Below, one piece after another: positions 1-64,000 of a stretch of DNA of 64,000 bases. Under the pieces are notes generated by a model. The model did not search any database. It saw only the letters and a program-made list of their open reading frames with translations, and had not been told where the DNA came from. The stretch is taken from IMG/VR virus record IMGVR_UViG_3300027869_000007; one strand, given 5' to 3'. The DNA comes from an uncultured virus (IMG/VR IMGVR_UViG_3300027869_000007). Lineage: Duplodnaviria; Heunggongvirae; Uroviricota; Caudoviricetes. Positions within the stretch are counted from its first letter, which is position 1. Each line of letters starts with the position of its first letter. Made by a program: the position numbers and the translations under genes.

Positions 1-333
1 CCTCGTCAAGAACGATGACTAGACTTTCGTCGTCACTAACAGACGGCGACGTAACAAGCGACAATCTAGGCGTCGGCGAGGTTGCTGTGACGTCTTCGTC
101 GAGGACGAAGGATAGTTGCTCTTCGTCGCCGATCGTAGGCGCGGCCGTAACAGAAAGTCGAGAAGAAGCTGCAGTTGCGACGATGTCCTCGTCAAGAACG
201 ATGACTAGACTTTCGTCGTCACTAACAGACGGCGACGTAACAAGCGACAATCTAGGCGTCGGCGAGGTTGCTGTGACGTCTTCGTCGAGGACGAAGGATA
301 GTTGCTCTTCGTCACCGATTGTAGGCGCGGCCG
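1..333. repeat. Near-perfect 186-bp direct repeat (62 aa, two related ~31-aa subunits)
   Basis: 1..147 matches 187..333 apart from a couple of substitutions. Confidence 0.95.
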
Positions 334-505
334 ACGGGACTAGACGTAGAGGAACCGGTTGTGCTTGCAGGCTGTCTTCGTTGAGAAACGAAAGAGAAAA
401 ATCATCTTCAGAAACTGTTATTGGAGCAGTATTGCGTACTACTGGAACCGCTAGTGTCGGCGCCTCTTCCTCAAGGCCAGAAATTCGTAGAAGAGGCGCT
501 AACAC
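1..505 (-). CDS. Acidic Ser/Thr/Pro-rich tandem-repeat protein, partial (runs off the left edge); probable virion fibre/stalk
   Basis: Not in the ORF track. GTG at 505 just after the stop of the 509..2605 gene. Reads MLAPLLRISGLEEEAP...APTIGDEEQLSFVLDEDVTATSPTPRLSLVTSPSVSDDESLVIVLDED... with no stop down to position 1. Confidence 0.75.
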   Translation of the reverse strand, partial: MLAPLLRISGLEEEAPTLAVPVVRNTAPITVSEDDFSLSFLNEDSLQAQPVPLRLVPSAAPTIGDEEQLSFVLDEDVTATSPTPRLSLVTSPSVSDDESLVIVLDEDIVATAASSRLSVTAAPTIGDEEQLSFVLDEDVTATSPTPRLSLVTSPSVSDDESLVIVLDE

Positions 506-508
506 GGA

Positions 509-2605
509 CTACGGATTAGCTGGTTTGATAACCATAGCATCGACCTGCTGAATACCTATAACCTGACCTGATCCTGTAGTCAGCGTAATCCCGGCATACT
601 GAATACCGCTCGTCACTGTCGAAAACGCGGTCACAGCAGGCTGCGCCACCGCACTAGCCGAAGCTACTATACCTGTTGATGTATTGTTGTTGATGTAGTA
701 AGTGATCACAGAAGAGGCTGACGGGCCGTTAGTACGGATAGTCCACCGAATTTTCATTATAAACGGGCTAGTCGCTGCAGTGCCTGTAAACGCACCTGTC
801 GCTAACGTAGCATCTGCCGTTGATCCTGCCGTACCGACCTTGAGTAACCAGCTAGAACTGACCGCCGCACCTGTACTGGTAGTGCCTGATATAACCCATT
901 CTATCGTTGTGCCCGGCTGGAATCCTTGTGGCGGCACCGAGATTAAACTGCCGAGTAGGATATTAGTCGACGCAGAAGCTACGCTCTGCTGAGCAACTGA
1001 GGCCGGACCGCTTGGCGATATTACTTGAATGCCGCCGTTAGGCGTCCAGATGAAACTTGCTCCGGCCGGACCCTGCGTTGTACTTGTAGCTACCTGTTCT
1101 ATCGTCGGAACCGGCGATCCGTTACCGAGCTGGTAGTCATGATAGATGTTCCCCTGCGACGGAAAGGTAAGTTTAGCGCCTGTATTAAGGAGCCCCATCG
1201 CGTTAAAACCACCGGCGCCCGGGTCACCGTCACGCCAGACACAGTTACGAACCGACAATGCGATATTGGTGTTAGACCCGCATAACCGCCAGCCGGGCTT
1301 ACGGATGCGATTGATCGCACCGTCGTTAGTCGCGTTTCCGCCGTTAATAACAACCTGTTCGAAATACGCCGAGTCCAAATTACGACAATCGAATGCTGCT
1401 GGACCCCACGTCGTACCGTGGTTGCAAGCAGTGTTAAGCCAGGTAAATAAGTTTGTATTACCTGTTGTCGAACCGGCGAATTTGACAACCGGACCGTTAG
1501 CAGGTACTGCTTGCACAACGTTCGAGCCACTGACCGTTGTCGGAGCAAAGGCAGCATCATTAGCCGATACAGTACAGCCGGTCAGTGTCGTAGTGCCGCC
1601 GCCGCCTGTGTAATTAACGAGCACAGGATAGCCGTTCGCGGTCTGTACCCATACATAGCCGGCAGTAATCAATCCGTTTGCAGCAGCAAGAGTGAGGGAC
1701 TGTCCTGTTGTCGTTAGCGTAACCGCACTCGTGGTTGTAGTCGGAGTTAGAGTAGCAGCAACCGGAAACGCGCTGTTTTCTAGCGCGCGGAATTTCATAT
1801 TTTTGAATATGCCTCTAGATGTATTTGCCGTACCTCCGATTGGTTCGAGCACATCAAGGTAGAGCCCACCAGCGATACAGTCCATAAAGAAAATGTCTTC
1901 GAAATCAAAACCGACACAATCAAACGCCTGGATTCCGTAGAGTGCCGGATTCTGATCTCCGTTACGACCGTCGATCCAAAGATGTCTTACTGAAGGCGAA
2001 TTGATTGGCTGGGCACTCGCACCAGAGATTGGGATGAATTTGATCATCCCGTCGAACGTTGTCTGTCCATTGTTAGTGCCCCACCAGACGAGAGCTGTCC
2101 CGCCGGCTTTAGTGTAGTCACCGAAATCGATGTCGACCGAGCCGCCGATTCCGATCAGCGTACATGGTTTATTGAACGTAACGCCGATAGGAAAACCGAA
2201 ACGGTTGGTCGACGTGAGCGGGAAATTAACCACTGCTCCAGGATAGGTCAGACCGTTGATGGTTGTCGCCATCAGATTGATAGCGGCAGTATTATCTGTA
2301 CCAACCTGTATTCCGGCGTTGCTGACAGTAGTTGTTATATTAGGTGAAACATTGACGGAAGTTCCCGAGTTGAGACTGCTAATCGTACCGGCATACATTG
2401 CCCCAGAAGCGCCTGCGCCTGCGAGCGTGATGCGTTTACCAACGTCCTGTGCTGTGAATGCTATCGTGGCTGACGTAATAACCCCCGGAGTTCCAGAGGA
2501 ACATGCGCCGTCGAAGGTGACACGATGATCGCCGACAAATCCAAAATCTACAACAGCGTCATAATAAGTATCTGGTGGGCGCGCGGTTGGAACTATCCAG
2601 CTCAT
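509..2605 (-). CDS. Spike/fibre protein with probable pectin-lyase-like beta-helix (receptor binding/depolymerase)
   Basis: 698 aa, Gly/Thr/Asn-rich. VVDFGFVGD...GTDNTAAIN start motif typical of tailspike beta-helices. Confidence 0.65.
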   Translation of the reverse strand: MSWIVPTARPPDTYYDAVVDFGFVGDHRVTFDGACSSGTPGVITSATIAFTAQDVGKRITLAGAGASGAMYAGTISSLNSGTSVNVSPNITTTVSNAGIQVGTDNTAAINLMATTINGLTYPGAVVNFPLTSTNRFGFPIGVTFNKPCTLIGIGGSVDIDFGDYTKAGGTALVWWGTNNGQTTFDGMIKFIPISGASAQPINSPSVRHLWIDGRNGDQNPALYGIQAFDCVGFDFEDIFFMDCIAGGLYLDVLEPIGGTANTSRGIFKNMKFRALENSAFPVAATLTPTTTTSAVTLTTTGQSLTLAAANGLITAGYVWVQTANGYPVLVNYTGGGGTTTLTGCTVSANDAAFAPTTVSGSNVVQAVPANGPVVKFAGSTTGNTNLFTWLNTACNHGTTWGPAAFDCRNLDSAYFEQVVINGGNATNDGAINRIRKPGWRLCGSNTNIALSVRNCVWRDGDPGAGGFNAMGLLNTGAKLTFPSQGNIYHDYQLGNGSPVPTIEQVATSTTQGPAGASFIWTPNGGIQVISPSGPASVAQQSVASASTNILLGSLISVPPQGFQPGTTIEWVISGTTSTGAAVSSSWLLKVGTAGSTADATLATGAFTGTAATSPFIMKIRWTIRTNGPSASSVITYYINNNTSTGIVASASAVAQPAVTAFSTVTSGIQYAGITLTTGSGQVIGIQQVDAMVIKPANP

Positions 2606-2624
2606 CTATTTTACCTGCTATTTT

Positions 2625-4331
2625 TTAGTTGTTATCGAAACCGATAGCGTGCGCTGACCCGGCCGCATCCCATATTCCAGTAATGATCGAACTCGGACAC
2701 GGCGAAACCAGATTAGTAGTGATTCCTGGCGGAACCTTTATACCTCTACCTACAAAAGCAGTCGCACCTTCGAACAAGTACAACGTTGAAGTTGTAGATG
2801 TATTTGTAACAGTGAGACCTTTACGTCCAGGATTGGCTGCCGCTATAGTGACACTTGTCGAACTCTGAGCCACGTTGATTTCGGTTGACGTGCCTGCGGT
2901 CGGTACAGCACTGTTAGGAGATGTTGTAACGACAATCGATGTATCTGTAGCTACCGCTGCCGTCGAACCGGCCTTAACAGTGGCTTTGAGATAAGGAAGC
3001 GTACCGTCAGCGAACATCACGGCTTGATTGGCCGAGTTGGCGATACCAACCCCGGTAGAAGTAAACGTAGGAGCCGTGCCAGGACCTGTCGTGTCGTTTA
3101 ATGACTGAAGAACCGCACTAAGACTGAATTGGTTGGGGGTGATACCGGCGGACGTCACTACCGGTACCTCTCCGCCGTTAATGTACCAGTACACCGCTGA
3201 GCCGTATACGGTGACCACGTAGAGGTTGTTGGCACCCGCGAAGTATTGGGGCAGGTTGTCCACACGACTCGTGAATACCCGGCTTCCCGAAGCCCAGATG
3301 ACGGCGTTGATAATACCGGCCGTCGTGACCTCAAAACCTATGCCGTCGGTGATGGGGGCAGCTGCCGTCGGGCTGCCGGGCTGGCTGGCCCACCCCCAGA
3401 ACCGGTACGTGTGCGTCTTGAGGACCGCCTCCAGCGTGATGGACCCGACGAATATCAGCCCGGAGAAGGACGGCGTGCTAAAGGTCGGCTTTGAGATCAG
3501 CCATGAAGTAGAATTGGCTGCGCCTGTGGTCGGGAACGTGAATACGCTATTTGCTAGCGTAGGAGGAGCCGTACCGCCTGAGGTCCACCTGTTGGTAGTG
3601 TCAATGACCGTCCCGGTCATCGGGTCATTGAAGATATCGTTCTGCTCTTCGGTTACTCGCAGGGTCCCTGCTGTCGTACATTGCGCGTAGATTGGGGTAG
3701 CAGCTGCAAGCTGGTTTGGAGTCGTGATTCTGATCGGTCCGACGCTGTTTGGGCTGGGCGCGACCACCAGGGACGGGTCTGTTGCGGCCGAGGCGGTAGA
3801 GGCTGCTTTAACTGCGACAATGTTGGTACCGTCTGTCAGTCTTGCCACAGCGGCTCGATCGCCGGCTGCCGTAGCACGCAGCGTACAATTAGCCGTTCCG
3901 CTAGTAAAAGCAGAGACTCTAACCCTGACGTTACTCACTCCGCCGAAAACTATTATGGTCTTTGCTACAGCGCCGTTAGGTGCCCCGAACACAAGAGTTG
4001 TAGTAAGAGTTGCTGTGGTAGGATCTTCGAATTCTGTAGCTTCCCAGGTGGTTCCACCGTCGTAAGATACCTCGGGGATAAGCGTTCCGATCAAAGTTCC
4101 AGCGATTAACTGCATACCGGCACTATTCTGGCCGGCGAGCGCGACCGAAGCTACAGCATTGAGCGCATTTAGCGCTGCCGTCACACCGACTGTGTCTGGA
4201 ACAGGAGACGGTGTGCCGTCTGGATGGAGAGCGACTACTAGAGGTGTGTCTGCGGTTGTGACAGCTGTATTTGGCGGCTTAACTGTAGCCTGATTGGTAG
4301 CGCCATTACCGTCTATAATAGATATGCCCAT
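2625..4331 (-). CDS. Multidomain fibre/spike protein
   Basis: 568 aa, Thr/Ala-rich beta domains separated by three copies of a VK..STA...TD..LVV..SPNS-like linker. Confidence 0.6.
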   Translation of the reverse strand: MGISIIDGNGATNQATVKPPNTAVTTADTPLVVALHPDGTPSPVPDTVGVTAALNALNAVASVALAGQNSAGMQLIAGTLIGTLIPEVSYDGGTTWEATEFEDPTTATLTTTLVFGAPNGAVAKTIIVFGGVSNVRVRVSAFTSGTANCTLRATAAGDRAAVARLTDGTNIVAVKAASTASAATDPSLVVAPSPNSVGPIRITTPNQLAAATPIYAQCTTAGTLRVTEEQNDIFNDPMTGTVIDTTNRWTSGGTAPPTLANSVFTFPTTGAANSTSWLISKPTFSTPSFSGLIFVGSITLEAVLKTHTYRFWGWASQPGSPTAAAPITDGIGFEVTTAGIINAVIWASGSRVFTSRVDNLPQYFAGANNLYVVTVYGSAVYWYINGGEVPVVTSAGITPNQFSLSAVLQSLNDTTGPGTAPTFTSTGVGIANSANQAVMFADGTLPYLKATVKAGSTAAVATDTSIVVTTSPNSAVPTAGTSTEINVAQSSTSVTIAAANPGRKGLTVTNTSTTSTLYLFEGATAFVGRGIKVPPGITTNLVSPCPSSIITGIWDAAGSAHAIGFDNN

Positions 4332-4340
4332 TGCGGTCTC

Positions 4341-4676
4341 CTATATCCATTCCCAGGAAACGTTAAATCTCCCGTTAGTTCTACCGACTGTGCATTTAGC
4401 AAATATAGTAAAACTTGTCCCTGGAACGATAGCTCCTACTTCTGGTTCCCAGTTCTCTACCCACACCTCATCTGCTGTATGATCTGCAGTCGCTTCAACA
4501 CGTTTAGACACAAAAATCTTTGAAGTCGCGAGAATGCCAGATTGCCCGGTAACAACCACCGAGCACAGTGTATCGTTCGCCGGGGGGATACCGAAGTTGA
4601 CCGTCGCGATGCCGCTATTGATTTTAGTCGATGATGACGGATTTATGATCTGCACGCCCATCAGGTTCTCTCCCAC
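4341..4676 (-). CDS. Small beta-rich virion protein (likely start at MGVQII, 4661)
   Basis: Tightly coupled in the operon; beta-strand pattern. Confidence 0.5.
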   Translation of the reverse strand: MGENLMGVQIINPSSSTKINSGIATVNFGIPPANDTLCSVVVTGQSGILATSKIFVSKRVEATADHTADEVWVENWEPEVGAIVPGTSFTIFAKCTVGRTNGRFNVSWEWI

Positions 4677-5170
4677 GAACTAACATTCGCAACGGCAGTG
4701 ACAGTATCGCTAATCGCGTAAATATCTCCCGTATAAATACCTTCACCAGAGTCGTTATAGCTGCCTCCATTTGGCTCTAAAATTACCCCCATTGTCACCC
4801 CACTAGCTGTCACCGCGTTTGTCTTACCGATATAGACGTTACCTGTGGACGCATTGTTAGTAATTACGATCGACTTACGAGACACATTGGAAGCCTGCAC
4901 TAAAACTGCTGCAGTACTAACCACAATACCGGTCGGGCTCCCTAGCGTCGAGCTTTGTGGTATATTACGAGTGGCGAGCGCGTACTCTGTTCCGACAGGG
5001 GCTGTGTTGATAACGCGTGATACTTCGGCTAAAGCAGCCCCTGTGATCTGAACGCGTTCACGGAAGATGTCCTGACCAGACGGCCCTGCGCCTACAAGAT
5101 CGGCCGCGTCAAGGTCGACACCCGGTTCTTGAACCGTTTGCGTCGTGATTTTAGAATCGATTGTAGGCAC
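4661..5170 (-). CDS. Virion protein with C-terminal beta-sandwich paralogous to the C-terminus of 2625..4331
   Basis: ASNVSRKSIVITNN..GNVYIG..GVILEP versus AANPGRKGLTVTNT..STLYLF..GIKVPP. Confidence 0.55.
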   Translation of the reverse strand: MPTIDSKITTQTVQEPGVDLDAADLVGAGPSGQDIFRERVQITGAALAEVSRVINTAPVGTEYALATRNIPQSSTLGSPTGIVVSTAAVLVQASNVSRKSIVITNNASTGNVYIGKTNAVTASGVTMGVILEPNGGSYNDSGEGIYTGDIYAISDTVTAVANVSSWERT

Positions 5171-5183
5171 GACGCGCCTTTAA

Positions 5184-5669
5184 TTATTCTTGAATGTCTA
5201 CTGCAGTCTCGAACACCATCGACGCGGTACCGGAACTATTGAAAAGATCGATCGACTGCGTCGCTCCGCCGTCAACCTCGATAGCGGTGTCGGGGTTATT
5301 GAGCCAGTTCCACCCGTTACCAGGCCCTGACCCGCTGCATGTAATGAGCCCCTGAAGGATAGGTCCTCCAGTTCCTGGCGTCACACCGGCAGTTGCTTGG
5401 CCAGCAGTAGCCTTAGCAGCTGAACCGGTCTGCATACGAGGAGAAGGTGTTATAGCGGTACCGCCTGCACTCGCGGTAGTCGTCCATCTCTTAATGCGTT
5501 GGACGATGCCAGAAAGGAACGTCAACGCTGCTCCTTTACCGCCCATCGTAACAGACATCACAGTTAATGTCTTAGTTCCGGGGGCAATAAAGAGAGCATC
5601 GATTTCGGTGTTCGGTGTGGCACTGGTTGTGAAATTCACCCCAGGCATGACATTGTAAACAAACGGCAA
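5184..5669 (-). CDS. Beta-rich virion protein
   Basis: 161 aa, Thr/Gly-rich, within the structural operon. Confidence 0.5.
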   Translation of the reverse strand: MPFVYNVMPGVNFTTSATPNTEIDALFIAPGTKTLTVMSVTMGGKGAALTFLSGIVQRIKRWTTTASAGGTAITPSPRMQTGSAAKATAGQATAGVTPGTGGPILQGLITCSGSGPGNGWNWLNNPDTAIEVDGGATQSIDLFNSSGTASMVFETAVDIQE

Positions 5670-5677
5670 ATTTGCAC

Positions 5678-5890
5678 CTATTCCTTATCTATTTTGATTG
5701 CGGCAAGGAACTTACGAGCTTCTTTGGAGTTCGGCCAGTCGGCGTGATGCTCACAATGGGCTAGGCCGTTAGTGATGTAGAGCGGCTGGCCGGCACCACA
5801 ACTGCCTTCGGGACAGCGTTCGGACGCGCCTGCAATACAGCGAATAGCGTCTGGTGCTGGAGTAAGCTTCTTTTCGATATCGTTAGGCAT
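5678..5890 (-). CDS. Small Cys/His-containing hypothetical protein
   Basis: 70 aa, abuts the upstream ORF (TAG-ATG). Confidence 0.5.
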   Translation of the reverse strand: MPNDIEKKLTPAPDAIRCIAGASERCPEGSCGAGQPLYITNGLAHCEHHADWPNSKEARKFLAAIKIDKE

Positions 5891-6253
5891 CTAGCTTCCT
5901 TTTTTCGGTGCTTCTCGTGCTAAGACCGAGAGCGTGCTATTGACATCGTCTAGTTGACGAATAATTTCGTTAGGTTCAAGCAGTCGACCGTATTTCTCAA
6001 TCTGTGCTTGGTTTACCTTCTCCCAAAAAACTTCGTCAGGAACCACCATCGTGTTAGCGACCGCTCCGTGCTTTTCAAAGCACTTGGAACAAAGCCAGAA
6101 ACTGAACGTCGTGTGGTCTTCGGGCACACCGCCGTAAGGGGCACCGCAGTTTGCGCAATAGACAGGTACGTAGACTACGCCGTCTATGACCTGTCTCCCC
6201 CGAGTGGTCTTAGCTCTACTATCAGGAAGAACATCTTTCGTGCTTCTACTCAC
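5891..6253 (-). CDS. Zn-finger hypothetical protein
   Basis: CANC...CSKC. Confidence 0.6.
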   Translation of the reverse strand: MSRSTKDVLPDSRAKTTRGRQVIDGVVYVPVYCANCGAPYGGVPEDHTTFSFWLCSKCFEKHGAVANTMVVPDEVFWEKVNQAQIEKYGRLLEPNEIIRQLDDVNSTLSVLAREAPKKGS

Positions 6254-6903
6254 AGAGACGCTCCCAACACATCAGAGCCAAGCAGGTACATTTCACTCAA
6301 ACTGCTCAACTTGGAGCTTATATTTTCGCCGACGATTTCTGGTGATAGAGGAGGTTCTCGATGAACAAGCGTGTTTAATGCGTCTCGTAAGACGGCAGAT
6401 CGCCTTTCTTCAAGCCATAGTCCTGCCGTTTTGGCTACGGCAGTGGCGCGATCTAAGTCCGAACTGGCGACAGTGACTGCCTCCTTCAGGTCGTCTACTC
6501 TTTCATAAGGAGTAATAGAAGCGTTCGGACTCTTCGAACCCTTCTTTAAGGCTGAAATATGATTTCCAATCCAAGAACGTGTTGCCTCAGCCGGACGAAG
6601 TCCAGGAGCGACATCGTTTCGGAACATCCCAGTAGCAAACGACGCAGCCTCGTGATAGAAGGAGATTGCGTTATCGGCTATAGTAGCGCCTACATGTGCA
6701 AGGTAGACTGCGTTGAGCGGGACGTTAGAAGCGGTATTAGCTACCTCTTGAGATAACGCGACCGAAGCGGGCGACGGGGCGATGATGAAAAACGGTTTAG
6801 TCTGAGGCGTTGCCTTAGCAGGTGCTGTTTTTGCAGATTCTGCTGCCGACGCTTCGGCATCAGCGTCCGTGACGACGCGTAAAATTGGATGATCGAGACT
6901 CAT
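6250..6903 (-). CDS. Hypothetical protein with C-terminal YLLGSDVLG tag
   Basis: 217 aa, ends EMYLLGSDVLGASL. Confidence 0.65.
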   Translation of the reverse strand: MSLDHPILRVVTDADAEASAAESAKTAPAKATPQTKPFFIIAPSPASVALSQEVANTASNVPLNAVYLAHVGATIADNAISFYHEAASFATGMFRNDVAPGLRPAEATRSWIGNHISALKKGSKSPNASITPYERVDDLKEAVTVASSDLDRATAVAKTAGLWLEERRSAVLRDALNTLVHREPPLSPEIVGENISSKLSSLSEMYLLGSDVLGASL

Positions 6904-6936
6904 TAGCGATTATAATTATCGCTAACCATTTATCAA
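6903..6936 (-). promoter_or_regulatory. Sigma70-like promoter with palindromic operator, probably leaderless
   Basis: Minus strand TTGATA-N16-TATAAT-CGCTA-ATG. The palindrome TTAGCGAT-N7-ATCGCTAA covers the -10 box. Confidence 0.5.
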
Positions 6937-6948
6937 AACACAAGAAAG

Positions 6949-8571
6949 TTAGCCGGCTTGAAAGAAGCGATTCCTCCAGACCTCTTTCATGAGTTTTGCA
7001 AAACTGTCACGATTCCAACTATTTGAACCAGACCACTTAGACCACGGAACAAAAAGACCTTTCTTGGTGGTTTCGTTTATAATCTCAGGTGCGACTTTGA
7101 TACCGTTCCATTTAGCCACTTCTCGCAAAACTTTTTTTGATCCTGTTTCGTCTATTTTGTACCAAACAGGCATGCGAGCTGACAATTCCATCAAACGATA
7201 GTCAAAAAAGATAGATCGGTTCTCAATCGACGACGCGGCGGCCATCTTGTCTGCCATACGCATAAGTAGCTGCATTGTCGAATAAAATTCCACACGCATA
7301 GCATTAGTTAAAAGATTTCCACTATCTTTAGAAAAACGACGAACAATATCTAAAGCGTGATTTCTAGCAGAACCGTCAGATCTGTCTAGCATGCGAGCAA
7401 TAATCTCTTCGTCGGTACCTAACAATCTAGTGCGTGCATAGCTGTAATCTGCTAAAAACGGGTCATCCTGCGTTTTCATTATGTGGTGTAGAATTCTGTA
7501 CCTGGTATATCCTCCAAACAGTTCGTCCGCACCTTCTCCTGAGAGTGCTACTACACATCCGTCCTCGGCCATTTTCTTGTTCATGAACCATTGACACACC
7601 GATGTCCACGTAGCCGGCGTGTCTAGATGGTACACGACTTCAGGCAAAACCCGCATGAGGTCGGCCATTCCGAACGTAATAGGTGTTGGTTCTCTACCGG
7701 CAGCTAATCTAGCGAGCGGTAAGTTGTCTACTCCGTCGTCTGGGAACGTAACGGTATAGGCTTTGTCGCACTTAGCTATGGCCTGGACAATAGCCGAATC
7801 TAAGCCACCCGAAACCTGGGCACCTACTACGACTTCAGATACCGAACGAATTTTAACCGCGTCGACGATGAGAGAGTAAGTCTCCTCTACCGCATCGTCC
7901 CAAGTCATATTTTCGTCTACCGTACCGTAAGGCAGTTCCCACCAAGTATTGCACTTTATATCAGAAAGCTCTTTAGGCGAACGCAGTCGTATAAACTGTC
8001 CTGGACCTAGCCGCCTTACGTCTTTAAAGGGTGTAGTTTCAAGACAATCAAATTCAAATACGTCTACATCTGGACACAAGCTTTCTTCTAGCCTAATAGG
8101 CAGCGCCTTTATCTCGGAAGCAAAAGCAAGCCCGGTGCCAAACGGTGCATAGTATAACGGCTTTTCGCCGGCTCTATCGCGAGCCAAGAATACTTCGTTA
8201 TTGATAGAGTCTATAATAACAAGACCAAACATAGCGTTGAACCTGTGGAGCATAGAAGGGCCCCATCTTCGCCACGCTCTTGCTACTACCTCTGCATCAC
8301 AATCCGTCTCCCAAGGAGTGCCGTCTGATAACTCCGAACGAAGTTCGCGCCAGTTGTACAGTTCGCCGTTGAAAGCTAAGACTACGCCGCAAGACTCTCT
8401 AAAATCGAACGGTACGCCTATCTGGCGCCGGTCTACTATAGCGAGTCTCGCCATTTCGACAGCGACATGTGCCCAGTTTAAACTAGCTGAAGACGATCCT
8501 ATACCGTCAGGTCCACGATGACGTAGAATGTGACCTGTTCTAGGTATTACAGTTCCTGTGAATCCACACAA
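6949..8571 (-). CDS. asnB: Asparagine synthetase-like glutamine-dependent amidotransferase
   Basis: N-terminal MCG, HRGPD, RLAIVD, FNGELYN, ARDRAGEKPLYY, SGGLDS, LSGEGADELFGGY. Confidence 0.93.
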   Translation of the reverse strand: MCGFTGTVIPRTGHILRHRGPDGIGSSSASLNWAHVAVEMARLAIVDRRQIGVPFDFRESCGVVLAFNGELYNWRELRSELSDGTPWETDCDAEVVARAWRRWGPSMLHRFNAMFGLVIIDSINNEVFLARDRAGEKPLYYAPFGTGLAFASEIKALPIRLEESLCPDVDVFEFDCLETTPFKDVRRLGPGQFIRLRSPKELSDIKCNTWWELPYGTVDENMTWDDAVEETYSLIVDAVKIRSVSEVVVGAQVSGGLDSAIVQAIAKCDKAYTVTFPDDGVDNLPLARLAAGREPTPITFGMADLMRVLPEVVYHLDTPATWTSVCQWFMNKKMAEDGCVVALSGEGADELFGGYTRYRILHHIMKTQDDPFLADYSYARTRLLGTDEEIIARMLDRSDGSARNHALDIVRRFSKDSGNLLTNAMRVEFYSTMQLLMRMADKMAAASSIENRSIFFDYRLMELSARMPVWYKIDETGSKKVLREVAKWNGIKVAPEIINETTKKGLFVPWSKWSGSNSWNRDSFAKLMKEVWRNRFFQAG

Positions 8572-8592
8572 GTTAATATCCTCTAAAAAGAG

Positions 8593-8639
8593 ACACTATC
8601 GCAAACGCTTTCGCTTGTCAAGACGAAAGCGTAGATCTG
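8593..8639 (-). promoter_or_regulatory. Sigma70-like promoter with inverted repeat around -35 (copy 1)
   Basis: TTGACA(8621-8616)-N17-TAGTGT, with CGCTTTCG...CGAAAGCG flanking the -35 box. Confidence 0.65.
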
Positions 8640-8689
8640 TTAGATATTTACGCGATTGAACAGGGACAATACGGAGAGTTCTTGATTTT

Positions 8690-8893
8690 CTACCGATGGC
8701 TTGCGTTCGTAATATCAACCCGAGCTGCTGCGACGTTGAAGACTGGACCTATGGGCAACTTGTGATGCTGCAGACATTCCTTGCAGCCGAATTTGTAAAG
8801 TCCAGGTTTAGTACCAGCAACTACATAGAGCGGTCCGCTATCACCACCGCCGTTGTGTTTGTTTCCAGGAAATGGACAGTTCGGATTAGCCAT
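8690..8893 (-). CDS. Small hypothetical protein
   Basis: 67 aa, TAATG overlap with the upstream gene. Confidence 0.5.
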   Translation of the reverse strand: MANPNCPFPGNKHNGGGDSGPLYVVAGTKPGLYKFGCKECLQHHKLPIGPVFNVAAARVDITNASHR

Positions 8894-10419
8894 TACTTAG
8901 CCTCAATTCGGTTGAGATAAGCGTCGGTGAAACCGCTAACACCGGCACCGTCCGGCGTGTTGAGTTGTACAAGCGTTTGCGTCACTGGTACGGTCGTGTC
9001 GCCAAAACGAGAAGCACCAAGCGTCCCAGCCAACGTAGTCACATTGCCACTACCAGGAGGCCAGTTGATGACTGCGTCCGACATCTCGTGAATCCACATA
9101 CCGTAACTCGCGTTTGCCGCCCCGTTCTGCGTAATGTTTCCGAGCAGTGCTCGTCCTCCGTCGGCCACGACGAACTGGTTTCCCGTTGAACCGGAGATAT
9201 CCATCTGGTCGATGGCGACCTGTGAACCAGAGCCGCGGACGTTGATAATCCCCTGCTGCGAGTCGTCTATATTAGCCCCCAAAATATAGCCGGGCAGACG
9301 AGGATCGGCTGTGTGCGCAAACGTTCCGGCAGAGACGGGGTTACCGTCACCTGGGTTTGAGATACTCTGCGGACCGCCCGCGAGCAATGTGATATTGTAC
9401 CAGCCTGCCGACCCGGCGACGTTTAGAGTGCCGTTCGTATCGATCGTAAAAGTGACGTTGTTCGCTGCGACGTCGCCAACTAGGTCGCCGCCGCCGCCGA
9501 TGAACACGTTACCGTCATGAAGAGATAGCGACGCACCTGCGCGCAAGAAAGAAAACGGGTTATTCGGATCGGAACCCCACGGAGGTGGGAAACTGCCGCC
9601 GATGGCTCCACCGCCGCCTGCGAAGAAAAGCGAACCTGCGGTAAGATCTATTACGACACCCTCAGTAGACGCGACCGACTTGTATGGCCCGACGCTGATA
9701 CCGCCAGACCCGGCGACCAACGTGATGCCCTTCATACCAAGAAGTTGACCGCTGTAGGACAAGCTCAGCCCGTTAGGGTTAGTGCTGGTAATAGTGACGT
9801 TCGGTGTCTCGACTCGAAAATGATCGCCAATGGAGATAGGGCTAGCTGTTGGTGTCTTGAGAAAAAGCGTGGACGCGTCGTTATTGGCTATCTTAATTCG
9901 CATCCCAGCATTGGCGCCGTCGATAAAGAAAATGTATCCGTTCGTACGGAAGATTGTCGGCACCAAAACCTGAGCGCTCGCGAGGCTGATACCCACGCCG
10001 CCGTTATTGGTGGCCGCAGTGGCGGTCAAGTCACCAAACACGTTGGCGAAACCGCCAATGAGCCCCAAAGGAGAGACACGTTGCGCACCTCCACCGACAG
10101 TCGCAGGCCCGACAAATTGATCCGAAGAATAAGTATAACTACCGGGCGCGAAAATTACCTGCGTTGGAGCGGTTGTTATATTAGTAAGCGGAGACGGTGT
10201 CAACGCTCTGTCTGCTGTTGCAAACGCTGTTGCCGATGTTAACCCGTTGTTGGCGTCGTTTCCGTTGGTACTATCGACGAAAATCTTGACGAACGCACTG
10301 CCTACGGTACCGGACAGCGTGGCAACTTGCTGTGCCTGCTGTGCAGACATAAGTCCGTCATTAGCAGGTGTTGCAAGCGGGCACTCGTTACGTATAGATA
10401 GAGAGGGTCCAGTAGCCAT
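8893..10419 (-). CDS. Gly-rich spike/fibre protein with beta-helix-associated N-terminal motif
   Basis: IFVDSTNGNDANNGLTSATAFATADRAL motif typical of pectin-lyase-fold proteins. Confidence 0.6.
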   Translation of the reverse strand: MATGPSLSIRNECPLATPANDGLMSAQQAQQVATLSGTVGSAFVKIFVDSTNGNDANNGLTSATAFATADRALTPSPLTNITTAPTQVIFAPGSYTYSSDQFVGPATVGGGAQRVSPLGLIGGFANVFGDLTATAATNNGGVGISLASAQVLVPTIFRTNGYIFFIDGANAGMRIKIANNDASTLFLKTPTASPISIGDHFRVETPNVTITSTNPNGLSLSYSGQLLGMKGITLVAGSGGISVGPYKSVASTEGVVIDLTAGSLFFAGGGGAIGGSFPPPWGSDPNNPFSFLRAGASLSLHDGNVFIGGGGDLVGDVAANNVTFTIDTNGTLNVAGSAGWYNITLLAGGPQSISNPGDGNPVSAGTFAHTADPRLPGYILGANIDDSQQGIINVRGSGSQVAIDQMDISGSTGNQFVVADGGRALLGNITQNGAANASYGMWIHEMSDAVINWPPGSGNVTTLAGTLGASRFGDTTVPVTQTLVQLNTPDGAGVSGFTDAYLNRIEAK

Positions 10420-10541
10420 GCTCGATCCTAATCGGCACCAAAATGTGCCTCACTTTAAAGGATACGGCATGTTAGATGTGAAGCGCCAGAAAAAATCCTT
10501 TTTATAATAAAATGAGCCCAAGACACGGACGCAAGGACCCT

Positions 10542-10640
10542 GGAAGAGCGGGTTTTAGTCAGAGGCCGAAACTACCGAGCTTATGCCTCGGCGAACGGTG
10601 TTCGCGCACCGCTCCGTGGGTTCGAACCCTGCCGTTCCCT
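10542..10640 (+). tRNA. Degenerate tRNA-like element, long variable arm, anticodon UAU
   Basis: Anticodon arm CCGAG-CTTATGC-CTCGG; variable arm CGGTG-TTCGCG-CACCG; T-loop GGGTTCGAACCC; acceptor stem poorly paired; no CCA. Confidence 0.45.
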
Positions 10641-11026
10641 CAATTACTTTTTTGAGAAGGAGGAGGTTCGTTCTCAGCTAGACAATTTCTGATAAATTTC
10701 AACAACTTGTCGACCTTCCCGAGGCTTATCGTATCAACCGGAGAGACACCTCCTAGCAGAGGATTAGGTGTGTTAAACCACAGCGCTGCCTTATTCTTGT
10801 TACCAAAAAACTTGCAAACAAGATCGACTGCAACTGTGACCTGTTGCGTGATTCTAATTCTTCGGTAGTGCTCTCTTAGTTCGAATAGCTCTGCTTCGGC
10901 CTCGGAACCCTTCAATTTCGCTTCAGTTTCAAGCTCTTTCATAAATGAGTCAAATTTAGATCCGATATGCTTACGAGCGGTTTTGATTGCAGAAGAGGTT
11001 GTTTTCTGTCCCTTTTTACGTGTCAC
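10640..11026 (-). CDS. Xre/MbcA/ParS-type antitoxin C-terminal domain protein
   Basis: FFGNKNKAALWFNTPNPLLGGVSPVD matches the MbcA/ParS/Xre toxin-binding motif. Confidence 0.7.
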   Translation of the reverse strand: MTRKKGQKTTSSAIKTARKHIGSKFDSFMKELETEAKLKGSEAEAELFELREHYRRIRITQQVTVAVDLVCKFFGNKNKAALWFNTPNPLLGGVSPVDTISLGKVDKLLKFIRNCLAENEPPPSQKSN

Positions 11027-11553
11027 TTAGTTGCCTCGACGTTCAACGATAACAACAGCCCATTTTCCTTGTCCAAATGAGGAAAATACGCGCTCGCGTA
11101 ATCATCTACGTTTGCGTGTTCGGTTTTTCTCCAGTCGTAGCGCTTTACATCGCAAAACCCGACGTCGATCAAAATCGACTTCAACGTCTCGAAATCGTAG
11201 ACAGTATGATGGATATTATAGAGCACGTTACCGCGCCCAAACAACGATCCTATCACATGTTCCAATTTCTTGGTTTTCTGATACAGCTCTACCAGTGACT
11301 CGAAATCAGGAACTGCAAGACGTAATGTTCCTCCAGGAATTAGCATTCGTCGCCACTCAGATAGCACGCGTGCGGCTTCGCGTCTGTGAAAGTGTTCTAG
11401 AACGTGACAGGAGTAGATTACTTCTACTGAGTTATCTTCGATCATCGGTAGATGGTCTACAGAGTGAACTAGATCGACATGCGGAAACTCAACAGCGTCC
11501 ACGTGAGTGTAGCCACTAATGAATCTCTTACCGCAGCCGAGATGGAGTTTCAA
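11023..11553 (-). CDS. SAM-dependent methyltransferase (type 11-like)
   Basis: KLHLGCG, VIYSCHVLEHF, LIPGGTLRLAVPD. Confidence 0.9.
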   Translation of the reverse strand: MKLHLGCGKRFISGYTHVDAVEFPHVDLVHSVDHLPMIEDNSVEVIYSCHVLEHFHRREAARVLSEWRRMLIPGGTLRLAVPDFESLVELYQKTKKLEHVIGSLFGRGNVLYNIHHTVYDFETLKSILIDVGFCDVKRYDWRKTEHANVDDYASAYFPHLDKENGLLLSLNVEATK

Positions 11554-11911
11554 GCGTCGTCCAGAGCGCCCGCGAGACCGCGCTTGATAGCAGGTCTAAC
11601 GTCGTCGCTCTTAAACCCTTTGTCGTAAAGATCCCGCTTGATCTCCCTAACTACCTTGCCGACTTTCTCACGAGTTTCACTCTCTACATTAGCGGCTCCT
11701 CGCTTGCCTAAGTTCTCGTGTTTCTTGTCCATTTTTTTGCTCCTTTCTGTCCTTTTTCCATGTGACGATGCAAAGGCTGTGTCCACAAATGCCTATAAAA
11801 TCGACAATGTTTTTATCTATTCGTTTAAATTTCATACTGTATCGGTCCTCATAGCCCGAAACAGTCCCACATGTCGAACACTTACCAGACCATTTCCTTA
11901 TGTTGAACATC

Positions 11912-13087
11912 CTAAAACAAGCTCAAGTGATCGAAATAAACGTCAGTATATGCTGCCGTCCAGTCGTTTTTCGCCCAAAAATCTATAGCTTTATCATAAG
12001 CAGCCTTCACTATACGTGATGATTGCTCGGGGGTCGACCTGACCTGATCTACTTTTGCAAGTAGGTCATTAGCAGTGCCGTCGAAGGAGATGAAATGCTC
12101 GCCGTCGACAAACCCCATCTTAGAAAGCTCGCTCCACTTGTCACGAACAAACTGAACGTTACCACTCATCCATAAATCTACAGTACGACAATTAAAAAGT
12201 GAGGACACAGGGATGTTGAATCCCGACAAGGAATTAGCATACAATGACGACATAGGATATCCAAGACCCTTTGGGTGAGGCGGGTGTCTTGGCTCAAGCG
12301 GTCCGTCAGGCATGCCTACACCGTGTAGCTTCATCTGCAACCCGATCTGCTTTTGCTTAGAATGAGCAGACATCATCTGCTGCATTAAACCTAGGCGTTC
12401 CCCAGCTCCAGCAAAACCGACAAACGCTAGGTGTGGTAGCGCTTCTCCCCTTAAGATCTTTTCCTGCTTCTCTTCGATGCTAAACCCTAGTTCCTTAAGA
12501 CCTACGTCAAGTCCTACACTCATAGAGCTAGGACAAAATCTTGTATACGGTATCCCTCGACGCTTATACTCGTCGGCAGTCAAAGACCCATCCACAAGGT
12601 TCCAAACAAACATAGAATAAACTATCGCATTGAAATTCGCGGCTACTGGAAATGTCTTTACATCCGACGATCCTGGACAATCATCACCGAACGAAATAGC
12701 CCTGAGCGGAAAAAGTCTGGGTAAAAGGCCGTTTACCACATCAGGGAAGCACTGATGTGTATGCTCCCATAAAAGAGAACGACAACCTGCACTAGAAAAA
12801 GAAGCCAAATCCTTGCGCTGTTGATCTAGAACAGCAGCCGAAGGAGGACAAAGATTATCAATAACAGGGAATCTAATAGGAAGTCGCAGATCTCCTGATG
12901 AGACATAGGCGCTGTAAACAGGATAAAATCTGTTGTGGACTCTAATTTCTACGTCGTTGCGCTTGAAAGTCCAAGTGAACCTTTCGGCAAAAACGGAAGA
13001 GTAGTCTTTATCGTCAGTGTCAGGCCACTTTTTCCATTCATGTCGATGCGCAGCGATTACCTGCTCAATTTCAACAGTACGTGTCAC
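11912..13087 (-). CDS. Glycosyltransferase-like protein (GT-B/CgeB-like C-terminus)
   Basis: LAFVG...FNCRTVDLWMSG..GFVDGEHFISFD...RIVKAAY pattern; context among glycosyltransferases. Confidence 0.6.
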   Translation of the reverse strand: MTRTVEIEQVIAAHRHEWKKWPDTDDKDYSSVFAERFTWTFKRNDVEIRVHNRFYPVYSAYVSSGDLRLPIRFPVIDNLCPPSAAVLDQQRKDLASFSSAGCRSLLWEHTHQCFPDVVNGLLPRLFPLRAISFGDDCPGSSDVKTFPVAANFNAIVYSMFVWNLVDGSLTADEYKRRGIPYTRFCPSSMSVGLDVGLKELGFSIEEKQEKILRGEALPHLAFVGFAGAGERLGLMQQMMSAHSKQKQIGLQMKLHGVGMPDGPLEPRHPPHPKGLGYPMSSLYANSLSGFNIPVSSLFNCRTVDLWMSGNVQFVRDKWSELSKMGFVDGEHFISFDGTANDLLAKVDQVRSTPEQSSRIVKAAYDKAIDFWAKNDWTAAYTDVYFDHLSLF

Positions 13088-14370
13088 AAGCCGCTCCTAA
13101 TAAAATCTCTATATCTCTCCTTCCACACATCCCACGACCAGTCTTTAATAATAGACTTACGATTTATATTGCCCATTTCGGCCGCACGCTTTGGCGTTAG
13201 CTCTCTCAGCGCGCCTGCGAACATATCTACCGATCTGTCGACTAGAAGAATACCAGAATCTCCAAAATCGTCAAGCTGCTTGTCTCGTAGCTCGCGATGG
13301 TTTCCTACATCGGTCGCTATCAACGCAAGACCTGATGCCATTCCTTCCATGATCGAATTACTCGCACTCTCGTATGCTGACGCGCATAGTGCTACGTTCG
13401 ATTGACGATAGAAATCAGTCATTTCTGCTGAGGTTCGTCTACGTCTTGGTCCTTCGACCGTTCCGTACTCGGCAGCTACTAGCGGAACATTCGCACGAAT
13501 ACATGAAGGTATTACAAAATCATAGAACCCTTTGATGACTCTCCCGTCCATCGCCTTATGCATAGCGTTACCGTTCCACGACGCTACGATCTTATTGTGC
13601 TTAGGAGGAGGAGGAAATCTGCGCATGTTGACAGGGTTGGTGAGATATACGATATTAGGACATCTGTCAATCAACTCGTCGTAATTACGCTTTGCAGATA
13701 ACTGAAACGCTCTGCAGCGATTTACTGACTTGATATCTTCGTCGTCAGGAGGTCCGGGCTTCTCGGGTTTGAAGAACTGAGAACGCATAGCCCCTAGAAG
13801 TCTATCTGTAGGGATACCCATAGACGGGTTTCTATGGTAAGCCTCGTATATTACGTGATATTTGCTCCAGTCAGGACGTTCCCCCTTAAACCAGTTTTCT
13901 GTATAGAAATGCTCAAACTCAAAATCGTCAGCGAGATATTCGGCCAAATCTTTCATGTTCTGATCAAAAGCCCACCCTGGAACGTCACTAACAAGCAAAA
14001 CCTTAGGACGCTTACACGGTGGCGGTCGCGAAATTTTTTGAGCTGCAGATGTAGAACGTCTAGGAGGTGCAAATACTACTTGAATTTCACGACGTTTACC
14101 GCTATCGGAAAGATGCTCGTATATACCTATCAACCATCCCGCTGCTTCGGCGCGCTGTTTAAGCGCGTTTATGACGTTATCAGATGCAAAACCTGCCGGG
14201 ACTCTTAGGTCTAGAATCCCGCCATCAAACGTGTTATGTATACTAGACTCTATAGAAGCTTCTAGATAGTCTAGACAGTCTTCTTCTTCCTCGTCTAGAG
14301 TGATATCTACAACTTCGTCCTTAGTGCTGCGAGCAAGAGCGATAGATACAGCATCTTCCGCCCTGATCAT
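13084..14370 (-). CDS. GT4-family glycosyltransferase with extra N-terminal domain
   Basis: CASAYESASNSIMEGMASGLALIATDVG (EX7E motif). Confidence 0.85.
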   Translation of the reverse strand: MIRAEDAVSIALARSTKDEVVDITLDEEEEDCLDYLEASIESSIHNTFDGGILDLRVPAGFASDNVINALKQRAEAAGWLIGIYEHLSDSGKRREIQVVFAPPRRSTSAAQKISRPPPCKRPKVLLVSDVPGWAFDQNMKDLAEYLADDFEFEHFYTENWFKGERPDWSKYHVIYEAYHRNPSMGIPTDRLLGAMRSQFFKPEKPGPPDDEDIKSVNRCRAFQLSAKRNYDELIDRCPNIVYLTNPVNMRRFPPPPKHNKIVASWNGNAMHKAMDGRVIKGFYDFVIPSCIRANVPLVAAEYGTVEGPRRRRTSAEMTDFYRQSNVALCASAYESASNSIMEGMASGLALIATDVGNHRELRDKQLDDFGDSGILLVDRSVDMFAGALRELTPKRAAEMGNINRKSIIKDWSWDVWKERYRDFIRSGL

Positions 14371-15191
14371 GACTGTTCCACAGCTCTACGCACACTCTCT
14401 ACGAAGTTTATCTTCTTAAGTTCTTCGAACCCTCTACGTTCGGCCGTTTGTCTTAGATGGGGAAACTGTACCATCTCCTTACAGCGTCTAACTAGACGTG
14501 TATAAGAGACAAGTTCAGTTGCACTTCGAGCAAACGACTCTAGATCTAGATCATATCCTCCATCTTCAGAAACTACACACTTTCGGTTAGCCAGCAGGTG
14601 AGAAACACGAAAAATCTCGAATATCGGCTTATCGTAAAAATGGACATTTAGAATAACCTTAGAGCGAGCGATATATTCGTCTCGTTCGGCCCCGTAAACA
14701 CCAAATAGTCTTTCTACACGAAGTCCGGCTTCGGTCAGATCTTCCAGGATTATTCGACGTCTGGCGTTGATAGCGCCGTAAAACAAAACGTCTATATCCT
14801 GTTCTGTCGCCGGTTTAATCTTCGTCATAGACGGAATATAGCCAATAGGGCAGTGTATAGCTTTTTTGATGCCTACCTCTTTAAGGGCCTCTATATTGGA
14901 GCGGCTGTAGTCCCAGAAAACATGATCTGTGTAGTCGTTTAATTCGGCATTTTTTATAGCAGGAACTTGCTCGGCGTTGAATAAAATGGCGTCCTTAGGC
15001 ATTTGCTTAAAAGGATCTGCCATCCTACCCACAGCACCAAACACAATAAGACGTCCTGGATTATCAAAGCCTACAACTTCATGACCAAGCTCTCGTAAAG
15101 CATCGCGAAGCGCTTCGGCTACGTCTTCAAAACATGCCGCGTGAGGAGAGTCAACCTTGTCACGACCGACGATGGCTATCGTGAACTTCAT
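14367..15191 (-). CDS. Glycosyltransferase (GT-B/CgeB-like)
   Basis: DIDVLFYG..RR, IARSKVILNVH..IFEIFRVSHLLAN; ATG at 15191 overlaps the upstream stop (ATGA). Confidence 0.75.
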   Translation of the reverse strand: MKFTIAIVGRDKVDSPHAACFEDVAEALRDALRELGHEVVGFDNPGRLIVFGAVGRMADPFKQMPKDAILFNAEQVPAIKNAELNDYTDHVFWDYSRSNIEALKEVGIKKAIHCPIGYIPSMTKIKPATEQDIDVLFYGAINARRRIILEDLTEAGLRVERLFGVYGAERDEYIARSKVILNVHFYDKPIFEIFRVSHLLANRKCVVSEDGGYDLDLESFARSATELVSYTRLVRRCKEMVQFPHLRQTAERRGFEELKKINFVESVRRAVEQS

Positions 15192-15382
15192 GGCGCTTTG
15201 GAAGCTTCCAAAAGATTCTTGCCAGAAATAGATAAACAGTCGGAGCTGCAAATATCTAAATACTTTGTCGTATCAGACATGCCAGAACCTAGAACTGTTA
15301 CGACGAACCATCCCCCACCGCCGAATGCCTGTAACGATTTCTCAACCCCGCAAACGTCGCAGATGATGGTTTGTCGTTTCAC
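15188..15382 (-). CDS. Small Zn-binding hypothetical protein
   Basis: CDVC...CSSDC; coupled to both neighbours. Confidence 0.5.
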   Translation of the reverse strand: MKRQTIICDVCGVEKSLQAFGGGGWFVVTVLGSGMSDTTKYLDICSSDCLSISGKNLLEASKAP

Positions 15383-16587
15383 GCGTTCTCCAGGTATGGT
15401 GAGAATACCTCCTTCGGACCGCCTGCTGCAATTCCTCGATCGGCCGCTGTCTTCATCGCATCCTTCTTTCCAAGGACCTTAGCACACTCTGCGGCAATAC
15501 GGTATGCTAACCATTCAACTCGCGTATCACTCGGTAAAAAAAGAGGATTTTCTTTTGCTTCTTTGGCTACACGTACGGTTTCCCTGCACAGATAAGCGCC
15601 CTTTCTCGGATCAATCTGTGCTGAATGAGCGGCTAGCATGTACCACACTTCGGGTCGTCTTGGATCTAGTTTTACTAGTTCTTCAAGCCTGATAACCATT
15701 TCGACATCGTTGTATATCTCGATTTGCTCGGCAACGTTTAGATACTTGAACAGTGCATAATGCACGTCTTCAGAAGACCCTTCAAGATCTGCGCGTTGCT
15801 TAAAATAGGACATTGCAGCCATCTTGTGAAACAGCCACTTGCTTTCAGGAACACGCGGCTCTGCTTCAGCTAGCTTTTCGTGCGTATTAGCAAGGTGCAT
15901 GATAGCCCGTGCGCGAGAGATGTGTCCTATGTGATCTGTAACAGGGGCTTCGGCTAGATAGTTAAGTAGAGGTATGTCTACCTCTCGCATGCGTCTATAA
16001 AGCCGTGTCGGATCTGGTTCGCTATGAACTATCTTAACCCCTGGGATAAGAGGACCGCCGGTTTGAAAGTCCTTACCGACAGGAACTTCGTGAATAGGAA
16101 AAATATAACGACGACGCTCGCCGGTCATACGTAACACTCTAGGGTATGGAAAGGCTACAGGACCGGTTTCAATCATAACCGTGTAGGCGTCGTCGGTGGC
16201 GTTACGATGTTCTTCTAGAAAAGCTCGTAAATTCTCGCCACCGACTAGCGTTTCGTTTCCCGAAAGCATCAATGAAAATTCGGCCGACTCTCCTTCTACT
16301 CCTGTTCGTTCGGCTTCTCTATCTAAAACAACGTTTCTGTTCGCTGCAAAATCTATTATTCTTCTGTCTTTAACCCCGTCAAATGTAACTGCTTCTTTAC
16401 TAAGAAGAATAGACGAGTTTTTAGAGTTATCTGCTAGATAGTTTTCTATGATATCTAGAGTATTATCGATAGACCTTGTATCTAGCAAGGTCATACGATC
16501 TACGAAGGGGTTGGCCGAATCGAGCACCTCTTTGATGTTGGATGCTTCGTTCTTAAAGATGCCTACTAATGCAAGTAGTGGCCTCAA
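15379..16587 (-). CDS. GT2-like glycosyltransferase with C-terminal TPR-like helices
   Basis: IFKNEA..LLDTRSIDNT..DFAANRN..IHE, followed by a helical domain (DPRRPEVWYMLA). Confidence 0.75.
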   Translation of the reverse strand: MRPLLALVGIFKNEASNIKEVLDSANPFVDRMTLLDTRSIDNTLDIIENYLADNSKNSSILLSKEAVTFDGVKDRRIIDFAANRNVVLDREAERTGVEGESAEFSLMLSGNETLVGGENLRAFLEEHRNATDDAYTVMIETGPVAFPYPRVLRMTGERRRYIFPIHEVPVGKDFQTGGPLIPGVKIVHSEPDPTRLYRRMREVDIPLLNYLAEAPVTDHIGHISRARAIMHLANTHEKLAEAEPRVPESKWLFHKMAAMSYFKQRADLEGSSEDVHYALFKYLNVAEQIEIYNDVEMVIRLEELVKLDPRRPEVWYMLAAHSAQIDPRKGAYLCRETVRVAKEAKENPLFLPSDTRVEWLAYRIAAECAKVLGKKDAMKTAADRGIAAGGPKEVFSPYLENA

Positions 16588-16592
16588 TTGAG

Positions 16593-17126
16593 CTAAGCCT
16601 TCGGACCAATGTCATTCTTCTTGTTCGTCGACGCACGAGCTACCGAAGGCGGAAATCCGGCAACCGCTGGGGGGGTCGCAACCTGTGTCGTGTTTGTCGC
16701 AGCCGCAGCCGCAGGGGTGGCTGCAGTAGCAGGCTTAGACTTTGGAACCTGCGTAGCATTAACGCCACCGCCTGAGTTTTCAGGCATCCCTTCAGACGCC
16801 GCATCCATCATATCTTCAAGGGCTGCATCTTCTGCGGACATTTCAGTCCCGTCCTTGTTCATACGACGACTAGGAGTGCTTGCCACGCTTTCAGCCGCTT
16901 CTGAAGCAACTTCCTCGACAGCTTCTCCGCCCTTAATAGTTACTAAGGCTTTCTTGACAGACATAAGAAGCTGATCTATCCGCTCGTTAGTCTTCCTAAT
17001 ACGCGAATTCAACTCAAGAACCCAGTCAGGAGTCTCGGCCGAAATAGAGTTACATGTCGCTACAAGCCGCTCCGGAGCGTTCTGCTTGACGTTTTCGAGA
17101 ATATCCTTTGCTTCCTTTGGATTCAT
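16593..17126 (-). CDS. Hypothetical protein (coiled coil plus Ala/Pro/Thr tail)
   Basis: 177 aa with RBS AAGGGAG. Confidence 0.6.
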   Translation of the reverse strand: MNPKEAKDILENVKQNAPERLVATCNSISAETPDWVLELNSRIRKTNERIDQLLMSVKKALVTIKGGEAVEEVASEAAESVASTPSRRMNKDGTEMSAEDAALEDMMDAASEGMPENSGGGVNATQVPKSKPATAATPAAAAATNTTQVATPPAVAGFPPSVARASTNKKNDIGPKA

Positions 17127-17137
17127 GTGACTCCCTT

Positions 17138-18265
17138 TTAGGACTGTGTTTTGTTCGCGATGCGCTGCTGGATCATTGCCAGTAGCGGCGCTAGTTGTGC
17201 TATAGGAAATATTTCTCTTAGTCTGTCTATTTGATCTTGAGTTACACCTAAAGAGCCGCCTGGTAGTATCTTATCCAGAAGATCGGGAGATCCGTTTTTA
17301 AACGCGACGGATAAAAGCACGTCGCTTTGTTCTATAGACAAAACACCTGAATGGATACTGTTGTTGCTAGCGTCTACATAGCTAAACGCTTTGTTCATCT
17401 GGTCTTCGGTCAGGCTTCCGCCTTCGTCTACAGGCTTAAAAAACTGCTTTAGAGCCATACTTTCAGGGGTCTGCTGCACCTCTGCTATTTTCCTGCCAGA
17501 AAGTTGGTTTATGATTGTAGGCGCAAGGCCGAATACTATATCTCTACCTTGAGCAAAAGACTCTTGCTTAAACTGAGTCCATTGCAATTCTAACTTTCGC
17601 TCATGCTCAAGCGACAAAGCTGCTGCAAGTCGCTCGTTAGCCTCGGCTAGCTTTTGGTGCATATTATCTAGCTGACGATGTAGGTATTCGTTCTCTCTGT
17701 TAGATCGGTCAAGTAGCGCACAAGCCATTTCATGATTGAGCGTTTGCATCTGCTCATCATGGTGCAGGGCTTGCTTGACATAGCCTATGTGAGGGGAAAA
17801 ATCTTCATCGCTATCGTCGCGATATTCTTCATTTCTAGGGCGACGATTAGGGTGCATCATCTTCAGAAATCTAGAATAAGGCTGTGAGTCTCGCATAAGA
17901 TGCCAGGCATGTACACCATAGCGCTGCTTACGTCCGCCTTCGTTGCAGTCGTGCTGCATTCGCTCTAGAATTTGATTAGATAGCACGACCAGCTGTTCCT
18001 TTGTGGGCTTACCTTTTAGCTTTTGCTTATCAGAAGCCTTAGGGCCTTCTGCTACTGGCTCCTTGTCGCCGCCTTCGGGCAGGTAGACCCTTGTCAAGAT
18101 AGGGTCGCCCAGATCGTTGAAATTTCTGCCCCTGACAGGGGAGACGACAAGCTTAGCCGGGCATTCCATAGGACCGTAGAACAGGTCTTCGAGCCAGTCG
18201 AAAAGAGACTGGTCTCTCGGATCAGGTTCTACTAGAACTTGTTCTCTTGGGGGTTGGTTGGACAC
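17138..18265 (-). CDS. Hypothetical protein with central coiled coil
   Basis: 375 aa; upstream TTGACC-N17-TAACGT. Confidence 0.65.
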   Translation of the reverse strand: MSNQPPREQVLVEPDPRDQSLFDWLEDLFYGPMECPAKLVVSPVRGRNFNDLGDPILTRVYLPEGGDKEPVAEGPKASDKQKLKGKPTKEQLVVLSNQILERMQHDCNEGGRKQRYGVHAWHLMRDSQPYSRFLKMMHPNRRPRNEEYRDDSDEDFSPHIGYVKQALHHDEQMQTLNHEMACALLDRSNRENEYLHRQLDNMHQKLAEANERLAAALSLEHERKLELQWTQFKQESFAQGRDIVFGLAPTIINQLSGRKIAEVQQTPESMALKQFFKPVDEGGSLTEDQMNKAFSYVDASNNSIHSGVLSIEQSDVLLSVAFKNGSPDLLDKILPGGSLGVTQDQIDRLREIFPIAQLAPLLAMIQQRIANKTQS

Positions 18266-18340
18266 TGTTACTGAACGTTAATATTAACTTTTGTCATGGT
18301 CAAGAGATTTTCTTTTGAGAACGTTTTTTCGTCATTAAAT

Positions 18341-18679
18341 CTAATAACGACGTCGGTGTTTTGTGTTTTTCTTGCCAGAAAGATTATTGCGTGCTAAGCG
18401 GTTAATCGAGGCTACCGCTGCATTCATTTTGAGCCTTGCGGCTGGATTAGAACTGTGGATGTCTATGACAGGAGGGTGATATCCATTAAGAGCAACTTGC
18501 TCTTCGATCCAAATAAGAACGTCGTTGCCGTTACCAACTCCAGGTTCTTCTCCTAGATCGTGATCAAGCGATAGATGGGTTACTTTATTGTTCTCTAGAA
18601 CTTCAACTGTTTCAGGAGCGGTTCTAGTAAGAAACCACCCGTCAGGAGGTGTGCGAACGTCGTCGAGATAGACTTTCAC
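18341..18679 (-). CDS. Cyclic-phosphate-processing receiver-like domain protein
   Basis: KVYLDDVRTPPDGW..LSLDHDLG..GNDVLIWIEE..IHSSNPAAR signature. Confidence 0.75.
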   Translation of the reverse strand: MKVYLDDVRTPPDGWFLTRTAPETVEVLENNKVTHLSLDHDLGEEPGVGNGNDVLIWIEEQVALNGYHPPVIDIHSSNPAARLKMNAAVASINRLARNNLSGKKNTKHRRRY

Positions 18680-18814
18680 TGCTCGCGATACCTTCCTAGA
18701 CTACGAGAAAATCCGCCTAACACCTGACCAGCCCTGATGCCTACAGCATATCGGTCGGCACCCCCACCAAGAGGGCTGTCAAAAAGTCTCAATGGTGAGG
18801 GTGTCGTAGTGCCG

Positions 18815-18907
18815 GGAGAGCGACCTGCGTACGGCTACGCGTGGTGGCTTTACATTACGAGGGCCCGAGGCTGTCACCTCGGTGGGGTTCGACTCCCTCG
18901 CTCTCCG
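18815..18907 (+). tRNA. 9/3 (or 8/4) allo-tRNA-like gene, anticodon UUA
   Basis: Acceptor GGAGAGCGA/TCGCTCTCC (9 bp); D arm TGCGTA-CGGC-TACGCG; loop CTTTACA; variable arm CCGAGG/CCTCGG; T arm GGG-TTCGACT-CCC; discriminator G; CCA not encoded. Confidence 0.7.
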
Positions 18908-18982
18908 CTTCTATATTGCCTCATCCGGCAGCGATTCATTTTGCCTTTCTCCTTTTTGGAGGGTTTGAAGAACCGAAAAACA

Positions 18983-19011
18983 AGAATAACGAACGATTCA
19001 AACTATGTCAA
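18983..19011 (-). promoter_or_regulatory. Sigma70-like promoter
   Basis: TTGACA(19011-19006)-N17-TATTCT. Confidence 0.55.
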
Positions 19012-19247
19012 GACCTTTTTTAAAAAACACGATCATTCGCGATTCGCGAATCGTGCAAGTGAGTGATTTCTTTAAACCATCTCGCCTTTTGCCATAGCGA
19101 TCAAATCGTCTACGTTAGGATTGTTCTTCAAAAGTCGTAAAGTATCTACTTGACACTGGGTAAAAAGGTCGTCCAAAAAGGCACACTGCTGTTCGGTGAA
19201 AGGTCCGAACGCTCGATCGAAATCCTGGACGTATTCCCTGGAGTTTT

Positions 19248-19793
19248 TCATAGACAGCCTAAAACGTCACAACCCTTGATATAATCCCCAAGTAGTCCAA
19301 GAATCGTCGTAACACCTTGAACCGACCGTTGAAGATTTACTAGACCGTCGCTACCTACGGTAATGCATTCAACTGTAGAAGGAGCTACTCCGCTAGAGTC
19401 TAGTTTGCCTTCGAGAGGTCGACCAACGAAGTTGATCAAGAAACGGTTACCGCAAGTAGGGCACCAGTAGTTATCGCGCTTTTTGCCGTTGCTTGTCAAG
19501 CGTGTGTCGTGATAGTGTTCTAGGCGCTTGGAGTCACTGAAATCGATAGCTGAATCACATCTAGGACATCTAAATGGGAGTAACGCGGAACCTACCTTCG
19601 TAGGGGTGATGCGACATAGCGGGAGATTAGTGTTTGGATCTCCGAAGTCAGAGTCAAACATACCCCAAAAACCACAGACCGATGGGCCGTCTAAGTAAAC
19701 GGGATGCACAGAACTAGCCTCGCCGATGTCGTCGTGTACGCTTCGGCTTAACCATAAGATGTGCGTTGCCATGATCTGAGATGAACCAGACAT
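19248..19793 (-). CDS. Zn-ribbon protein with C-terminal YIKGCDVLG tag (true start probably downstream of 19793)
   Basis: CPRC...CPTC; ends GDYIKGCDVLGCL. Confidence 0.6.
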   Translation of the reverse strand: MSGSSQIMATHILWLSRSVHDDIGEASSVHPVYLDGPSVCGFWGMFDSDFGDPNTNLPLCRITPTKVGSALLPFRCPRCDSAIDFSDSKRLEHYHDTRLTSNGKKRDNYWCPTCGNRFLINFVGRPLEGKLDSSGVAPSTVECITVGSDGLVNLQRSVQGVTTILGLLGDYIKGCDVLGCL

Positions 19794-19968
19794 TAGGATA
19801 GAATTTTGACTTCTTCATATAGTTTTCGATATGACGCCACATAGACGTCTCGGACACGTCTCGATCTAATCTAATCACAAGTCTTCCATTCTGATAGAAA
19901 CGTGAATGGTCGCTTGTTGTAATATCATCCTCTTCAGGACCTTCAAACTCGTCATCGTCGTAGTTCAT
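19714..19968 (-). CDS. Hypothetical protein
   Basis: 84 aa, ATGA-coupled. Confidence 0.55.
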   Translation of the reverse strand: MNYDDDEFEGPEEDDITTSDHSRFYQNGRLVIRLDRDVSETSMWRHIENYMKKSKFYPNVWFISDHGNAHLMVKPKRTRRHRRG

Positions 19969-20270
19969 TTGTCAGCCTTCCAGTTTTCGACTACTCCAAT
20001 CTTTCTGCCTACCTTGTCCCAACCGGCGCCGTGATGAATATCTCCAGTCTTTCGGTTAACAAAAACGAATACAGAGTTGTAATCGCCCCCAGGGCGACGC
20101 TTGAAAATCTTATAGTATTTTACTCCTTTGATGGAACCAAATTCGTAACCTGGAAATACGATAGCGAGATTATCTATCCAGCGTCCTGGAGAGTTGAGGG
20201 CTTCAATGACTCCTACTCCTGCAGACAGAGATGTATTTCTAAAACTGGACATAGAAGGTGTTCTGTACAT
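19965..20270 (-). CDS. Hypothetical protein
   Basis: 101 aa; KYYKI..SVFVFVNRKTGDI..AGW phage-type motif. Confidence 0.6.
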   Translation of the reverse strand: MYRTPSMSSFRNTSLSAGVGVIEALNSPGRWIDNLAIVFPGYEFGSIKGVKYYKIFKRRPGGDYNSVFVFVNRKTGDIHHGAGWDKVGRKIGVVENWKADK

Positions 20271-20284
20271 GGTTGGTAATAGGT

Positions 20285-20566
20285 TTATCTTCCAATTTTA
20301 GCTTTAGGATATCCGGTTCTTACAAGCTTTTTGGCAGATGAATAGTCTTTAGCTCGCATATAAAAAGAAACACCGTGGTCACCGTAAACTTCAAAAAGCG
20401 GTGCGCCGACGCCGAAATATCTACCTGAGCTTGTGTATCCACCACGGTCTAATTTGACACGTAAAACTTCAAGCTCTCCGTCATAGTTTTTTCTATCTAA
20501 AGCGTGAGACCCTCCCCAATGAAGCTGAAACAGAGGATCGAAATATATTTCTCTATGACTGGCCAT
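20285..20566 (-). CDS. Hypothetical protein
   Basis: 93 aa; LDRGGYTSSGRYFGVGAPLF. Confidence 0.6.
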   Translation of the reverse strand: MASHREIYFDPLFQLHWGGSHALDRKNYDGELEVLRVKLDRGGYTSSGRYFGVGAPLFEVYGDHGVSFYMRAKDYSSAKKLVRTGYPKAKIGR

Positions 20567-20567
20567 G

Positions 20568-21296
20568 TTAAACCTTCCTGTACTTCGGCAACAGCGCCAG
20601 CGGATCTGGAATATCAGTAAACGCCGGTCCTTCTAGTCCTGAGATAACAGTGTTTCCGCTACCAAAACCAAACGGCGCACCGACATGGTATACGTCAGAT
20701 ACAAACTTAAACCATTTATCAGGCGAATGCTTAACCTTCACAGCGCCCGATCTAGAAAACTGTTCAAACGAATCCCACGAACCTGCTTGTCCTGCGTTCT
20801 TTGCTGCGTTAGCTAACTGTCTCGTCTCACCACTACCGACCGAATGACCTAGTTTAGTCAGCAGGTAATAATAAGTAGAACCCTTAGGAGCGACTCCCAA
20901 CGAATCCGACTCGCCCATGTATCTGCCTATCAAAGCCAATCCGCCGTTGATAGAGTAGACCGGATCGACCGATAATCTTTGATGGTCTAGTCCAAGAGAC
21001 TTAGACTCATCTGGCATCAACTGAAAATATCCACGCTCGTCCAAAGATGTAACTTCGTCGAGCTTTCCACCCGACTCCTTGGCGACCCATCCTACCAGAA
21101 GTCCAAGAGGAATTCCAGACGAGCTAGAAGCTTGCTTAAGTAAAGGCAAAATAGCGTCTACACGCTTGTAACCAGTAGACCCTGGCATAGGCGGTAGATC
21201 GGGCTCATGATCAGGGGGACTGTCCCCCGAGCTAATATACGCAGCAACAAATCCTGCCCCGCTTGCAATGAGAATAAGTGGGAGTAGAATGTTCAT
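20568..21296 (-). CDS. Membrane-anchored lytic transglycosylase (SLT-like)
   Basis: N-terminal TM helix; VAKESGG, GYFQLMP, DPVYSINGG. Confidence 0.85.
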   Translation of the reverse strand: MNILLPLILIASGAGFVAAYISSGDSPPDHEPDLPPMPGSTGYKRVDAILPLLKQASSSSGIPLGLLVGWVAKESGGKLDEVTSLDERGYFQLMPDESKSLGLDHQRLSVDPVYSINGGLALIGRYMGESDSLGVAPKGSTYYYLLTKLGHSVGSGETRQLANAAKNAGQAGSWDSFEQFSRSGAVKVKHSPDKWFKFVSDVYHVGAPFGFGSGNTVISGLEGPAFTDIPDPLALLPKYRKV

Positions 21297-21298
21297 AG

Positions 21299-21535
21299 CT
21301 ACACCTTTCTCTCAACATACTTCGCCGCTGCGATCAGCGCTACGACCGTCAAACCTCCCGCTACAGAAGTCCAGTAAGGTGTCCACTGATCAGGACGCTT
21401 ATATTCCGCTACTTCAGCACCTAGAACGTCGCATCCTAGAACGTAGAAGTTTCCTCTTGGGGAAGGCGTACCGCCACGCTTTCGTAAGCGGCTAGCTGCT
21501 GTAACAGCGGCTATACTGCCAAGGAGAATACTCAT
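21299..21535 (-). CDS. Small membrane virion protein
   Basis: FYVLGCDVLG tag plus C-terminal TM and basic tail. Confidence 0.6.
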   Translation of the reverse strand: MSILLGSIAAVTAASRLRKRGGTPSPRGNFYVLGCDVLGAEVAEYKRPDQWTPYWTSVAGGLTVVALIAAAKYVERKV

Positions 21536-22377
21536 CGTCCTCGACCGAAAAATGCTGTAGCTGCGGCCTGACCTGTCGGACCTGATGCTATCTTATAGAC
21601 TGCGAAACCTAGAAGCGCTGCAAGTCCAATCCCAATGCCAATAGTCCACTTAGAAACAGTCTCAACAGTATCAACAGCCGATGATACTTTTTGAGCTACT
21701 GCTTGTGCGGCCGACGAAACTCCTTGAGCTACTTCTACCGGAAGCTCGGCGATTGCTGTTCCAATGTCAACCCACATTTGAACCCAAATATCGTGAGCAC
21801 GACCGGCCCCCTCTTCGGCAGCATTTTCCTCCACGAACGCCATCATTACGAATTTTTTGAGATCTTCTCCTCCTGAATACCATGACGAGGGAATAAGCAC
21901 CATGCTCGCAAGTTCGTTCTCATGCCACTTGAGATGATAATAAACATTGTCTCGCTGGCCACCACCAGGAAGATTCTTACTAGCTGCTATCGAACGTGCT
22001 TCATCGATTGCAGCTTGTCCTCCTTTAAGAAGCTCACGTGCTGCCGATACAGGAACGTTCTTAAGCGTGTTCATCTGCTTCTGTTCAGCAGCAATATCAA
22101 ACACACCCATGACAACCGGCAAATCTATAGGTCGATATTCGAGACAGGTCCCGTCGGGACCGTACTTTACACACCTGACCTCATCGAATTCGTCGACGTC
22201 AGTATAAGGTCCGTCCCACCACGGCCCTCCTCCCCACCATCCGCCACCGAAACCGCGTTCGCCATGTCCGCCGCCTTGGTGCCCACCACCGCCACCGCCG
22301 TGATGTCCGCCTCCACCACCGCCCTCGATAACCTCACCAAGGACAGCGCAGCCGGTTAGATAATCGTGCGAATTCAT
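21532..22377 (-). CDS. Membrane virion protein with Gly/His-rich N-terminus
   Basis: DYLTGCAVLG tag; C-terminal TM. Confidence 0.65.
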   Translation of the reverse strand: MNSHDYLTGCAVLGEVIEGGGGGGHHGGGGGGHQGGGHGERGFGGGWWGGGPWWDGPYTDVDEFDEVRCVKYGPDGTCLEYRPIDLPVVMGVFDIAAEQKQMNTLKNVPVSAARELLKGGQAAIDEARSIAASKNLPGGGQRDNVYYHLKWHENELASMVLIPSSWYSGGEDLKKFVMMAFVEENAAEEGAGRAHDIWVQMWVDIGTAIAELPVEVAQGVSSAAQAVAQKVSSAVDTVETVSKWTIGIGIGLAALLGFAVYKIASGPTGQAAATAFFGRGR

Positions 22378-22378
22378 T

Positions 22379-23110
22379 TTACTTTCGCACGGCTAGAGCA
22401 ACCACGCCACCAAGCAGTAGCGCCGCGCCTCCTGCAAGCAATCCATACTTAAGTGCCGAAGATTGCGTCGACGCCGCCGGGGTACCGGCCGCCGCTCCTG
22501 GGGTAGCAGCAGAAGAAAAAGACGGAGCGGACCTGTAAGAAGAAGAATAAATCTGCACTTGGCTACCAGTTCCTGATGCCACTCCAGGAGTTACCTTAAG
22601 CGCTGAAATAACTCCCTCGTCGATAACCCCGCTTTGTCCTGCTCCAAGGCTTCCCTGAAGAGCCTTAACCGCTGCAGCGGTTTTAGGACCGTAAGTTCCA
22701 TCAAGAGGTCCTGGGTTAAAGCCTTTAGCTTTAAGTGCTTGCTGAACTGCCAGCACGGTCACCGAATCGTTGTCGTAATTCTGACCGGCGGTAGGAATTA
22801 CGTCTTCTCCTACTACAGTCCACGCGTCGCTTTCGCCGGGGACTTCTCCGCTTTGTAACGACGGCAAAAACGGTGCAGAAATATCGCGAGTTGCCTGATA
22901 GACCTTTGACCAGTACTGTACCTTTGAGCCCTTTGCATAGTCGAGAGAGTTGTCCCACGACGGGGCGCCTAAAATATCGTAGCCTTCTCCTAAAATCTCT
23001 ACCCAAGATTCTAGTTCGTCAACAGCTTCAACAGGTTCGCCGACAATTTCGGTCCAGTTGCTACTATCGCCAAGAACAGAACAACCTGTGATATAGTCTT
23101 CGCCGGTCAT
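22379..23110 (-). CDS. Peptidoglycan-binding-domain protein with small carbohydrate-binding-like module and C-terminal TM
   Basis: VQQALKAKGFNPGPLDGTYGPKTAAAVKALQ; WDNSLDYAKGSKVQY..YQA; several tag copies. Confidence 0.8.
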   Translation of the reverse strand: MTGEDYITGCSVLGDSSNWTEIVGEPVEAVDELESWVEILGEGYDILGAPSWDNSLDYAKGSKVQYWSKVYQATRDISAPFLPSLQSGEVPGESDAWTVVGEDVIPTAGQNYDNDSVTVLAVQQALKAKGFNPGPLDGTYGPKTAAAVKALQGSLGAGQSGVIDEGVISALKVTPGVASGTGSQVQIYSSSYRSAPSFSSAATPGAAAGTPAASTQSSALKYGLLAGGAALLLGGVVALAVRK

Positions 23111-23112
23111 TT

Positions 23113-23616
23113 TTACTTTCTCCTGAAAAACAAAAATACACCACCGAGTAAAACCGCTGCTCCGCCGGCTATTAGTCCGTAGGTTAGCATCGGACTTGTT
23201 TTGGCTTTATCGCCCTTGGCGTTTTCTGTCTTTTGTGTCGCGTCTGGTTGCTTTTTAAAAGACGGAGTGCTGAAGCTTGGTGTTGAAACCGAAGCCGAAG
23301 CAGAAGGAGAAGGAGAAGTAGAAGTAGAAGACGTCGAAGACGACGACGACGACGTACCAGGAGCTATCGTGGCAACCGTAACCCATATGCCTAGAGCATT
23401 AGTCAAACTGTCATCAATAACACCGGACGGACTTAGCCCTTGGCTTGTTTGAAACGCTTTGATAGCTTTAGAGGTATTTGGGCCATAAGTTCCATCAAGC
23501 GTCCCCGGGTCGAAACCTTTAGCTTTTAGGGCGTTTTGGACTTTATAGACCGTCGCATAGTCTGTATACATCCCGATAATATCGGTCCAACCGTCGTCGC
23601 CTAGAACGGTATTCAT
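23113..23616 (-). CDS. Peptidoglycan-binding-domain protein with C-terminal TM (paralog of 22379..23110)
   Basis: VQNALKAKGFDPGTLDGTYGPNTSKAIKAFQ; N-terminal TVLGDDGWTDIIG. Confidence 0.85.
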   Translation of the reverse strand: MNTVLGDDGWTDIIGMYTDYATVYKVQNALKAKGFDPGTLDGTYGPNTSKAIKAFQTSQGLSPSGVIDDSLTNALGIWVTVATIAPGTSSSSSSTSSTSTSPSPSASASVSTPSFSTPSFKKQPDATQKTENAKGDKAKTSPMLTYGLIAGGAAVLLGGVFLFFRRK

Positions 23617-23808
23617 TTACTCACCATCACCGCCAATAAGACTTGCGATCATACCTGTAGAAAAGCCCATAACTACTAGCGAAATACCTGCAACGGCAAT
23701 TAGTCCTGCGACAACGCCATTATTAGACAAAATAGATTGTTTAACAGTGGCAGACTGGACGACAGCTTCCCCAAGTACAGCACAGCCTTCTAAGTAATTG
23801 TCGCTCAT
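23617..23808 (-). CDS. Small membrane protein
   Basis: NYLEGCAVLG tag plus TM. Confidence 0.65.
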   Translation of the reverse strand: MSDNYLEGCAVLGEAVVQSATVKQSILSNNGVVAGLIAVAGISLVVMGFSTGMIASLIGGDGE

Positions 23809-23810
23809 TT

Positions 23811-24083
23811 TTAAGCCATCACCGCAGGTTTAGACAGATTGCCGGCTACAGCGTTTCCGGCAAAAATTCCGAGCGCGTATCCGAGCACTCTGTTTCTAAG
23901 AATCTTGGATAAAACGTAACCCAAAGCTCCTGCTGTAGCAATGCCTACTAGAATTTGTGTTTTAGTCGGAGACCCGACAATGATAGTCCAACCGTTGTCT
24001 CCTGCAACATCGGCCACTTCAGAGCCAAGGACTTCCGAGCCCTTTAGGTAGTCGTCTTCCGTGCTTATCCAATTACTTGACAT
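23811..24083 (-). CDS. Small membrane protein
   Basis: DYLKGSEVLG and GDNGWTIIVG tags plus two TM helices. Confidence 0.65.
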   Translation of the reverse strand: MSSNWISTEDDYLKGSEVLGSEVADVAGDNGWTIIVGSPTKTQILVGIATAGALGYVLSKILRNRVLGYALGIFAGNAVAGNLSKPAVMA

Positions 24084-24217
24084 TTGTCACCCTCTCGGCT
24101 TCCGTCTACACGAGGCTGAGCACAGAAGTTCCATACCTGATTACAGGCAAAAGCAAGCTGCTTTAGCTGTCTAATGGTACGTTTACCCTTAAGACGATAT
24201 TTATAGGTAAGAATCAT
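24065..24217 (-). pseudogene. tnpB: Internally deleted IS200/IS605 TnpB remnant
   Basis: Reads MILTYKYRLKGKRTIRQLKQLAFACNQVWNFCAQPRVDGS...; TYKYRL..CNQVWN is the TnpB N-terminal signature; only 50 aa. Confidence 0.65.
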
Positions 24218-24238
24218 TTTATGTTCGACGATTCGCTA

Positions 24239-24478
24239 CTAGCGCTTCTTACGCTTATGCTTAAATCCGCGCATAGTCAGAGCTAGACGAACACGCTTCC
24301 CTAGCTTACCTGTTTCGTGCATAAAGCGCTTTAGAATCTTTGTTGGGATCTTCTTTCCCATCTTTACGCCACGAACACGCATACGTCTAAGTTGACGATG
24401 AAGGGCGCCTTTAGTATGATACTTAAGTGCCTTCTTTACCCACTTCTTAGACTTTCTCTTTCCTCTACGCTTTGCCAT
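24239..24478 (-). CDS. Very basic small protein, putative DNA-binding core protein
   Basis: 79 aa, K/R-rich; KGALHRQL..GKKIP..GKLGKRVRLA. Confidence 0.65.
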   Translation of the reverse strand: MAKRRGKRKSKKWVKKALKYHTKGALHRQLRRMRVRGVKMGKKIPTKILKRFMHETGKLGKRVRLALTMRGFKHKRKKR

Positions 24479-24481
24479 GAT

Positions 24482-24964
24482 TTACTTGCCCAGGCCGCCA
24501 TACGCTGCCGCGAGACCGCCAACAAGAAGTCCGCCAATGAAACCTAGTGCCCTGTTACCCGGAAGTAGTAACGATCCTGCAACTCCGCCCGCGGTCGTCA
24601 CAAGGTTTCTTGTCGCGTATCCGCGCTGGTCAGCCTTAAGAAGAGCAGGAACGTTACGTGCGAGCGAAGCACCGCCAATTGCCCCTAAAAGCGGATGCCC
24701 CTTAGAATAGCCGACGTATCCACCTAGGGCTGCGCCTACAAGCGTTCCAATGTTATCAGATACGTCCTTAGCTCGCGCCTCCTTCAGCATATCGGTGAAG
24801 GACTGCATCATCCCGCCGCCGCCACTAGGAGCTAGCGGAGCCGAAGACATGTCCTTACTAGGAGCACTAGGCGCTGCTGCGCCTAGAACTTCGTAAGCAC
24901 GAGCTGCCGTTCGGCTTGCACCGATTGTACTATCGAGACCTCGCAGCTTTTCTGTAAAACTCAT
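24482..24964 (-). CDS. Gly-zipper multi-TM membrane protein
   Basis: Four GxxxG-rich hydrophobic helices; YEVLG tag. Confidence 0.65.
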   Translation of the reverse strand: MSFTEKLRGLDSTIGASRTAARAYEVLGAAAPSAPSKDMSSAPLAPSGGGGMMQSFTDMLKEARAKDVSDNIGTLVGAALGGYVGYSKGHPLLGAIGGASLARNVPALLKADQRGYATRNLVTTAGGVAGSLLLPGNRALGFIGGLLVGGLAAAYGGLGK

Positions 24965-24968
24965 TGGT

Positions 24969-25328
24969 TTACTTTCTTCCTTTTAGGATAAAGTAAAGAG
25001 CCAGACTTCCTAGTCCTAGACCTAGACCAACACCCCAAACGGGTACAGGGCCTATCACCTTCTTAGATAAGAACGACGATCCGCCCTTATCTTTAGGCAT
25101 ATCTGGCGTAGAACCTGGAGCAGGAGCTGTCGGCTTTGGCTTCTTATCGTCAGCCGTAAGCTTTTGCGCACCGCTAAACAACTCTTGTAGTGCGGTGGCG
25201 CCCATGCCTGCTGCAGCAAGACCTTTTTGCGTCTTGTTAAGAGACTGATCATCTCCATAGATATGAGAAGTGCCTGTAATACCAAGCAGTTCTTTTTCTA
25301 TTTGAAGCATTTCACGTTCATCGCTCAT
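24969..25328 (-). CDS. C-terminally anchored membrane protein
   Basis: TM followed by KGRK. Confidence 0.6.
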   Translation of the reverse strand: MSDEREMLQIEKELLGITGTSHIYGDDQSLNKTQKGLAAAGMGATALQELFSGAQKLTADDKKPKPTAPAPGSTPDMPKDKGGSSFLSKKVIGPVPVWGVGLGLGLGSLALYFILKGRK

Positions 25329-25331
25329 TTG

Positions 25332-25781
25332 TTACTTTCCTTTTCTACTGAAGAGTTTAACCAGTCCCCAAACTACCCCTATAATACCACCACCTACAGC
25401 AATTCCGGTGTAAAAATCTGTTTGTAGTGGTCCTCCGGCAGGTTTCCCGGACACTATTGAAACGTCTGCATCTACCTTATTTTGTCTAAGACCATCAAGA
25501 ATATTGCTTTTAATAGTGTCATAGACTTGTTTCTCGACAAATCCAGGTAAAACCTGCTGTGCGACACTGCCTTTTGCTCCTGCCTGTGCGTGTACTAGAT
25601 CAGGCAGGTTACGAACATGGATAGTGAGGAATGGTCCCTCTCCCGTAGATGCTGGCGAGAGATTTGCTCCTCCAGCACCCATAGCTTTTTGAAAAGCCCC
25701 CCCGGCGTCGAATAAACCGGCGCCAAGAGCGTCGGACCCTGACGTGTAATCGTCGCCTCTCATTCCTCTAGCCTTCTTCAT
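25332..25781 (-). CDS. C-terminally anchored membrane protein
   Basis: DYTSGSDALG tag; TM followed by RKGK. Confidence 0.6.
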   Translation of the reverse strand: MKKARGMRGDDYTSGSDALGAGLFDAGGAFQKAMGAGGANLSPASTGEGPFLTIHVRNLPDLVHAQAGAKGSVAQQVLPGFVEKQVYDTIKSNILDGLRQNKVDADVSIVSGKPAGGPLQTDFYTGIAVGGGIIGVVWGLVKLFSRKGK

Positions 25782-28695
25782 CGAACGCCTGCGCGTCCGC
25801 TGCGTTCATATCTGCCTGAATCGACCCGCCCTCAGCGTCAAGCTCCGAAGCGGTCGCCATGTCCTGTGACTCTTCCTCGGGACTAGTCACTCCGTCGCCG
25901 GTATCCCCGCCTTGGTCGGCTCCCTGGTCGGCTTGCTGCATAGCAACCTCTGGGTGAGCGATCGCGTAATCCAAATCGGCTTCTTGTGCTTTTGCCTCAA
26001 GCGCAGCTTGACGCTTCGTATCCTCAAGTTCTGCCGCAGCTTCCGCCGCCGCTTGTGCCTGATCAGACTTCTGCTGCACCAGGTCTTGCGCCGCTTGCTG
26101 TGCCGCTTGCTGTTGCTGCGCGATATTAGACTGTGTATCTGCAGCCGACTGGGCTAGAGCATTTGCCGCATCCTGTGCCGCCTGCGCTTCCTGTTGTTGT
26201 GCTTGCTCCTGTGCCTGTTGCGCTGCTGTCGCAGCGTCGGCTGCCGCTTGAGCAGCTTGGGTCTTATTGTAAAGATCGCGAAGAGCATTGTCCTGCTCCT
26301 GCGTCGCCCACGACGGCGCATTATCCGACTGCCAGAAGAACTGCCCTGTGTTCTGTGCTAACTGCAGCCCGGCAAAAGGCGTACTAGGAGCGCCGACGAG
26401 AGGCCCCCACGGAACCTTCGACTTATTATCGGTACGTCGCATCGAAACTAGATTAAGTGCCTGTAGACCTGCTTCACCTGCCTTTGCGGCTTCCAAAGCG
26501 TCATCGGAATCGTCGCCGTTGTAATATCTCCAACGGCCGCCGTCGATCCAGTATACGTGATGTGTATCTGGCATCAACCCGTACAGTGTAGCTGCCGAAC
26601 CAAACGAATGATCAGGAGCCAGCGGCGCTGCTCCGGGTCTAGGGTCTCCCTTAGAGAAGTCGTAGACCACACCGTCTGGTGGGACGTCATTCCACTTCGT
26701 CTGAGCGTCTGACGCAGAAAGCGTCTGATCGCGCGTAGGAGGGGTAAACGGCTGACTTGTATCAACAGACGTTGCAGCACTGGCTGCTGGAGCGTTAGGA
26801 TCTGGAGTACCGTCCATCAGATACCCTGGATTAGATGGATCAGGAGGGTTGTTTGTAGTAGCAGCAGCAGCCGCCCCCGGGGTCGTCAGAACTGCACTAG
26901 GATCTACGCCAAGAACCTCGGCAACGACATCACCAATAATGTCGGTCCAGCCGTCGTCGCCGACGATTTCAGTCCAATCGCCCGCAATGACCACCTTTGG
27001 GTTCAGCCTCTGCATTGCCGGCTTGACCTTAGCGCGCAGCTTATCCAGATCTTTACCGGCCTGAATAGCCTTGGCTGCCGCTTTCTTAGCATGATCAACA
27101 GCAGCCTTATGCTTGGCGATTGCGTTCGTGTGCTTCTGTACCGCTGCCTGCTGTACCGGCGTCAATGCTGCAGAAGTACCAAGAACGGTCGTGCCGTTCA
27201 CCTTTACTGGCGCGAGCGGGATAATGGTCTTGTGTGCTGACGGAACATACTGTGCCGCACGTGCTTTTGCATGTGTACCTGCCGCTATTGCATTTGCGGC
27301 TACAACCTTTGCGTTCTTCATACCGACAGCGTGCGGAGACTTCTTACCAGTCGGCTTAGCTGTTGGCACGTTAATACGCCCAAGCGGTGACTTATTACCG
27401 GGTGGACCCTTACGAGGACCTGCTGGCTTGGCAGCAGGCTTAACCGACGCACCAAGAATATCGCTACCAATTATGTAGTAATTCTGTTCCTGTGACTGCG
27501 GTGTAGCACGAAAGGAGACGATAGGTTCACCAAGATCGCTAGCGACCTGCTCACCAAGCATTGTCATATCAAGGTCACCTGCGCATCCGTCAGCAGGACC
27601 GCGCTGTGTTGCTTCATAGCCGATATCGTCACCTAGCATCGTTATATCTAGGTCTCCTGTCACGTTGTCATCAGAAGTCGCCATATCCGTATTACTCCCT
27701 TGGGTTTGAGAATTAGCTGAATAAAAACTAGGAACCGAAACAGGAATCACTGAAGGTTTTACATAAGAGCTATGTACACTCTGTGCGGCAGTAGCGTGTG
27801 CCTGAGCAGCTGCTAGAGCGTCTTGTGCAGCCTTATACGCGTCACTGGTCTTGTATGTCGACTTGTATTGAGCCAGATTTATCGGATCACCGTGCCCGAT
27901 ACCGAACGCATCGTGTAGCCAGTCTCCTAAAACCGTAGTCCACTTTCCCATTACCGTACTCCTTGACTGAGCAGCTGCTTGTTGTGCTAACGCTCCCTTG
28001 AGTTTCAACTGGGCCTGTTGATAAGCAGCTGACTTAAGAAATTCCTTTGGTAGCGGTTTAGGCCCGCTCGTCTGTCCTTGTGTTGCAGCTACTGCGCCTG
28101 GACTTTTTCCGTCTTCTGATGCTACATCGACGAAGACGATACGCTGAACGTCAGTAAGCGTCGCTCTCAGCCCGGACTGCGACACCAACTCTACCTTCGT
28201 CGGATTGTCGTAGGCGAACGACTGCATGCCGAGCGGATCTCCGCTTTGCACCCCCGCTGCTGGGATACGCTTTCCGCCGTAGACGTTAGCCTGTTGAACA
28301 GTCGGATCCTGATCGGGCGGCATACTACCAAGAGGCGCGCCTGTACGAGCAACCGCTACGACTTTTGGTCCAATAATCTTCACGCCACCAGAAGGAAGTC
28401 CGGGCTGGCCTCCTGCCCACTCAGGAAGCAATCCAGACTGCTGCTCAAGAGGCTGAAGACCTTTAGCCACGCCTCCCATTCCATAGGCGGTTAGAAGAAT
28501 ATTAGCGCCCGTGACACCTCCGCCAAAGGCTTGCTTACCGACGTCGCCCCAATCTACGCCGAGATAGTCAGGATCGGCGTCGGACCTAGTGACAAAGTCC
28601 TCAGTCAGACCAAGGACTTCGTCATCAAGCGGTGTAGAATTCTCACGGGGGAGCCCCGGAGAATTCCACATTACGGTGTTGTCTCGCTTGGACAT
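25768..28695 (-). CDS. Large virion protein / putative polyprotein with many tag copies
   Basis: 975 aa; basic, acidic and Q/A coiled-coil segments separated by h-h-G motifs. Confidence 0.7.
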   Translation of the reverse strand: MSKRDNTVMWNSPGLPRENSTPLDDEVLGLTEDFVTRSDADPDYLGVDWGDVGKQAFGGGVTGANILLTAYGMGGVAKGLQPLEQQSGLLPEWAGGQPGLPSGGVKIIGPKVVAVARTGAPLGSMPPDQDPTVQQANVYGGKRIPAAGVQSGDPLGMQSFAYDNPTKVELVSQSGLRATLTDVQRIVFVDVASEDGKSPGAVAATQGQTSGPKPLPKEFLKSAAYQQAQLKLKGALAQQAAAQSRSTVMGKWTTVLGDWLHDAFGIGHGDPINLAQYKSTYKTSDAYKAAQDALAAAQAHATAAQSVHSSYVKPSVIPVSVPSFYSANSQTQGSNTDMATSDDNVTGDLDITMLGDDIGYEATQRGPADGCAGDLDMTMLGEQVASDLGEPIVSFRATPQSQEQNYYIIGSDILGASVKPAAKPAGPRKGPPGNKSPLGRINVPTAKPTGKKSPHAVGMKNAKVVAANAIAAGTHAKARAAQYVPSAHKTIIPLAPVKVNGTTVLGTSAALTPVQQAAVQKHTNAIAKHKAAVDHAKKAAAKAIQAGKDLDKLRAKVKPAMQRLNPKVVIAGDWTEIVGDDGWTDIIGDVVAEVLGVDPSAVLTTPGAAAAATTNNPPDPSNPGYLMDGTPDPNAPAASAATSVDTSQPFTPPTRDQTLSASDAQTKWNDVPPDGVVYDFSKGDPRPGAAPLAPDHSFGSAATLYGLMPDTHHVYWIDGGRWRYYNGDDSDDALEAAKAGEAGLQALNLVSMRRTDNKSKVPWGPLVGAPSTPFAGLQLAQNTGQFFWQSDNAPSWATQEQDNALRDLYNKTQAAQAAADAATAAQQAQEQAQQQEAQAAQDAANALAQSAADTQSNIAQQQQAAQQAAQDLVQQKSDQAQAAAEAAAELEDTKRQAALEAKAQEADLDYAIAHPEVAMQQADQGADQGGDTGDGVTSPEEESQDMATASELDAEGGSIQADMNAADAQAFDEEG

Positions 28696-29819
28696 TAGAT
28701 CGACAAATTAAAGATCAATGACGCAAAGTTGTTACCTGCAGTTTGCGTCACCCTAACTGCGGCAATATAGGTTGCTAGTGGTACCGGTTCGAACATATAG
28801 GAACTTGAGGTTAATGTGAAGGTATAGGCTACGTTTCCATCTGAAAACAAAAACTCTATCAAAAACGAATCAGTGAAAGTAGGGCGCCACAACGTGACGC
28901 TCTTGGCAAACGCAGGGACGACGGTTGTGATGACTCCGGCAAAGTTATTAAGAGGCAAAAATATAGTTCGCGTTAACTGTGAAGTTCTAACAATAGGGTT
29001 AAAGCTAAGTTGACCGCCAAGTAGTATCTGAGGCGGAGGGCTAGGAAGAATCAAACCGGGGAAGGTGTCTAGCGCTACCTGAAGTGTGATCTGCGACGCA
29101 AAAACCGTGAACTGACATCCCAGGCCGATATCAACCTCTGCACGCGCGGCGTACGATCTGGTGCCGAACTGTACGATACCGTAAGGGCTAATAACCAATC
29201 CGCTGCCCATCGGAACAAATTCAAAGATAGGCTGAACAGGAGAGAACATAACCGAAACAGGACGAGTCTCTACATCCTCACCCGACCACTGTGCGACTTG
29301 CACAGGCGGAGCGTTTATGGCAATTGAGGCGTTACCTCCCATTAAGGCTCCGCCTACGCTTTCAGGGTTGACGTTCACATAAGGTGCTAGCTTACTTTGC
29401 TCCTCGTTCCTAATAGATTCTGCGCGGTGCAGTTGTGCCAGATCTGATACAGGACGGCCTTCGTTGTCATAAGCTGCAAGTTCCCTTTGTTCAAGACGGT
29501 GTTTAAACTCGTCTCCTAGTACGTCGTCTCCAGCCTCCTCTCGCTTAGACTCTAGTCCAACAGACTGCTCAAAATTAAGCGAATTTTCAACATATGGACG
29601 ATAGCCTGGAACACCGTCTTCGTCGGCTACCCATGGAAGATAAGGATCTTGATCGACCTCGACTGGAGAAAAGGCATCCAAGTCCTCGATGTCAGTATAG
29701 GCGCCATTATCAACTAGTGTAACAGTATCGCCGTCAGGACGAAAACGAGGATCTTCACCCGGGCGAGGTATAGATCCTACAGTACTCTTGCCGTCTAGTT
29801 CGTCTTCTTCGCGCGACAT
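28695..29819 (-). CDS. Virion protein: acidic N-terminal region plus all-beta C-terminal domain (minor capsid/vertex candidate)
   Basis: Residues ~160-374 show a hydrophobic beta-strand pattern; DDVLG tag. Confidence 0.55.
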   Translation of the reverse strand: MSREEDELDGKSTVGSIPRPGEDPRFRPDGDTVTLVDNGAYTDIEDLDAFSPVEVDQDPYLPWVADEDGVPGYRPYVENSLNFEQSVGLESKREEAGDDVLGDEFKHRLEQRELAAYDNEGRPVSDLAQLHRAESIRNEEQSKLAPYVNVNPESVGGALMGGNASIAINAPPVQVAQWSGEDVETRPVSVMFSPVQPIFEFVPMGSGLVISPYGIVQFGTRSYAARAEVDIGLGCQFTVFASQITLQVALDTFPGLILPSPPPQILLGGQLSFNPIVRTSQLTRTIFLPLNNFAGVITTVVPAFAKSVTLWRPTFTDSFLIEFLFSDGNVAYTFTLTSSSYMFEPVPLATYIAAVRVTQTAGNNFASLIFNLSI

Positions 29820-30944
29820 TTACACTCTTCCCTTCGCCTTGTTTGCTTCTGTCAGGCATTCTTTAGCCTTAGCTATCAACTCCACTCCACCTTCACAGTT
29901 AAGCAGTTCGTCCCGTTCAGCGCATGCTCTAGCGTTACCTTTGTCACACAACTGAAGGAGCATCATTACCGATGCGACTTCAGCATCGCCCTTAGGAGTT
30001 ACCAGCCCTACAAACGAACCTTGAAGCACCTCAGGACGAGCCATAAGTCCTGGCGCCGCCTGGCATAGTTGGGATACTAGAGCACCTCCGCCAAGTACCT
30101 GAGCTAGGGCAGGAAGCACTCCCATTACTGTGACTGGATCTACGCCGGCTTCCGAAGCATATTTAGCAACTTCGTCAGCGTGGCGCTCAGCAGGAGACGA
30201 AGTAGTCGCAATGCGAACTTTACCATCAGGACCACACAGTCTAATAGAACAAAAGATATCGCAACCGTCTTGCCACGCATCGACTTTGCCTTCACTTTCA
30301 GGATGCAGCGAAAGCGGTATTTTATCTCCTGCGTCCTTAGCTTTTTCGACCAGGTCTCCGATTAGTTCTGTAGCTCCAGCTTCTGTAGAGCCTGCGTCCT
30401 TAAGATGCTCCGTAAAAGCATCTTCTAAACGCTGTACTCGACCATGTCCGTGATTATCAGAAACATGATCAGCAACATTTGCTTCTAGTTGTTCTACACG
30501 AGACTCTAAAGTTGCAATATAAGGCGCTCTCTTAGAGTCCTTCCATTTTGCATAATTTGCTTCATCGTCAACACGCACGACTCTAGGAGGCGGAATAGCT
30601 GCTTTGAACTTTTGATAAAGCTTCTGTGTAATCGGAAACAGCGTCGAATCAGTCGGCGTAAACGGAGCCGGCGATGTCGTCGTAACAGGAACTTCCCCTA
30701 GTAACTCGCCAAGAAGATAAGCATCATCAAGAACTTCGCCTATATCTTTCCCTTGAGGCGCCGGTTCTACCGTTACAGGAGGCGGTGCAACACGAAGACG
30801 CTGCGCTTGCTTGATAATATCTCTAATCGAGCATTGAACAGCTTCTTTAGAAACCTTTGGCATAGACTTATCATCATCGTCGCCGAAAATTTCGGCAGCG
30901 TCGTAATGATCAGTATCGGCGCCTAGTGTTTCGTCATTTCTCAT
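29820..30944 (-). CDS. Virion protein with tag motifs
   Basis: AEIFGD, AYLLGELLGE, ELIGD. Confidence 0.6.
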   Translation of the reverse strand: MRNDETLGADTDHYDAAEIFGDDDDKSMPKVSKEAVQCSIRDIIKQAQRLRVAPPPVTVEPAPQGKDIGEVLDDAYLLGELLGEVPVTTTSPAPFTPTDSTLFPITQKLYQKFKAAIPPPRVVRVDDEANYAKWKDSKRAPYIATLESRVEQLEANVADHVSDNHGHGRVQRLEDAFTEHLKDAGSTEAGATELIGDLVEKAKDAGDKIPLSLHPESEGKVDAWQDGCDIFCSIRLCGPDGKVRIATTSSPAERHADEVAKYASEAGVDPVTVMGVLPALAQVLGGGALVSQLCQAAPGLMARPEVLQGSFVGLVTPKGDAEVASVMMLLQLCDKGNARACAERDELLNCEGGVELIAKAKECLTEANKAKGRV

Positions 30945-32525
30945 TTAGAAAATTCCATTAACTCTGCTATATAGATTGTTGGTTGATTCAAACCTATCAG
31001 TATTCCAGGCTTTTAGACCGTTAGGACCTGCTCTATGTAAAATAGCTAGAGCGCCTGATGCGCTCATATCTTCAGGAATACCACCGTCAGGAAGTGCGAT
31101 TTCTCCTGAACATAGTTTATTTGCGTAATCAACCATCGATTTAACTAGAGTCTTATATTGAAGCATCGGGTCGTTAAGAAACTTTTTTGCGCTTAACGGT
31201 GGTATAAAATCGCCTGTCCAGATTAGACGATTTGTCTTAGGATCTTTTGTATAAGACAGACTCATTACAAGACCCAAATCTGCTAACCGACGTGGCTTCA
31301 ATTCCCAAGCACCAAGCGCGTTACTCTTTGATACTGCACCCATTTTTGCCGTACGCATTTGATCGGCAAACTTCGTCCATGCTTCATCAGATACATCAGG
31401 CAAAGGACTCGGCAAAACATAACCAGGGACATCTCCGTGAATCCTTACAGCTGAAATGCGAGAAGAAGTCGGAACAGACGAACGAACTGCACTCACTCTA
31501 AAAGGCGACGAAGTTCTAGCGGCTGTAGTTCTCGCAACCGTACTTGGTGCAGCAGCCCGAGACATCATACCGCCTGTACTTGGCGTAAAAGACGAAATAC
31601 CTCCCTGCTGAAAAGTAGTCTTTACCTGTGAGGCTAGAGGTGCAAGAGGCGCAGGTGGTGCCTTAGGTGCCGCGACGATGATGTTACCTTGCTGATCCGT
31701 AGTAATTTGAGGACTATTAGGAGGTAAATAGGACTGTTGCGCCCAGTTTTCGAAACCTGGAACTACAGAAGGGCTATCGGCACCTCCTGCAGATGGTGTG
31801 GTAGTGGTACTAGTAGCACCTTCTGCTGCAAGTGAAGCTCTACCGGCTGCTGTAGCTGTTGATACAGTTGCTGCATGTTGCGCAGCAGTAAACGCAGGTG
31901 TTCCTGGCATAGAAGGCGCGGGGGGCGCGGGTTGGGGGTATAGCGGCTGTCCCGTTGCTGGATTTATCCACTGCCCGTTAGTGAACGTTGCAGGTGCAGG
32001 CTGCGGATAAATAGGTTGACCTGTAGCCGGATTCATCCACTGTTTGCTGTTTGGGTCAAACGTTGGAGGCGCAGGCTGAGGATAAGTAGGTTGACCTGTT
32101 AGTGGGTCAAGCCACTGCCCTGTTTGTGCATTCCATGTCGGCGGTAGACCTGATGAAGGCATAGGTCCGCCGTATCCGCCTCCTCCGCCTCCGCCACCTC
32201 CGCCGCTGTCGCCGCTGTCGCCGCCACCCCCTCCGTCGTCAAGTCCGTCGTCTCCGCCGCCTTCGTTGGCGACCGCAGCGTCCATCTCGGCGTTAGCATC
32301 GTAGCCATCACCCCCGTCACCGCCGCCGCCGTTGCTCCCGTCGTATGGAATCCCGCCATCATCAGGTGCTACAACCGCGCTATCGTCGGTGGCGCCTGCG
32401 TCGCCGTCACTAGACGAGTCGTCGGACGAGCCACTTTCGGCCGCGTCCATCTCCGCATTTGCAGTATCGGCAATATCTCCTGACAGGACGTCAGTTCCGA
32501 TGAGATATGCATCACGAAGCTTCAT
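30945..32525 (-). CDS. Low-complexity virion protein with C-terminal lysozyme-like domain candidate
   Basis: D/G-rich N-terminus; 3x W.[DN]P.TGQP.YPQPAP; C-terminal ALGAWEL..LADLG..FLNDP..Q..SGALAILHRAG. Confidence 0.55.
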   Translation of the reverse strand: MKLRDAYLIGTDVLSGDIADTANAEMDAAESGSSDDSSSDGDAGATDDSAVVAPDDGGIPYDGSNGGGGDGGDGYDANAEMDAAVANEGGGDDGLDDGGGGGDSGDSGGGGGGGGGGYGGPMPSSGLPPTWNAQTGQWLDPLTGQPTYPQPAPPTFDPNSKQWMNPATGQPIYPQPAPATFTNGQWINPATGQPLYPQPAPPAPSMPGTPAFTAAQHAATVSTATAAGRASLAAEGATSTTTTPSAGGADSPSVVPGFENWAQQSYLPPNSPQITTDQQGNIIVAAPKAPPAPLAPLASQVKTTFQQGGISSFTPSTGGMMSRAAAPSTVARTTAARTSSPFRVSAVRSSVPTSSRISAVRIHGDVPGYVLPSPLPDVSDEAWTKFADQMRTAKMGAVSKSNALGAWELKPRRLADLGLVMSLSYTKDPKTNRLIWTGDFIPPLSAKKFLNDPMLQYKTLVKSMVDYANKLCSGEIALPDGGIPEDMSASGALAILHRAGPNGLKAWNTDRFESTNNLYSRVNGIF

Positions 32526-33736
32526 TATCGTCCCCTAAGAAGTCCAGTATGGGCAAGGACCCGACTATCATAATCATCATCGAAATTTTCATCAAAATCA
32601 ATAAATTCGTCTGGAATATTACCGTGCGACCAGGGGCCTAGACCTCGGTTATGGTCGGAGCCTAAGACGTCTTCTACCGACGAAAGAGCAGAATCGAGAG
32701 AAGGAGTGCTTTTACCGGCGTTTTTTCTTGCTGCGGCAGCCTTAACCATTTCTACTCGTTCTGCGTTGGCTCTTATTTGTTCGTCTCTATCGGCTTTTCG
32801 ATCAGCGCCTCCCATGCCTAGTAATAGCGACGGGTCTTCTAGTGAGTTATCAGGCCAACGAACTACTACGTGGTAGGTATAACCGCCGTCGAGACGGCGA
32901 CGCCAGACGATATATGGTGAAGCTTCGATTCCATTTTGGCGGAGTTCGGCGGCACGCCAGGTAGCGACATTGTCACAGTTATGTGTAACTACATCGCTTT
33001 CTGGTAGCCAAAAAGTTCCTGTTGAAGTTGTAATATCAACACATTCTCGTATTCTAGACGGTTCAATACCTACTATTTCAACATGAGAATCTCTTATTTT
33101 TAGAATGTCACCGACTCTAAGTCTATCGGCTCGTACAGCATCAAAACTTGTGACCATATGTCTATGATCAAGAGATGAAATTAGACGCTTTTTATTCGAT
33201 AAATAGAAAGTCAGTGTTGGTTTTTGTGAACGTTCCCAGACCTTTGTTACTGTAGCTTTATTACTATTTTTATCTGATAACACATCACCGACTTTAATTT
33301 CTCCAATAGGACAGTCTATAAAACTGTCTTTGTCGTATCTCCTTACTAAAGTCTCTATCGGAAGACAATCTCCCTTACCGTTCTCTATGATCCTGCCAAT
33401 ATCACGAAAACGCTCGCCACCTAAAACCTGTTGAATTAAGTCTAAGATAGCTGCAATCTGCGGCTCCTTTGCTTTTGAGCCGAGTGCGGCGCGCAGCGCG
33501 GCCACTTCCTCACACTCACCGCCAAACTGTGCTGGACGTTCGTAGACCACACCAGACTGATAAAGAAGTGGGGTATCTGGGTGATCAACCAGATAGGCTT
33601 GATCCCGACGAGTCAGTGCTTCTAGGAGCCACGTCAAATCAGTGCGCGCGAGGGTCTTGTCGTCGCCTCTGTTGAACAAGGAAAGGTCGAATGTTACGAA
33701 TCTTAACATGGGTTTAGCTCGGTTTCGGCTGCTCAA
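32525..33736 (-). CDS. Transglutaminase-like cysteine protease precursor containing an intein
   Basis: After removing residues 124-253: GKGD-CDNVATWRAAEL...YHVVVRW...EDPS (Cys-His-Asp triad pattern). Confidence 0.8.
   Translation of the reverse strand: MSSRNRAKPMLRFVTFDLSLFNRGDDKTLARTDLTWLLEALTRRDQAYLVDHPDTPLLYQSGVVYERPAQFGGECEEVAALRAALGSKAKEPQIAAILDLIQQVLGGERFRDIGRIIENGKGDCLPIETLVRRYDKDSFIDCPIGEIKVGDVLSDKNSNKATVTKVWERSQKPTLTFYLSNKKRLISSLDHRHMVTSFDAVRADRLRVGDILKIRDSHVEIVGIEPSRIRECVDITTSTGTFWLPESDVVTHNCDNVATWRAAELRQNGIEASPYIVWRRRLDGGYTYHVVVRWPDNSLEDPSLLLGMGGADRKADRDEQIRANAERVEMVKAAAARKNAGKSTPSLDSALSSVEDVLGSDHNRGLGPWSHGNIPDEFIDFDENFDDDYDSRVLAHTGLLRGR
32978..33367 (-). mobile_element. Mini-intein (130 aa, no homing endonuclease)
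   Basis: Starts CLPIETLV; IGEIKVGD; block B SSLDHRH; block F VDITT; ends VVTHN followed by Cys+1; DNA more AT-rich than flanks. Confidence 0.9.
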
Positions 33737-33983
33737 AGTTGGTACGACTGAATATCCTCAATTTTCTTTCTGCGGATCCTTATATTCTCTCGTAAGTAAT
33801 CAACACCTACCTCTAATAGACGAACGGCGCCAACGTTGTTTTCCCGCTGGCGCCGTTCCTTTTTCCTATGACGTCTTGATGTCTTTTTCTCGATGCGTCA
33901 TTCTGCTCTTTACTTGCCTACATGCTCATAAATAACGCTTTTCGATGACGTCTTTTTTCTAGTCTAAGTACTTGAAACTTCGA

Positions 33984-34538
33984 TTAAAGAACGGCCTTGC
34001 CGAACACTGTCATATCGAAGGTGCAAGTCTCTGCGAAGCTAACCGTGATGCTGATGCTAAGCGCCTTTTCACAGGTGTCCCACTTAATGCCGTTGCCCAG
34101 TGCGTTATTAGCGAAGAACGCAGTCAGGGTCGAACCCGCGTTCGCCGGACGCTGCGACTTCTGACCAACGAAGATCGCCTGGATACGGGTACCAAGACCG
34201 GCCGTAGTGCCGGTATCGGTCGCCATGACCTTCTCACCACGGAACAGAACCTGAGGATTCACGACAATCGTAGTCGACGTTCCTGCAGTTCCCGAGACAG
34301 GGCCGAAATCGACCTGCCAATCACGAGCCTTCGTGTTCGGCGTCTTGTGGAGCATAGGACGCGAAGCAGCCGCCCTGCGCGCAGCGTACTGCGCGAAAGC
34401 CGGAGACTTCTGCACCATCTCACCAAGAATCTCGAACGCACTTTCCTTATCTAGACCCGCGACGGTCGCCCCGCCACGCAGCTGCTCACCGACAATGTCG
34501 GTCCAGCCATCATCGCCAATTACCAACTCACCAGCCAT
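33984..34538 (-). CDS. Candidate major capsid protein (small, single jelly-roll-like)
   Basis: 184 aa; N-terminal tagged arm then ~110 aa of alternating beta strands; strongly biased codons; strong RBS (GGAG); near the head of the structural operon. Confidence 0.5.
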   Translation of the reverse strand: MAGELVIGDDGWTDIVGEQLRGGATVAGLDKESAFEILGEMVQKSPAFAQYAARRAAASRPMLHKTPNTKARDWQVDFGPVSGTAGTSTTIVVNPQVLFRGEKVMATDTGTTAGLGTRIQAIFVGQKSQRPANAGSTLTAFFANNALGNGIKWDTCEKALSISITVSFAETCTFDMTVFGKAVL

Positions 34539-34812
34539 TGTTTTTTCTCCGCGCTACTATTTAAGTAGTCGCTTTCATTCACGTTTTCTACTGAGGGTGC
34601 AACATGCACCAACAGTGTTCCTCGTCGCGTTGTTCTGCGAACGAAGCTTCTAACAGCTCGGCGACGACTCCGACCAGGCTCACCTAGTCGATTCAATCCC
34701 GAGGCACTACTGGTTAGGGTCTGTCGACTCGATCAACCGACACGTAACCACATCTATTTTTGAACCCGTCTGGAAAGTTCTCGGCATCGCCGACCCAGAC
34801 GGGCTCTTCTAA

Positions 34813-35280
34813 CTAACGCTTCTTCGAATAAGCAGCGACCTCATCAGGAGTGAGGAACGCGCCACCGACCGCCTGTGGGAGCGATCCCATCACAGTCGTC
34901 GGATTAAATCCTGGAGGAGCCTTAGCTGTAGAAGGCCCAACCACTACCTGACGTCCGCTCTTCTTGGTGCCATACACCGCGCCGAGCGAGTTGAAGTAGG
35001 ACATGAGACCCGCATCGCCAAGCGAGTCCATATGGCAGGCATACTTCGAACGCCCGCCTGACATCGCCTGCGATAGAACCGAGCCAGCTGTAAGAGCAAC
35101 ACCTGCAAGCAGGTCGACAGGCAGCCCCTTAATCAGGGTCTTCTCTCTGTAGTACCCCTTCAGGTAGCCAAAGAGCGCCGCGCCGGCATACTTCTCGCCC
35201 TTACCAATGAGATAGCCCGATAGCCCGTACCTGTGATGAACCGCAGGAGCCGCATACTTCAACTTAGCCAAAAAACTCAT
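34813..35280 (-). CDS. Membrane-associated virion protein, first gene of the left arm
   Basis: 155 aa with hydrophobic Gly-rich helices; RBS GAGG. Confidence 0.6.
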   Translation of the reverse strand: MSFLAKLKYAAPAVHHRYGLSGYLIGKGEKYAGAALFGYLKGYYREKTLIKGLPVDLLAGVALTAGSVLSQAMSGGRSKYACHMDSLGDAGLMSYFNSLGAVYGTKKSGRQVVVGPSTAKAPPGFNPTTVMGSLPQAVGGAFLTPDEVAAYSKKR

Positions 35281-35476
35281 TCTGTGTCCTCAGCCTAGTC
35301 AAGATCTCGATCTGATCTAAGCAGTTTTGGGACTTTTTGTCCCCGTCAAGATAAATCTACAGGCATAAGATTAACTTGTAAATAAATAATTTCATTCAAG
35401 AAAACTTTTTTCTTGTGTTGTAAACACTTGTTTTTATAAGATCAGCCGTCGACGATAAATTTGAATAGAGGCTTGT
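35281..35476. promoter_or_regulatory. Divergent control region between the structural and replication arms
   Basis: AT-rich intergenic strand switch; short inverted repeat GGGAC-TTTTT-GTCCC. Confidence 0.55.
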
Positions 35477-36097
35477 TTGAGTAGACCTAAAAATAACAAT
35501 AGTGAGAGCAAATACGTAGTATTAGCTGCTAGAGTCACTGCCAGTTTTCACAAGAGAGCGCGTGCGGTAAGCAAGATTTATCGCAAAGACATAGCGCAAA
35601 TGATCAGAGACGGTCTTCTCCTTCAAATCGAATCTCTTGAAGAAAAACACCGTCGAGAACAGCAACTAATGGAGTCTGATAGAAACCGTTTACGAAGAAG
35701 GTTAGCGCCGACAACCTTCGAAAATGAAGACGCTGCTTCGATCACGTCTCCAAAAAATAACAAAAATGATGATCTGGCTAAAATTTACGAGCAAAACGCC
35801 AGGTTAGTCATCTCTGTCGGCAAGAATTCCAACGAAATTAGGCGTATAGCCGCGTCGACAGTCAAGGCTATACGACGACAAAAGCCTCTTTTACCACCTC
35901 CTGAGCATGAAATCCTCAAACGCCTTGAAGACGAAGTAGCTCGCCTTCGCGGTATCGGTCTAACCGAAGCTAAGACTTACGACAATTTCGTCGAATCGAT
36001 CATAGACCCGGACAATGTAAAGACTTATGGCGACATACAGGAAGACAACGAAGAGGTTGACTCAGGAGACGAAACGGATATAGACTCGGCGTCATGA
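35477..36097 (+). CDS. Putative ribbon-helix-helix-like DNA-binding protein
   Basis: YVVLAARVTASFHKRARAVSKIYRKDIAQMIRDGL beta-alpha-alpha pattern. Confidence 0.5.
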   Translation: MSRPKNNNSESKYVVLAARVTASFHKRARAVSKIYRKDIAQMIRDGLLLQIESLEEKHRREQQLMESDRNRLRRRLAPTTFENEDAASITSPKNNKNDDLAKIYEQNARLVISVGKNSNEIRRIAASTVKAIRRQKPLLPPPEHEILKRLEDEVARLRGIGLTEAKTYDNFVESIIDPDNVKTYGDIQEDNEEVDSGDETDIDSAS

Positions 36098-36561
36098 GAC
36101 TTGTTGTTGTCGAATCGCCTTTCGCTGCCCGTAATCCCGACGGTTCTTGGGATCATGAAACTGTTGAAGAAAATCTCCGATACTGTCGAGCCGCAATGAA
36201 CGATTGTCTGCTGCGCAATGAGTCTCCTTACGCTAGTCACTCGCTTTACACGCAACCCGGGGTTCTCAACGATCAGGTCCCCGAAGAACGAAATCTTGGC
36301 ATGAAAGCAGGCTTTGCTTGGAATAAATACGCTGAAGCGTCTGTAGTGTATATCGACCGTGGAATTTCCTCAGGTATGCGCGCCGGAATAAAAAACGCTG
36401 TTGAACATAAGCGTCCTATTGAAATTCGTTCTTTAAGCGATTGGTCTAATAACTTTATCGATTCTTATAGATTAGCCGTTACAGAAACTATCGGCAACGC
36501 CTATCTTGAAGTGTCCAAAGACGCTATTATAGACTTTGCTACTTACGATGACAACGAGTAG
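36094..36561 (+). CDS. Conserved phage protein (DUF4406/nucleoside deoxyribosyltransferase-like fold)
   Basis: LVVVESPFA..ESPYASHSLYTQ..VVYIDRGISSGM. Confidence 0.6.
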   Translation: MRLVVVESPFAARNPDGSWDHETVEENLRYCRAAMNDCLLRNESPYASHSLYTQPGVLNDQVPEERNLGMKAGFAWNKYAEASVVYIDRGISSGMRAGIKNAVEHKRPIEIRSLSDWSNNFIDSYRLAVTETIGNAYLEVSKDAIIDFATYDDNE

Positions 36562-36564
36562 CAT

Positions 36565-36945
36565 GTGTCTGCCGACCCTCGCGCACGTGCTGTCGCTCTC
36601 GCTAACAAGCTTCTAGCTCTAGCTGCACCAACAAGCGGTACAACACAAGCTGAACAAGACAGCGCTGCGCAGAAAGCTCTAAAAGTTATCCTGGACAACG
36701 GTCTGGTTACTGCTATTCCTGAAGCTCCGACTAGAAGAAAGCGTAAACCCGCTTCTCGTACTCAGACTGCGCAACCTGTATACAGTCCTCCTGTGTATTA
36801 TCCTGGATCAAATTGGACAGAAGTTTATGTAGCCACTCCGTGTCTATGTGTGGTTTGTAGTACAACCATATTTGCCGGTGATTACGCGTGGTTTGACTCT
36901 TCACAAGGCTATAGACACTACGATATCACTTGTGATAGTGTCTGA
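36565..36945 (+). CDS. DUF2786-like N-terminal domain protein
   Basis: KLLALA..TTQAEQDSAAQKA. Confidence 0.5.
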   Translation: MSADPRARAVALANKLLALAAPTSGTTQAEQDSAAQKALKVILDNGLVTAIPEAPTRRKRKPASRTQTAQPVYSPPVYYPGSNWTEVYVATPCLCVVCSTTIFAGDYAWFDSSQGYRHYDITCDSV

Positions 36946-36966
36946 AAACAGACAGGAAAAAACCAG

Positions 36967-37173
36967 GTGACCAAAAAAGAAAAAGAAATCGTAAGAGAGA
37001 CCTGCGAAACTATCTCTAAAATCATAAGCGAAACTGCTTTTTTACTCGAAGCTCTTAGCAAGGACCTTAGCGATCCTGAAAAGCAAGAACTTCTATTCGA
37101 AACTGTAAAAGCAAATATGCTAGACAGAGATCCTGTAGAGCGTAAGCGCAGTCAGCTCAAGTTGATCAAGTGA
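36967..37173 (+). CDS. Small helical hypothetical protein
   Basis: MTKKE..CETISKII; resembles the next ORF. Confidence 0.5.
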   Translation: MTKKEKEIVRETCETISKIISETAFLLEALSKDLSDPEKQELLFETVKANMLDRDPVERKRSQLKLIK

Positions 37174-37367
37174 CAAAAGTCGAACTGAAAAGGCTACAAG
37201 AAGCTTGTAGCAAAATAATAAAAGCAATAGAAGGAGAGATCAAGGTCCTCTCTTATCTAAGCGACACGTTGAAAGACATCTCAAACAATCACCAAAAGTT
37301 GACCGAACTAGTAGCGCTCATTCCCGATTCTGTCAGGGAAGACAAAAATAAAAATACATTGCAATAA
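37170..37367 (+). CDS. Small helical hypothetical protein
   Basis: MTKVE..CSKIIKAI; GTGA-coupled. Confidence 0.5.
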   Translation: MTKVELKRLQEACSKIIKAIEGEIKVLSYLSDTLKDISNNHQKLTELVALIPDSVREDKNKNTLQ

Positions 37368-37368
37368 A

Positions 37369-37779
37369 ATGGGAGATAACATGACCGAAACCGACAAGGT
37401 AACACTTCTGATCGAAATAATCGGATTGTCTAAGATGCCCGACGCTATCATTGAATCCGAACTGGATTCCATACGAAAAGTTGCAGCCAATGATGAAAAG
37501 GCTAACAATGCCTTAGCAGTTGTCGAAGGCGCTCTAAAGAGTCGACGTAAAGATCTTCTTGTGAAGTTTACCGAAGTCTATAGCAAACACCTAACCCAGT
37601 CTCAAGTAGAGCAACTAATCAATTTCCATACAAGCCCGATTGGAAGACACATCGCCGAAGTAGGTCCAAAGATTCAAGAAGATGTTTCTGAAGTTAGTCG
37701 AGATTGGTTTATCCAAGGAATGAAGAGCGTTGAAACCGACCTTCAGGCCATCCTAAACCCGAATAAGACCGACGTCTAG
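37369..37779 (+). CDS. DUF2059-like protein
   Basis: VYSKHLTQSQVEQLINFHTSPIGRHI. Confidence 0.6.
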   Translation: MGDNMTETDKVTLLIEIIGLSKMPDAIIESELDSIRKVAANDEKANNALAVVEGALKSRRKDLLVKFTEVYSKHLTQSQVEQLINFHTSPIGRHIAEVGPKIQEDVSEVSRDWFIQGMKSVETDLQAILNPNKTDV

Positions 37780-37781
37780 AT

Positions 37782-38243
37782 ATGCAACGCGTTCAACGCT
37801 ATTGTGTCGAGTGTGGTGGTCCTATATCTATGGACTCCGACCCTAGACGCACAAAGTTTTGTAGTTCTTTGTGTCTAAGAAAGTCTAGTGTAAAGCGTAA
37901 ACATCTTTATAACACTGGAGAGCCTTTCACTCCGCTTCCTATTACTCCTGAATTGAAACTGAAGTACGGTTGTCCTGGAAATCCACAACCTGAACGTCTC
38001 ATTCACGATCTAGAAGTTGTAGGCGGTGTCAGGAAGGTAAATTGTAGAAGCTATGGTCGATGTCTAAACCTGGCTTCTGCAGCTAGATGGGAAGGTTTCA
38101 ACTGTAAGTCGTGTGATCAGTACGTCGAATTGTCTGAGGACGCCAAACGATCTGACATGCTCGGCCTGGCGTTGTTGATAGAAGAAATGATGAACGAAGA
38201 TCCTGACGACGAGACGGTTGATGCTGATGAGTTGATGCTTTAA
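37782..38243 (+). CDS. Cys-rich Zn-finger protein
   Basis: CVEC..FCSSLC; CRSYGRC..CKSC. Confidence 0.6.
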   Translation: MQRVQRYCVECGGPISMDSDPRRTKFCSSLCLRKSSVKRKHLYNTGEPFTPLPITPELKLKYGCPGNPQPERLIHDLEVVGGVRKVNCRSYGRCLNLASAARWEGFNCKSCDQYVELSEDAKRSDMLGLALLIEEMMNEDPDDETVDADELML

Positions 38244-38258
38244 AGGAGGAGGTTCCAA

Positions 38259-38657
38259 GTGCTTTTCTTGTACATCTACGCGACCATCGCCGTCCTGGGC
38301 GTCATGTCTATGCCTTCCCACGGTGTCTACTGGAAGCACAAGAATAGAAAGCGGCTGGAAAAATTAGAAAAACATTACAATAAAAAACTAACCTGGTGGT
38401 ATGTAGATGCAATTGATGGAGACATATATAGAAACAAACTTGCGATTTCGTTGCCGGTAACCTTTTTCTTTATGTGGCTCTTTTGGCCTGTGACGGCTTC
38501 CGTCTATGGCATAAGAAGTAGCGCTAGACTCTTCTCTAAAGTCCTCTCCCTTCCTGCACACCTGTTAATCTCCAAAGCACAGGCCGAGGAAGAGCGTAAG
38601 TTACTCATGATTGAGGCAGAACGCGAGGCTGACGAGGTTCTTAGGACGAGCAGGTAG
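38259..38657 (+). CDS. Membrane protein
   Basis: Two hydrophobic helices; RBS AGGAGG. Confidence 0.6.
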   Translation: MLFLYIYATIAVLGVMSMPSHGVYWKHKNRKRLEKLEKHYNKKLTWWYVDAIDGDIYRNKLAISLPVTFFFMWLFWPVTASVYGIRSSARLFSKVLSLPAHLLISKAQAEEERKLLMIEAEREADEVLRTSR

Positions 38658-38713
38658 TTCTGTCCATGCCTTTTCTCCTGGACAGATCGAACAGAAGTTG
38701 CTAGTTTGCGTTC

Positions 38714-39034
38714 ATGAAGCCAAAAAAGCAAATGACGACACTTGTGCTTGACGATACTCCTTTAATTACCGGTAAAACTACGCTAGCGGAGCTTCAGCAG
38801 TTGATCGACACGGCCAATGTTAGCATTACTGTCATTAGCCGAAGGCTGGACGATAAGTACGTAGAGACTGCTGACGGCGAGATGCTGTTTGGGGCGAGCG
38901 TCTACGCTCGCTACAACACAAAGCCCTTTCGACGTACGTATACGTTACTCAAAGAAGACTTGGCTGCGGTCCTTGAGGACGCTCTCTACTGTTTTCTTTC
39001 GGGTAGCAACACTAGAGACAAAAATGAAGCCTAA
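38714..39034 (+). CDS. Hypothetical protein
   Basis: 106-aa ORF in the operon. Confidence 0.5.
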   Translation: MKPKKQMTTLVLDDTPLITGKTTLAELQQLIDTANVSITVISRRLDDKYVETADGEMLFGASVYARYNTKPFRRTYTLLKEDLAAVLEDALYCFLSGSNTRDKNEA

Positions 39035-39707
39035 GTCGAAGTCTAAAACTATAGCAAATAAGCGTGCAGTTAGACCTGCACAACCCAGACGACAAACCAG
39101 GCAAGAACAGATAGCTAATAGAGTCCAAAGCGTTGAACATCTAATATTCAAACTTGCCTCCAAAAATGCCAAATACCTAACTCCTGGAGGTGCTCTAGAT
39201 CTGGACGACCTTATTTCCGCCGGAAATATAGGAGCCTGGTTTGCTGCTGAACGGTTCAACGAAAAATTTGGCACTAAATTCGTTACCTACGCATGGCAGT
39301 ATATTCAGGGATACATTAGTAAGGAACTTAGAAGTCATAATAGAACTGTTCACATACCACAAATCTGCTCAACTAGATCGGAAAAAAATCGGCAAGAAAT
39401 TCTGCTTGCAATAAAATCGAAAACTGTTGGTCTAGACGAAACTAGATCTTGTTACAACGAAAACGAGCTTTCAGCAGAAGATATGGTTATACGAAAATCC
39501 GATATTACTTTTATTTTTAAGGAGATGGATAAATATCTCACGGAACAAGAAAAATATGTACTAGTAAAACATTTTATAGACGAAAATACTTTAAAAGAAA
39601 TCGGGAAACAGATAGGAGGTCTATCTAAAGAAGGTGTAAGACATATTGAGATCTCGGCTTTGACAAAGTTGAAGTATTTGGATGAAGACAACACGTTCGA
39701 ATCTTGA
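39024..39707 (+). CDS. Phage-encoded sigma70-family RNA polymerase sigma factor
   Basis: Region 2 DDLISAGNIG..AERFN..GTKFVTYA; region 4 TLKEIG..LSKEGVRHIE..AL.KLK. Confidence 0.88.
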   Translation: MKPKSKSKTIANKRAVRPAQPRRQTRQEQIANRVQSVEHLIFKLASKNAKYLTPGGALDLDDLISAGNIGAWFAAERFNEKFGTKFVTYAWQYIQGYISKELRSHNRTVHIPQICSTRSEKNRQEILLAIKSKTVGLDETRSCYNENELSAEDMVIRKSDITFIFKEMDKYLTEQEKYVLVKHFIDENTLKEIGKQIGGLSKEGVRHIEISALTKLKYLDEDNTFES

Positions 39708-39733
39708 CACCGCCACTAGCAAACTGCTAATCT
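39704..39733 (+). promoter_or_regulatory. Sigma70-like promoter for the RNR gene
   Basis: TTGACA-N18-TAATCT with TGn extension. Confidence 0.5.
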
Positions 39734-39756
39734 CATAAAACCGAGGCTAGATCTGA

Positions 39757-41505
39757 ATGACTTACTACGATCCGTCTGGATTTGCGCTAGAAATTTTTCA
39801 AAAACGCTATACGTTACACGAAGCTGAGACGTTCCACGAAGCTTGCGATCGGCTAGCTAACTGTGTCGCGGGTGCAGAAACTAACGGTAACGTCCTAAAG
39901 TATCGTCACGAATTTTCAGAACTGCTGAAGCACAACTACTTCATGCCAGGAGGACGTATCTGGTACGGGGCAGGAAGACCAAAAGGACAACTGCTCAACT
40001 GCTTCGTAGTACCAACAGGAGACAGCCGCGAAGGCTGGGGAAAAACTTTCTACGACGAAACCGTTATTTGCGGCACAGGAGGAGGTCTAGGAATTAACTT
40101 TTCTCCCGTTAGACCTAGGGGGACACTTATTAGTGGTCATAAAGGAGCTGCTACAGGTGCTGTATCGGAAATGATGGCTGTAGACGCTATCGGAGAAGTT
40201 CTAAAGGCTGGTGGCGGTCGTAGAACTGCACTAATGTTTGCTCTCAGCCTTACACACGGAGATATCATAGAGTTTCTTGACAAGAAACTAGATCTAAAGC
40301 AGTTGAACAATGCAAACGTCTCTATCTGGTTTGACGACAATCCCGAAGACTTCTTCGGCAAGGTGAAGAAAGGAGAAATGCTAGACCTCAAGCATAGAGA
40401 TAAAGTCATAGCAACTATTCCGGCTGCTGATATCTGGAACAAGATTGTAGACAATGCTCTAAAAGGTGGTGAACCAGGTCTTTTGAATGGTTACTTTTTT
40501 AACAAGATGTCCAATATCTGGTACTATTCTCCTATCTTATGCACCAATCCGTGCGGCGAGCTGGGGCTTTGTGGTTACGATGCCTGCTGTCTAGGTGCTA
40601 TAGTATTGCCGCGCTTTGTTACAAACAATAACATAAATTGGGAACTGCTTAAGCAGTCGGTACACACTGCTGTTCGATTCCTTGATGACGTTCTAGACGC
40701 GAATAATTTCCCTCTTCCTGAAATAAGAGAAGTCTGCCAAACCATCCGACGCATTGGTTTAGGCGTCATGGGCCTTCATGACATGCTTCTAATGCTTGAC
40801 CTGAAGTACTCGTCTTCCGAAGGTCTAGAAATGGTAGACAAGGTGATGGGGTTTATCAAAAACTCTGCTTACGAAGCCTCTATCGATCTGGCAAAAGAAA
40901 AGGGTTCGTTTCCTGCCTTCGACGCAGACAAATTCCTAAAAGGAGGGTTTGCAAAGACACTAAAGCCAAGTATCAGATCGGCTATCAAGGAAAACGGTAT
41001 TCGAAATTGTGCCATTCTAACAATTGCTCCTACCGGAACGACTTCACTTGCATGTGATGTCTCGTCTGGAATTGAGCCGATGTTTGCGGCTGCTCATATT
41101 CGAAAATTCCGCGATGGCGATGAACTAAAATCCGAAGTTGTCGTTCATCCTCTATTCAAGCGTTTCGTCGAAGAAGGTCGAAGTGTAAAGCACTTCCAGG
41201 GTTCTCACGACCTCAAACTTCGTGACCATTTCGAAATGCAGCGTGTTTGTCAAAGGCATCTTGATAATGCTGCGTCTAAGACTATCAATGTTCTGCCTGG
41301 GACCTCGCCATCCGAGCTTTCCGATATGTACATGGAGTTTTTCCCCGATTTGAAAGGTGTTACTGTGTACCCTGAAGGCAGCCGAGAAGACCAACCTCTG
41401 ACACCTATTTCTCTAGAGGAAGCCGTCTTGGCCGCCAAAGGGGATAATAGAGTGCTCAAGAGCTATGCTAAAGATGCTTGCAAAAACGGCTCTTGTGACT
41501 TCTAA
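39757..41505 (+). CDS. nrdJ: Class II (adenosylcobalamin-dependent) ribonucleotide reductase
   Basis: FMPGGR, QLLNCFV, TNPCGE, CCLG, RRIGLGVMG, TIAPTGT, SKTIN; no beta-subunit gene nearby. Confidence 0.9.
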   Translation: MTYYDPSGFALEIFQKRYTLHEAETFHEACDRLANCVAGAETNGNVLKYRHEFSELLKHNYFMPGGRIWYGAGRPKGQLLNCFVVPTGDSREGWGKTFYDETVICGTGGGLGINFSPVRPRGTLISGHKGAATGAVSEMMAVDAIGEVLKAGGGRRTALMFALSLTHGDIIEFLDKKLDLKQLNNANVSIWFDDNPEDFFGKVKKGEMLDLKHRDKVIATIPAADIWNKIVDNALKGGEPGLLNGYFFNKMSNIWYYSPILCTNPCGELGLCGYDACCLGAIVLPRFVTNNNINWELLKQSVHTAVRFLDDVLDANNFPLPEIREVCQTIRRIGLGVMGLHDMLLMLDLKYSSSEGLEMVDKVMGFIKNSAYEASIDLAKEKGSFPAFDADKFLKGGFAKTLKPSIRSAIKENGIRNCAILTIAPTGTTSLACDVSSGIEPMFAAAHIRKFRDGDELKSEVVVHPLFKRFVEEGRSVKHFQGSHDLKLRDHFEMQRVCQRHLDNAASKTINVLPGTSPSELSDMYMEFFPDLKGVTVYPEGSREDQPLTPISLEEAVLAAKGDNRVLKSYAKDACKNGSCDF

Positions 41506-41615
41506 GCACTAGATTTGAACAAATCGCCGACAAGCAAGATTTTTTCTTGCTTATCAAATTTAGGCTATTGTATGATCAATATGGGATAGATAATCCTAGA
41601 GAGGTTTTAGACCAA

Positions 41616-42014
41616 ATGGCTAAGCACCGTAAGCATCGCAAGCACAAGAAGCTCTCGAAGGCCGCGCGCCGTAAGATTGCTCTTCGTAACCTGAAGAAGG
41701 CGCACGCCGCTCGTCGCCGTAAGCATCGCGCGAAGAAGAGCCGCAAGCACGGCGGGCACCGTCGCGGTCGTAAGAGCCGTAAGAGCCGTAAGCATCGCGG
41801 TCATCGTCGCGGTCATCGCAAGCACCACGGTCGCCGTCGTCGCGTCCTTGCTTCGCGTGTAGCGCGTCATATGGCTCTCGCCTACAAGGGCGGGGGTTAC
41901 GGATCGACGCGTACACGAGCTGCTATGGGCGGTCCTTCGGTAGAAGCTCATCGAGCGGCATACCGTGAGGAACTGCGCCGTAGGCTTGCAGCGCGTCACA
42001 TGCCTCTGCCGTAG
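41616..42014 (+). CDS. Protamine/histone-like Arg-Lys-His-rich protein
   Basis: MAKHRKHRKHKK...; RBS GAGG before ATG 41616; biased codons. Confidence 0.75.
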   Translation: MAKHRKHRKHKKLSKAARRKIALRNLKKAHAARRRKHRAKKSRKHGGHRRGRKSRKSRKHRGHRRGHRKHHGRRRRVLASRVARHMALAYKGGGYGSTRTRAAMGGPSVEAHRAAYREELRRRLAARHMPLP

Positions 42015-42048
42015 CGTTAGCTACGTGTTCGCCCGTAGCGTTAGCTAC
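42010..42048. repeat. Two tandem palindromes CGTAGC-GTTA-GCTACG
   Basis: At 42010-42025 and 42034-42049, spanning and following the stop codon. Confidence 0.75.
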
Positions 42049-42135
42049 GGTAGGATGCGAGTTTTCGACTTTCTCGTCCTTTTCGTCGTAAATCCACGAC
42101 GAACCAATAAACTTGCATTTAAAATCAAGTGTTTA

Positions 42136-42182
42136 CAGGTCTACACTTTCGTCTTGACAGTCGAAAGCGTTTGAGATAGGTT
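42136..42182 (+). promoter_or_regulatory. Sigma70-like promoter with inverted repeat around -35 (copy 2)
   Basis: TTGACA(42154-42159)-N17-TAGGTT; CTTTCG...CGAAAG flanks; homologous to 8593-8639. Confidence 0.7.
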
Positions 42183-42202
42183 ACGTTTTGTAGGAGGGAC
42201 TC

Positions 42203-42655
42203 GTGACCGAAAAGGAAATCAAGGAGTTGAGAGAGTTGTGTGAGCGGGCTACGCCCGGGCCGTGGAGTGTTCCTGACGCAGGCTACTATGGGCGGTTTGG
42301 TCTGTGCTGGTCGATCAAAGGGCCTAAACCGGCTCAGACTCCGGCTCAGACTAATGAGAGAGATAATGCTAATTTCATCGCCCGTGCCCGTACCGCCCTC
42401 CCTGCGCTGCTCGACGAGGTAGCTTACTACCGAGAGCGAGAGGACTACTTCCAGCGCGTCCTGAAAATCTCCGACGGCGGGCAGTACCGAGCCGATTGGG
42501 AGGCACCCCTGCAGCAACTCATTGTCGACCGCGACAGCCTCCGCGCGCTCATGCGCGAGCTGGTCGAGTGGATGGAACGAAGCGGGATTGAGAGCAGCGA
42601 ATTTTCGGCAGGCTACGACCTCTGGCGCCGCGCACGAGAGGCGGTGAAACCGTGA
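42203..42655 (+). CDS. Ead/Ea22-like protein
   Basis: LRELCERATPGPW...NANFIARARTALPALLDEV. Confidence 0.7.
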   Translation: MTEKEIKELRELCERATPGPWSVPDAGYYGRFGLCWSIKGPKPAQTPAQTNERDNANFIARARTALPALLDEVAYYREREDYFQRVLKISDGGQYRADWEAPLQQLIVDRDSLRALMRELVEWMERSGIESSEFSAGYDLWRRAREAVKP

Positions 42656-45146
42656 CCCAAGATGAACTGGCCGAGCTGCGGGCTCGACAGGCGGCGCGCA
42701 AGCAGGATGACGCGCAATACGTAGCGCGCCCCGCGTTGCTCGACCCGACGCCGACCGCCGAGCAGGACGTGGATGCGCTGCTCGACGATAACGACAGCCT
42801 CCGCGCGCTCGTGCGGGAGCTGGTTAGGTCGCGGGACAGGGCACCATTTGCTAATACCCAAGATTATATTACCGACGCCGATCTCTGGCGCCGCGCACGG
42901 GAGACGGTCAATGGCTGCTGAGGACATACATCTGCAATCCCCCTTCGGCCGTGTGACCGTGTGTGGGTGGCCCATTTGTGCGTTCGTCCAGACGACCTAC
43001 AGCATTGAAGATCCGCCAACGTGCCCCGAGTGTCGCGACGTATGGCAGCGCGCACGAGAAGCGGTGAAGCCGTGAGCATGCACCGAGTCCAAGACGCGAA
43101 GGGTGATGGGGGCGCTCGCTGCCCTCGACAAGGTGAAGTCATGACCGTCGCCGAACTGATAGCAAAACTGCAAGAAGCTCCGCCTGACACTCCGGTACTG
43201 TTTGATACCGAGGCTGCGCTATTCCACGTCCATATGGTTGATATCGACGGCTGTTTCTACGAGCCGGATGCCGGTGTTCCACCATTTGTTGGATTGCACA
43301 CCCGTGCGCCTCGCGAACATATCATGGACGCGGAGATTGCCCACCTCCGCGCCGTGGCCGAGGCGGCGCGGATGTGCAGCGACGAAGGCATGTGGGATGA
43401 ACTGCGCGCCGCCCTCTCCTCCCTCGACAAGGTGCGTGCGCCAACGGAAACGCGACGCGAAATTCTTCCGTTCGGGCCGCACGAAGATCCTTCTACCTGC
43501 GATCACGTGTGGGAGCCTCATTCATGGGAACAAGGGAAACGCTACTGTCCGTATTGTGCGACAACCGCGCCGAGTGACGACAAGGTGAGCGAGCCATGAT
43601 CGCCTGGCTCCTCCGGCTGTTCTGCTCTCACGACTATCACCGGGTTTGGGACGAGCAGGAATACGAAGGCGAGGTCTACGACAGCCCGACAGGTAACTTT
43701 TACTGCCCAAAGTGCGGCTGGAGCAAACGTCCGCTAACCGCCGGAGATAAGGTGCCATGATGCCAAAAGCTATTGACGTTTTTTCTGACTGCAACCATCG
43801 CTACGACGACGGACTGCCCGGACCGTGTTTAGACTGCGTCGACAAGGCCGTCGCCGACGCCCGCGCCGCCGGCTACGCGACGGGTTACGCGGCCGACGTC
43901 ATAGCTGAGCGTGAGCTAAGTCGTCTGAAGGACGGTGGACGATGAGTAAGGAATATCGATGCACGATCTGTAAGCGTCTGTTGATTCATTTCGTGGAACA
44001 TAATTGCAAACCGGCCGAGGCCCGCGCCGCCGGATACGCGGCGGGGATCGAGGATGCGGCGAAACTCACCGAGTCTCGCCGACAGCGCGTGCTCGCCAAC
44101 TCGTCGGACCCGTCGTGGACGGAGCACTTCGCGGAGCTTCAGGGAGAGATCCGCGCGTTGAAGGACGGCGGGCGATGAGCCGATGTGATGTGTGCATGCG
44201 CGACGTGGACGACGGTGTTTCGTGTGGTGACTGCGCGTATAACGGAGAATTAGAGATTAAACAACTGTGCGTCGAGCGCGACCGCGCCATCGCCGAGCGT
44301 GACGCCGCCATTGTGGCGGTCAAGGCGCTGGTCGAGTGCGCAAACATACTGGCGGATGACTGGGAGCACGACAGGGTAACGGAGCGTCAGAGTGTTCGGC
44401 ACATGCCCACGTGCCCGCTGTGCGATGCAGCCGAAGCCCTCGCCGCCACCGCCGCGTTCGCCGACAAGGATGGTGGGACGTGAGGCGCATCTACGAAGTG
44501 GACGGGCCAAGCGTTCCATGGGTCAGGACGAACGACGGGGAGCGCGTGTCGCTGATCCATGTTCTGACTGACTTCGAATCCCGCTTGGCCGCCCTGGAGG
44601 GGCGGTGTGAGCCGCGCCCGTACGCGACCCTCTCCGACGAGGCGGTGCGCAAGCGCCTGCTGGAGGCCGAGGAGAACGTCAAGAACCTCAGCCTCGCGCT
44701 GGCGATCGATGGCCAGGAGCGCGACGCCGAGCGCAGGCGGAAGCGCGAGCCAGAGCAGTCGCCCGACGCCGTGCGCGAGCTGGTGGCGGCCGTGCGGAAT
44801 TTACGAGAGCAACACTGCCTCGGGCACGAGGGCGCTGCCGCTCTCGCCGAGTGTTCGGCGGACTGCGGCGGTTGTCGGGTAGAGCGCGCCCTCGCTGCTC
44901 TCACGGGAGTCTGCGATGAATACAGACGCTCGACCGTATTGTGATCACGGCAGCTTCAAAGGCCCGTGTTCCAACGAAAAACATGAAGCCATTAAGTGTC
45001 TTAATCCTCATAGAGAGGGATATGATCAGAAAGGTAACCTCATCAATCCCATGTTAGCTTTTTCGGTGATGTTGACTAACTATGTTGACAACATTCGATA
45101 TACACCGGATGGACCTGTCTGTCGCTGTTGTAGAGCGCTTGTGTAA
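42203..45146 (+). other. GC-rich array of about 10 overlapping small ORFs (42203, 42652, 42911, 43141, 43596, 43757, 43942, 44175, 44480, 44916) with shared 3' ends
   Basis: ATGA/GTGA coupling, higher GC than the flanks, repeated C-terminal motifs. Confidence 0.7.
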
Positions 45147-45253
45147 GACCTTGTGTTTTCAAACTAGGAGCATGTGGAATGAGACGACGGGCATATTACA
45201 TGTGTAGCGCTCTTTGATGACGACGGAAATGTTCTATGGGACGGACGTCACGA

Positions 45254-46210
45254 CTAATCACGCGGCTTTCTAAACTTACTCCTGATAGCTTCCAGCCTCT
45301 CTTTTTTTGAACTTTCGTTCTTAGGTTCTATCTTAGTTATCTTTGCAGGTAAAATTAGACCTTCCTTGGTCATTTCAAACAACGCTTCTTCGTTGACGTT
45401 ACCGTTACGGTTCTTTCCGTCGACATACAGCAATCTAGCTCCTTGAGAGCCTTCGCCGAGTTCTATTTTTGCTTGCTTTTCCTTTTCCCACGCTTCGTCG
45501 TCGATGCCGGTGAAACCTAACACGGCGTCGACCATGTGGTCTACCGAGTTGCTCCCCATCAAAGTTCCAGATCTAGTGACGTGGTTAACTATAATCGCAC
45601 ATCGCTTATAGTTCTTGCAGTGCGCGGTTATCATGTGGGAAACTGCGATACCTTGAGATATAGAACCTTCGGCGCCTTTCATGTCAGGATCTTCGCATAC
45701 GATTGCCTGCATAGAGTCAACTATAAAAAGTAGTGGTTTTACGTCTTCAACTTTGTCAAGAATGTCTTCTACGTGATTTACGTTTCCCATTACCTTTACC
45801 AGGTTGCTGGTGACACCTAGGCGATGAGCTATTTTTCCTACGTTAGCTGCGCTTTCCTCGCCGCTGGCGTAGAGGACTTTGTGCCCCTTGTCGGCTAGAC
45901 ATCCGGCTAGAGTCACAAGCAGCGACGACTTTCCTAGACCTCGGTCACCGCCTATGACTATAGTCGTATCTCTGACTAGACCTCCTCCTATGACTCGGTC
46001 GAAGTCGACGAGGCCGGTAGGGATGTAGACTGTCTCTTTGCTGGCCAGCGCTTCCAGCGTGTCGCCAATTGATTCCTCCTCTTCCTCCTTGCCGTAGGGC
46101 TCGCAGTCGTACAGCCTGCCGCACTCTGGACATCGCCCTTTCCAGCGAGTTGTAGACGAGTAGGAACAGACGTCGCGACGCCGGCCAGCGCATCGGTAGA
46201 TCAAAGGCAT
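45254..46210 (-). CDS. radA: RadA/Sms-like recombination ATPase lacking the Lon-like C-terminal domain
   Basis: Zn ribbon C..C..WKGRCPEC; IPTG..DFDRVIGGGL; GDRGLGKSS; LYASGEES; IVDSMQ; HMVDAV; KNRNG. Confidence 0.85.
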   Translation of the reverse strand: MPLIYRCAGRRRDVCSYSSTTRWKGRCPECGRLYDCEPYGKEEEEESIGDTLEALASKETVYIPTGLVDFDRVIGGGLVRDTTIVIGGDRGLGKSSLLVTLAGCLADKGHKVLYASGEESAANVGKIAHRLGVTSNLVKVMGNVNHVEDILDKVEDVKPLLFIVDSMQAIVCEDPDMKGAEGSISQGIAVSHMITAHCKNYKRCAIIVNHVTRSGTLMGSNSVDHMVDAVLGFTGIDDEAWEKEKQAKIELGEGSQGARLLYVDGKNRNGNVNEEALFEMTKEGLILPAKITKIEPKNESSKKERLEAIRSKFRKPRD

Positions 46211-46478
46211 GGTTAATTTATAGCACAATCTGGAATCGAGCGGTTGATTTCCCTGTGACTTCCTTTGGTTGATTCTCTTTGGCAGAAGTCGGTCGAGCGC
46301 TTTAGAAACGCATTTGCAGTTCTAACGTATAATTGCGAACGCCTGTTTTGATGCTTTTTGGCTGTTTTCTGCAAACACCTGTCTACCTGTCTCGACACTT
46401 GGAAAAATTTCATTTTAAAAAGTTCCCAGAAGCACTTTTTTGTCGACAGGAGAAGTGCATTTAGCTGTCTCTGAATTA

Positions 46479-46623
46479 GCCTTAAAAATCAACGTTAAAA
46501 AAGCCTAGACAAGAGTCGACACCGGGTTCCCAATAATAGAAAATATAGGAGATTTTTCCTAGTACGAACTACCCGGAACCAGTTGTCTTCTGTTGTCTAG
46601 TGTCGTTAACTGGATTTTAAGGC
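46479..46623. repeat. Long imperfect inverted repeat, candidate replication origin
   Basis: Arms 46479-46530 and 46575-46623 (GCCTTAAAA...CTAGACAA..GACA..GGTTCC) around an AT-rich spacer. Confidence 0.6.
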
Positions 46624-46693
46624 CCTTTTTCTGACAAGTTTTCATCAAATTTGAAACTGTAAAATTACAATTAAACTGTAACAGAAATCTATC

Positions 46694-46722
46694 TTGACAC
46701 GCGTTGCTAAGTCGGGTAGTTT
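46694..46722 (+). promoter_or_regulatory. Sigma70-like promoter; probably leaderless primase mRNA
   Basis: TTGACA-N17-TAGTTT, then 6 nt to GTG 46729; no Shine-Dalgarno. Confidence 0.6.
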
Positions 46723-46728
46723 GCCTGC

Positions 46729-48489
46729 GTGGGTGCCGACGACGAATTTTTTCTTGCAGCGCGTCGTGCAGTAGATAGGAGTGCTTGTGACAGATGGTTA
46801 CAAAGGCAAAGCGTCGATAAAAGCGACGCTATAGCACTCCAGAGCGCCAAGGAGCGTTTTGGACGTCTCCCCCTTCTATTAGACCCTAGGCTCTATGATC
46901 TAGCCCTACGCGCTCTCCAGGAGTCACTCGGGCTTCCAGTAGAGGGGTCTACACCGTTTCCGTCTATGATATGGTATAACGGCGCTACTGATACCTACGG
47001 AGGAGTTCGTTTTACAGGTACACTAGAACAGTTTGTCATACACGTTTTGATTGCTCGTTCACACGAAGTCGCGCCTAAAAGACAAGGCTGGGTAGTAACT
47101 CCAACATCAAACTCAGATGGACACAGGACTAACGCAAGTACAGTCGCTGTCCACGCGCTTAACCTAGACTGCGACAATCATGGAGACCCTGGTAGAATAA
47201 TTTCTACTCTAGAAAAACTTAATCTTGCATTTATAGCTTATGAATCAGGAGGTTCGACACCTAGTTCTCCTAAGTGGCATCTTTTGATACCACTTTCTGC
47301 TCCTTTTGATACTTCGTCACTTGATAAAATTTCAAGATGGAAATCTGCTTATAATTCTGCACGTGTTGTATTTGGTGCCCTAGCAGGACTTACAGGCGAT
47401 GGGTTCGATCCTACTGTTGAAGCGCCGGCTGTTCCGGTTTTTATTACTGAAAGACGAAGCGTCGAAGACAGCCCAAGAGAAGTTATTTGGAAGACAGGTC
47501 ACACACTAGATTTAGAAGCGATGATCAGATTGCTTCCAACAGTCGTCGACGTAGAATATCTGGAAACGAAGCACAAACAGCCAGAAGCAATTGTAGAACT
47601 TGATGATGAAAAGCTTGAAGATATTGTTAAAAAGCTGTGCTTACCTATGTCTAAGATACTCTCTGGTAGACGAGAGATTTATCTAGCACTTCCTGGTGCT
47701 CTTTTGGACAGAGGTATTTCACCAGAAGACGTATTAGCTATAACAGAAGAAGTATCGAACAGGTGCCCAGGAGATCCCCGTTACACACAACTAGAAATAG
47801 AGTTAAAGCATAAAGAACACATACATTGCGCAGAAACAACCATCGCTAGATGGGAGTCTGGAGATACCTATGTACGTATAGGAACGCTGGTAGAGAGATG
47901 GCCAGAAATTGCAAGCGCTGTAGATATGGCGCTTCCAAACCCTCTTTTGAAAGATATAGTAGAAAAACTACAAGAACGTAGTAGAGCCTCCAGCGTCCAA
48001 CAGAAGGCCATCAATCTCAAAGATCTGAAAGACAAGCTTCGTACTATGAAGAATCATAAAATCAGATCTAAAGATAAACACGAGCAAGTCAAAGGCTTGA
48101 TGTTACAAGCATTGCTTGACGAAGAAGATTTTGTTCCGTATATGATTGACGAAGATGGTGAAAAAGAGCTAGTATATGACTCTTCTGACAGACTCATTGA
48201 TCGAGACAGAGCTATTGCGTCGGTAGCTGGGATGGTCGCATACTGTCTTCCGATAGGAGTATTTTTCGAAGCAGTTCGCGAGGTCTTTCGTCCATCTATG
48301 CTAACTATGCTGAAAGAAGGAGAAGATATAGAAACGCTGTTCAATCAATCCGAACAAGCGTTTTTATTTGCTACAAATAGACGCATAGAAAGCGATGATA
48401 AGCAAAAGGAAAGAGACAAAAACGAAGGCGACAGGCTTATGTACGAATATGGAAATGATCCTGATCTGTCGACGGCGGAAGACGAATGA
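46729..48489 (+). CDS. AEP-superfamily primase/primase-polymerase-like protein
   Basis: ALNLDCD (DxD), IAYESGGS..PKWHLLIPL; adjacent to the D5 helicase. Confidence 0.65.
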   Translation: MGADDEFFLAARRAVDRSACDRWLQRQSVDKSDAIALQSAKERFGRLPLLLDPRLYDLALRALQESLGLPVEGSTPFPSMIWYNGATDTYGGVRFTGTLEQFVIHVLIARSHEVAPKRQGWVVTPTSNSDGHRTNASTVAVHALNLDCDNHGDPGRIISTLEKLNLAFIAYESGGSTPSSPKWHLLIPLSAPFDTSSLDKISRWKSAYNSARVVFGALAGLTGDGFDPTVEAPAVPVFITERRSVEDSPREVIWKTGHTLDLEAMIRLLPTVVDVEYLETKHKQPEAIVELDDEKLEDIVKKLCLPMSKILSGRREIYLALPGALLDRGISPEDVLAITEEVSNRCPGDPRYTQLEIELKHKEHIHCAETTIARWESGDTYVRIGTLVERWPEIASAVDMALPNPLLKDIVEKLQERSRASSVQQKAINLKDLKDKLRTMKNHKIRSKDKHEQVKGLMLQALLDEEDFVPYMIDEDGEKELVYDSSDRLIDRDRAIASVAGMVAYCLPIGVFFEAVREVFRPSMLTMLKEGEDIETLFNQSEQAFLFATNRRIESDDKQKERDKNEGDRLMYEYGNDPDLSTAEDE

Positions 48490-50207
48490 TAGAAGATCTA
48501 TTAAGCGCTTCCGCAGAAGCGTACAGTAAAGCGACTCCTGAAGAGATAGAGCTGTCTGAATATGAACAGTACAAGTTCAATATTACTTATTCTATATACA
48601 AGTTTCTTACATATGTAGCAGATAAGGCGTCGTTTGATTGGGAAATTTCTGAGGCATGGAATATCGCAACAGAAATTTCAGAAAAAGCTCGTACTGAAGA
48701 CAGCATAATTGACGCCTGTTGTAGATGGGATCATGAACTTGCTAAGTCAGAGCTAATAGAAAAGTCTCTTAAGCCTGAGGATGCAAGGAACGAAGTCGGT
48801 AACAGCGAAAGGTTTGCTAGAGAGTACTGTGACAATCTAAAGTTTCTTAGGGATAGAAAAGTTTGGCTAAAATGGGACAAGAAGAGATGGCGAGAACTGA
48901 CAGATGAACAAGTGTTGTTCATGGCTAAGAAGACTGCGAAGAGAATGTTTGCAGAAGCTCTAATTAGTGGAGATAAAGAAGACAAAGCATGGGCACAGTC
49001 TACGCTATCTAGAAGAGGACTGTCCAATATGGTTGCGTGTGCGTCTAGTGAGCCTGTTTTTGAATCCGATATGTCACAGTTCGATCAAAATCCTGATGTC
49101 CTAAACGTACAAAACGGCACAGTAAATCTTGAAACTGGCCGTCTTCGTCCTCACAGGCGTGAGGACATGATAACAACATTAACTAAAATTAAATATGACA
49201 AGAAAGCTATTTGTAAGAGATGGGAAGAATTTCTTCTAGAAGTTTTTGATAACAATAAAGAGTTGGTAGATTCCATCCAGCGATTCGTAGGCTACTCTCT
49301 GACAGGACATACACGAGAGCAAGTATTGTTCATCCTTTTCGGAGGAGGGAGAAACGGAAAAGGAAGATTCATTAAGCAGCTAATGATGATGTTAGGCGAC
49401 GCAGCGAAGACAACAAGTTTCAAAACCTTCGTCAATAAAAGAAACGACGACAGCAACACACCTGCTCTCGCGTCCCTAGTAGGGGCTAGACTTGTTTCAG
49501 CAGGAGAGCCAGATCAAGGAGTATATCTTTCGGAAAGCACTATCAAGATGCTGACCGGCGAAGATGAGATTGAAGTCTGTAGGAAATTCGAACAGCCGTT
49601 TAGATACACACCTACGTATAAGATTTGGATACACTGCAATCATAAACCTAAGATCAAAGGCACAGATGAAGGTATCTGGGGTAGACCTCGTCTAATACCG
49701 TTTAATGTAACGTTTAAAACTGAATCTGAATTTGTTCCTGACGGAACTAAAAGGAAAGATCCCGACAAGAATCTTGACGCTAAACTGGACGCAGAACGTG
49801 TAGGAATTCTGGCCTGGGCCGTTCGCGGATCAATGCTGTGGTACGAACAAGGTCTAGGAAAATGTGAAGTTGTAGATAAAGCAACAAAGAATTATAGAGA
49901 AGAGTCCGATATCATCGGACCTTTTATAGAAGATTGTATAACCGAAGACGATAGTCCAAGAGCTTTTGTAACTAATGATGCTCTGTTTAGAGCATACGGA
50001 GCGTGGTGTAGAAATAATCTGGTAGACAATCCGGTAGAAGGTCAGACACTTTCTAAGCTCCTTGTCGCTAAGGGGTTTAAAAGAGGAAAGAATAGCAATG
50101 ACGTTAGAGGTTTCTTGAACATCAAGGTAAGAATGCCTGGAGCCCTACTTGAAGTGGTTCCAGGAGGTAAGCCTTCCGAAGCCGTAATCACAACCGAGAA
50201 GAACTAG
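48486..50207 (+). CDS. P4/D5-type SF3 helicase (phage/plasmid primase-associated)
   Basis: LNVQNGTVNL, GYSLTG, GGGRNGKG, LASLVGARLV, IKMLTGED, CNHKP..GIWGR. Confidence 0.92.
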   Translation: MIEDLLSASAEAYSKATPEEIELSEYEQYKFNITYSIYKFLTYVADKASFDWEISEAWNIATEISEKARTEDSIIDACCRWDHELAKSELIEKSLKPEDARNEVGNSERFAREYCDNLKFLRDRKVWLKWDKKRWRELTDEQVLFMAKKTAKRMFAEALISGDKEDKAWAQSTLSRRGLSNMVACASSEPVFESDMSQFDQNPDVLNVQNGTVNLETGRLRPHRREDMITTLTKIKYDKKAICKRWEEFLLEVFDNNKELVDSIQRFVGYSLTGHTREQVLFILFGGGRNGKGRFIKQLMMMLGDAAKTTSFKTFVNKRNDDSNTPALASLVGARLVSAGEPDQGVYLSESTIKMLTGEDEIEVCRKFEQPFRYTPTYKIWIHCNHKPKIKGTDEGIWGRPRLIPFNVTFKTESEFVPDGTKRKDPDKNLDAKLDAERVGILAWAVRGSMLWYEQGLGKCEVVDKATKNYREESDIIGPFIEDCITEDDSPRAFVTNDALFRAYGAWCRNNLVDNPVEGQTLSKLLVAKGFKRGKNSNDVRGFLNIKVRMPGALLEVVPGGKPSEAVITTEKN

Positions 50208-52580
50208 ATGATCGGCGAAGAACCAAAACGACCGAGCCCCGGTTACACCGTCAAGAACGGAAACATCAGATATCTATCTATCTCTCAGGTAGTAAAGTTT
50301 GATCCAAACGAAGACGGCGGCTGCAATCGGAGATGGGCGTTTAGATACGTTTTCGGCAAGAAGGAAGAGGAGACTTTTGCTCAAAGAGGAGGTACAGAGT
50401 TTGCTAAACAACTAGAGCACTACCTAAAGACCGGTGAAGACGTACTTACTCCCGTACTTAGAGCAGCAAAACACCTATTTCCACAACCAGGTCCAGATCT
50501 AGAGGTTGAGAAGTATCTAGGAGACTTGAATCAAGCGGTAGCACTGCGTGACGAATTTCTTAAGTCAGGCGTCAAGGTAGACCTAACTTCAGTCGCAGGT
50601 TTAGCCTTTTGTGGCATACCTTTCGACGGTAAAGCAGACTTTCGTCATCGCAGAGGAGAGTACGTCGACATAGACGGCTCGATACGAGCCGAAGACTCGG
50701 GAATGAGGGTCGTAGAGATAGGAGACCTTAAGACTACATCCAGAATAAACGACCATATCTCCAGCGGCGGAAAGATATACAAAGGCTGGGGTAAGACCGT
50801 AGATCAGGTTCTAAGCCATCCGCAGATGGTCGCGTATGGGATTCACGCGTCAAACATATATCCAGACGCTACCCATATCAGACTTTCTCACATATATGCT
50901 CAGACTAAGAACGGCTATCATGGTGCTAAAAGAACAGGGCTTTTATCAGTAGAAGAGGTCAGGCGTAGAGGCGGACGTATCGAATCTCTCGTCAGGGAGA
51001 TGATGGACGTAGCGAAGGTCAGTCGGCCTGAAGACGTTGCTCCCAACATCCGCTCGTGCAAAGCGTTCAATAAGGATTGCCCTCACGCCGCATATTGTGA
51101 TAGACCTGCTGGAACGTTTGCTGATTTGCTTCAGATCACGACGGCGCCGACGGAGTCGACGAAGTCGACGAAAGCGTCCTCGGAAGTAACGACTTATAAA
51201 GGAGATTCTATGGGACTTTTTGAAGAGATGAGAAATAATTCTAACGGAACTAAGACGTCGACGGCTTTGCCGCCTTTGCCACCCCAGACGTCGACTTCAG
51301 TACCACAACCGCCTACGCAGACTTCGGCGCCCCAAGCACCCACGTCGACTTCAGCACCCCAATTGCCTACTCCGACAGTCGACACCCTAGTCGTAGCTAG
51401 AATGAAGATTCAGCAAGGTACACTCCGTGACGCCGGAAACGGAAATGTCTACGACAAGGAAGGTGCGGATTCTGGTTTTATTCTTAGACATATGACTGAA
51501 GTCGAGAAGGCTGCGTTCGCAGCGGAAATTCCTAAGACTCGCGAGGAGTTCCTCAAGTTCGCACGCGAGGCAGGCGGATTTCCTACAGGCGCACTTGCCA
51601 CCACGGAGGTACCTACAGTACCTCTTTCTATTGCAGCTATCAACCCAGCCGACGCACCGCCGGTTGATATGGTCGCTGCGGCGGCACCGCTGCCACCTGA
51701 AGTTATTGCAACCATCGAGGACGCTGAGATCAAGCAGCGAGCCGAAACTCATGCACAAATGTCTGCAGCGCGAGCAGCGGTAGATCCTAAGGAAAAGAAG
51801 GGTAAGTGTTCGTTTGTAGGTACAGTTGTTCCTGTAACACAAAAGGAAGCAACAACTAGAAAGAAGAAGTGTCCTGTGTGTAATGCCGATTTTAAGTTAA
51901 AGGACAAGGATTTTACAGAGGATTTTTCGAGCATTGTCGTGCCTAAGCATAAAAAGCCCGATCTAGAAGCGCATAGCGACGAGACATTGAAGGAGTTTGA
52001 GGAGAAGGACTTGGGAGACGATATTAAAGCGTCTGGTACTGCTGTGGTGATTACTCCTCAGGTACCACTTACTCCTCAGGTACCACCGCCGTTGCCTGCT
52101 GCAATGTATACGTGCCTGCCGCTAATAACGTCTAGTGATTCTACTATAATGCCTAGTGTTCCGTTCACGATTAGTGTACCAGAAGCAGCTTCTAGTCCGC
52201 CTATTATCAATCCTCCTGTTTTTACTGATGTTTTAGTAGAAAAATCACCACCGATTGTTACTACTTCACCCGAAGAGAAGATTACACTTTATATTGACGT
52301 AGTCGTCGAGCGTGGCGAGACACCAACCAATCTAGACGACTATATTAACGATATGGTTAAGACTCTTGAGACCAGCGCTAAGCTATCTGATTTGAGATAC
52401 GCACCTAGTAATCATGAACTGGGATTTGGACGCTGGCGTGGAAGTCTAGCAGCTTGTGTTAGATACGATCCGCCTAAGCCAGGCAAGTATCTGGTCTACG
52501 GTGTGAAGGAAAGCGAGATTAAGCAGGTGGTGGTAGAGGCGTTGGTGCCTTTGTGTGAGACTGTTTATAGGTCTAGGTAA
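50208..52580 (+). CDS. PD-(D/E)XK exonuclease (RecB/Cas4-like) with long Pro/Thr-rich extension
   Basis: LSISQ..GCNRRW, GKAD, IGDLKTT, QMVAY, C-terminal C..CPHAAYC cluster. Confidence 0.75.
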   Translation: MIGEEPKRPSPGYTVKNGNIRYLSISQVVKFDPNEDGGCNRRWAFRYVFGKKEEETFAQRGGTEFAKQLEHYLKTGEDVLTPVLRAAKHLFPQPGPDLEVEKYLGDLNQAVALRDEFLKSGVKVDLTSVAGLAFCGIPFDGKADFRHRRGEYVDIDGSIRAEDSGMRVVEIGDLKTTSRINDHISSGGKIYKGWGKTVDQVLSHPQMVAYGIHASNIYPDATHIRLSHIYAQTKNGYHGAKRTGLLSVEEVRRRGGRIESLVREMMDVAKVSRPEDVAPNIRSCKAFNKDCPHAAYCDRPAGTFADLLQITTAPTESTKSTKASSEVTTYKGDSMGLFEEMRNNSNGTKTSTALPPLPPQTSTSVPQPPTQTSAPQAPTSTSAPQLPTPTVDTLVVARMKIQQGTLRDAGNGNVYDKEGADSGFILRHMTEVEKAAFAAEIPKTREEFLKFAREAGGFPTGALATTEVPTVPLSIAAINPADAPPVDMVAAAAPLPPEVIATIEDAEIKQRAETHAQMSAARAAVDPKEKKGKCSFVGTVVPVTQKEATTRKKKCPVCNADFKLKDKDFTEDFSSIVVPKHKKPDLEAHSDETLKEFEEKDLGDDIKASGTAVVITPQVPLTPQVPPPLPAAMYTCLPLITSSDSTIMPSVPFTISVPEAASSPPIINPPVFTDVLVEKSPPIVTTSPEEKITLYIDVVVERGETPTNLDDYINDMVKTLETSAKLSDLRYAPSNHELGFGRWRGSLAACVRYDPPKPGKYLVYGVKESEIKQVVVEALVPLCETVYRSR

Positions 52581-52588
52581 ACGTTATC

Positions 52589-52783
52589 TTGGAGCCCGCA
52601 CCTCCAGTCTGTTGTGAAGACTCGACAGGAGAGTCTATGGTCTCCGACGATGACGGAGGCTGGGTATGTGTGTGGTGCGATAGGAGAATTTCGGACGAAG
52701 AAGCTATGGACGAACGGCATGAACGGTATCTCAGGGGAGAAATAAACTACGATCAGCTCCATGGATTTAAACCTCTAAGTTAA
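52589..52783 (+). CDS. Small Zn-binding hypothetical protein
   Basis: CC...CVWC. Confidence 0.4.
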   Translation: MEPAPPVCCEDSTGESMVSDDDGGWVCVWCDRRISDEEAMDERHERYLRGEINYDQLHGFKPLS

Positions 52784-52790
52784 GTAAAAA

Positions 52791-54824
52791 ATGATACCTC
52801 TCCCTGATAACGAGCTTTCTCGTATTCTATCGCTTTCTCAGCGACCTCCGCTAAATTGCGAACGCGGTAAGGATAGAAAGTGGGCTCCTGAGGCACAAGC
52901 TCTAATCAATGAAATGACAGCGAAGTTTACACGCGGTAAGAGAATATCTTGCGCGTGTAGAAATAGAGTAGTTAAAGCTATAGGAGGGGGTAGGCTATTA
53001 GTTTTTACTGAAGAAGGAAGGCCAGATAGACCTAGCCCTCCACCACTTCCGTTTGAAGTGTCAATGGAAGATTTTTGTCATGACGACTGGGAATCTGCAG
53101 AGGAAGTAGGGAATCTAGCTGCAGGCCAAAGTATAAAGTTGCCTGGTCTTGGATATTCGTTTTGCATGACAGAACTTAACCCGGTGCAAGCGTGGGTGCT
53201 TAAAGAACTACCGTTGGCTGGTGGTATATTTGGTATGATTTCAGTCGGATCTGGTAAGAGCTTGTGCTCTATACTTGCACCTTTGGCTGTTGATTGTCGT
53301 ACTGCTGTATTGCTTGCTAAACCTACGCAAAGAATACACTATAAACGACACTACCTTCGCGCTCGTGAACATTTTAAAGTACCTTCTATGGTATTCGATG
53401 ATGATGGAGGTACTTCTTCTTATATAATTGGAGGCGTTCCTATATTGCACTTTATTCCTTATTCGCTGTTGTCTAATCCAAAATCTACTTTGCTTCTTGA
53501 GCAACTAAAGCCTGGTATGGTTGTTGCGGACGAGTGGCATCTTCTTGCAAATAGAGCAAGCAGCCGAACGCTCAGATTTTTGCGTTTTATGGCAAAGAAC
53601 GGTGATGTAAAGCTGGCTGGGTGGTCTGGATCTACGATAAAAAAGACTATTCGTGATTGTAGTCATCTAGCCGCACATTCACTCGGACTTAAATCCCCCT
53701 ATCCTATTAAGCCTGACGACGTCGAGGCGTGGGCTTCGGTAATCGATCCGTCTCCGATACCTGACAGGAAGTCTACTACCGCTAGAGCGTTGCTCAAAGC
53801 GTTTGGGACGAATCAAAAGCTAAGCCCTCTATTTGAAGTAGGTCTTGGTGGTGATGCAGGTATTCGTGAAGGCCATAGAAATCGTGTAATTTCTACCGTA
53901 GGAGTTGTATCTACGGTATCATCGTCAGTTACATGTTCAATTTCTATTCGTGAACGAAAAGCTCCTCCAATACCAGATGCTGTGAAGAAAGCTCTTGCAG
54001 GAATCCGCCAAGATGCGGTAAGACCAGACGGTGAAGAGCTTGTAGAAGCAGTTGAAATTATTACCTGTGCTAGGAATGCTGCAGCAGGATTTTATGAACT
54101 ATGGGTCTATCCGAGAGGAGAACCTGAAGAGCTGATCGAAAGATGGTTTGCTGCACGTAAAGCTTGGAATAAAGAGCTTAGAGTAAAGCTTAGGAACGGA
54201 GAACCGCATCTAGACTCGCCGTCATTGTGTGAAAAGGCTGCTGAAAGAGCTTGGCAGACGCCTAGATATGACGGTACGTTGCCTGTTTGGCCGGCTGAAA
54301 GTTGGATAGCGTGGCGAAATGTTAAGGATTTGGTAAAACCTGAGCCTAAGGTTAGATGGATTGATGACTATCTTGCACGCGATGCAGCACAGTGGGCTCT
54401 AGAGAACCAAGGCGGCATAGTTTGGTGTCAGTCTAGAGCGTTTGGATTAAAGGTTGCGCAACTGTCTAAGTTGCCCTATCATGCTGGAGGTCCGAACGCT
54501 GAGGCAAATATTTTGGCTGAGGACGGGTCTCGATCGATCGTTGCAAGTCTAGACGCGCATGGAGAGTCAAGAGACGGTCTTCAGTTTAGATTTTCGAAGC
54601 AGCTGATTGCCGAGCCACCGTCGTCTGGAGATAGATGGGAGCAAGCATTAGGACGACTAGCTCGTGAAGGACAAGAGGCTGAGACGATAGATACAGATAT
54701 CTACATTCATGTGGCAGAAAATAGGGATGCCTTTAGGAAGGCGTTGTCACTTGCTGAATTCATTGAAGCGACGACACCGAATAGGCAGTTGCTTTTAGCG
54801 GCAGATATAGAATTTTCGGTATAA
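52791..54824 (+). CDS. Superfamily 2 helicase
   Basis: VGSGKS, VVADEWH, WSGS, EQALGRLAREGQ. Confidence 0.85.
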   Translation: MIPLPDNELSRILSLSQRPPLNCERGKDRKWAPEAQALINEMTAKFTRGKRISCACRNRVVKAIGGGRLLVFTEEGRPDRPSPPPLPFEVSMEDFCHDDWESAEEVGNLAAGQSIKLPGLGYSFCMTELNPVQAWVLKELPLAGGIFGMISVGSGKSLCSILAPLAVDCRTAVLLAKPTQRIHYKRHYLRAREHFKVPSMVFDDDGGTSSYIIGGVPILHFIPYSLLSNPKSTLLLEQLKPGMVVADEWHLLANRASSRTLRFLRFMAKNGDVKLAGWSGSTIKKTIRDCSHLAAHSLGLKSPYPIKPDDVEAWASVIDPSPIPDRKSTTARALLKAFGTNQKLSPLFEVGLGGDAGIREGHRNRVISTVGVVSTVSSSVTCSISIRERKAPPIPDAVKKALAGIRQDAVRPDGEELVEAVEIITCARNAAAGFYELWVYPRGEPEELIERWFAARKAWNKELRVKLRNGEPHLDSPSLCEKAAERAWQTPRYDGTLPVWPAESWIAWRNVKDLVKPEPKVRWIDDYLARDAAQWALENQGGIVWCQSRAFGLKVAQLSKLPYHAGGPNAEANILAEDGSRSIVASLDAHGESRDGLQFRFSKQLIAEPPSSGDRWEQALGRLAREGQEAETIDTDIYIHVAENRDAFRKALSLAEFIEATTPNRQLLLAADIEFSV

Positions 54825-54853
54825 GATGCGAAAAAGACTAGAGGATTGGAGCA

Positions 54854-55339
54854 ATGAAAAAGAAAAACCAAACAAAAAGACAAATCTTCAGCCAAAAGAT
54901 GAAGGATTATAGAGAGTTCCTAGTCGAAGATTATGATTTTGACTGGGTATATATTCTTAAGTTGTTGATATTTAAGCTTTCTCGTACGCGTAAACATATT
55001 GTTGGCCATAGTATAATCACAGACGCAAAGAAAGTTGGTAATCAAATCAAGCAAGTAGAAGATTTGCTTGACAGGGTTGTAAAGAACAAGTATTACGAGG
55101 TCATCTCCAAGGATCACAAGAAAAAGTACGGGGAAATAAATTTACTGTGCGGAAAAGACGAATCTAAAAATTCAGGTACGATTGATTTTTCATATCCTAA
55201 AGTTAAGACAGAAAAGGATAACGATAAGGCTATAAAGGAAAGCGAGTACCTCTTTATAAAAGCATATAAAATGCAAAGAGAAGACCTGAAGAAGGCTTTG
55301 GATTTGATGTACGAGAATTTGTTCGGATGGTGGGATTAG
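54854..55339 (+). CDS. Hypothetical phage protein (AT-rich)
   Basis: DYDFDW..ends GWWD. Confidence 0.65.
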   Translation: MKKKNQTKRQIFSQKMKDYREFLVEDYDFDWVYILKLLIFKLSRTRKHIVGHSIITDAKKVGNQIKQVEDLLDRVVKNKYYEVISKDHKKKYGEINLLCGKDESKNSGTIDFSYPKVKTEKDNDKAIKESEYLFIKAYKMQREDLKKALDLMYENLFGWWD

Positions 55340-55558
55340 CCATAGACATCTGCAGCGTGGCCAGATGACACGCATGATCGCGAGCATGGTCAAGAATCAA
55401 ACCCCGGACAGCTAGTAATAGCTGGATCTAAGTAAGAGGGGACTGTGAGAAAAAGGGCTCGCATACAGTAGGTAGCAGGTTCTCGCGACAGCAGGCGTCC
55501 CGGTTACAGCCTGCATGTACAGACCAAGCCGGGGCAGGACCGGCCAGGTGTCTTTGGT
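55339..55558 (+). ncRNA. Candidate multi-stem structured RNA upstream of rtcB
   Basis: Closing stem 55339-52/55545-58; CCCCGG/CCGGGG; CAGCTA-GTAA-TAGCTG; ACTGT/ACAGT; GCAGGC/GCCTGC. Confidence 0.55.
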
Positions 55559-55575
55559 GTTAATTAGGAGGGACC

Positions 55576-56820
55576 ATGAGTATCGATACGTTAAGGGGGC
55601 AATCAGTCCCCATAAAACTGTGGACTCCTGTCGAGGAAGTCGAATCAAGTGCGCTTGATCAGCTAAAGAACGTCGCATCACTTCCATGGGTTTTTCATCA
55701 CGTCGCTGCAATGAGCGATGTCCATTACGGAATAGGCGCAACAGTAGGCTCTGTAATTGCCATGAAAGGAGCGTTAGCTCCGGCAGCCGTTGGAGTTGAT
55801 ATTGGATGTGGTATGGCAGCTGTTCGTACTAATCTAACTGCCAGCGATCTTCCAGATAACCTAAAACCTATTAGACTCGAACTTGAGCGACGTATTCCAG
55901 TAGGGCCAAATTCTCATGAAGAGTCTTTAGTCAAGCGTTCAAACCAGCTTTTCAAAGAGTTTGTCACTCTTCATCCTAAGGTCCAAGACCTAGAAGGGCG
56001 TGCGCGAAAGCAATGCGGCACGCTTGGTGGTGGAAACCATTTTATCGAGCTATGTCTAGACGATGGAAAGTGTTATGCGTGTTACGGCAGAGGGTGGGAA
56101 CCTGATAATTTTCAATGTTCAGTGTGTCATGGTGAGAAAAAGCTAGAACCTCGGGTCTGGATGATGCTTCACTCAGGTTCTAGGAACATTGGTAAAGTTC
56201 TGGCCGAAATTCATATTGGTGTAGCACGAAAACTTATTCATAATACTATGTTGCCAGATCGTGATCTAGCTGTATTTCTATCTGGTACTCCAGAAATGGA
56301 AGCATATCGACGTGACTTATACTGGGCGCAGCAATATGCGTTTGAAAACAGAAAGATGATGCTTTCTATTTATGAAGACATCATGATCAAGTTCTTCCCT
56401 AAGGCGAAGTTTGACAGAGCCATTTCTTGTCACCACAACTACGTCTCAGAGGAAAATCACTTCGGCGAAGACGTCATTGTGACTCGCAAGGGAGCAATTA
56501 GTGCTAAGACAGGCGAGTTTGGGATAATTCCTGGGTCTATGGGGACAAAGTCTTATATTGTTCAAGGACTGGGGAACGACGAGTCTTTTAGATCTGCTTC
56601 ACACGGAGCGGGGAGAAAGATGTCCCGAGGGAAGGCGAAGAATACTTTTTCGCTTGACGATTTTCTTGATCAGACGCAAGGTGTGGAGTGCAGGAAAAGC
56701 CAAGAATTCATAGACGAAATTCCAGGCGCGTACAAAGATATAGACAAGGTTATGGAATATCAAAGTGATTTGGTTAAGGTTAAAGCGGTGCTGAAGCAAG
56801 TTTTGTGTGTGAAGGGATAG
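55576..56820 (+). CDS. rtcB: RtcB RNA ligase
   Basis: MSDVHYG, VGVDIGCG, GTLGGGNHFIE, HSGSR, HHNY, RKGA, PGSMG, SHGAGR, DEIPGAYK. Confidence 0.95.
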   Translation: MSIDTLRGQSVPIKLWTPVEEVESSALDQLKNVASLPWVFHHVAAMSDVHYGIGATVGSVIAMKGALAPAAVGVDIGCGMAAVRTNLTASDLPDNLKPIRLELERRIPVGPNSHEESLVKRSNQLFKEFVTLHPKVQDLEGRARKQCGTLGGGNHFIELCLDDGKCYACYGRGWEPDNFQCSVCHGEKKLEPRVWMMLHSGSRNIGKVLAEIHIGVARKLIHNTMLPDRDLAVFLSGTPEMEAYRRDLYWAQQYAFENRKMMLSIYEDIMIKFFPKAKFDRAISCHHNYVSEENHFGEDVIVTRKGAISAKTGEFGIIPGSMGTKSYIVQGLGNDESFRSASHGAGRKMSRGKAKNTFSLDDFLDQTQGVECRKSQEFIDEIPGAYKDIDKVMEYQSDLVKVKAVLKQVLCVKG

Positions 56821-56848
56821 AAAGATGCGAAAGCAGTAAGGAGGTTTT

Positions 56849-57328
56849 ATGTTGGAATTAAACGAAAAGGAATCTAAGCTTTTAAGCACGATGAAGGCTT
56901 CGAACGGACCTGTGACTATCGCCGACGCTGCAAACGAATGCTGGGGAGACAAGAGCAAGGAACAGGCACAATCGTGGGTAAGAAACTGTCTTAGGAAGCT
57001 TGTAACGCTAAAACTGGTAAATCAAGTAGGTCGTGGTACTTATGAAGTGTCAAGGCTTGTTAAGGTTCTATCTGAGGATAAGGACGTAGATAAAAAGGTA
57101 GACAAGAAAGCACGAAAAGAGCTGATAGCTAAGCGTGCCGAGGCGGTCAATAAAAGAGAAGAGGAAGTCGTGTATGAAGCGGAGGATACATTATCGTTAG
57201 CAGATGACGAAGACGAGGATATGGACGAAGACGGGTGTCCTAATGACGATGACGAAGTGTACGATGATGATGATGAAGACGAAAATGAAGATGAAGACGA
57301 CGACGAAGACGAACAAGAAGAGGATTGA
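56849..57328 (+). CDS. Winged-helix protein with highly acidic tail
   Basis: VTIADAA..WVRNCLRKLV..VGRGTY followed by a D/E tract. Confidence 0.65.
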   Translation: MLELNEKESKLLSTMKASNGPVTIADAANECWGDKSKEQAQSWVRNCLRKLVTLKLVNQVGRGTYEVSRLVKVLSEDKDVDKKVDKKARKELIAKRAEAVNKREEEVVYEAEDTLSLADDEDEDMDEDGCPNDDDEVYDDDDEDENEDEDDDEDEQEED

Positions 57329-57533
57329 AACACAAGTTCACAGGAGCGCGACGCCGAGCGCAGGCGGAAGTAGTACCTTCATCTACAGCTCTTGATAATA
57401 ACAAAAACAGCAGGAGGTTCCTCGGATGTGATATAAACGAAAACGATTGCAACAAACAGGTTAACAAAAACCATGACAAAAGCACAAACTGGCATGAAGT
57501 CTGAAAACGCAAACGTAGGAGAAATCTAAGAAA

Positions 57534-58379
57534 ATGGCAAATCTACCCCCTGAGCTAGCACAAGAAGTCGGTCGTTCTCGTTCCGCCGGAGGTGGGACCA
57601 ACATCCAGCATGGAGATTACATCTTCATGATCAGGAAGTGTTTCTTCCAGAAGATTCAGCATGCGTGCGTTATCACCGAGCTTATGACTATCGAGGCTAA
57701 GGCTAAGCGAGTTTTCGAAGGCACCAAGGCCGTCGATCATGAGCCCAACCCGGTCGGTCAGGACTGTTCTAGCGTCATCGATTTCGACGGCAAGGGAGCA
57801 GCCTCGGCTAAGAACAATGTTCGTGACCTGGTTGTCGGACTCTTCGGTCTCGATAACAACGTAGCCGACGACATCGTCACTAAGACCTCAGCAGAGATGG
57901 TCTGCGACAACTCCCCGGCGATTGGTATGCTAATCTCCTGCTCCACCCACGCCAAGCCGATTAGGTCTAGGCCCGGCGATTTCATGACCGCCCTTCATTG
58001 GTCGTGCGTCGCTAAGCCTTTCACCGGCCTTAACGACGTAGCGTCGGTAAGGGCCCGCCTTGACGCTTTTGCACGAGGTGGTGCGGAGGCGTGTGTCAAG
58101 GTTGCTCTTGAGCAACTCCAGGCTGCTCGTAAGGCTGGAGCGACGATTGTGCCGCAGCAGGCACCGACTGAGTCTAGTTTCACGGCTCCGTCTTTGGTTT
58201 CTACGCCTGCTGTTCCTTCGGCTCCTTCGTTCCCTCCTGTTCTACAGGCAGATCCGGTAGCTGCAGCTCTTTCAGCAGGATGGCTACCGCATCCACAAAA
58301 CTCGGAATATCTCTATCATCCATCGTTGCCGCAAGGGCAGAATGTAAAGAAGAAGACCGAGTTTAACGGCGTTCAGTAG
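57534..58379 (+). CDS. Putative ssDNA-binding/replication protein
   Basis: Position in the replication module, beta-rich core, Pro-rich tail, biased codons. Confidence 0.45.
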   Translation: MANLPPELAQEVGRSRSAGGGTNIQHGDYIFMIRKCFFQKIQHACVITELMTIEAKAKRVFEGTKAVDHEPNPVGQDCSSVIDFDGKGAASAKNNVRDLVVGLFGLDNNVADDIVTKTSAEMVCDNSPAIGMLISCSTHAKPIRSRPGDFMTALHWSCVAKPFTGLNDVASVRARLDAFARGGAEACVKVALEQLQAARKAGATIVPQQAPTESSFTAPSLVSTPAVPSAPSFPPVLQADPVAAALSAGWLPHPQNSEYLYHPSLPQGQNVKKKTEFNGVQ

Positions 58380-58386
58380 CAGGTTT

Positions 58387-58449
58387 CCAGGGCGCGCTAT
58401 CTTCAGGGTCCTCCTCCTTCCCTGTCGGTGGCGCGCCCTGGTCTTTTTT
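58387..58449 (+). terminator. Intrinsic terminator
   Basis: CCAGGGCGCGC...GCGCGCCCTGG followed by TCTTTTTT. Confidence 0.7.
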
Positions 58450-59668
58450 GGAGGGAGCCTTGTTTCACTGGACCGACGAGCAGAACTACGCTCTAGACGC
58501 TATTGACAAGTGGTCATGCAGCGGAGAACCGTTTTTCTCTCTTACAGGTCCAGCAGGAACGGGAAAAAGTACACTACTTCGCGAGGTAGCTGCCAGGTTT
58601 ACAGGAGCACATTTAGCAGCTATGACTGGAAAAGCTGCGCTTAGGCTTTCTCAATGTACTGGTCAGACGGCTACAACGCTTCATTCGGTTTTGTATTATC
58701 CTCCTAAGCCTGGTGAGTCGGTTAAATTTACTCGTACCAGGGAGCCAGAATCGTCGATCTATACGGTAGATGAAAGCTCTATGCTAACACCTGTTATATT
58801 TAACGACATGAAAAAGTGGGCGAGACAGGGTGTTAAGTTTCTTCTTGTAGGTGATTCGTTTCAGCTTCCTCCCGTAATTACAGCCGAAGAAGCACGTGAA
58901 CACGGACAAGACTACAGCGTTTTCTGTTTCGTAAAAGGTGTCGAATTAAAGACTGTGTTGAGAAACGCTGGCGGTGTTCTTCGCGCCGCGACTAAGGTAC
59001 GCGAAACAGGTCAAATTTGTCGTGAATCGGACGAAGGGTATGAGTATTTAGAGTGCAACTCGTCGATGGAAAAAGCTGTAGACGACTATTGCAATGACAT
59101 GCATGACCACTTGTTGATTACTTGGAGAAATGCCGTTCGAATGGCTGCTAATCGTATGGTGAGACAGCGACTTGGACATGAAGGAGAACTTCCAGATGAA
59201 GGAGAGCCGGTTCTAATTCGTAGAAACGGCGGTGGGTATCTAAACGGAGAAATTGTAATTTGTGGCGGATTTGAAGTAGGTCCTAAGCTTGGGTCGATGA
59301 ACACTCTTTGGATGACGGTTAAAGGAAATTATAACAAGCTATTAGTATCTTATGAAGGCAAGGAAGAGTTTTTCGACGGACAAACGCCATGGATTGAGAA
59401 CTGGAAGAAATATCATATAGATTTGAATAAGGCATGCTTGAATGAGCCGGTACCAATCAGTTGGGGTTATGTTCTTACAGGCCATCAATGCCAGGGGTCA
59501 CAAGCTAGAAGAACTACCGTTTTTCTACAAAACGGCGATGAGAGAAGTTCTAACTTTTTAAGGATGACTACACTGCCGTCAGGCGAAAAGGCAAGTACCA
59601 TGTCCAGATGGTGCTATACCGCTCAGACGCGCTCAGTTGAGCGAACCACCATGATCGTGGGCAGATGA
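58448..59668 (+). CDS. RecD/Dda-like SF1 helicase
   Basis: GPAGTGKS, TGKAA, VDESSM, GDSFQLPPV, TGHQCQGS, YTAQTR. Confidence 0.9.
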   Translation: MEGALFHWTDEQNYALDAIDKWSCSGEPFFSLTGPAGTGKSTLLREVAARFTGAHLAAMTGKAALRLSQCTGQTATTLHSVLYYPPKPGESVKFTRTREPESSIYTVDESSMLTPVIFNDMKKWARQGVKFLLVGDSFQLPPVITAEEAREHGQDYSVFCFVKGVELKTVLRNAGGVLRAATKVRETGQICRESDEGYEYLECNSSMEKAVDDYCNDMHDHLLITWRNAVRMAANRMVRQRLGHEGELPDEGEPVLIRRNGGGYLNGEIVICGGFEVGPKLGSMNTLWMTVKGNYNKLLVSYEGKEEFFDGQTPWIENWKKYHIDLNKACLNEPVPISWGYVLTGHQCQGSQARRTTVFLQNGDERSSNFLRMTTLPSGEKASTMSRWCYTAQTRSVERTTMIVGR

Positions 59669-62142
59669 TCGACAAATCAAAAATTTTCGCCTTCGACACC
59701 GAAACTTATAGGTTTTCGCCAGGAAACCTAGCACCGAAAATCGTATGTGCATCGATATCTGAAATCGTCAATGGAAAACCGAAAGGAAAACTTCTAGTAG
59801 TAACAGACAACATTATTCAACGTTTTGAACAGCTCATAGAAGCTGACAGTCTTATTGCGTTTGCTAACGCTCCTTATGACTTGGCAGTTATAGCACAAGC
59901 ATCCCAAGAGCTGCTACCACTTATATTTCGTGCTATAGAAAAAGGTCAAATTCACGACATACTTACAGCAAGAGCGCTTAACGATATTTACGGAGGTCAT
60001 TTATTTCTAAATCCGAATATGACCGAATTGAGAAATCCGTCTACTGGTAAAATCACACACCGATATAGCCTTGCTCTTGTTACTCAACTAGTTCTAGGTA
60101 GGACAGACGCTAAGAAGAACGATGCATGGAGAGAGTCTTATGCGCTTCTAGACAATATACCACCTGAAAGATGGTCTGAAGAAGCGAGAGTCTATCCTGT
60201 AGACGATACCGACAACACACTTGAAGTCGCAATCGCGCAAATTGAAGGAATAGGAAAGCACGATTGGATAGTAGTTCCCGCCTCATCGACAATTTGCAGG
60301 CATTGCGGAGAGACATATAGCTTTGATATCGACGGTTTAGCATGCCTAAAAGCACCCAAGGAACCGCATAAAAATCTCAACAATTTACCGGCGCAGGTTG
60401 AAGCCGATTTTGCAGCGCATCTTGGAGCTTGTCATGGTCTACGAACCGACCCCAAAAGTGTGGAGAAGCTTTCTGCTCTAGTAGAAGAGAAGCATGCAAT
60501 AGCTGTAAAAAGATTCAAGGCAAAGGGCTGGATAAGAGAAGACGGTACCGAAGACCAGTGCGCCGTAAAGAGAGCTGTAGCTATTGCTTATGGCGCTACA
60601 GGCAATTGCTCAAAGTGCGGCGGCAGCGGTAAGGTACAAAAGTCTAAACTGGAAGATTGTCGAGGCATAAAAGAGAAAAACCGATTTAAGGGATGCCTTG
60701 GTGTCGATTGTGAAGTGTGTTTTGGAAGTCTAAAAGTCGAAAAAATACAAAAGAAACCAGTTACTTGTAAGAATATTTTTGACAAAAATACCGGTGACAT
60801 GATCGAGGGAGGATGTGACGGAACAGGGTTAGATTTATCGACAGCTCCGATGCTACCAAGGACTGAAAAGCAAGGTGTTAAAACCGATAGAGACGCTTCT
60901 ATGGAGAGCGGCGATGAAGACATCTCAGATTACGGTGAAAATGAATTTGAAAAATCATTGTCTACCTACGTACCATACCTTCGTAGTGGTATCGACAAAC
61001 CTTTATCCTATAGCCCAAACGTCCTCGTCGCTACCGGTCGCTATTCGTATGAAGGTTCTCCAATGCACCAAATGCCTCGCGACGGTCTTGAGCGAGAGTG
61101 TATAAGAGCACGAGGAGCGTGGTGCGGCTATCCTGAGGAGATGATTTTAGGAGCAACTGATTATCAAGCCGGAGAACTTTGTACGTTAGCACAATATTGC
61201 TACTGGGTGTTCGGTTACTCGCAGATGAGAGAGATTATCAATCATACCGGGGAACCAGGAATACTACACTCAGATCTAGCAGCTGAGGTTCTCGGACTAT
61301 CTCTTCCTGAATTTCTCTCAAGACTTAAAGCTAAAGATAAACAGGCAAAGGATTTTCGATACGCTTCAAAGTCTATCAATTTCGGTCGACCAGGAGGCAT
61401 GGGAACTCCTAAGCTTATAATTACAAATAGAAAGAAGAACGCAGGATTTACTTTATGTGAAAACGGTCCTGCAACTAATAAAAAGGGTGAGACGGGCTAT
61501 TGGGGAATTCGTTACTGCATTCTAGTAGGAGGAGCTAAGCAGTGTGGGACGGAGAAGATTTTGACATGGAAAGACAGAGCCTGCGCCCCGGTTTGTGCTA
61601 CTTGTGCCGAAGTAGTTGAGAATATCCTTACCCCTGCCTATTTTCGCCGCTACCCGGAAGTGAAAGACCTTCACAGGTGGGTTGCCGACAAGATAGATCG
61701 GGGAGAGCCTTCACCTTGTGCTGTTTGGGACCCAGAAGTCGGTGCGCCGAAGATTGTTCGCCTGAGAGGAGGGTGTGACTTCCCCTCGTTTGCAAACAAC
61801 GTCTTTCAGTCCATGCTGTCAGATGTTATCAAGCATGCATACGTAGCGATGACCAAAGAGTGCTATCTTGGCGTAAAGTCTGACGGTTCGCCGTCGCCGT
61901 TGGCAGGATGTAGAATACCTATTGTTATGCATGATGAGCCTTTGTCGGAGCTGATCTTGAGGACAGCACACTTGTCGGCTCCTAGAATTGCAGAAATCAT
62001 GATGACTTCTGGACAAACACTAGCTCCTCATGTTAAATGGAAGGCTGAAAGTGCGATAGCTTTTAGGTGGTCAAAAAACATGGAACCCGTTTACAATGAC
62101 GGAATGCTTGTGCCGTGGGAGTCGGAGAAGGTGGCAGCATGA
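59665..62142 (+). CDS. polA: Family A DNA polymerase with 3'-5' exonuclease and Cys-rich insertions
   Basis: FDTET exonuclease; motif A DYQAGEL; motif B R..SKSINFG; motif C MHDE. Confidence 0.88.
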   Translation: MIDKSKIFAFDTETYRFSPGNLAPKIVCASISEIVNGKPKGKLLVVTDNIIQRFEQLIEADSLIAFANAPYDLAVIAQASQELLPLIFRAIEKGQIHDILTARALNDIYGGHLFLNPNMTELRNPSTGKITHRYSLALVTQLVLGRTDAKKNDAWRESYALLDNIPPERWSEEARVYPVDDTDNTLEVAIAQIEGIGKHDWIVVPASSTICRHCGETYSFDIDGLACLKAPKEPHKNLNNLPAQVEADFAAHLGACHGLRTDPKSVEKLSALVEEKHAIAVKRFKAKGWIREDGTEDQCAVKRAVAIAYGATGNCSKCGGSGKVQKSKLEDCRGIKEKNRFKGCLGVDCEVCFGSLKVEKIQKKPVTCKNIFDKNTGDMIEGGCDGTGLDLSTAPMLPRTEKQGVKTDRDASMESGDEDISDYGENEFEKSLSTYVPYLRSGIDKPLSYSPNVLVATGRYSYEGSPMHQMPRDGLERECIRARGAWCGYPEEMILGATDYQAGELCTLAQYCYWVFGYSQMREIINHTGEPGILHSDLAAEVLGLSLPEFLSRLKAKDKQAKDFRYASKSINFGRPGGMGTPKLIITNRKKNAGFTLCENGPATNKKGETGYWGIRYCILVGGAKQCGTEKILTWKDRACAPVCATCAEVVENILTPAYFRRYPEVKDLHRWVADKIDRGEPSPCAVWDPEVGAPKIVRLRGGCDFPSFANNVFQSMLSDVIKHAYVAMTKECYLGVKSDGSPSPLAGCRIPIVMHDEPLSELILRTAHLSAPRIAEIMMTSGQTLAPHVKWKAESAIAFRWSKNMEPVYNDGMLVPWESEKVAA

Positions 62143-63079
62143 TCGAAGTCGATGTCTCAGACTGGAGGCCATGTCCTTTTTGTGAAGGCAGATATGGCAA
62201 GGACGATACTGGAAAAGCCCTGTGCCATACTATTCCACCTTGTAACGAGTACGTCGACTTTGAGGCGAGAGACTTCTTGGTTTTAGCTAACAGGGCTGAG
62301 GAAAAGGCCAGGAAGATGAATTGATGTTACGAGAATGGAAAGATCTTACCGACAGAGAGCAAAAAACTGCTCTTGATGTTCTTCACGAAGCGCGCCAGAT
62401 GTGGAGCAAGCTGCGTGCTTTTGAGGTCGATCGTGAAGAACTGTTAGAAGTTGCTATTCAGTTCGTGGATAACTCTAGGAGAAAATTTGAAAAAGGTATC
62501 AAAGATAACAGCAAGAAAAACGGCCACAAAAACGGGAAAAAATAAGGCAGCCAAGCCAGCATGGTACGAACTCTCTCCTAGTTGTAGAGGAGGTCTTTAT
62601 AGATTTATGAGGCAGGAGAAAGACAGGCTTTTTTATTTTGATTCAGATGTGGAAGACACCTATCGTGCAGCTTTGGAGGTGTTGAGGTTGGCAGTGAGCG
62701 ATGAAAACGTTAAGAACGCTATTGCTAGAGCTGTATTTAACAGGCGTTGGGGTTAAAGATAATGTATTGCAACTACTGTGCAAAGCAGACTAATAAAACT
62801 TGCCGATGCGACAGGTTAATTCGTGGCGAAGATAAAAGTAATCTTGTAACTGAGCAGACTAAGCCTATGGAAGAAAGATCTTTTTTGCCAGTAGTATGGA
62901 ACCTAGTACTTGAAGATATGAAACTACGCGATCAAATAGGCAGGCAACGCTACGGTACGCCGTTGCAACCTTTCAACGGACGTGACGCTCTTGTAGACGC
63001 CTATCAGGAAGCACTCGATTTAGTTGTCTATCTGAGACAGGCCATCTGGGAGCGTGATAACAAAAAGGAAACACCGTGA
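62139..63079 (+). CDS. Four small hypothetical ORFs (62139-62324, 62321-62545, ~62451-62756, ~62747-63079)
   Basis: Overlapping starts and stops; the last has the common phage motif G..RYGTPLQPFNGRDALVDAYQEALDLVVYL. Confidence 0.55.
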
Positions 63080-63588
63080 CAAAAGCACAACTTCAGGTTC
63101 AAGAGTTTCACAGAGAAGTCGTAGGCAGTCCTACTTCGCCAGCAACTCCACAACTACGCGACTCGGAGTTGAGAGCAAGGCTCATTCTTGAAGAATCTTT
63201 TGAGACAGTCGTAGCCCTGGTAGGAGCCAAAAAAGCGATTTCGCTTATTAAACACGAACTAGATTCGTTACCTAGAACGAGCAGCAAACCGAGTTTGATT
63301 GAGACGATAGACGGTCTGTGTGATTTGTGGTATGTGTTACTTGGAACCGCAGAGACTATAGGAATCGATCTTGAGCCGTTCATGGACGAGGTTCACCGAT
63401 CGAACATGCTAAAGAAAGGTGCCGGTGTAGACAAGTACGGAAAGCAGTTGAAACCAAAGGGATGGAAGCCGCCTGATATTGCCGGGGTGCTTTGTGCTTA
63501 TCTTGCAGGTATCGGACCTCTGATGGGCCAATGGCCAGGAGAGGAGAGCGACGACGAAGTTTTCGACGCTCTTGAGAATGATGACTGA
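63076..63588 (+). CDS. MazG-like/all-alpha NTP pyrophosphohydrolase
   Basis: VQEFH..LILEE..E..DGLCDLWYV..EVHRSNM.K..GKQLKP.GW.PPD. Confidence 0.8.
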   Translation: MTKAQLQVQEFHREVVGSPTSPATPQLRDSELRARLILEESFETVVALVGAKKAISLIKHELDSLPRTSSKPSLIETIDGLCDLWYVLLGTAETIGIDLEPFMDEVHRSNMLKKGAGVDKYGKQLKPKGWKPPDIAGVLCAYLAGIGPLMGQWPGEESDDEVFDALENDD

Positions 63589-64000
63589 CACTCTAGCGGT
63601 AGACCCAGGAATCCGTGGATGCGGAGTAGCTCTATTTATAGAGGGCAAACTTTTAGAAGCAACTTATATAAAAAACCCTGTTAAAAAAGGCAATGACCCC
63701 GAAGTAAGCGCAAATATGGCTTACGAAGTTTTTGCCTGGTATTGCACTCAGATAGAAAAGTTTCCGGTTATCGATATAGAGCTGTTGTTAGAAAAACAGC
63801 AGACATATGGAGGTAAGGCAGCCAGAGGCGATGCTAATGATTTATTTCCTTTAGCTGCAATAAACGGAGCGTTGGTTGCTTATATTAAGTCGCGTCGAAC
63901 GATTTCTTATTTCCCTCGTGAGTGGAAGGGGAATGTAAACGCTGATATTATGATAGAGCGAATTAAAAGCAGGCTTACTACTGAAGAAATGTCGACGGTG
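63578..64000 (+). CDS. RuvC-like Holliday junction resolvase, partial
   Basis: Not in the ORF track. Reads MMTDTLAVDPGIRGCGVALF..LLLEKQQ..PREWKG and is open to the window end. Confidence 0.8.
   Translation, partial: MMTDTLAVDPGIRGCGVALFIEGKLLEATYIKNPVKKGNDPEVSANMAYEVFAWYCTQIEKFPVIDIELLLEKQQTYGGKAARGDANDLFPLAAINGALVAYIKSRRTISYFPREWKGNVNADIMIERIKSRLTTEEMSTV

Follow-up and report, generated by a model that had tools for sequence, protein, structure and literature searches.

Results and discussion

Genes of the module and their tags

The window, i.e. the whole stretch of 64,000 nucleotides that was analysed, contains between 19.2 and 35.3 kb a module of genes in which short glycine-ending peptides recur. 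The features concerned are the following, with one additional gene outside the module.

33984..34538, minus strand: jelly-roll capsid-like protein (184 aa, single jelly-roll); N-terminal GDDGWTDIVG (34488-34517), AFEILG at residues 34-39 (34422-34439)
32525..33736, minus strand: enzyme gene (403 aa, transglutaminase-like fold), intein-interrupted; catalytic Cys254 (32975-32977), His289 (32870-32872), Asp301 (32834-32836); EDVLG in the tail, residues 355-359 (32660-32674)
32978..33367, minus strand: mini-intein inside the enzyme (residues 124-253, 130 aa)
30945..32525, minus strand: 526-aa protein; N-terminal YLIGTDVLSG (32478-32507), low-complexity Gly/Pro-rich middle, conserved C-terminal domain of ~160 aa
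29820..30944, minus strand: mostly helical protein (374 aa); ETLG at the N-terminus, AEIFG, YLLGELLG (30696-30719), TELIG
28695..29819, minus strand: candidate capsid component (374 aa), C-terminal ~230 aa beta-rich; GDDVLG at residues 97-102 (29514-29531)
25768..28695, minus strand: candidate precursor (975 aa) with 12 h-h-G cores; YIIGSDILG (27451-27477), WTEIVG-DDGWTDIIG-DVVAEVLG (26908-26976)
25332..25781, minus strand: 149-aa protein; N-terminal YTSGSDALG (25722-25748), C-terminal membrane helix
24969..25328, minus strand: 119-aa protein; N-terminal EKELLG (25281-25298), C-terminal membrane helix
24482..24964, minus strand: glycine-rich membrane protein (160 aa); AYEVLG at residues 23-28 (24881-24898)
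23811..24083, minus strand: 90-aa protein; YLKGSEVLG (24024-24050), GDNGWTIIVG (23973-24002), then a membrane helix
23617..23808, minus strand: 63-aa protein; N-terminal YLEGCAVLG (23770-23796), then a membrane helix
23113..23616, minus strand: 167-aa protein; MNTVLG-DDGWTDIIG, PG_binding_1, Ser-rich linker, C-terminal membrane helix
22379..23110, minus strand: 243-aa protein; YITGCSVLG (23069-23095), WTEIVG, WVEILG (22988-23005), GYDILG, PG_binding_1, C-terminal membrane helix
21532..22377, minus strand: 281-aa protein; N-terminal YLTGCAVLG (22336-22362), Gly/His-rich stretch, conserved domain, C-terminal membrane helix
21299..21535, minus strand: 78-aa protein; MSILLG, YVLGCDVLG (21419-21445), hydrophobic C-terminal part
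20568..21296, minus strand: lytic transglycosylase (242 aa), N-terminal membrane helix, no tag
19248..19793, minus strand: zinc-ribbon-like protein (181 aa); YIKGCDVLG (19257-19283) two residues from the C-terminus
6250..6903, minus strand: 217-aa protein outside the module; YLLGSDVLG (6262-6288) three residues from the C-terminus

The full type 1 tag, Y-h-x-G-[CST]-[DEAS]-h-L-G, was found in 11 minus-strand proteins, ten encoded at 19.2-35.3 kb and one at 6250-6903. A sequence-only reading had listed these copies; all of them exist in real ORFs, the positions it gave being the low coordinates of the ORFs and not those of the motifs. A twelfth match to the regular expression, YSKGHPLLG (24683-24709), lies in a conserved glycine-rich membrane stretch and was not counted because the orthologues lack the Y/G pattern. 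The six copies of type 2 (W-T-x-I-[IV]-G) were located in the five proteins previously named for it: GDDGWTDI[IV]G at 34488-34517, 26932-26961 and 23572-23601, GDNGWTIIVG in the 90-aa protein, and WTEIVG at 23039-23056 and 26959-26976. They differ from each other at synonymous sites and their conservation is therefore at the protein level, as had been proposed. Two proteins carry the W-tag without the Y-tag, so that the suggested number of more than 15 carriers is reached when short cores are counted, but not with the 11 Y-tag and these two W-tag proteins. The carriers had also been described as otherwise unrelated, which does not apply to the 243-aa and 167-aa proteins, both matching Pfam PG_binding_1 (E 9.4e-12 and 1.2e-14, respectively).

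Among the 24 regex matches of the window and the related loci (YSKGHPLLG included), Y1, G4 and G9 are invariant, L8 is present in 23, and Ala directly follows the final Gly in 19. Position 5 is Cys, Ser or Thr in 22 of them, the exceptions being Leu in one tag and His in one match, and neither Gln nor Lys is part of the tag motif. The basic unit of the signal is acidic-hydrophobic-hydrophobic-Gly, and the full tag, [DNS][DNS]-Y-h-x-G-[CST]-D-[VI]-L-G-A, is a double unit.

Enrichment and conservation of the tag

Chance occurrence was evaluated with 500 residue shuffles per protein group. The strict type 1 pattern was observed eight times in the module and never in a shuffle, and WT.I[IV]G six times against a shuffle mean of 0.00 and a maximum of 1 per shuffle. 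The core [DE][VILMA][LI]G occurs 18 times in the module for 2.37 expected (7.6-fold; 0/500 shuffles reached 18), compared with 5 for 3.3 expected in the right arm and 1 for 1.85 expected in the minus-strand genes at 1-19.2 kb. An h-h-G core stands in the first 30 residues of 14 of the 23 module proteins, against 3/39 in the right arm and 1/21 at 1-19 kb. The full tag is absent from the 39 right-arm proteins and neither tag type occurs in the replication arm; both this absence and the enrichment over shuffled and right-arm proteins agree with the earlier expectation.

The short core is also enriched in all eight related metagenome loci that were submitted to 300 shuffles, the observed count being reached by no shuffle in seven loci and by 2/300 in L016. 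The cores hold their place in orthologues while their flanks diverge, and the tag is present in relatives whose DNA has diverged, the 374-residue protein of tag-bearing relatives being only 30-48% identical. These results support a protein-level signal, restricted to the late module and kept in relatives.

Several carriers illustrate this conservation. Homologues of the 526-aa protein in L001, L003 and L005 display DDYL[FL]G[CS]DVLGA starting at residues 7-9, and its C-terminal domain shows 44-62% identity over seven loci. In the alignment of the mostly helical protein, the four closer sequences keep a core at all spots, whereas the distant L007 and L008 keep only the last one. The candidate capsid component has 17 homologues, and an N-terminal E-L-L-G is seen in homologues; the protein has no sequence match in the PDB and its Atlas model is poor (pLDDT 0.37). 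Homologues of the glycine-rich membrane protein in L001, L003 and L006 carry NFDEVLG near the N-terminus, and those of the 281-aa protein were found in L006, L009 and L011. The leader of the 149-aa protein varies among orthologues (DIFG-SDVIG, YLVGTDVLG, LEILG, EIFG) and is missing in L011, where the protein begins at the conserved core; judging from these orthologues, the leader would be dispensable. The zinc-ribbon-like protein gave weak zinc-finger matches only, and the 217-aa protein matched no family.

Most of the small carriers have one C-terminal membrane helix, with which the N-terminal tag would face the cytoplasm and the capsid, within reach of a soluble enzyme. The untagged transglycosylase (Pfam SLT, E 1.3e-4; PHROG lytic tail protein and transglycosylase) gives context for a particle with wall-degrading enzymes.

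A large candidate precursor

Beside YIIGSDILG, the cores of the 975-aa protein include the twin DITMLG/DMTMLG, and they flank two basic segments, residues 416-506 (net +15) and 507-588 (net +5). Its orthologues in L003, L001, L006, L011 and L009 have the same layout, the net charge of their basic segments being +10 to +33 and the flanks acidic; in six orthologues of this ~1000-residue protein, the cores thus bracket strongly basic segments. Tandem units also occur: VEILG is twinned in L003, EILG is repeated in L009 and L011, and L001 has seven cores within ~55 residues, which look more like a multivalent binding array than cut sites.

The Cys-His-Asp enzyme and its intein

At the head of the module, the enzyme gene comes after the gene of the capsid-like jelly-roll protein, and it lies within the module in every locus reaching that position (the window, L001 and L008 in part, L003, L005, L009, L011 and L016). 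Its Cys, His and Asp are invariant in 51 sequences, among 220 homologues found. It had been described as a transglutaminase-like protease: the Cys-His-Asp residues and the fold agree with this, but Pfam Transglut_core matches neither the enzyme nor, even at E<=1, the homologues that lack the intein. PDB sequences searched with a profile gave no match either. Foldseek matched its structure model (pLDDT 79.4) with TgpA, 3isr, 3kd4, PeiP/PeiW and LapG (best E 0.017), and VIA gave Z-scores of 7.7 for 3kd4, 7.2 for PeiW, 6.7 for PeiP, 6.2 for TglA and 5.5 for LapG, moderate values of a kind often obtained when a model has no clear match. At this level, the model best fits the thiol enzymes of the transglutaminase fold, proteases and isopeptidases included, a fold class to which acyltransferases, transglutaminases and cell-wall isopeptidases belong as well. 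The enzyme has neither a signal peptide nor a membrane helix nor a wall-binding domain. It belongs to the best-conserved proteins of the module, with 58% identity to L005 as opposed to 40-42% in the case of the 374-residue protein. The EDVLG noticed earlier in its tail is present, at a spot that is not conserved in relatives.

The description of the protease as spliced is supported by the mini-intein, which starts with Cys, ends with His-Asn and has the catalytic Cys of the enzyme as its +1 residue. It matches the gp41-1 intein (6qaz, E 0.0026) and, in comparison with two homologues that have no intein (L009:7298-8257 and L011:7061-8113), it is inserted precisely. The enzyme homologues of L005 and L003 match Intein_splicing, that of L003 also matching LAGLIDADG_3. 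We infer that the enzyme is a protease acting on the tag, and the cut position in the same way.

The jelly-roll protein and the kind of particle

In the jelly-roll protein, GDDGWTDIVG and AFEILG stand before the conserved helix and beta domain. The AF2 model (pLDDT 84.9) is closest by Foldseek to bromovirus and cucumovirus coat proteins (E 3e-3) and by VIA to a nanovirus coat protein (Z 8.1), HCIV-1 (7.7), SPV1 (7.5), HHIV-2 (7.4) and P23-77 VP17 (6.8). The family comprises 407 cluster representatives at E<=0.001. An h-h-G core precedes the conserved helix by at most 25 residues in 35 of the 61 aligned members, whose N-terminal extensions range from ~17 to 111 residues (up to ~380 in other matches); many extensions have a core at their end, directly ahead of the conserved fold. 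Many members have W-x-[DE]-I-x-G-E-Q-x-R-G-G as their own N-terminal motif. AFEILG is predicted inside a helix (residues 31-44) and not in a loop, which counts against cutting there.

Neither portal nor terminase was found in the sequence of this virus, which probably has an internal membrane, and we infer that the carriers are particle proteins. The two proteins tried have no sequence similarity in GenBank phage records, and a literature search found no published description of this system.

Possible roles of the tag

We hold it about as probable as not that the tag combines a cut site with an address signal. According to this proposal, the enzyme would become active once its intein has spliced out, recognise the units and cut after the final Gly. 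Cutting would take short N-terminal leaders off the tail-anchored membrane proteins and the jelly-roll protein, and would also dissect the ~1000-residue protein, whose basic, probably DNA-binding, segments would be freed during particle maturation. The same peptide may act earlier as an address to the assembling particle, in the manner of the T4 capsid-targeting sequence. The bracketing of basic segments by tags and the position of tags ahead of conserved cores would favour cleavage, on sequence grounds. Conversely, a conserved motif of 12 residues is longer than most protease sites, and cutting at the two tags located 2-3 residues from a C-terminus would remove almost nothing; these two tags fit an address tag.

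A tag that serves only as an address, and stays attached, is accordingly a possibility that we take seriously while thinking it improbable. It would dock onto some conserved part of the particle, for instance a scaffold or, in the capsid proteins, the inner face or the N-terminal arm. Membrane proteins of the virus and cargo would be sorted into the particle in this way, and the enzyme would have another job. The occurrence of tags at either protein end (mostly N-terminal), the tandem arrays and the length of the motif with its three invariant positions are in line with this, and the copying of the jelly-roll protein's own N-terminal W-motif onto other proteins would suit mimicry of a lattice contact. 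However, the cores at the borders of oppositely charged segments in the large protein, the orthologue without leader and the very variable extensions ending in a core before the conserved fold are easier to explain by removal, and a conserved thiol enzyme is always within the module. That this enzyme is instead a particle-borne cell-wall endopeptidase or isopeptidase for entry or lysis, like PeiW/PeiP, the tag being unrelated to it and read by another viral or host factor, is unlikely. PeiW and PeiP are among its best structural matches and the module also codes for a lytic transglycosylase and two PG_binding_1 proteins, but other enzymes of the fold score alike (3kd4, TglA and LapG), so that the match names a fold and not a substrate; the lack of export or wall-binding features, the location after the jelly-roll gene and the high conservation also argue against it.

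Covalent modification, in which the thiol enzyme would form an acyl-enzyme at the tag and then transfer it, is judged very unlikely. The enzyme could be a transpeptidase joining a C-terminal Gly, once this is exposed, to an amine of a lipid or capsid protein; it could also be an acyltransferase loading the conserved Cys/Ser/Thr of position 5. This position is a nucleophile in nearly all matches, and transglutaminases, arylamine N-acetyltransferases and TglA belong to the fold class. Moreover, the C-terminal V-L-G followed by 2-3 residues resembles the precursors of ubiquitin-like proteins and Atg8, in which trimming uncovers a terminal Gly that is then conjugated. Nevertheless, the usual substrates of transglutaminases, Gln and Lys, are missing from the tag, Leu and His each occur once at position 5, and transfer from the mostly N-terminal tags would attach only a short leader. 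Finally, many copies are near gene 5' ends, where DNA signals could be shared, and one might see in the tag a product of chance, of low-complexity sequence, or of a repeat or a regulatory site in the DNA close to the starts of genes. This reading, to which we assign a negligible probability, is refuted by the shuffles, the synonymous variation and the same peptide in relatives with diverged DNA; copies are also found mid-protein and at C-termini.

Comparison with known systems

The combined role has its best model, by analogy, in the T4 capsid-targeting sequence, a short N-terminal leader that brings unrelated internal proteins into the particle during its assembly, before the prohead protease gp21 cuts it off. 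T4 is tailed, its capsid has the HK97 fold and its protease is a serine enzyme cutting after Glu, whereas the present tags are also internal, C-terminal and in tandem, on mostly membrane-anchored carriers.

Adenain cuts at (M/I/L)XGG-X and (M/I/L)XGX-G. The likeness lies in one viral cysteine enzyme facing many unrelated particle proteins with a short Gly-containing site, its substrates including basic core proteins bound to DNA and proteins beneath the capsid shell. A further parallel is a site near the C-terminus of pVI, which frees a short peptide that is both substrate and cofactor (PMC3386624). In the present system, by contrast, the order Cys-His-Asp and the transglutaminase-like fold preclude homology to adenain, the motif exceeds that of adenovirus in length (up to 12 residues) and has hydrophobic residues in the two places preceding Gly, the virus infects bacteria and cutting is putative. 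Poxvirus I7 and ASFV pS273R process polyproteins at AG-X and GG-X sites. They share the Gly before the cut, the small residues after it and the dissection of large precursors into core components, but belong to a Ulp1/adenain-like clan, with eukaryotic hosts and two-residue sites. The earlier label of adenovirus/NCLDV-like maturation consequently describes function only, the enzyme being no relative of adenain, I7 or S273R.

Structurally, the model of the enzyme is nearer to the thiol hydrolases LapG, PeiW/PeiP, BDI_1141/3kd4, 3isr and TgpA (Z 7.7 to 4.8 over 92-118 aligned residues), with a helix bearing the Cys and, after it, strands bearing His and Asp, although searches of Pfam and of PDB sequences gave no match. 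The substrate of LapG is an adhesin, cleaved at a di-alanine site, and PeiW/PeiP cut pseudomurein; we know of no particle-maturation enzyme among these hydrolases. The particle recalls the tailless, internal-membrane viruses PRD1, P23-77, HCIV-1 and HHIV-2 by its jelly-roll capsid-like protein, its many small membrane proteins, its membrane-anchored wall-degrading and wall-binding proteins, and the lack of a detected portal or terminase. It differs from them by a much larger genome (64 kb in the window, 85,788 bases in the source contig) with a full replication arm, and by a main capsid protein assigned only as candidates. To our knowledge, none of these four viruses has a maturation protease.

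Conclusions

The tag is best explained as a short linear signal that late (particle) proteins have in common in a bacterial virus not described so far. Together with the neighbouring enzyme, and with cutting as a putative step, it looks like an adenovirus-style system of particle maturation.

Gene organization of the window

Minus-strand genes fill 1-35.3 kb and plus-strand genes 35.4-64 kb of the window, which represents 64 kb out of a contig whose length is given as 85,788 bases in the protein database. Pfam and PHROG scans of the window ORFs assigned replication and nucleotide functions to the right arm, whose products include a ribonucleotide reductase, a D5-type primase-helicase, a PD-(D/E)XK nuclease, helicases, RtcB, a family A polymerase, a MazG-like pyrophosphatase and a sigma-70-like factor. 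The minus-strand genes between 19.2 and 35.3 kb, referred to here as the module, returned almost no match in the same scans, the exceptions being an SLT transglycosylase, two PG_binding_1 domains, weak zinc-finger matches and DUF7717 on the 101-residue protein of 19965-20270, which is also matched, like that of 19248-19793, by PHROGs of unknown function. Among the ORFs of these 64 kb of the 85,788-base contig, the Pfam and PHROG scans revealed neither a portal nor a terminase nor an HK97-type capsid gene. The main genes discussed are the following:

509-2605, minus strand, protein with a pectin-lyase-like N-terminus (PHROG E 7.4e-10)
8893-10419, minus strand, Phage_BR0599 domain protein (Pfam E 8.3e-5)
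10640-11026, minus strand, protein with an Xre/MbcA/ParS antitoxin C-terminal toxin-binding domain (E 3.9e-6)
18341-18679, minus strand, cREC_REC (cyclic-phosphate processing receiver) domain protein (E 1.9e-25)
24239-24478, minus strand, very basic 79-residue protein
25332-25781, minus strand, 149-residue protein
25768-28695, minus strand, 975-residue protein, candidate precursor
28695-29819, minus strand, 374-residue protein
30945-32525, minus strand, 526-residue protein
32525-33736, minus strand, 403-residue Cys-His-Asp enzyme, interrupted by an intein
33984-34538, minus strand, 184-residue putative jelly-roll protein (called the jelly-roll protein below)
45254-46228, minus strand, RecA/DnaB-like ATPase
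55576-56820, plus strand, RtcB RNA ligase (E 4.6e-120)

The Phage_BR0599 domain, which is typical of tail-hub proteins, and the pectin-lyase-like protein may indicate a tail or spike apparatus in this virus. The minus-strand genes of the distal left arm include those for an asparagine synthase homologue and a methyltransferase, along with two or three that are glycosyltransferase-like (6949-8571, 11023-11553, 11912-14370, 15379-16587); their products may act on the host surface or on particle proteins as modifying enzymes. The cREC_REC protein and RtcB may form an RNA-repair pair directed against a host RNA-cutting defence, and the product of 10640-11026 may be a counter-defence antitoxin. The G+C content reaches 0.56-0.59 at 42000-46000, compared with 0.41-0.54 in the other 2-kb windows; this stretch encodes an Ead/Ea22-like protein and the RecA/DnaB-like ATPase, a homologue of which adjoins the structural module in the related locus L011.

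A short peptide motif shared by many module proteins

Three forms of the motif were considered: the full tag Y-h-x-G-[CST]-[DEAS]-h-L-G, the W-tag W-T-x-I-[IV]-G and the core, an acidic residue followed by h-h-G. All the copies listed in the sequence-only reading, which had proposed a peptide tag common to more than 15 virion proteins and associated with a transglutaminase-like protease, were found to be present. Eleven full tags are distributed among ten module proteins and the protein of 6250-6903, and six W-tags among five proteins, all of them on the minus strand and inside long ORFs. A twelfth match to the full-tag expression, YSKGHPLLG (24683-24709), sits in a conserved membrane stretch and was discarded as a tag. 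Residue shuffles never equalled the counts observed in the module, so that the predicted enrichment over shuffled and right-arm proteins was borne out.

Table. Motif counts in window proteins and in their residue shuffles
Motif; proteins; observed; shuffles
Strict tag; module; 8; absent from all shuffles
W-tag; module; 6; mean 0.00, maximum 1
Acidic-h-h-G core; module; 18; expected 2.37 (none of 500 shuffles reached 18)
Acidic-h-h-G core; right arm; 5; expected 3.3
Acidic-h-h-G core; 1-19.2 kb; 1; expected 1.85

The codons vary between motif copies, which indicates conservation of the peptide and not of the DNA. The placement is also particular to the module, since a core lies in the first 30 residues of 14 of its 23 proteins, versus 3/39 in the right arm and 1/21 at 1-19 kb. 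Interpretation of Y-h-x-G-C as a lipoprotein lipobox was rejected because no signal peptide is found upstream and the Cys is frequently replaced by Ser or Thr.

Conservation of the motif in related loci

The 374-residue protein has 17 homologues in metagenomes, and a scan of metagenome contigs with A2, an alignment of this protein, retrieved 15 loci syntenic with the module. The full tag also occurs in the related loci L001, L003, L004, L005, L006 and L011, frequently at the same position, with recurring sites at the N-terminus of homologues of the 526-residue protein and in the middle of those of the 975-residue protein. The 24 regular-expression matches from the window and these loci, including the discarded YSKGHPLLG, give the consensus [DNS][DNS]-Y-[LI]-x-G-[CST]-D-[VI]-L-G-A, where the Tyr and both Gly are invariant and Ala follows the last Gly in 19 cases. 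Orthologue alignments resolve the full tag into two basic units: the counterpart of the window's YTSG-SDALG is DIFG-SDVIG in L001, L003 and L004, and one unit only, LEILG or EIFG, in L009 and L013. The distant loci L009, L011 and L016 mostly display single or tandem units close to N-termini. Seven tandem h-h-G cores, spaced by 6-11 residues, occupy residues about 767-819 of the L001 5108-8758 protein (in order D-M-L-G, D-V-L-G, D-I-L-G, S-I-L-G, D-I-L-G, E-L-L-G and D-I-L-G). Enrichment of the core in the module was observed in all eight loci examined with 300 shuffles each, the observed count being reached by no shuffle in seven of them and by two in L016. The core of the signal is thus common to the lineage, distant loci with single or tandem units included; in the sequences compared, it is the window's closer relatives that typically show the extended Y form.

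Among species genomes, a search with the enzyme alignment retrieved one contig binned with a Gemmatimonadota genome (L016), together with one short doubtful match (L017). L016 carries the enzyme as well as short leaders of the h-h-G type, and several of its small proteins are very basic. The bin of L016 gives a weak hint at the host phylum. Nothing was retrieved from species genomes with P0010, a homologue of the 374-residue protein. IMG/VR returned no match to the 374-residue protein or to the enzyme alignment and no exact match to the back-translated GDDGWTDI[IV]G pattern, and tblastn with these two proteins gave no match in GenBank phages.

The putative jelly-roll protein and particle type

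The jelly-roll protein is the most conserved of the module, with 79% identity to its L003 counterpart versus 41% for the 374-residue protein, and its homologues form 407 cluster representatives in metagenomes. In its model (pLDDT 84.9), the N-terminus is disordered and two helices accompany a beta sandwich. Matches to residues 68-184 are single jelly-roll coat proteins, comprising coats of plant viruses and nanoviruses, HCIV-1, SPV1, HHIV-2 and P23-77 VP17 (Z 8.1-6.8), and non-viral sandwiches such as GOLD domains and the furin P domain score equally on this model. HCIV-1, HHIV-2 and P23-77 are internal-membrane viruses. In the ESM Atlas, the model for the 374-residue protein was poor and provided no usable neighbour; searching PDB sequences with A1, another alignment of this protein, likewise gave nothing useful.

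The small tag carriers mostly possess one C-terminal membrane helix, often followed by a few basic residues. Two tag carriers bear a peptidoglycan-binding domain, and an untagged neighbour is a membrane-anchored transglycosylase. This set of a putative jelly-roll protein, membrane carriers and wall enzymes recalls that of PRD1 and other tailless viruses possessing an internal membrane. By analogy, we infer an internal-membrane particle in which the tags would face the capsid.

Two tandem jelly-roll paralogues are encoded in L009 (6066-6662 and 6684-7298) and a single copy in the window; the L009 pair would fit a capsid built of two single jelly-roll proteins. The untagged 79-residue protein of 24239-24478, extremely basic and rich in Lys and Arg throughout, is conserved in L003 and L006, several such genes being found in L016, and is a candidate DNA-condensing core protein.

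A Cys-His-Asp enzyme interrupted by an intein

The enzyme has no Pfam match and belongs to a family of 220 members in the searched database. Across 51 aligned homologues, C117, H152 and D164 (L009 numbering) are invariant and follow each other in Cys-His-Asp order, the His lying 35 residues after the catalytic Cys and the Asp 12 residues past the His; the equivalent residues in the window enzyme are Cys254, His289 and Asp301. Of the 120 homologues listed out of 220, none was named or had a transglutaminase-type Pfam domain among its precomputed entries, and at least three had intein-related entries only (Intein_splicing). For L009:7298-8257 and L011:7061-8113, two homologues free of the intein, Pfam at E<=1 assigned no family, Transglut_core included, and the enzyme alignment A4 used as a profile found nothing among PDB sequences.

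An AlphaFold2 model (pLDDT 79.4) was built on the natural intein-less L009 homologue in place of the spliced window enzyme. It displays a helix at 117-130 followed by strands at 136-143 and 149-156. Foldseek matched it to TgpA, the putative proteases 3isr and 3kd4, PeiP, PeiW and LapG, with a moderate best E of 0.017. VIA, a structure search independent of Foldseek, gave similarly moderate scores for 3kd4 (Z 7.7), PeiW (7.2), PeiP (6.7), TglA (6.2) and LapG (5.5), PNGase and transglutaminases scoring lower at Z about 5. Every one of these matches is a thiol enzyme of the transglutaminase fold. The model therefore points to a Cys-His-Asp enzyme of transglutaminase-like fold, putatively a protease, a wording adopted because the structural scores are moderate, Pfam gives no match and the PDB profile search is empty. 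No adenain-type chain was present among the matches listed by Foldseek and VIA. In adenain, I7 and pS273R, which adopt the adenain-type fold, the catalytic residues come as His-(Glu/Asp)-Cys; the present enzyme differs from these Ulp1-like proteases in this order and, by its model, in fold, and any likeness would be functional only.

Residues 124-253 begin with Cys, end with THN and are followed by Cys254, and residues 144-253 match the gp41-1 mini-intein 6qaz (E 0.0026). The L009 and L011 homologues lack exactly residues 124-253 and read ...G-G-G-D-C-D-N-V-A... across the gap, which places the insert directly before the catalytic Cys, this Cys being its own +1 residue. By its sequence features the insert is an intein (Hint domain), and the L005 and L003 homologues match Intein_splicing in Pfam. 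At this site the intein measures 130 residues in the window and is similar in L005 (1978-3198); that of L003 (4794-6680), which has a LAGLIDADG match, is larger at about 350 residues. Two further genes are inserted between the jelly-roll and enzyme genes of L003 (2188-4722, minus strand), a methyltransferase-like ORF and an ORF for a 390-residue TnpB/OrfB-like transposon protein, as judged by eye.

Cut site or address

The sequence-only reading had interpreted the tag as a cleavage site for the enzyme or as an assembly or cross-linking address. The analysis bears out the tag set as a protein-level signal and lends partial support to this interpretation. We give about an even chance to the tag being a cut site of this enzyme, possibly serving also as an address. 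Cores located just ahead of conserved folds favour cutting: in the jelly-roll family, a core lies at most 25 residues from the conserved helix in 35 of 61 aligned members, and the N-terminal extensions, 17-111 residues long among the aligned members and up to about 380 in other matches, are not conserved. The L011 orthologue of the 149-residue protein begins at the conserved core, its leader being absent and hence dispensable, which argues in the same direction. So do the 975-residue protein and five orthologues, where clusters of cores flank strongly basic segments (net +10 to +33) amid acidic regions, the expected layout of a precursor releasing DNA-binding pieces, and the small residue, mostly Ala, found after the last Gly.

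Other features favour a docking tag: in two proteins the full tag ends only 2-3 residues short of the C-terminus, units occur in tandem arrays (seven consecutive ones in L001), the stretch under conservation is long for a motif, and the W-form is the N-terminal motif of the jelly-roll protein itself in many relatives, copied here onto other proteins. Set against the leaders, folds and bracketed basic segments that favour cutting, an address function alone appears to us rather unlikely, at about one chance in four. In adenovirus, a cut near the C-terminus of pVI frees a peptide that is both protease substrate and cofactor (PMC3386624). A complex prediction combining residues 1-205 of the L011 enzyme (from A8, a further alignment) with a 51-residue tagged stretch of L011:15964-18198 gave a score of 0.02, which weighs neither for nor against recognition of the tag. 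That the enzyme could be a wall hydrolase unrelated to the tag is improbable in our estimation, and covalent transfer at the tag is slightly less probable still. One peptide can fulfil both the cutting and the address role: the T4 capsid-targeting sequence is a leader that unites address and removal in the particle. What is seen here of that comparison is the N-terminal position (14/23 module proteins).

Favouring the cut site, a complete maturation programme can be proposed tentatively, with somewhat less confidence than the cut site itself. The 12-residue peptide would be both a cut site and an address by which at least a dozen proteins of the membrane and core enter the particle. The putative transglutaminase-fold protease would be gated by its intein, remaining inactive until the latter splices out at the catalytic Cys. 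The precursor of about 1000 residues would then be dissected into basic DNA-condensing peptides, and the two C-terminally tagged proteins may be covalently joined via their exposed Gly. Such a programme would operate in a bacterial jelly-roll virus with an internal membrane, using parts unrelated to those of adenovirus.

Significance for virus maturation

A maturation protease acting at one short site on many particle proteins is employed by adenoviruses, poxviruses, ASFV and tailed phages; to our knowledge, no such maturation has been described for viruses of prokaryotes that have a jelly-roll capsid or an internal membrane. Searches of the open full-text literature yielded no paper connecting maturation in prokaryotic viruses of the jelly-roll or membrane-containing kind with either a transglutaminase-like enzyme or a common Gly motif. 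The putative system described here would belong with viral maturation or targeting signals. The lineage was missed by current virus catalogues in our searches of IMG/VR and GenBank phages, yet it is represented in metagenomes by 220 enzyme homologues and 407 jelly-roll cluster representatives. Whether cut site or address, the tag would provide a portable signal of 9-12 residues, for example for loading cargo into particles. As an address, it would account for the sorting of viral membrane proteins to the internal membrane, a question also posed by PRD1-like viruses. As a cut site, it would mean that the adenovirus strategy was invented independently, with another enzyme fold, by viruses of a group possibly related to adenoviruses by descent.
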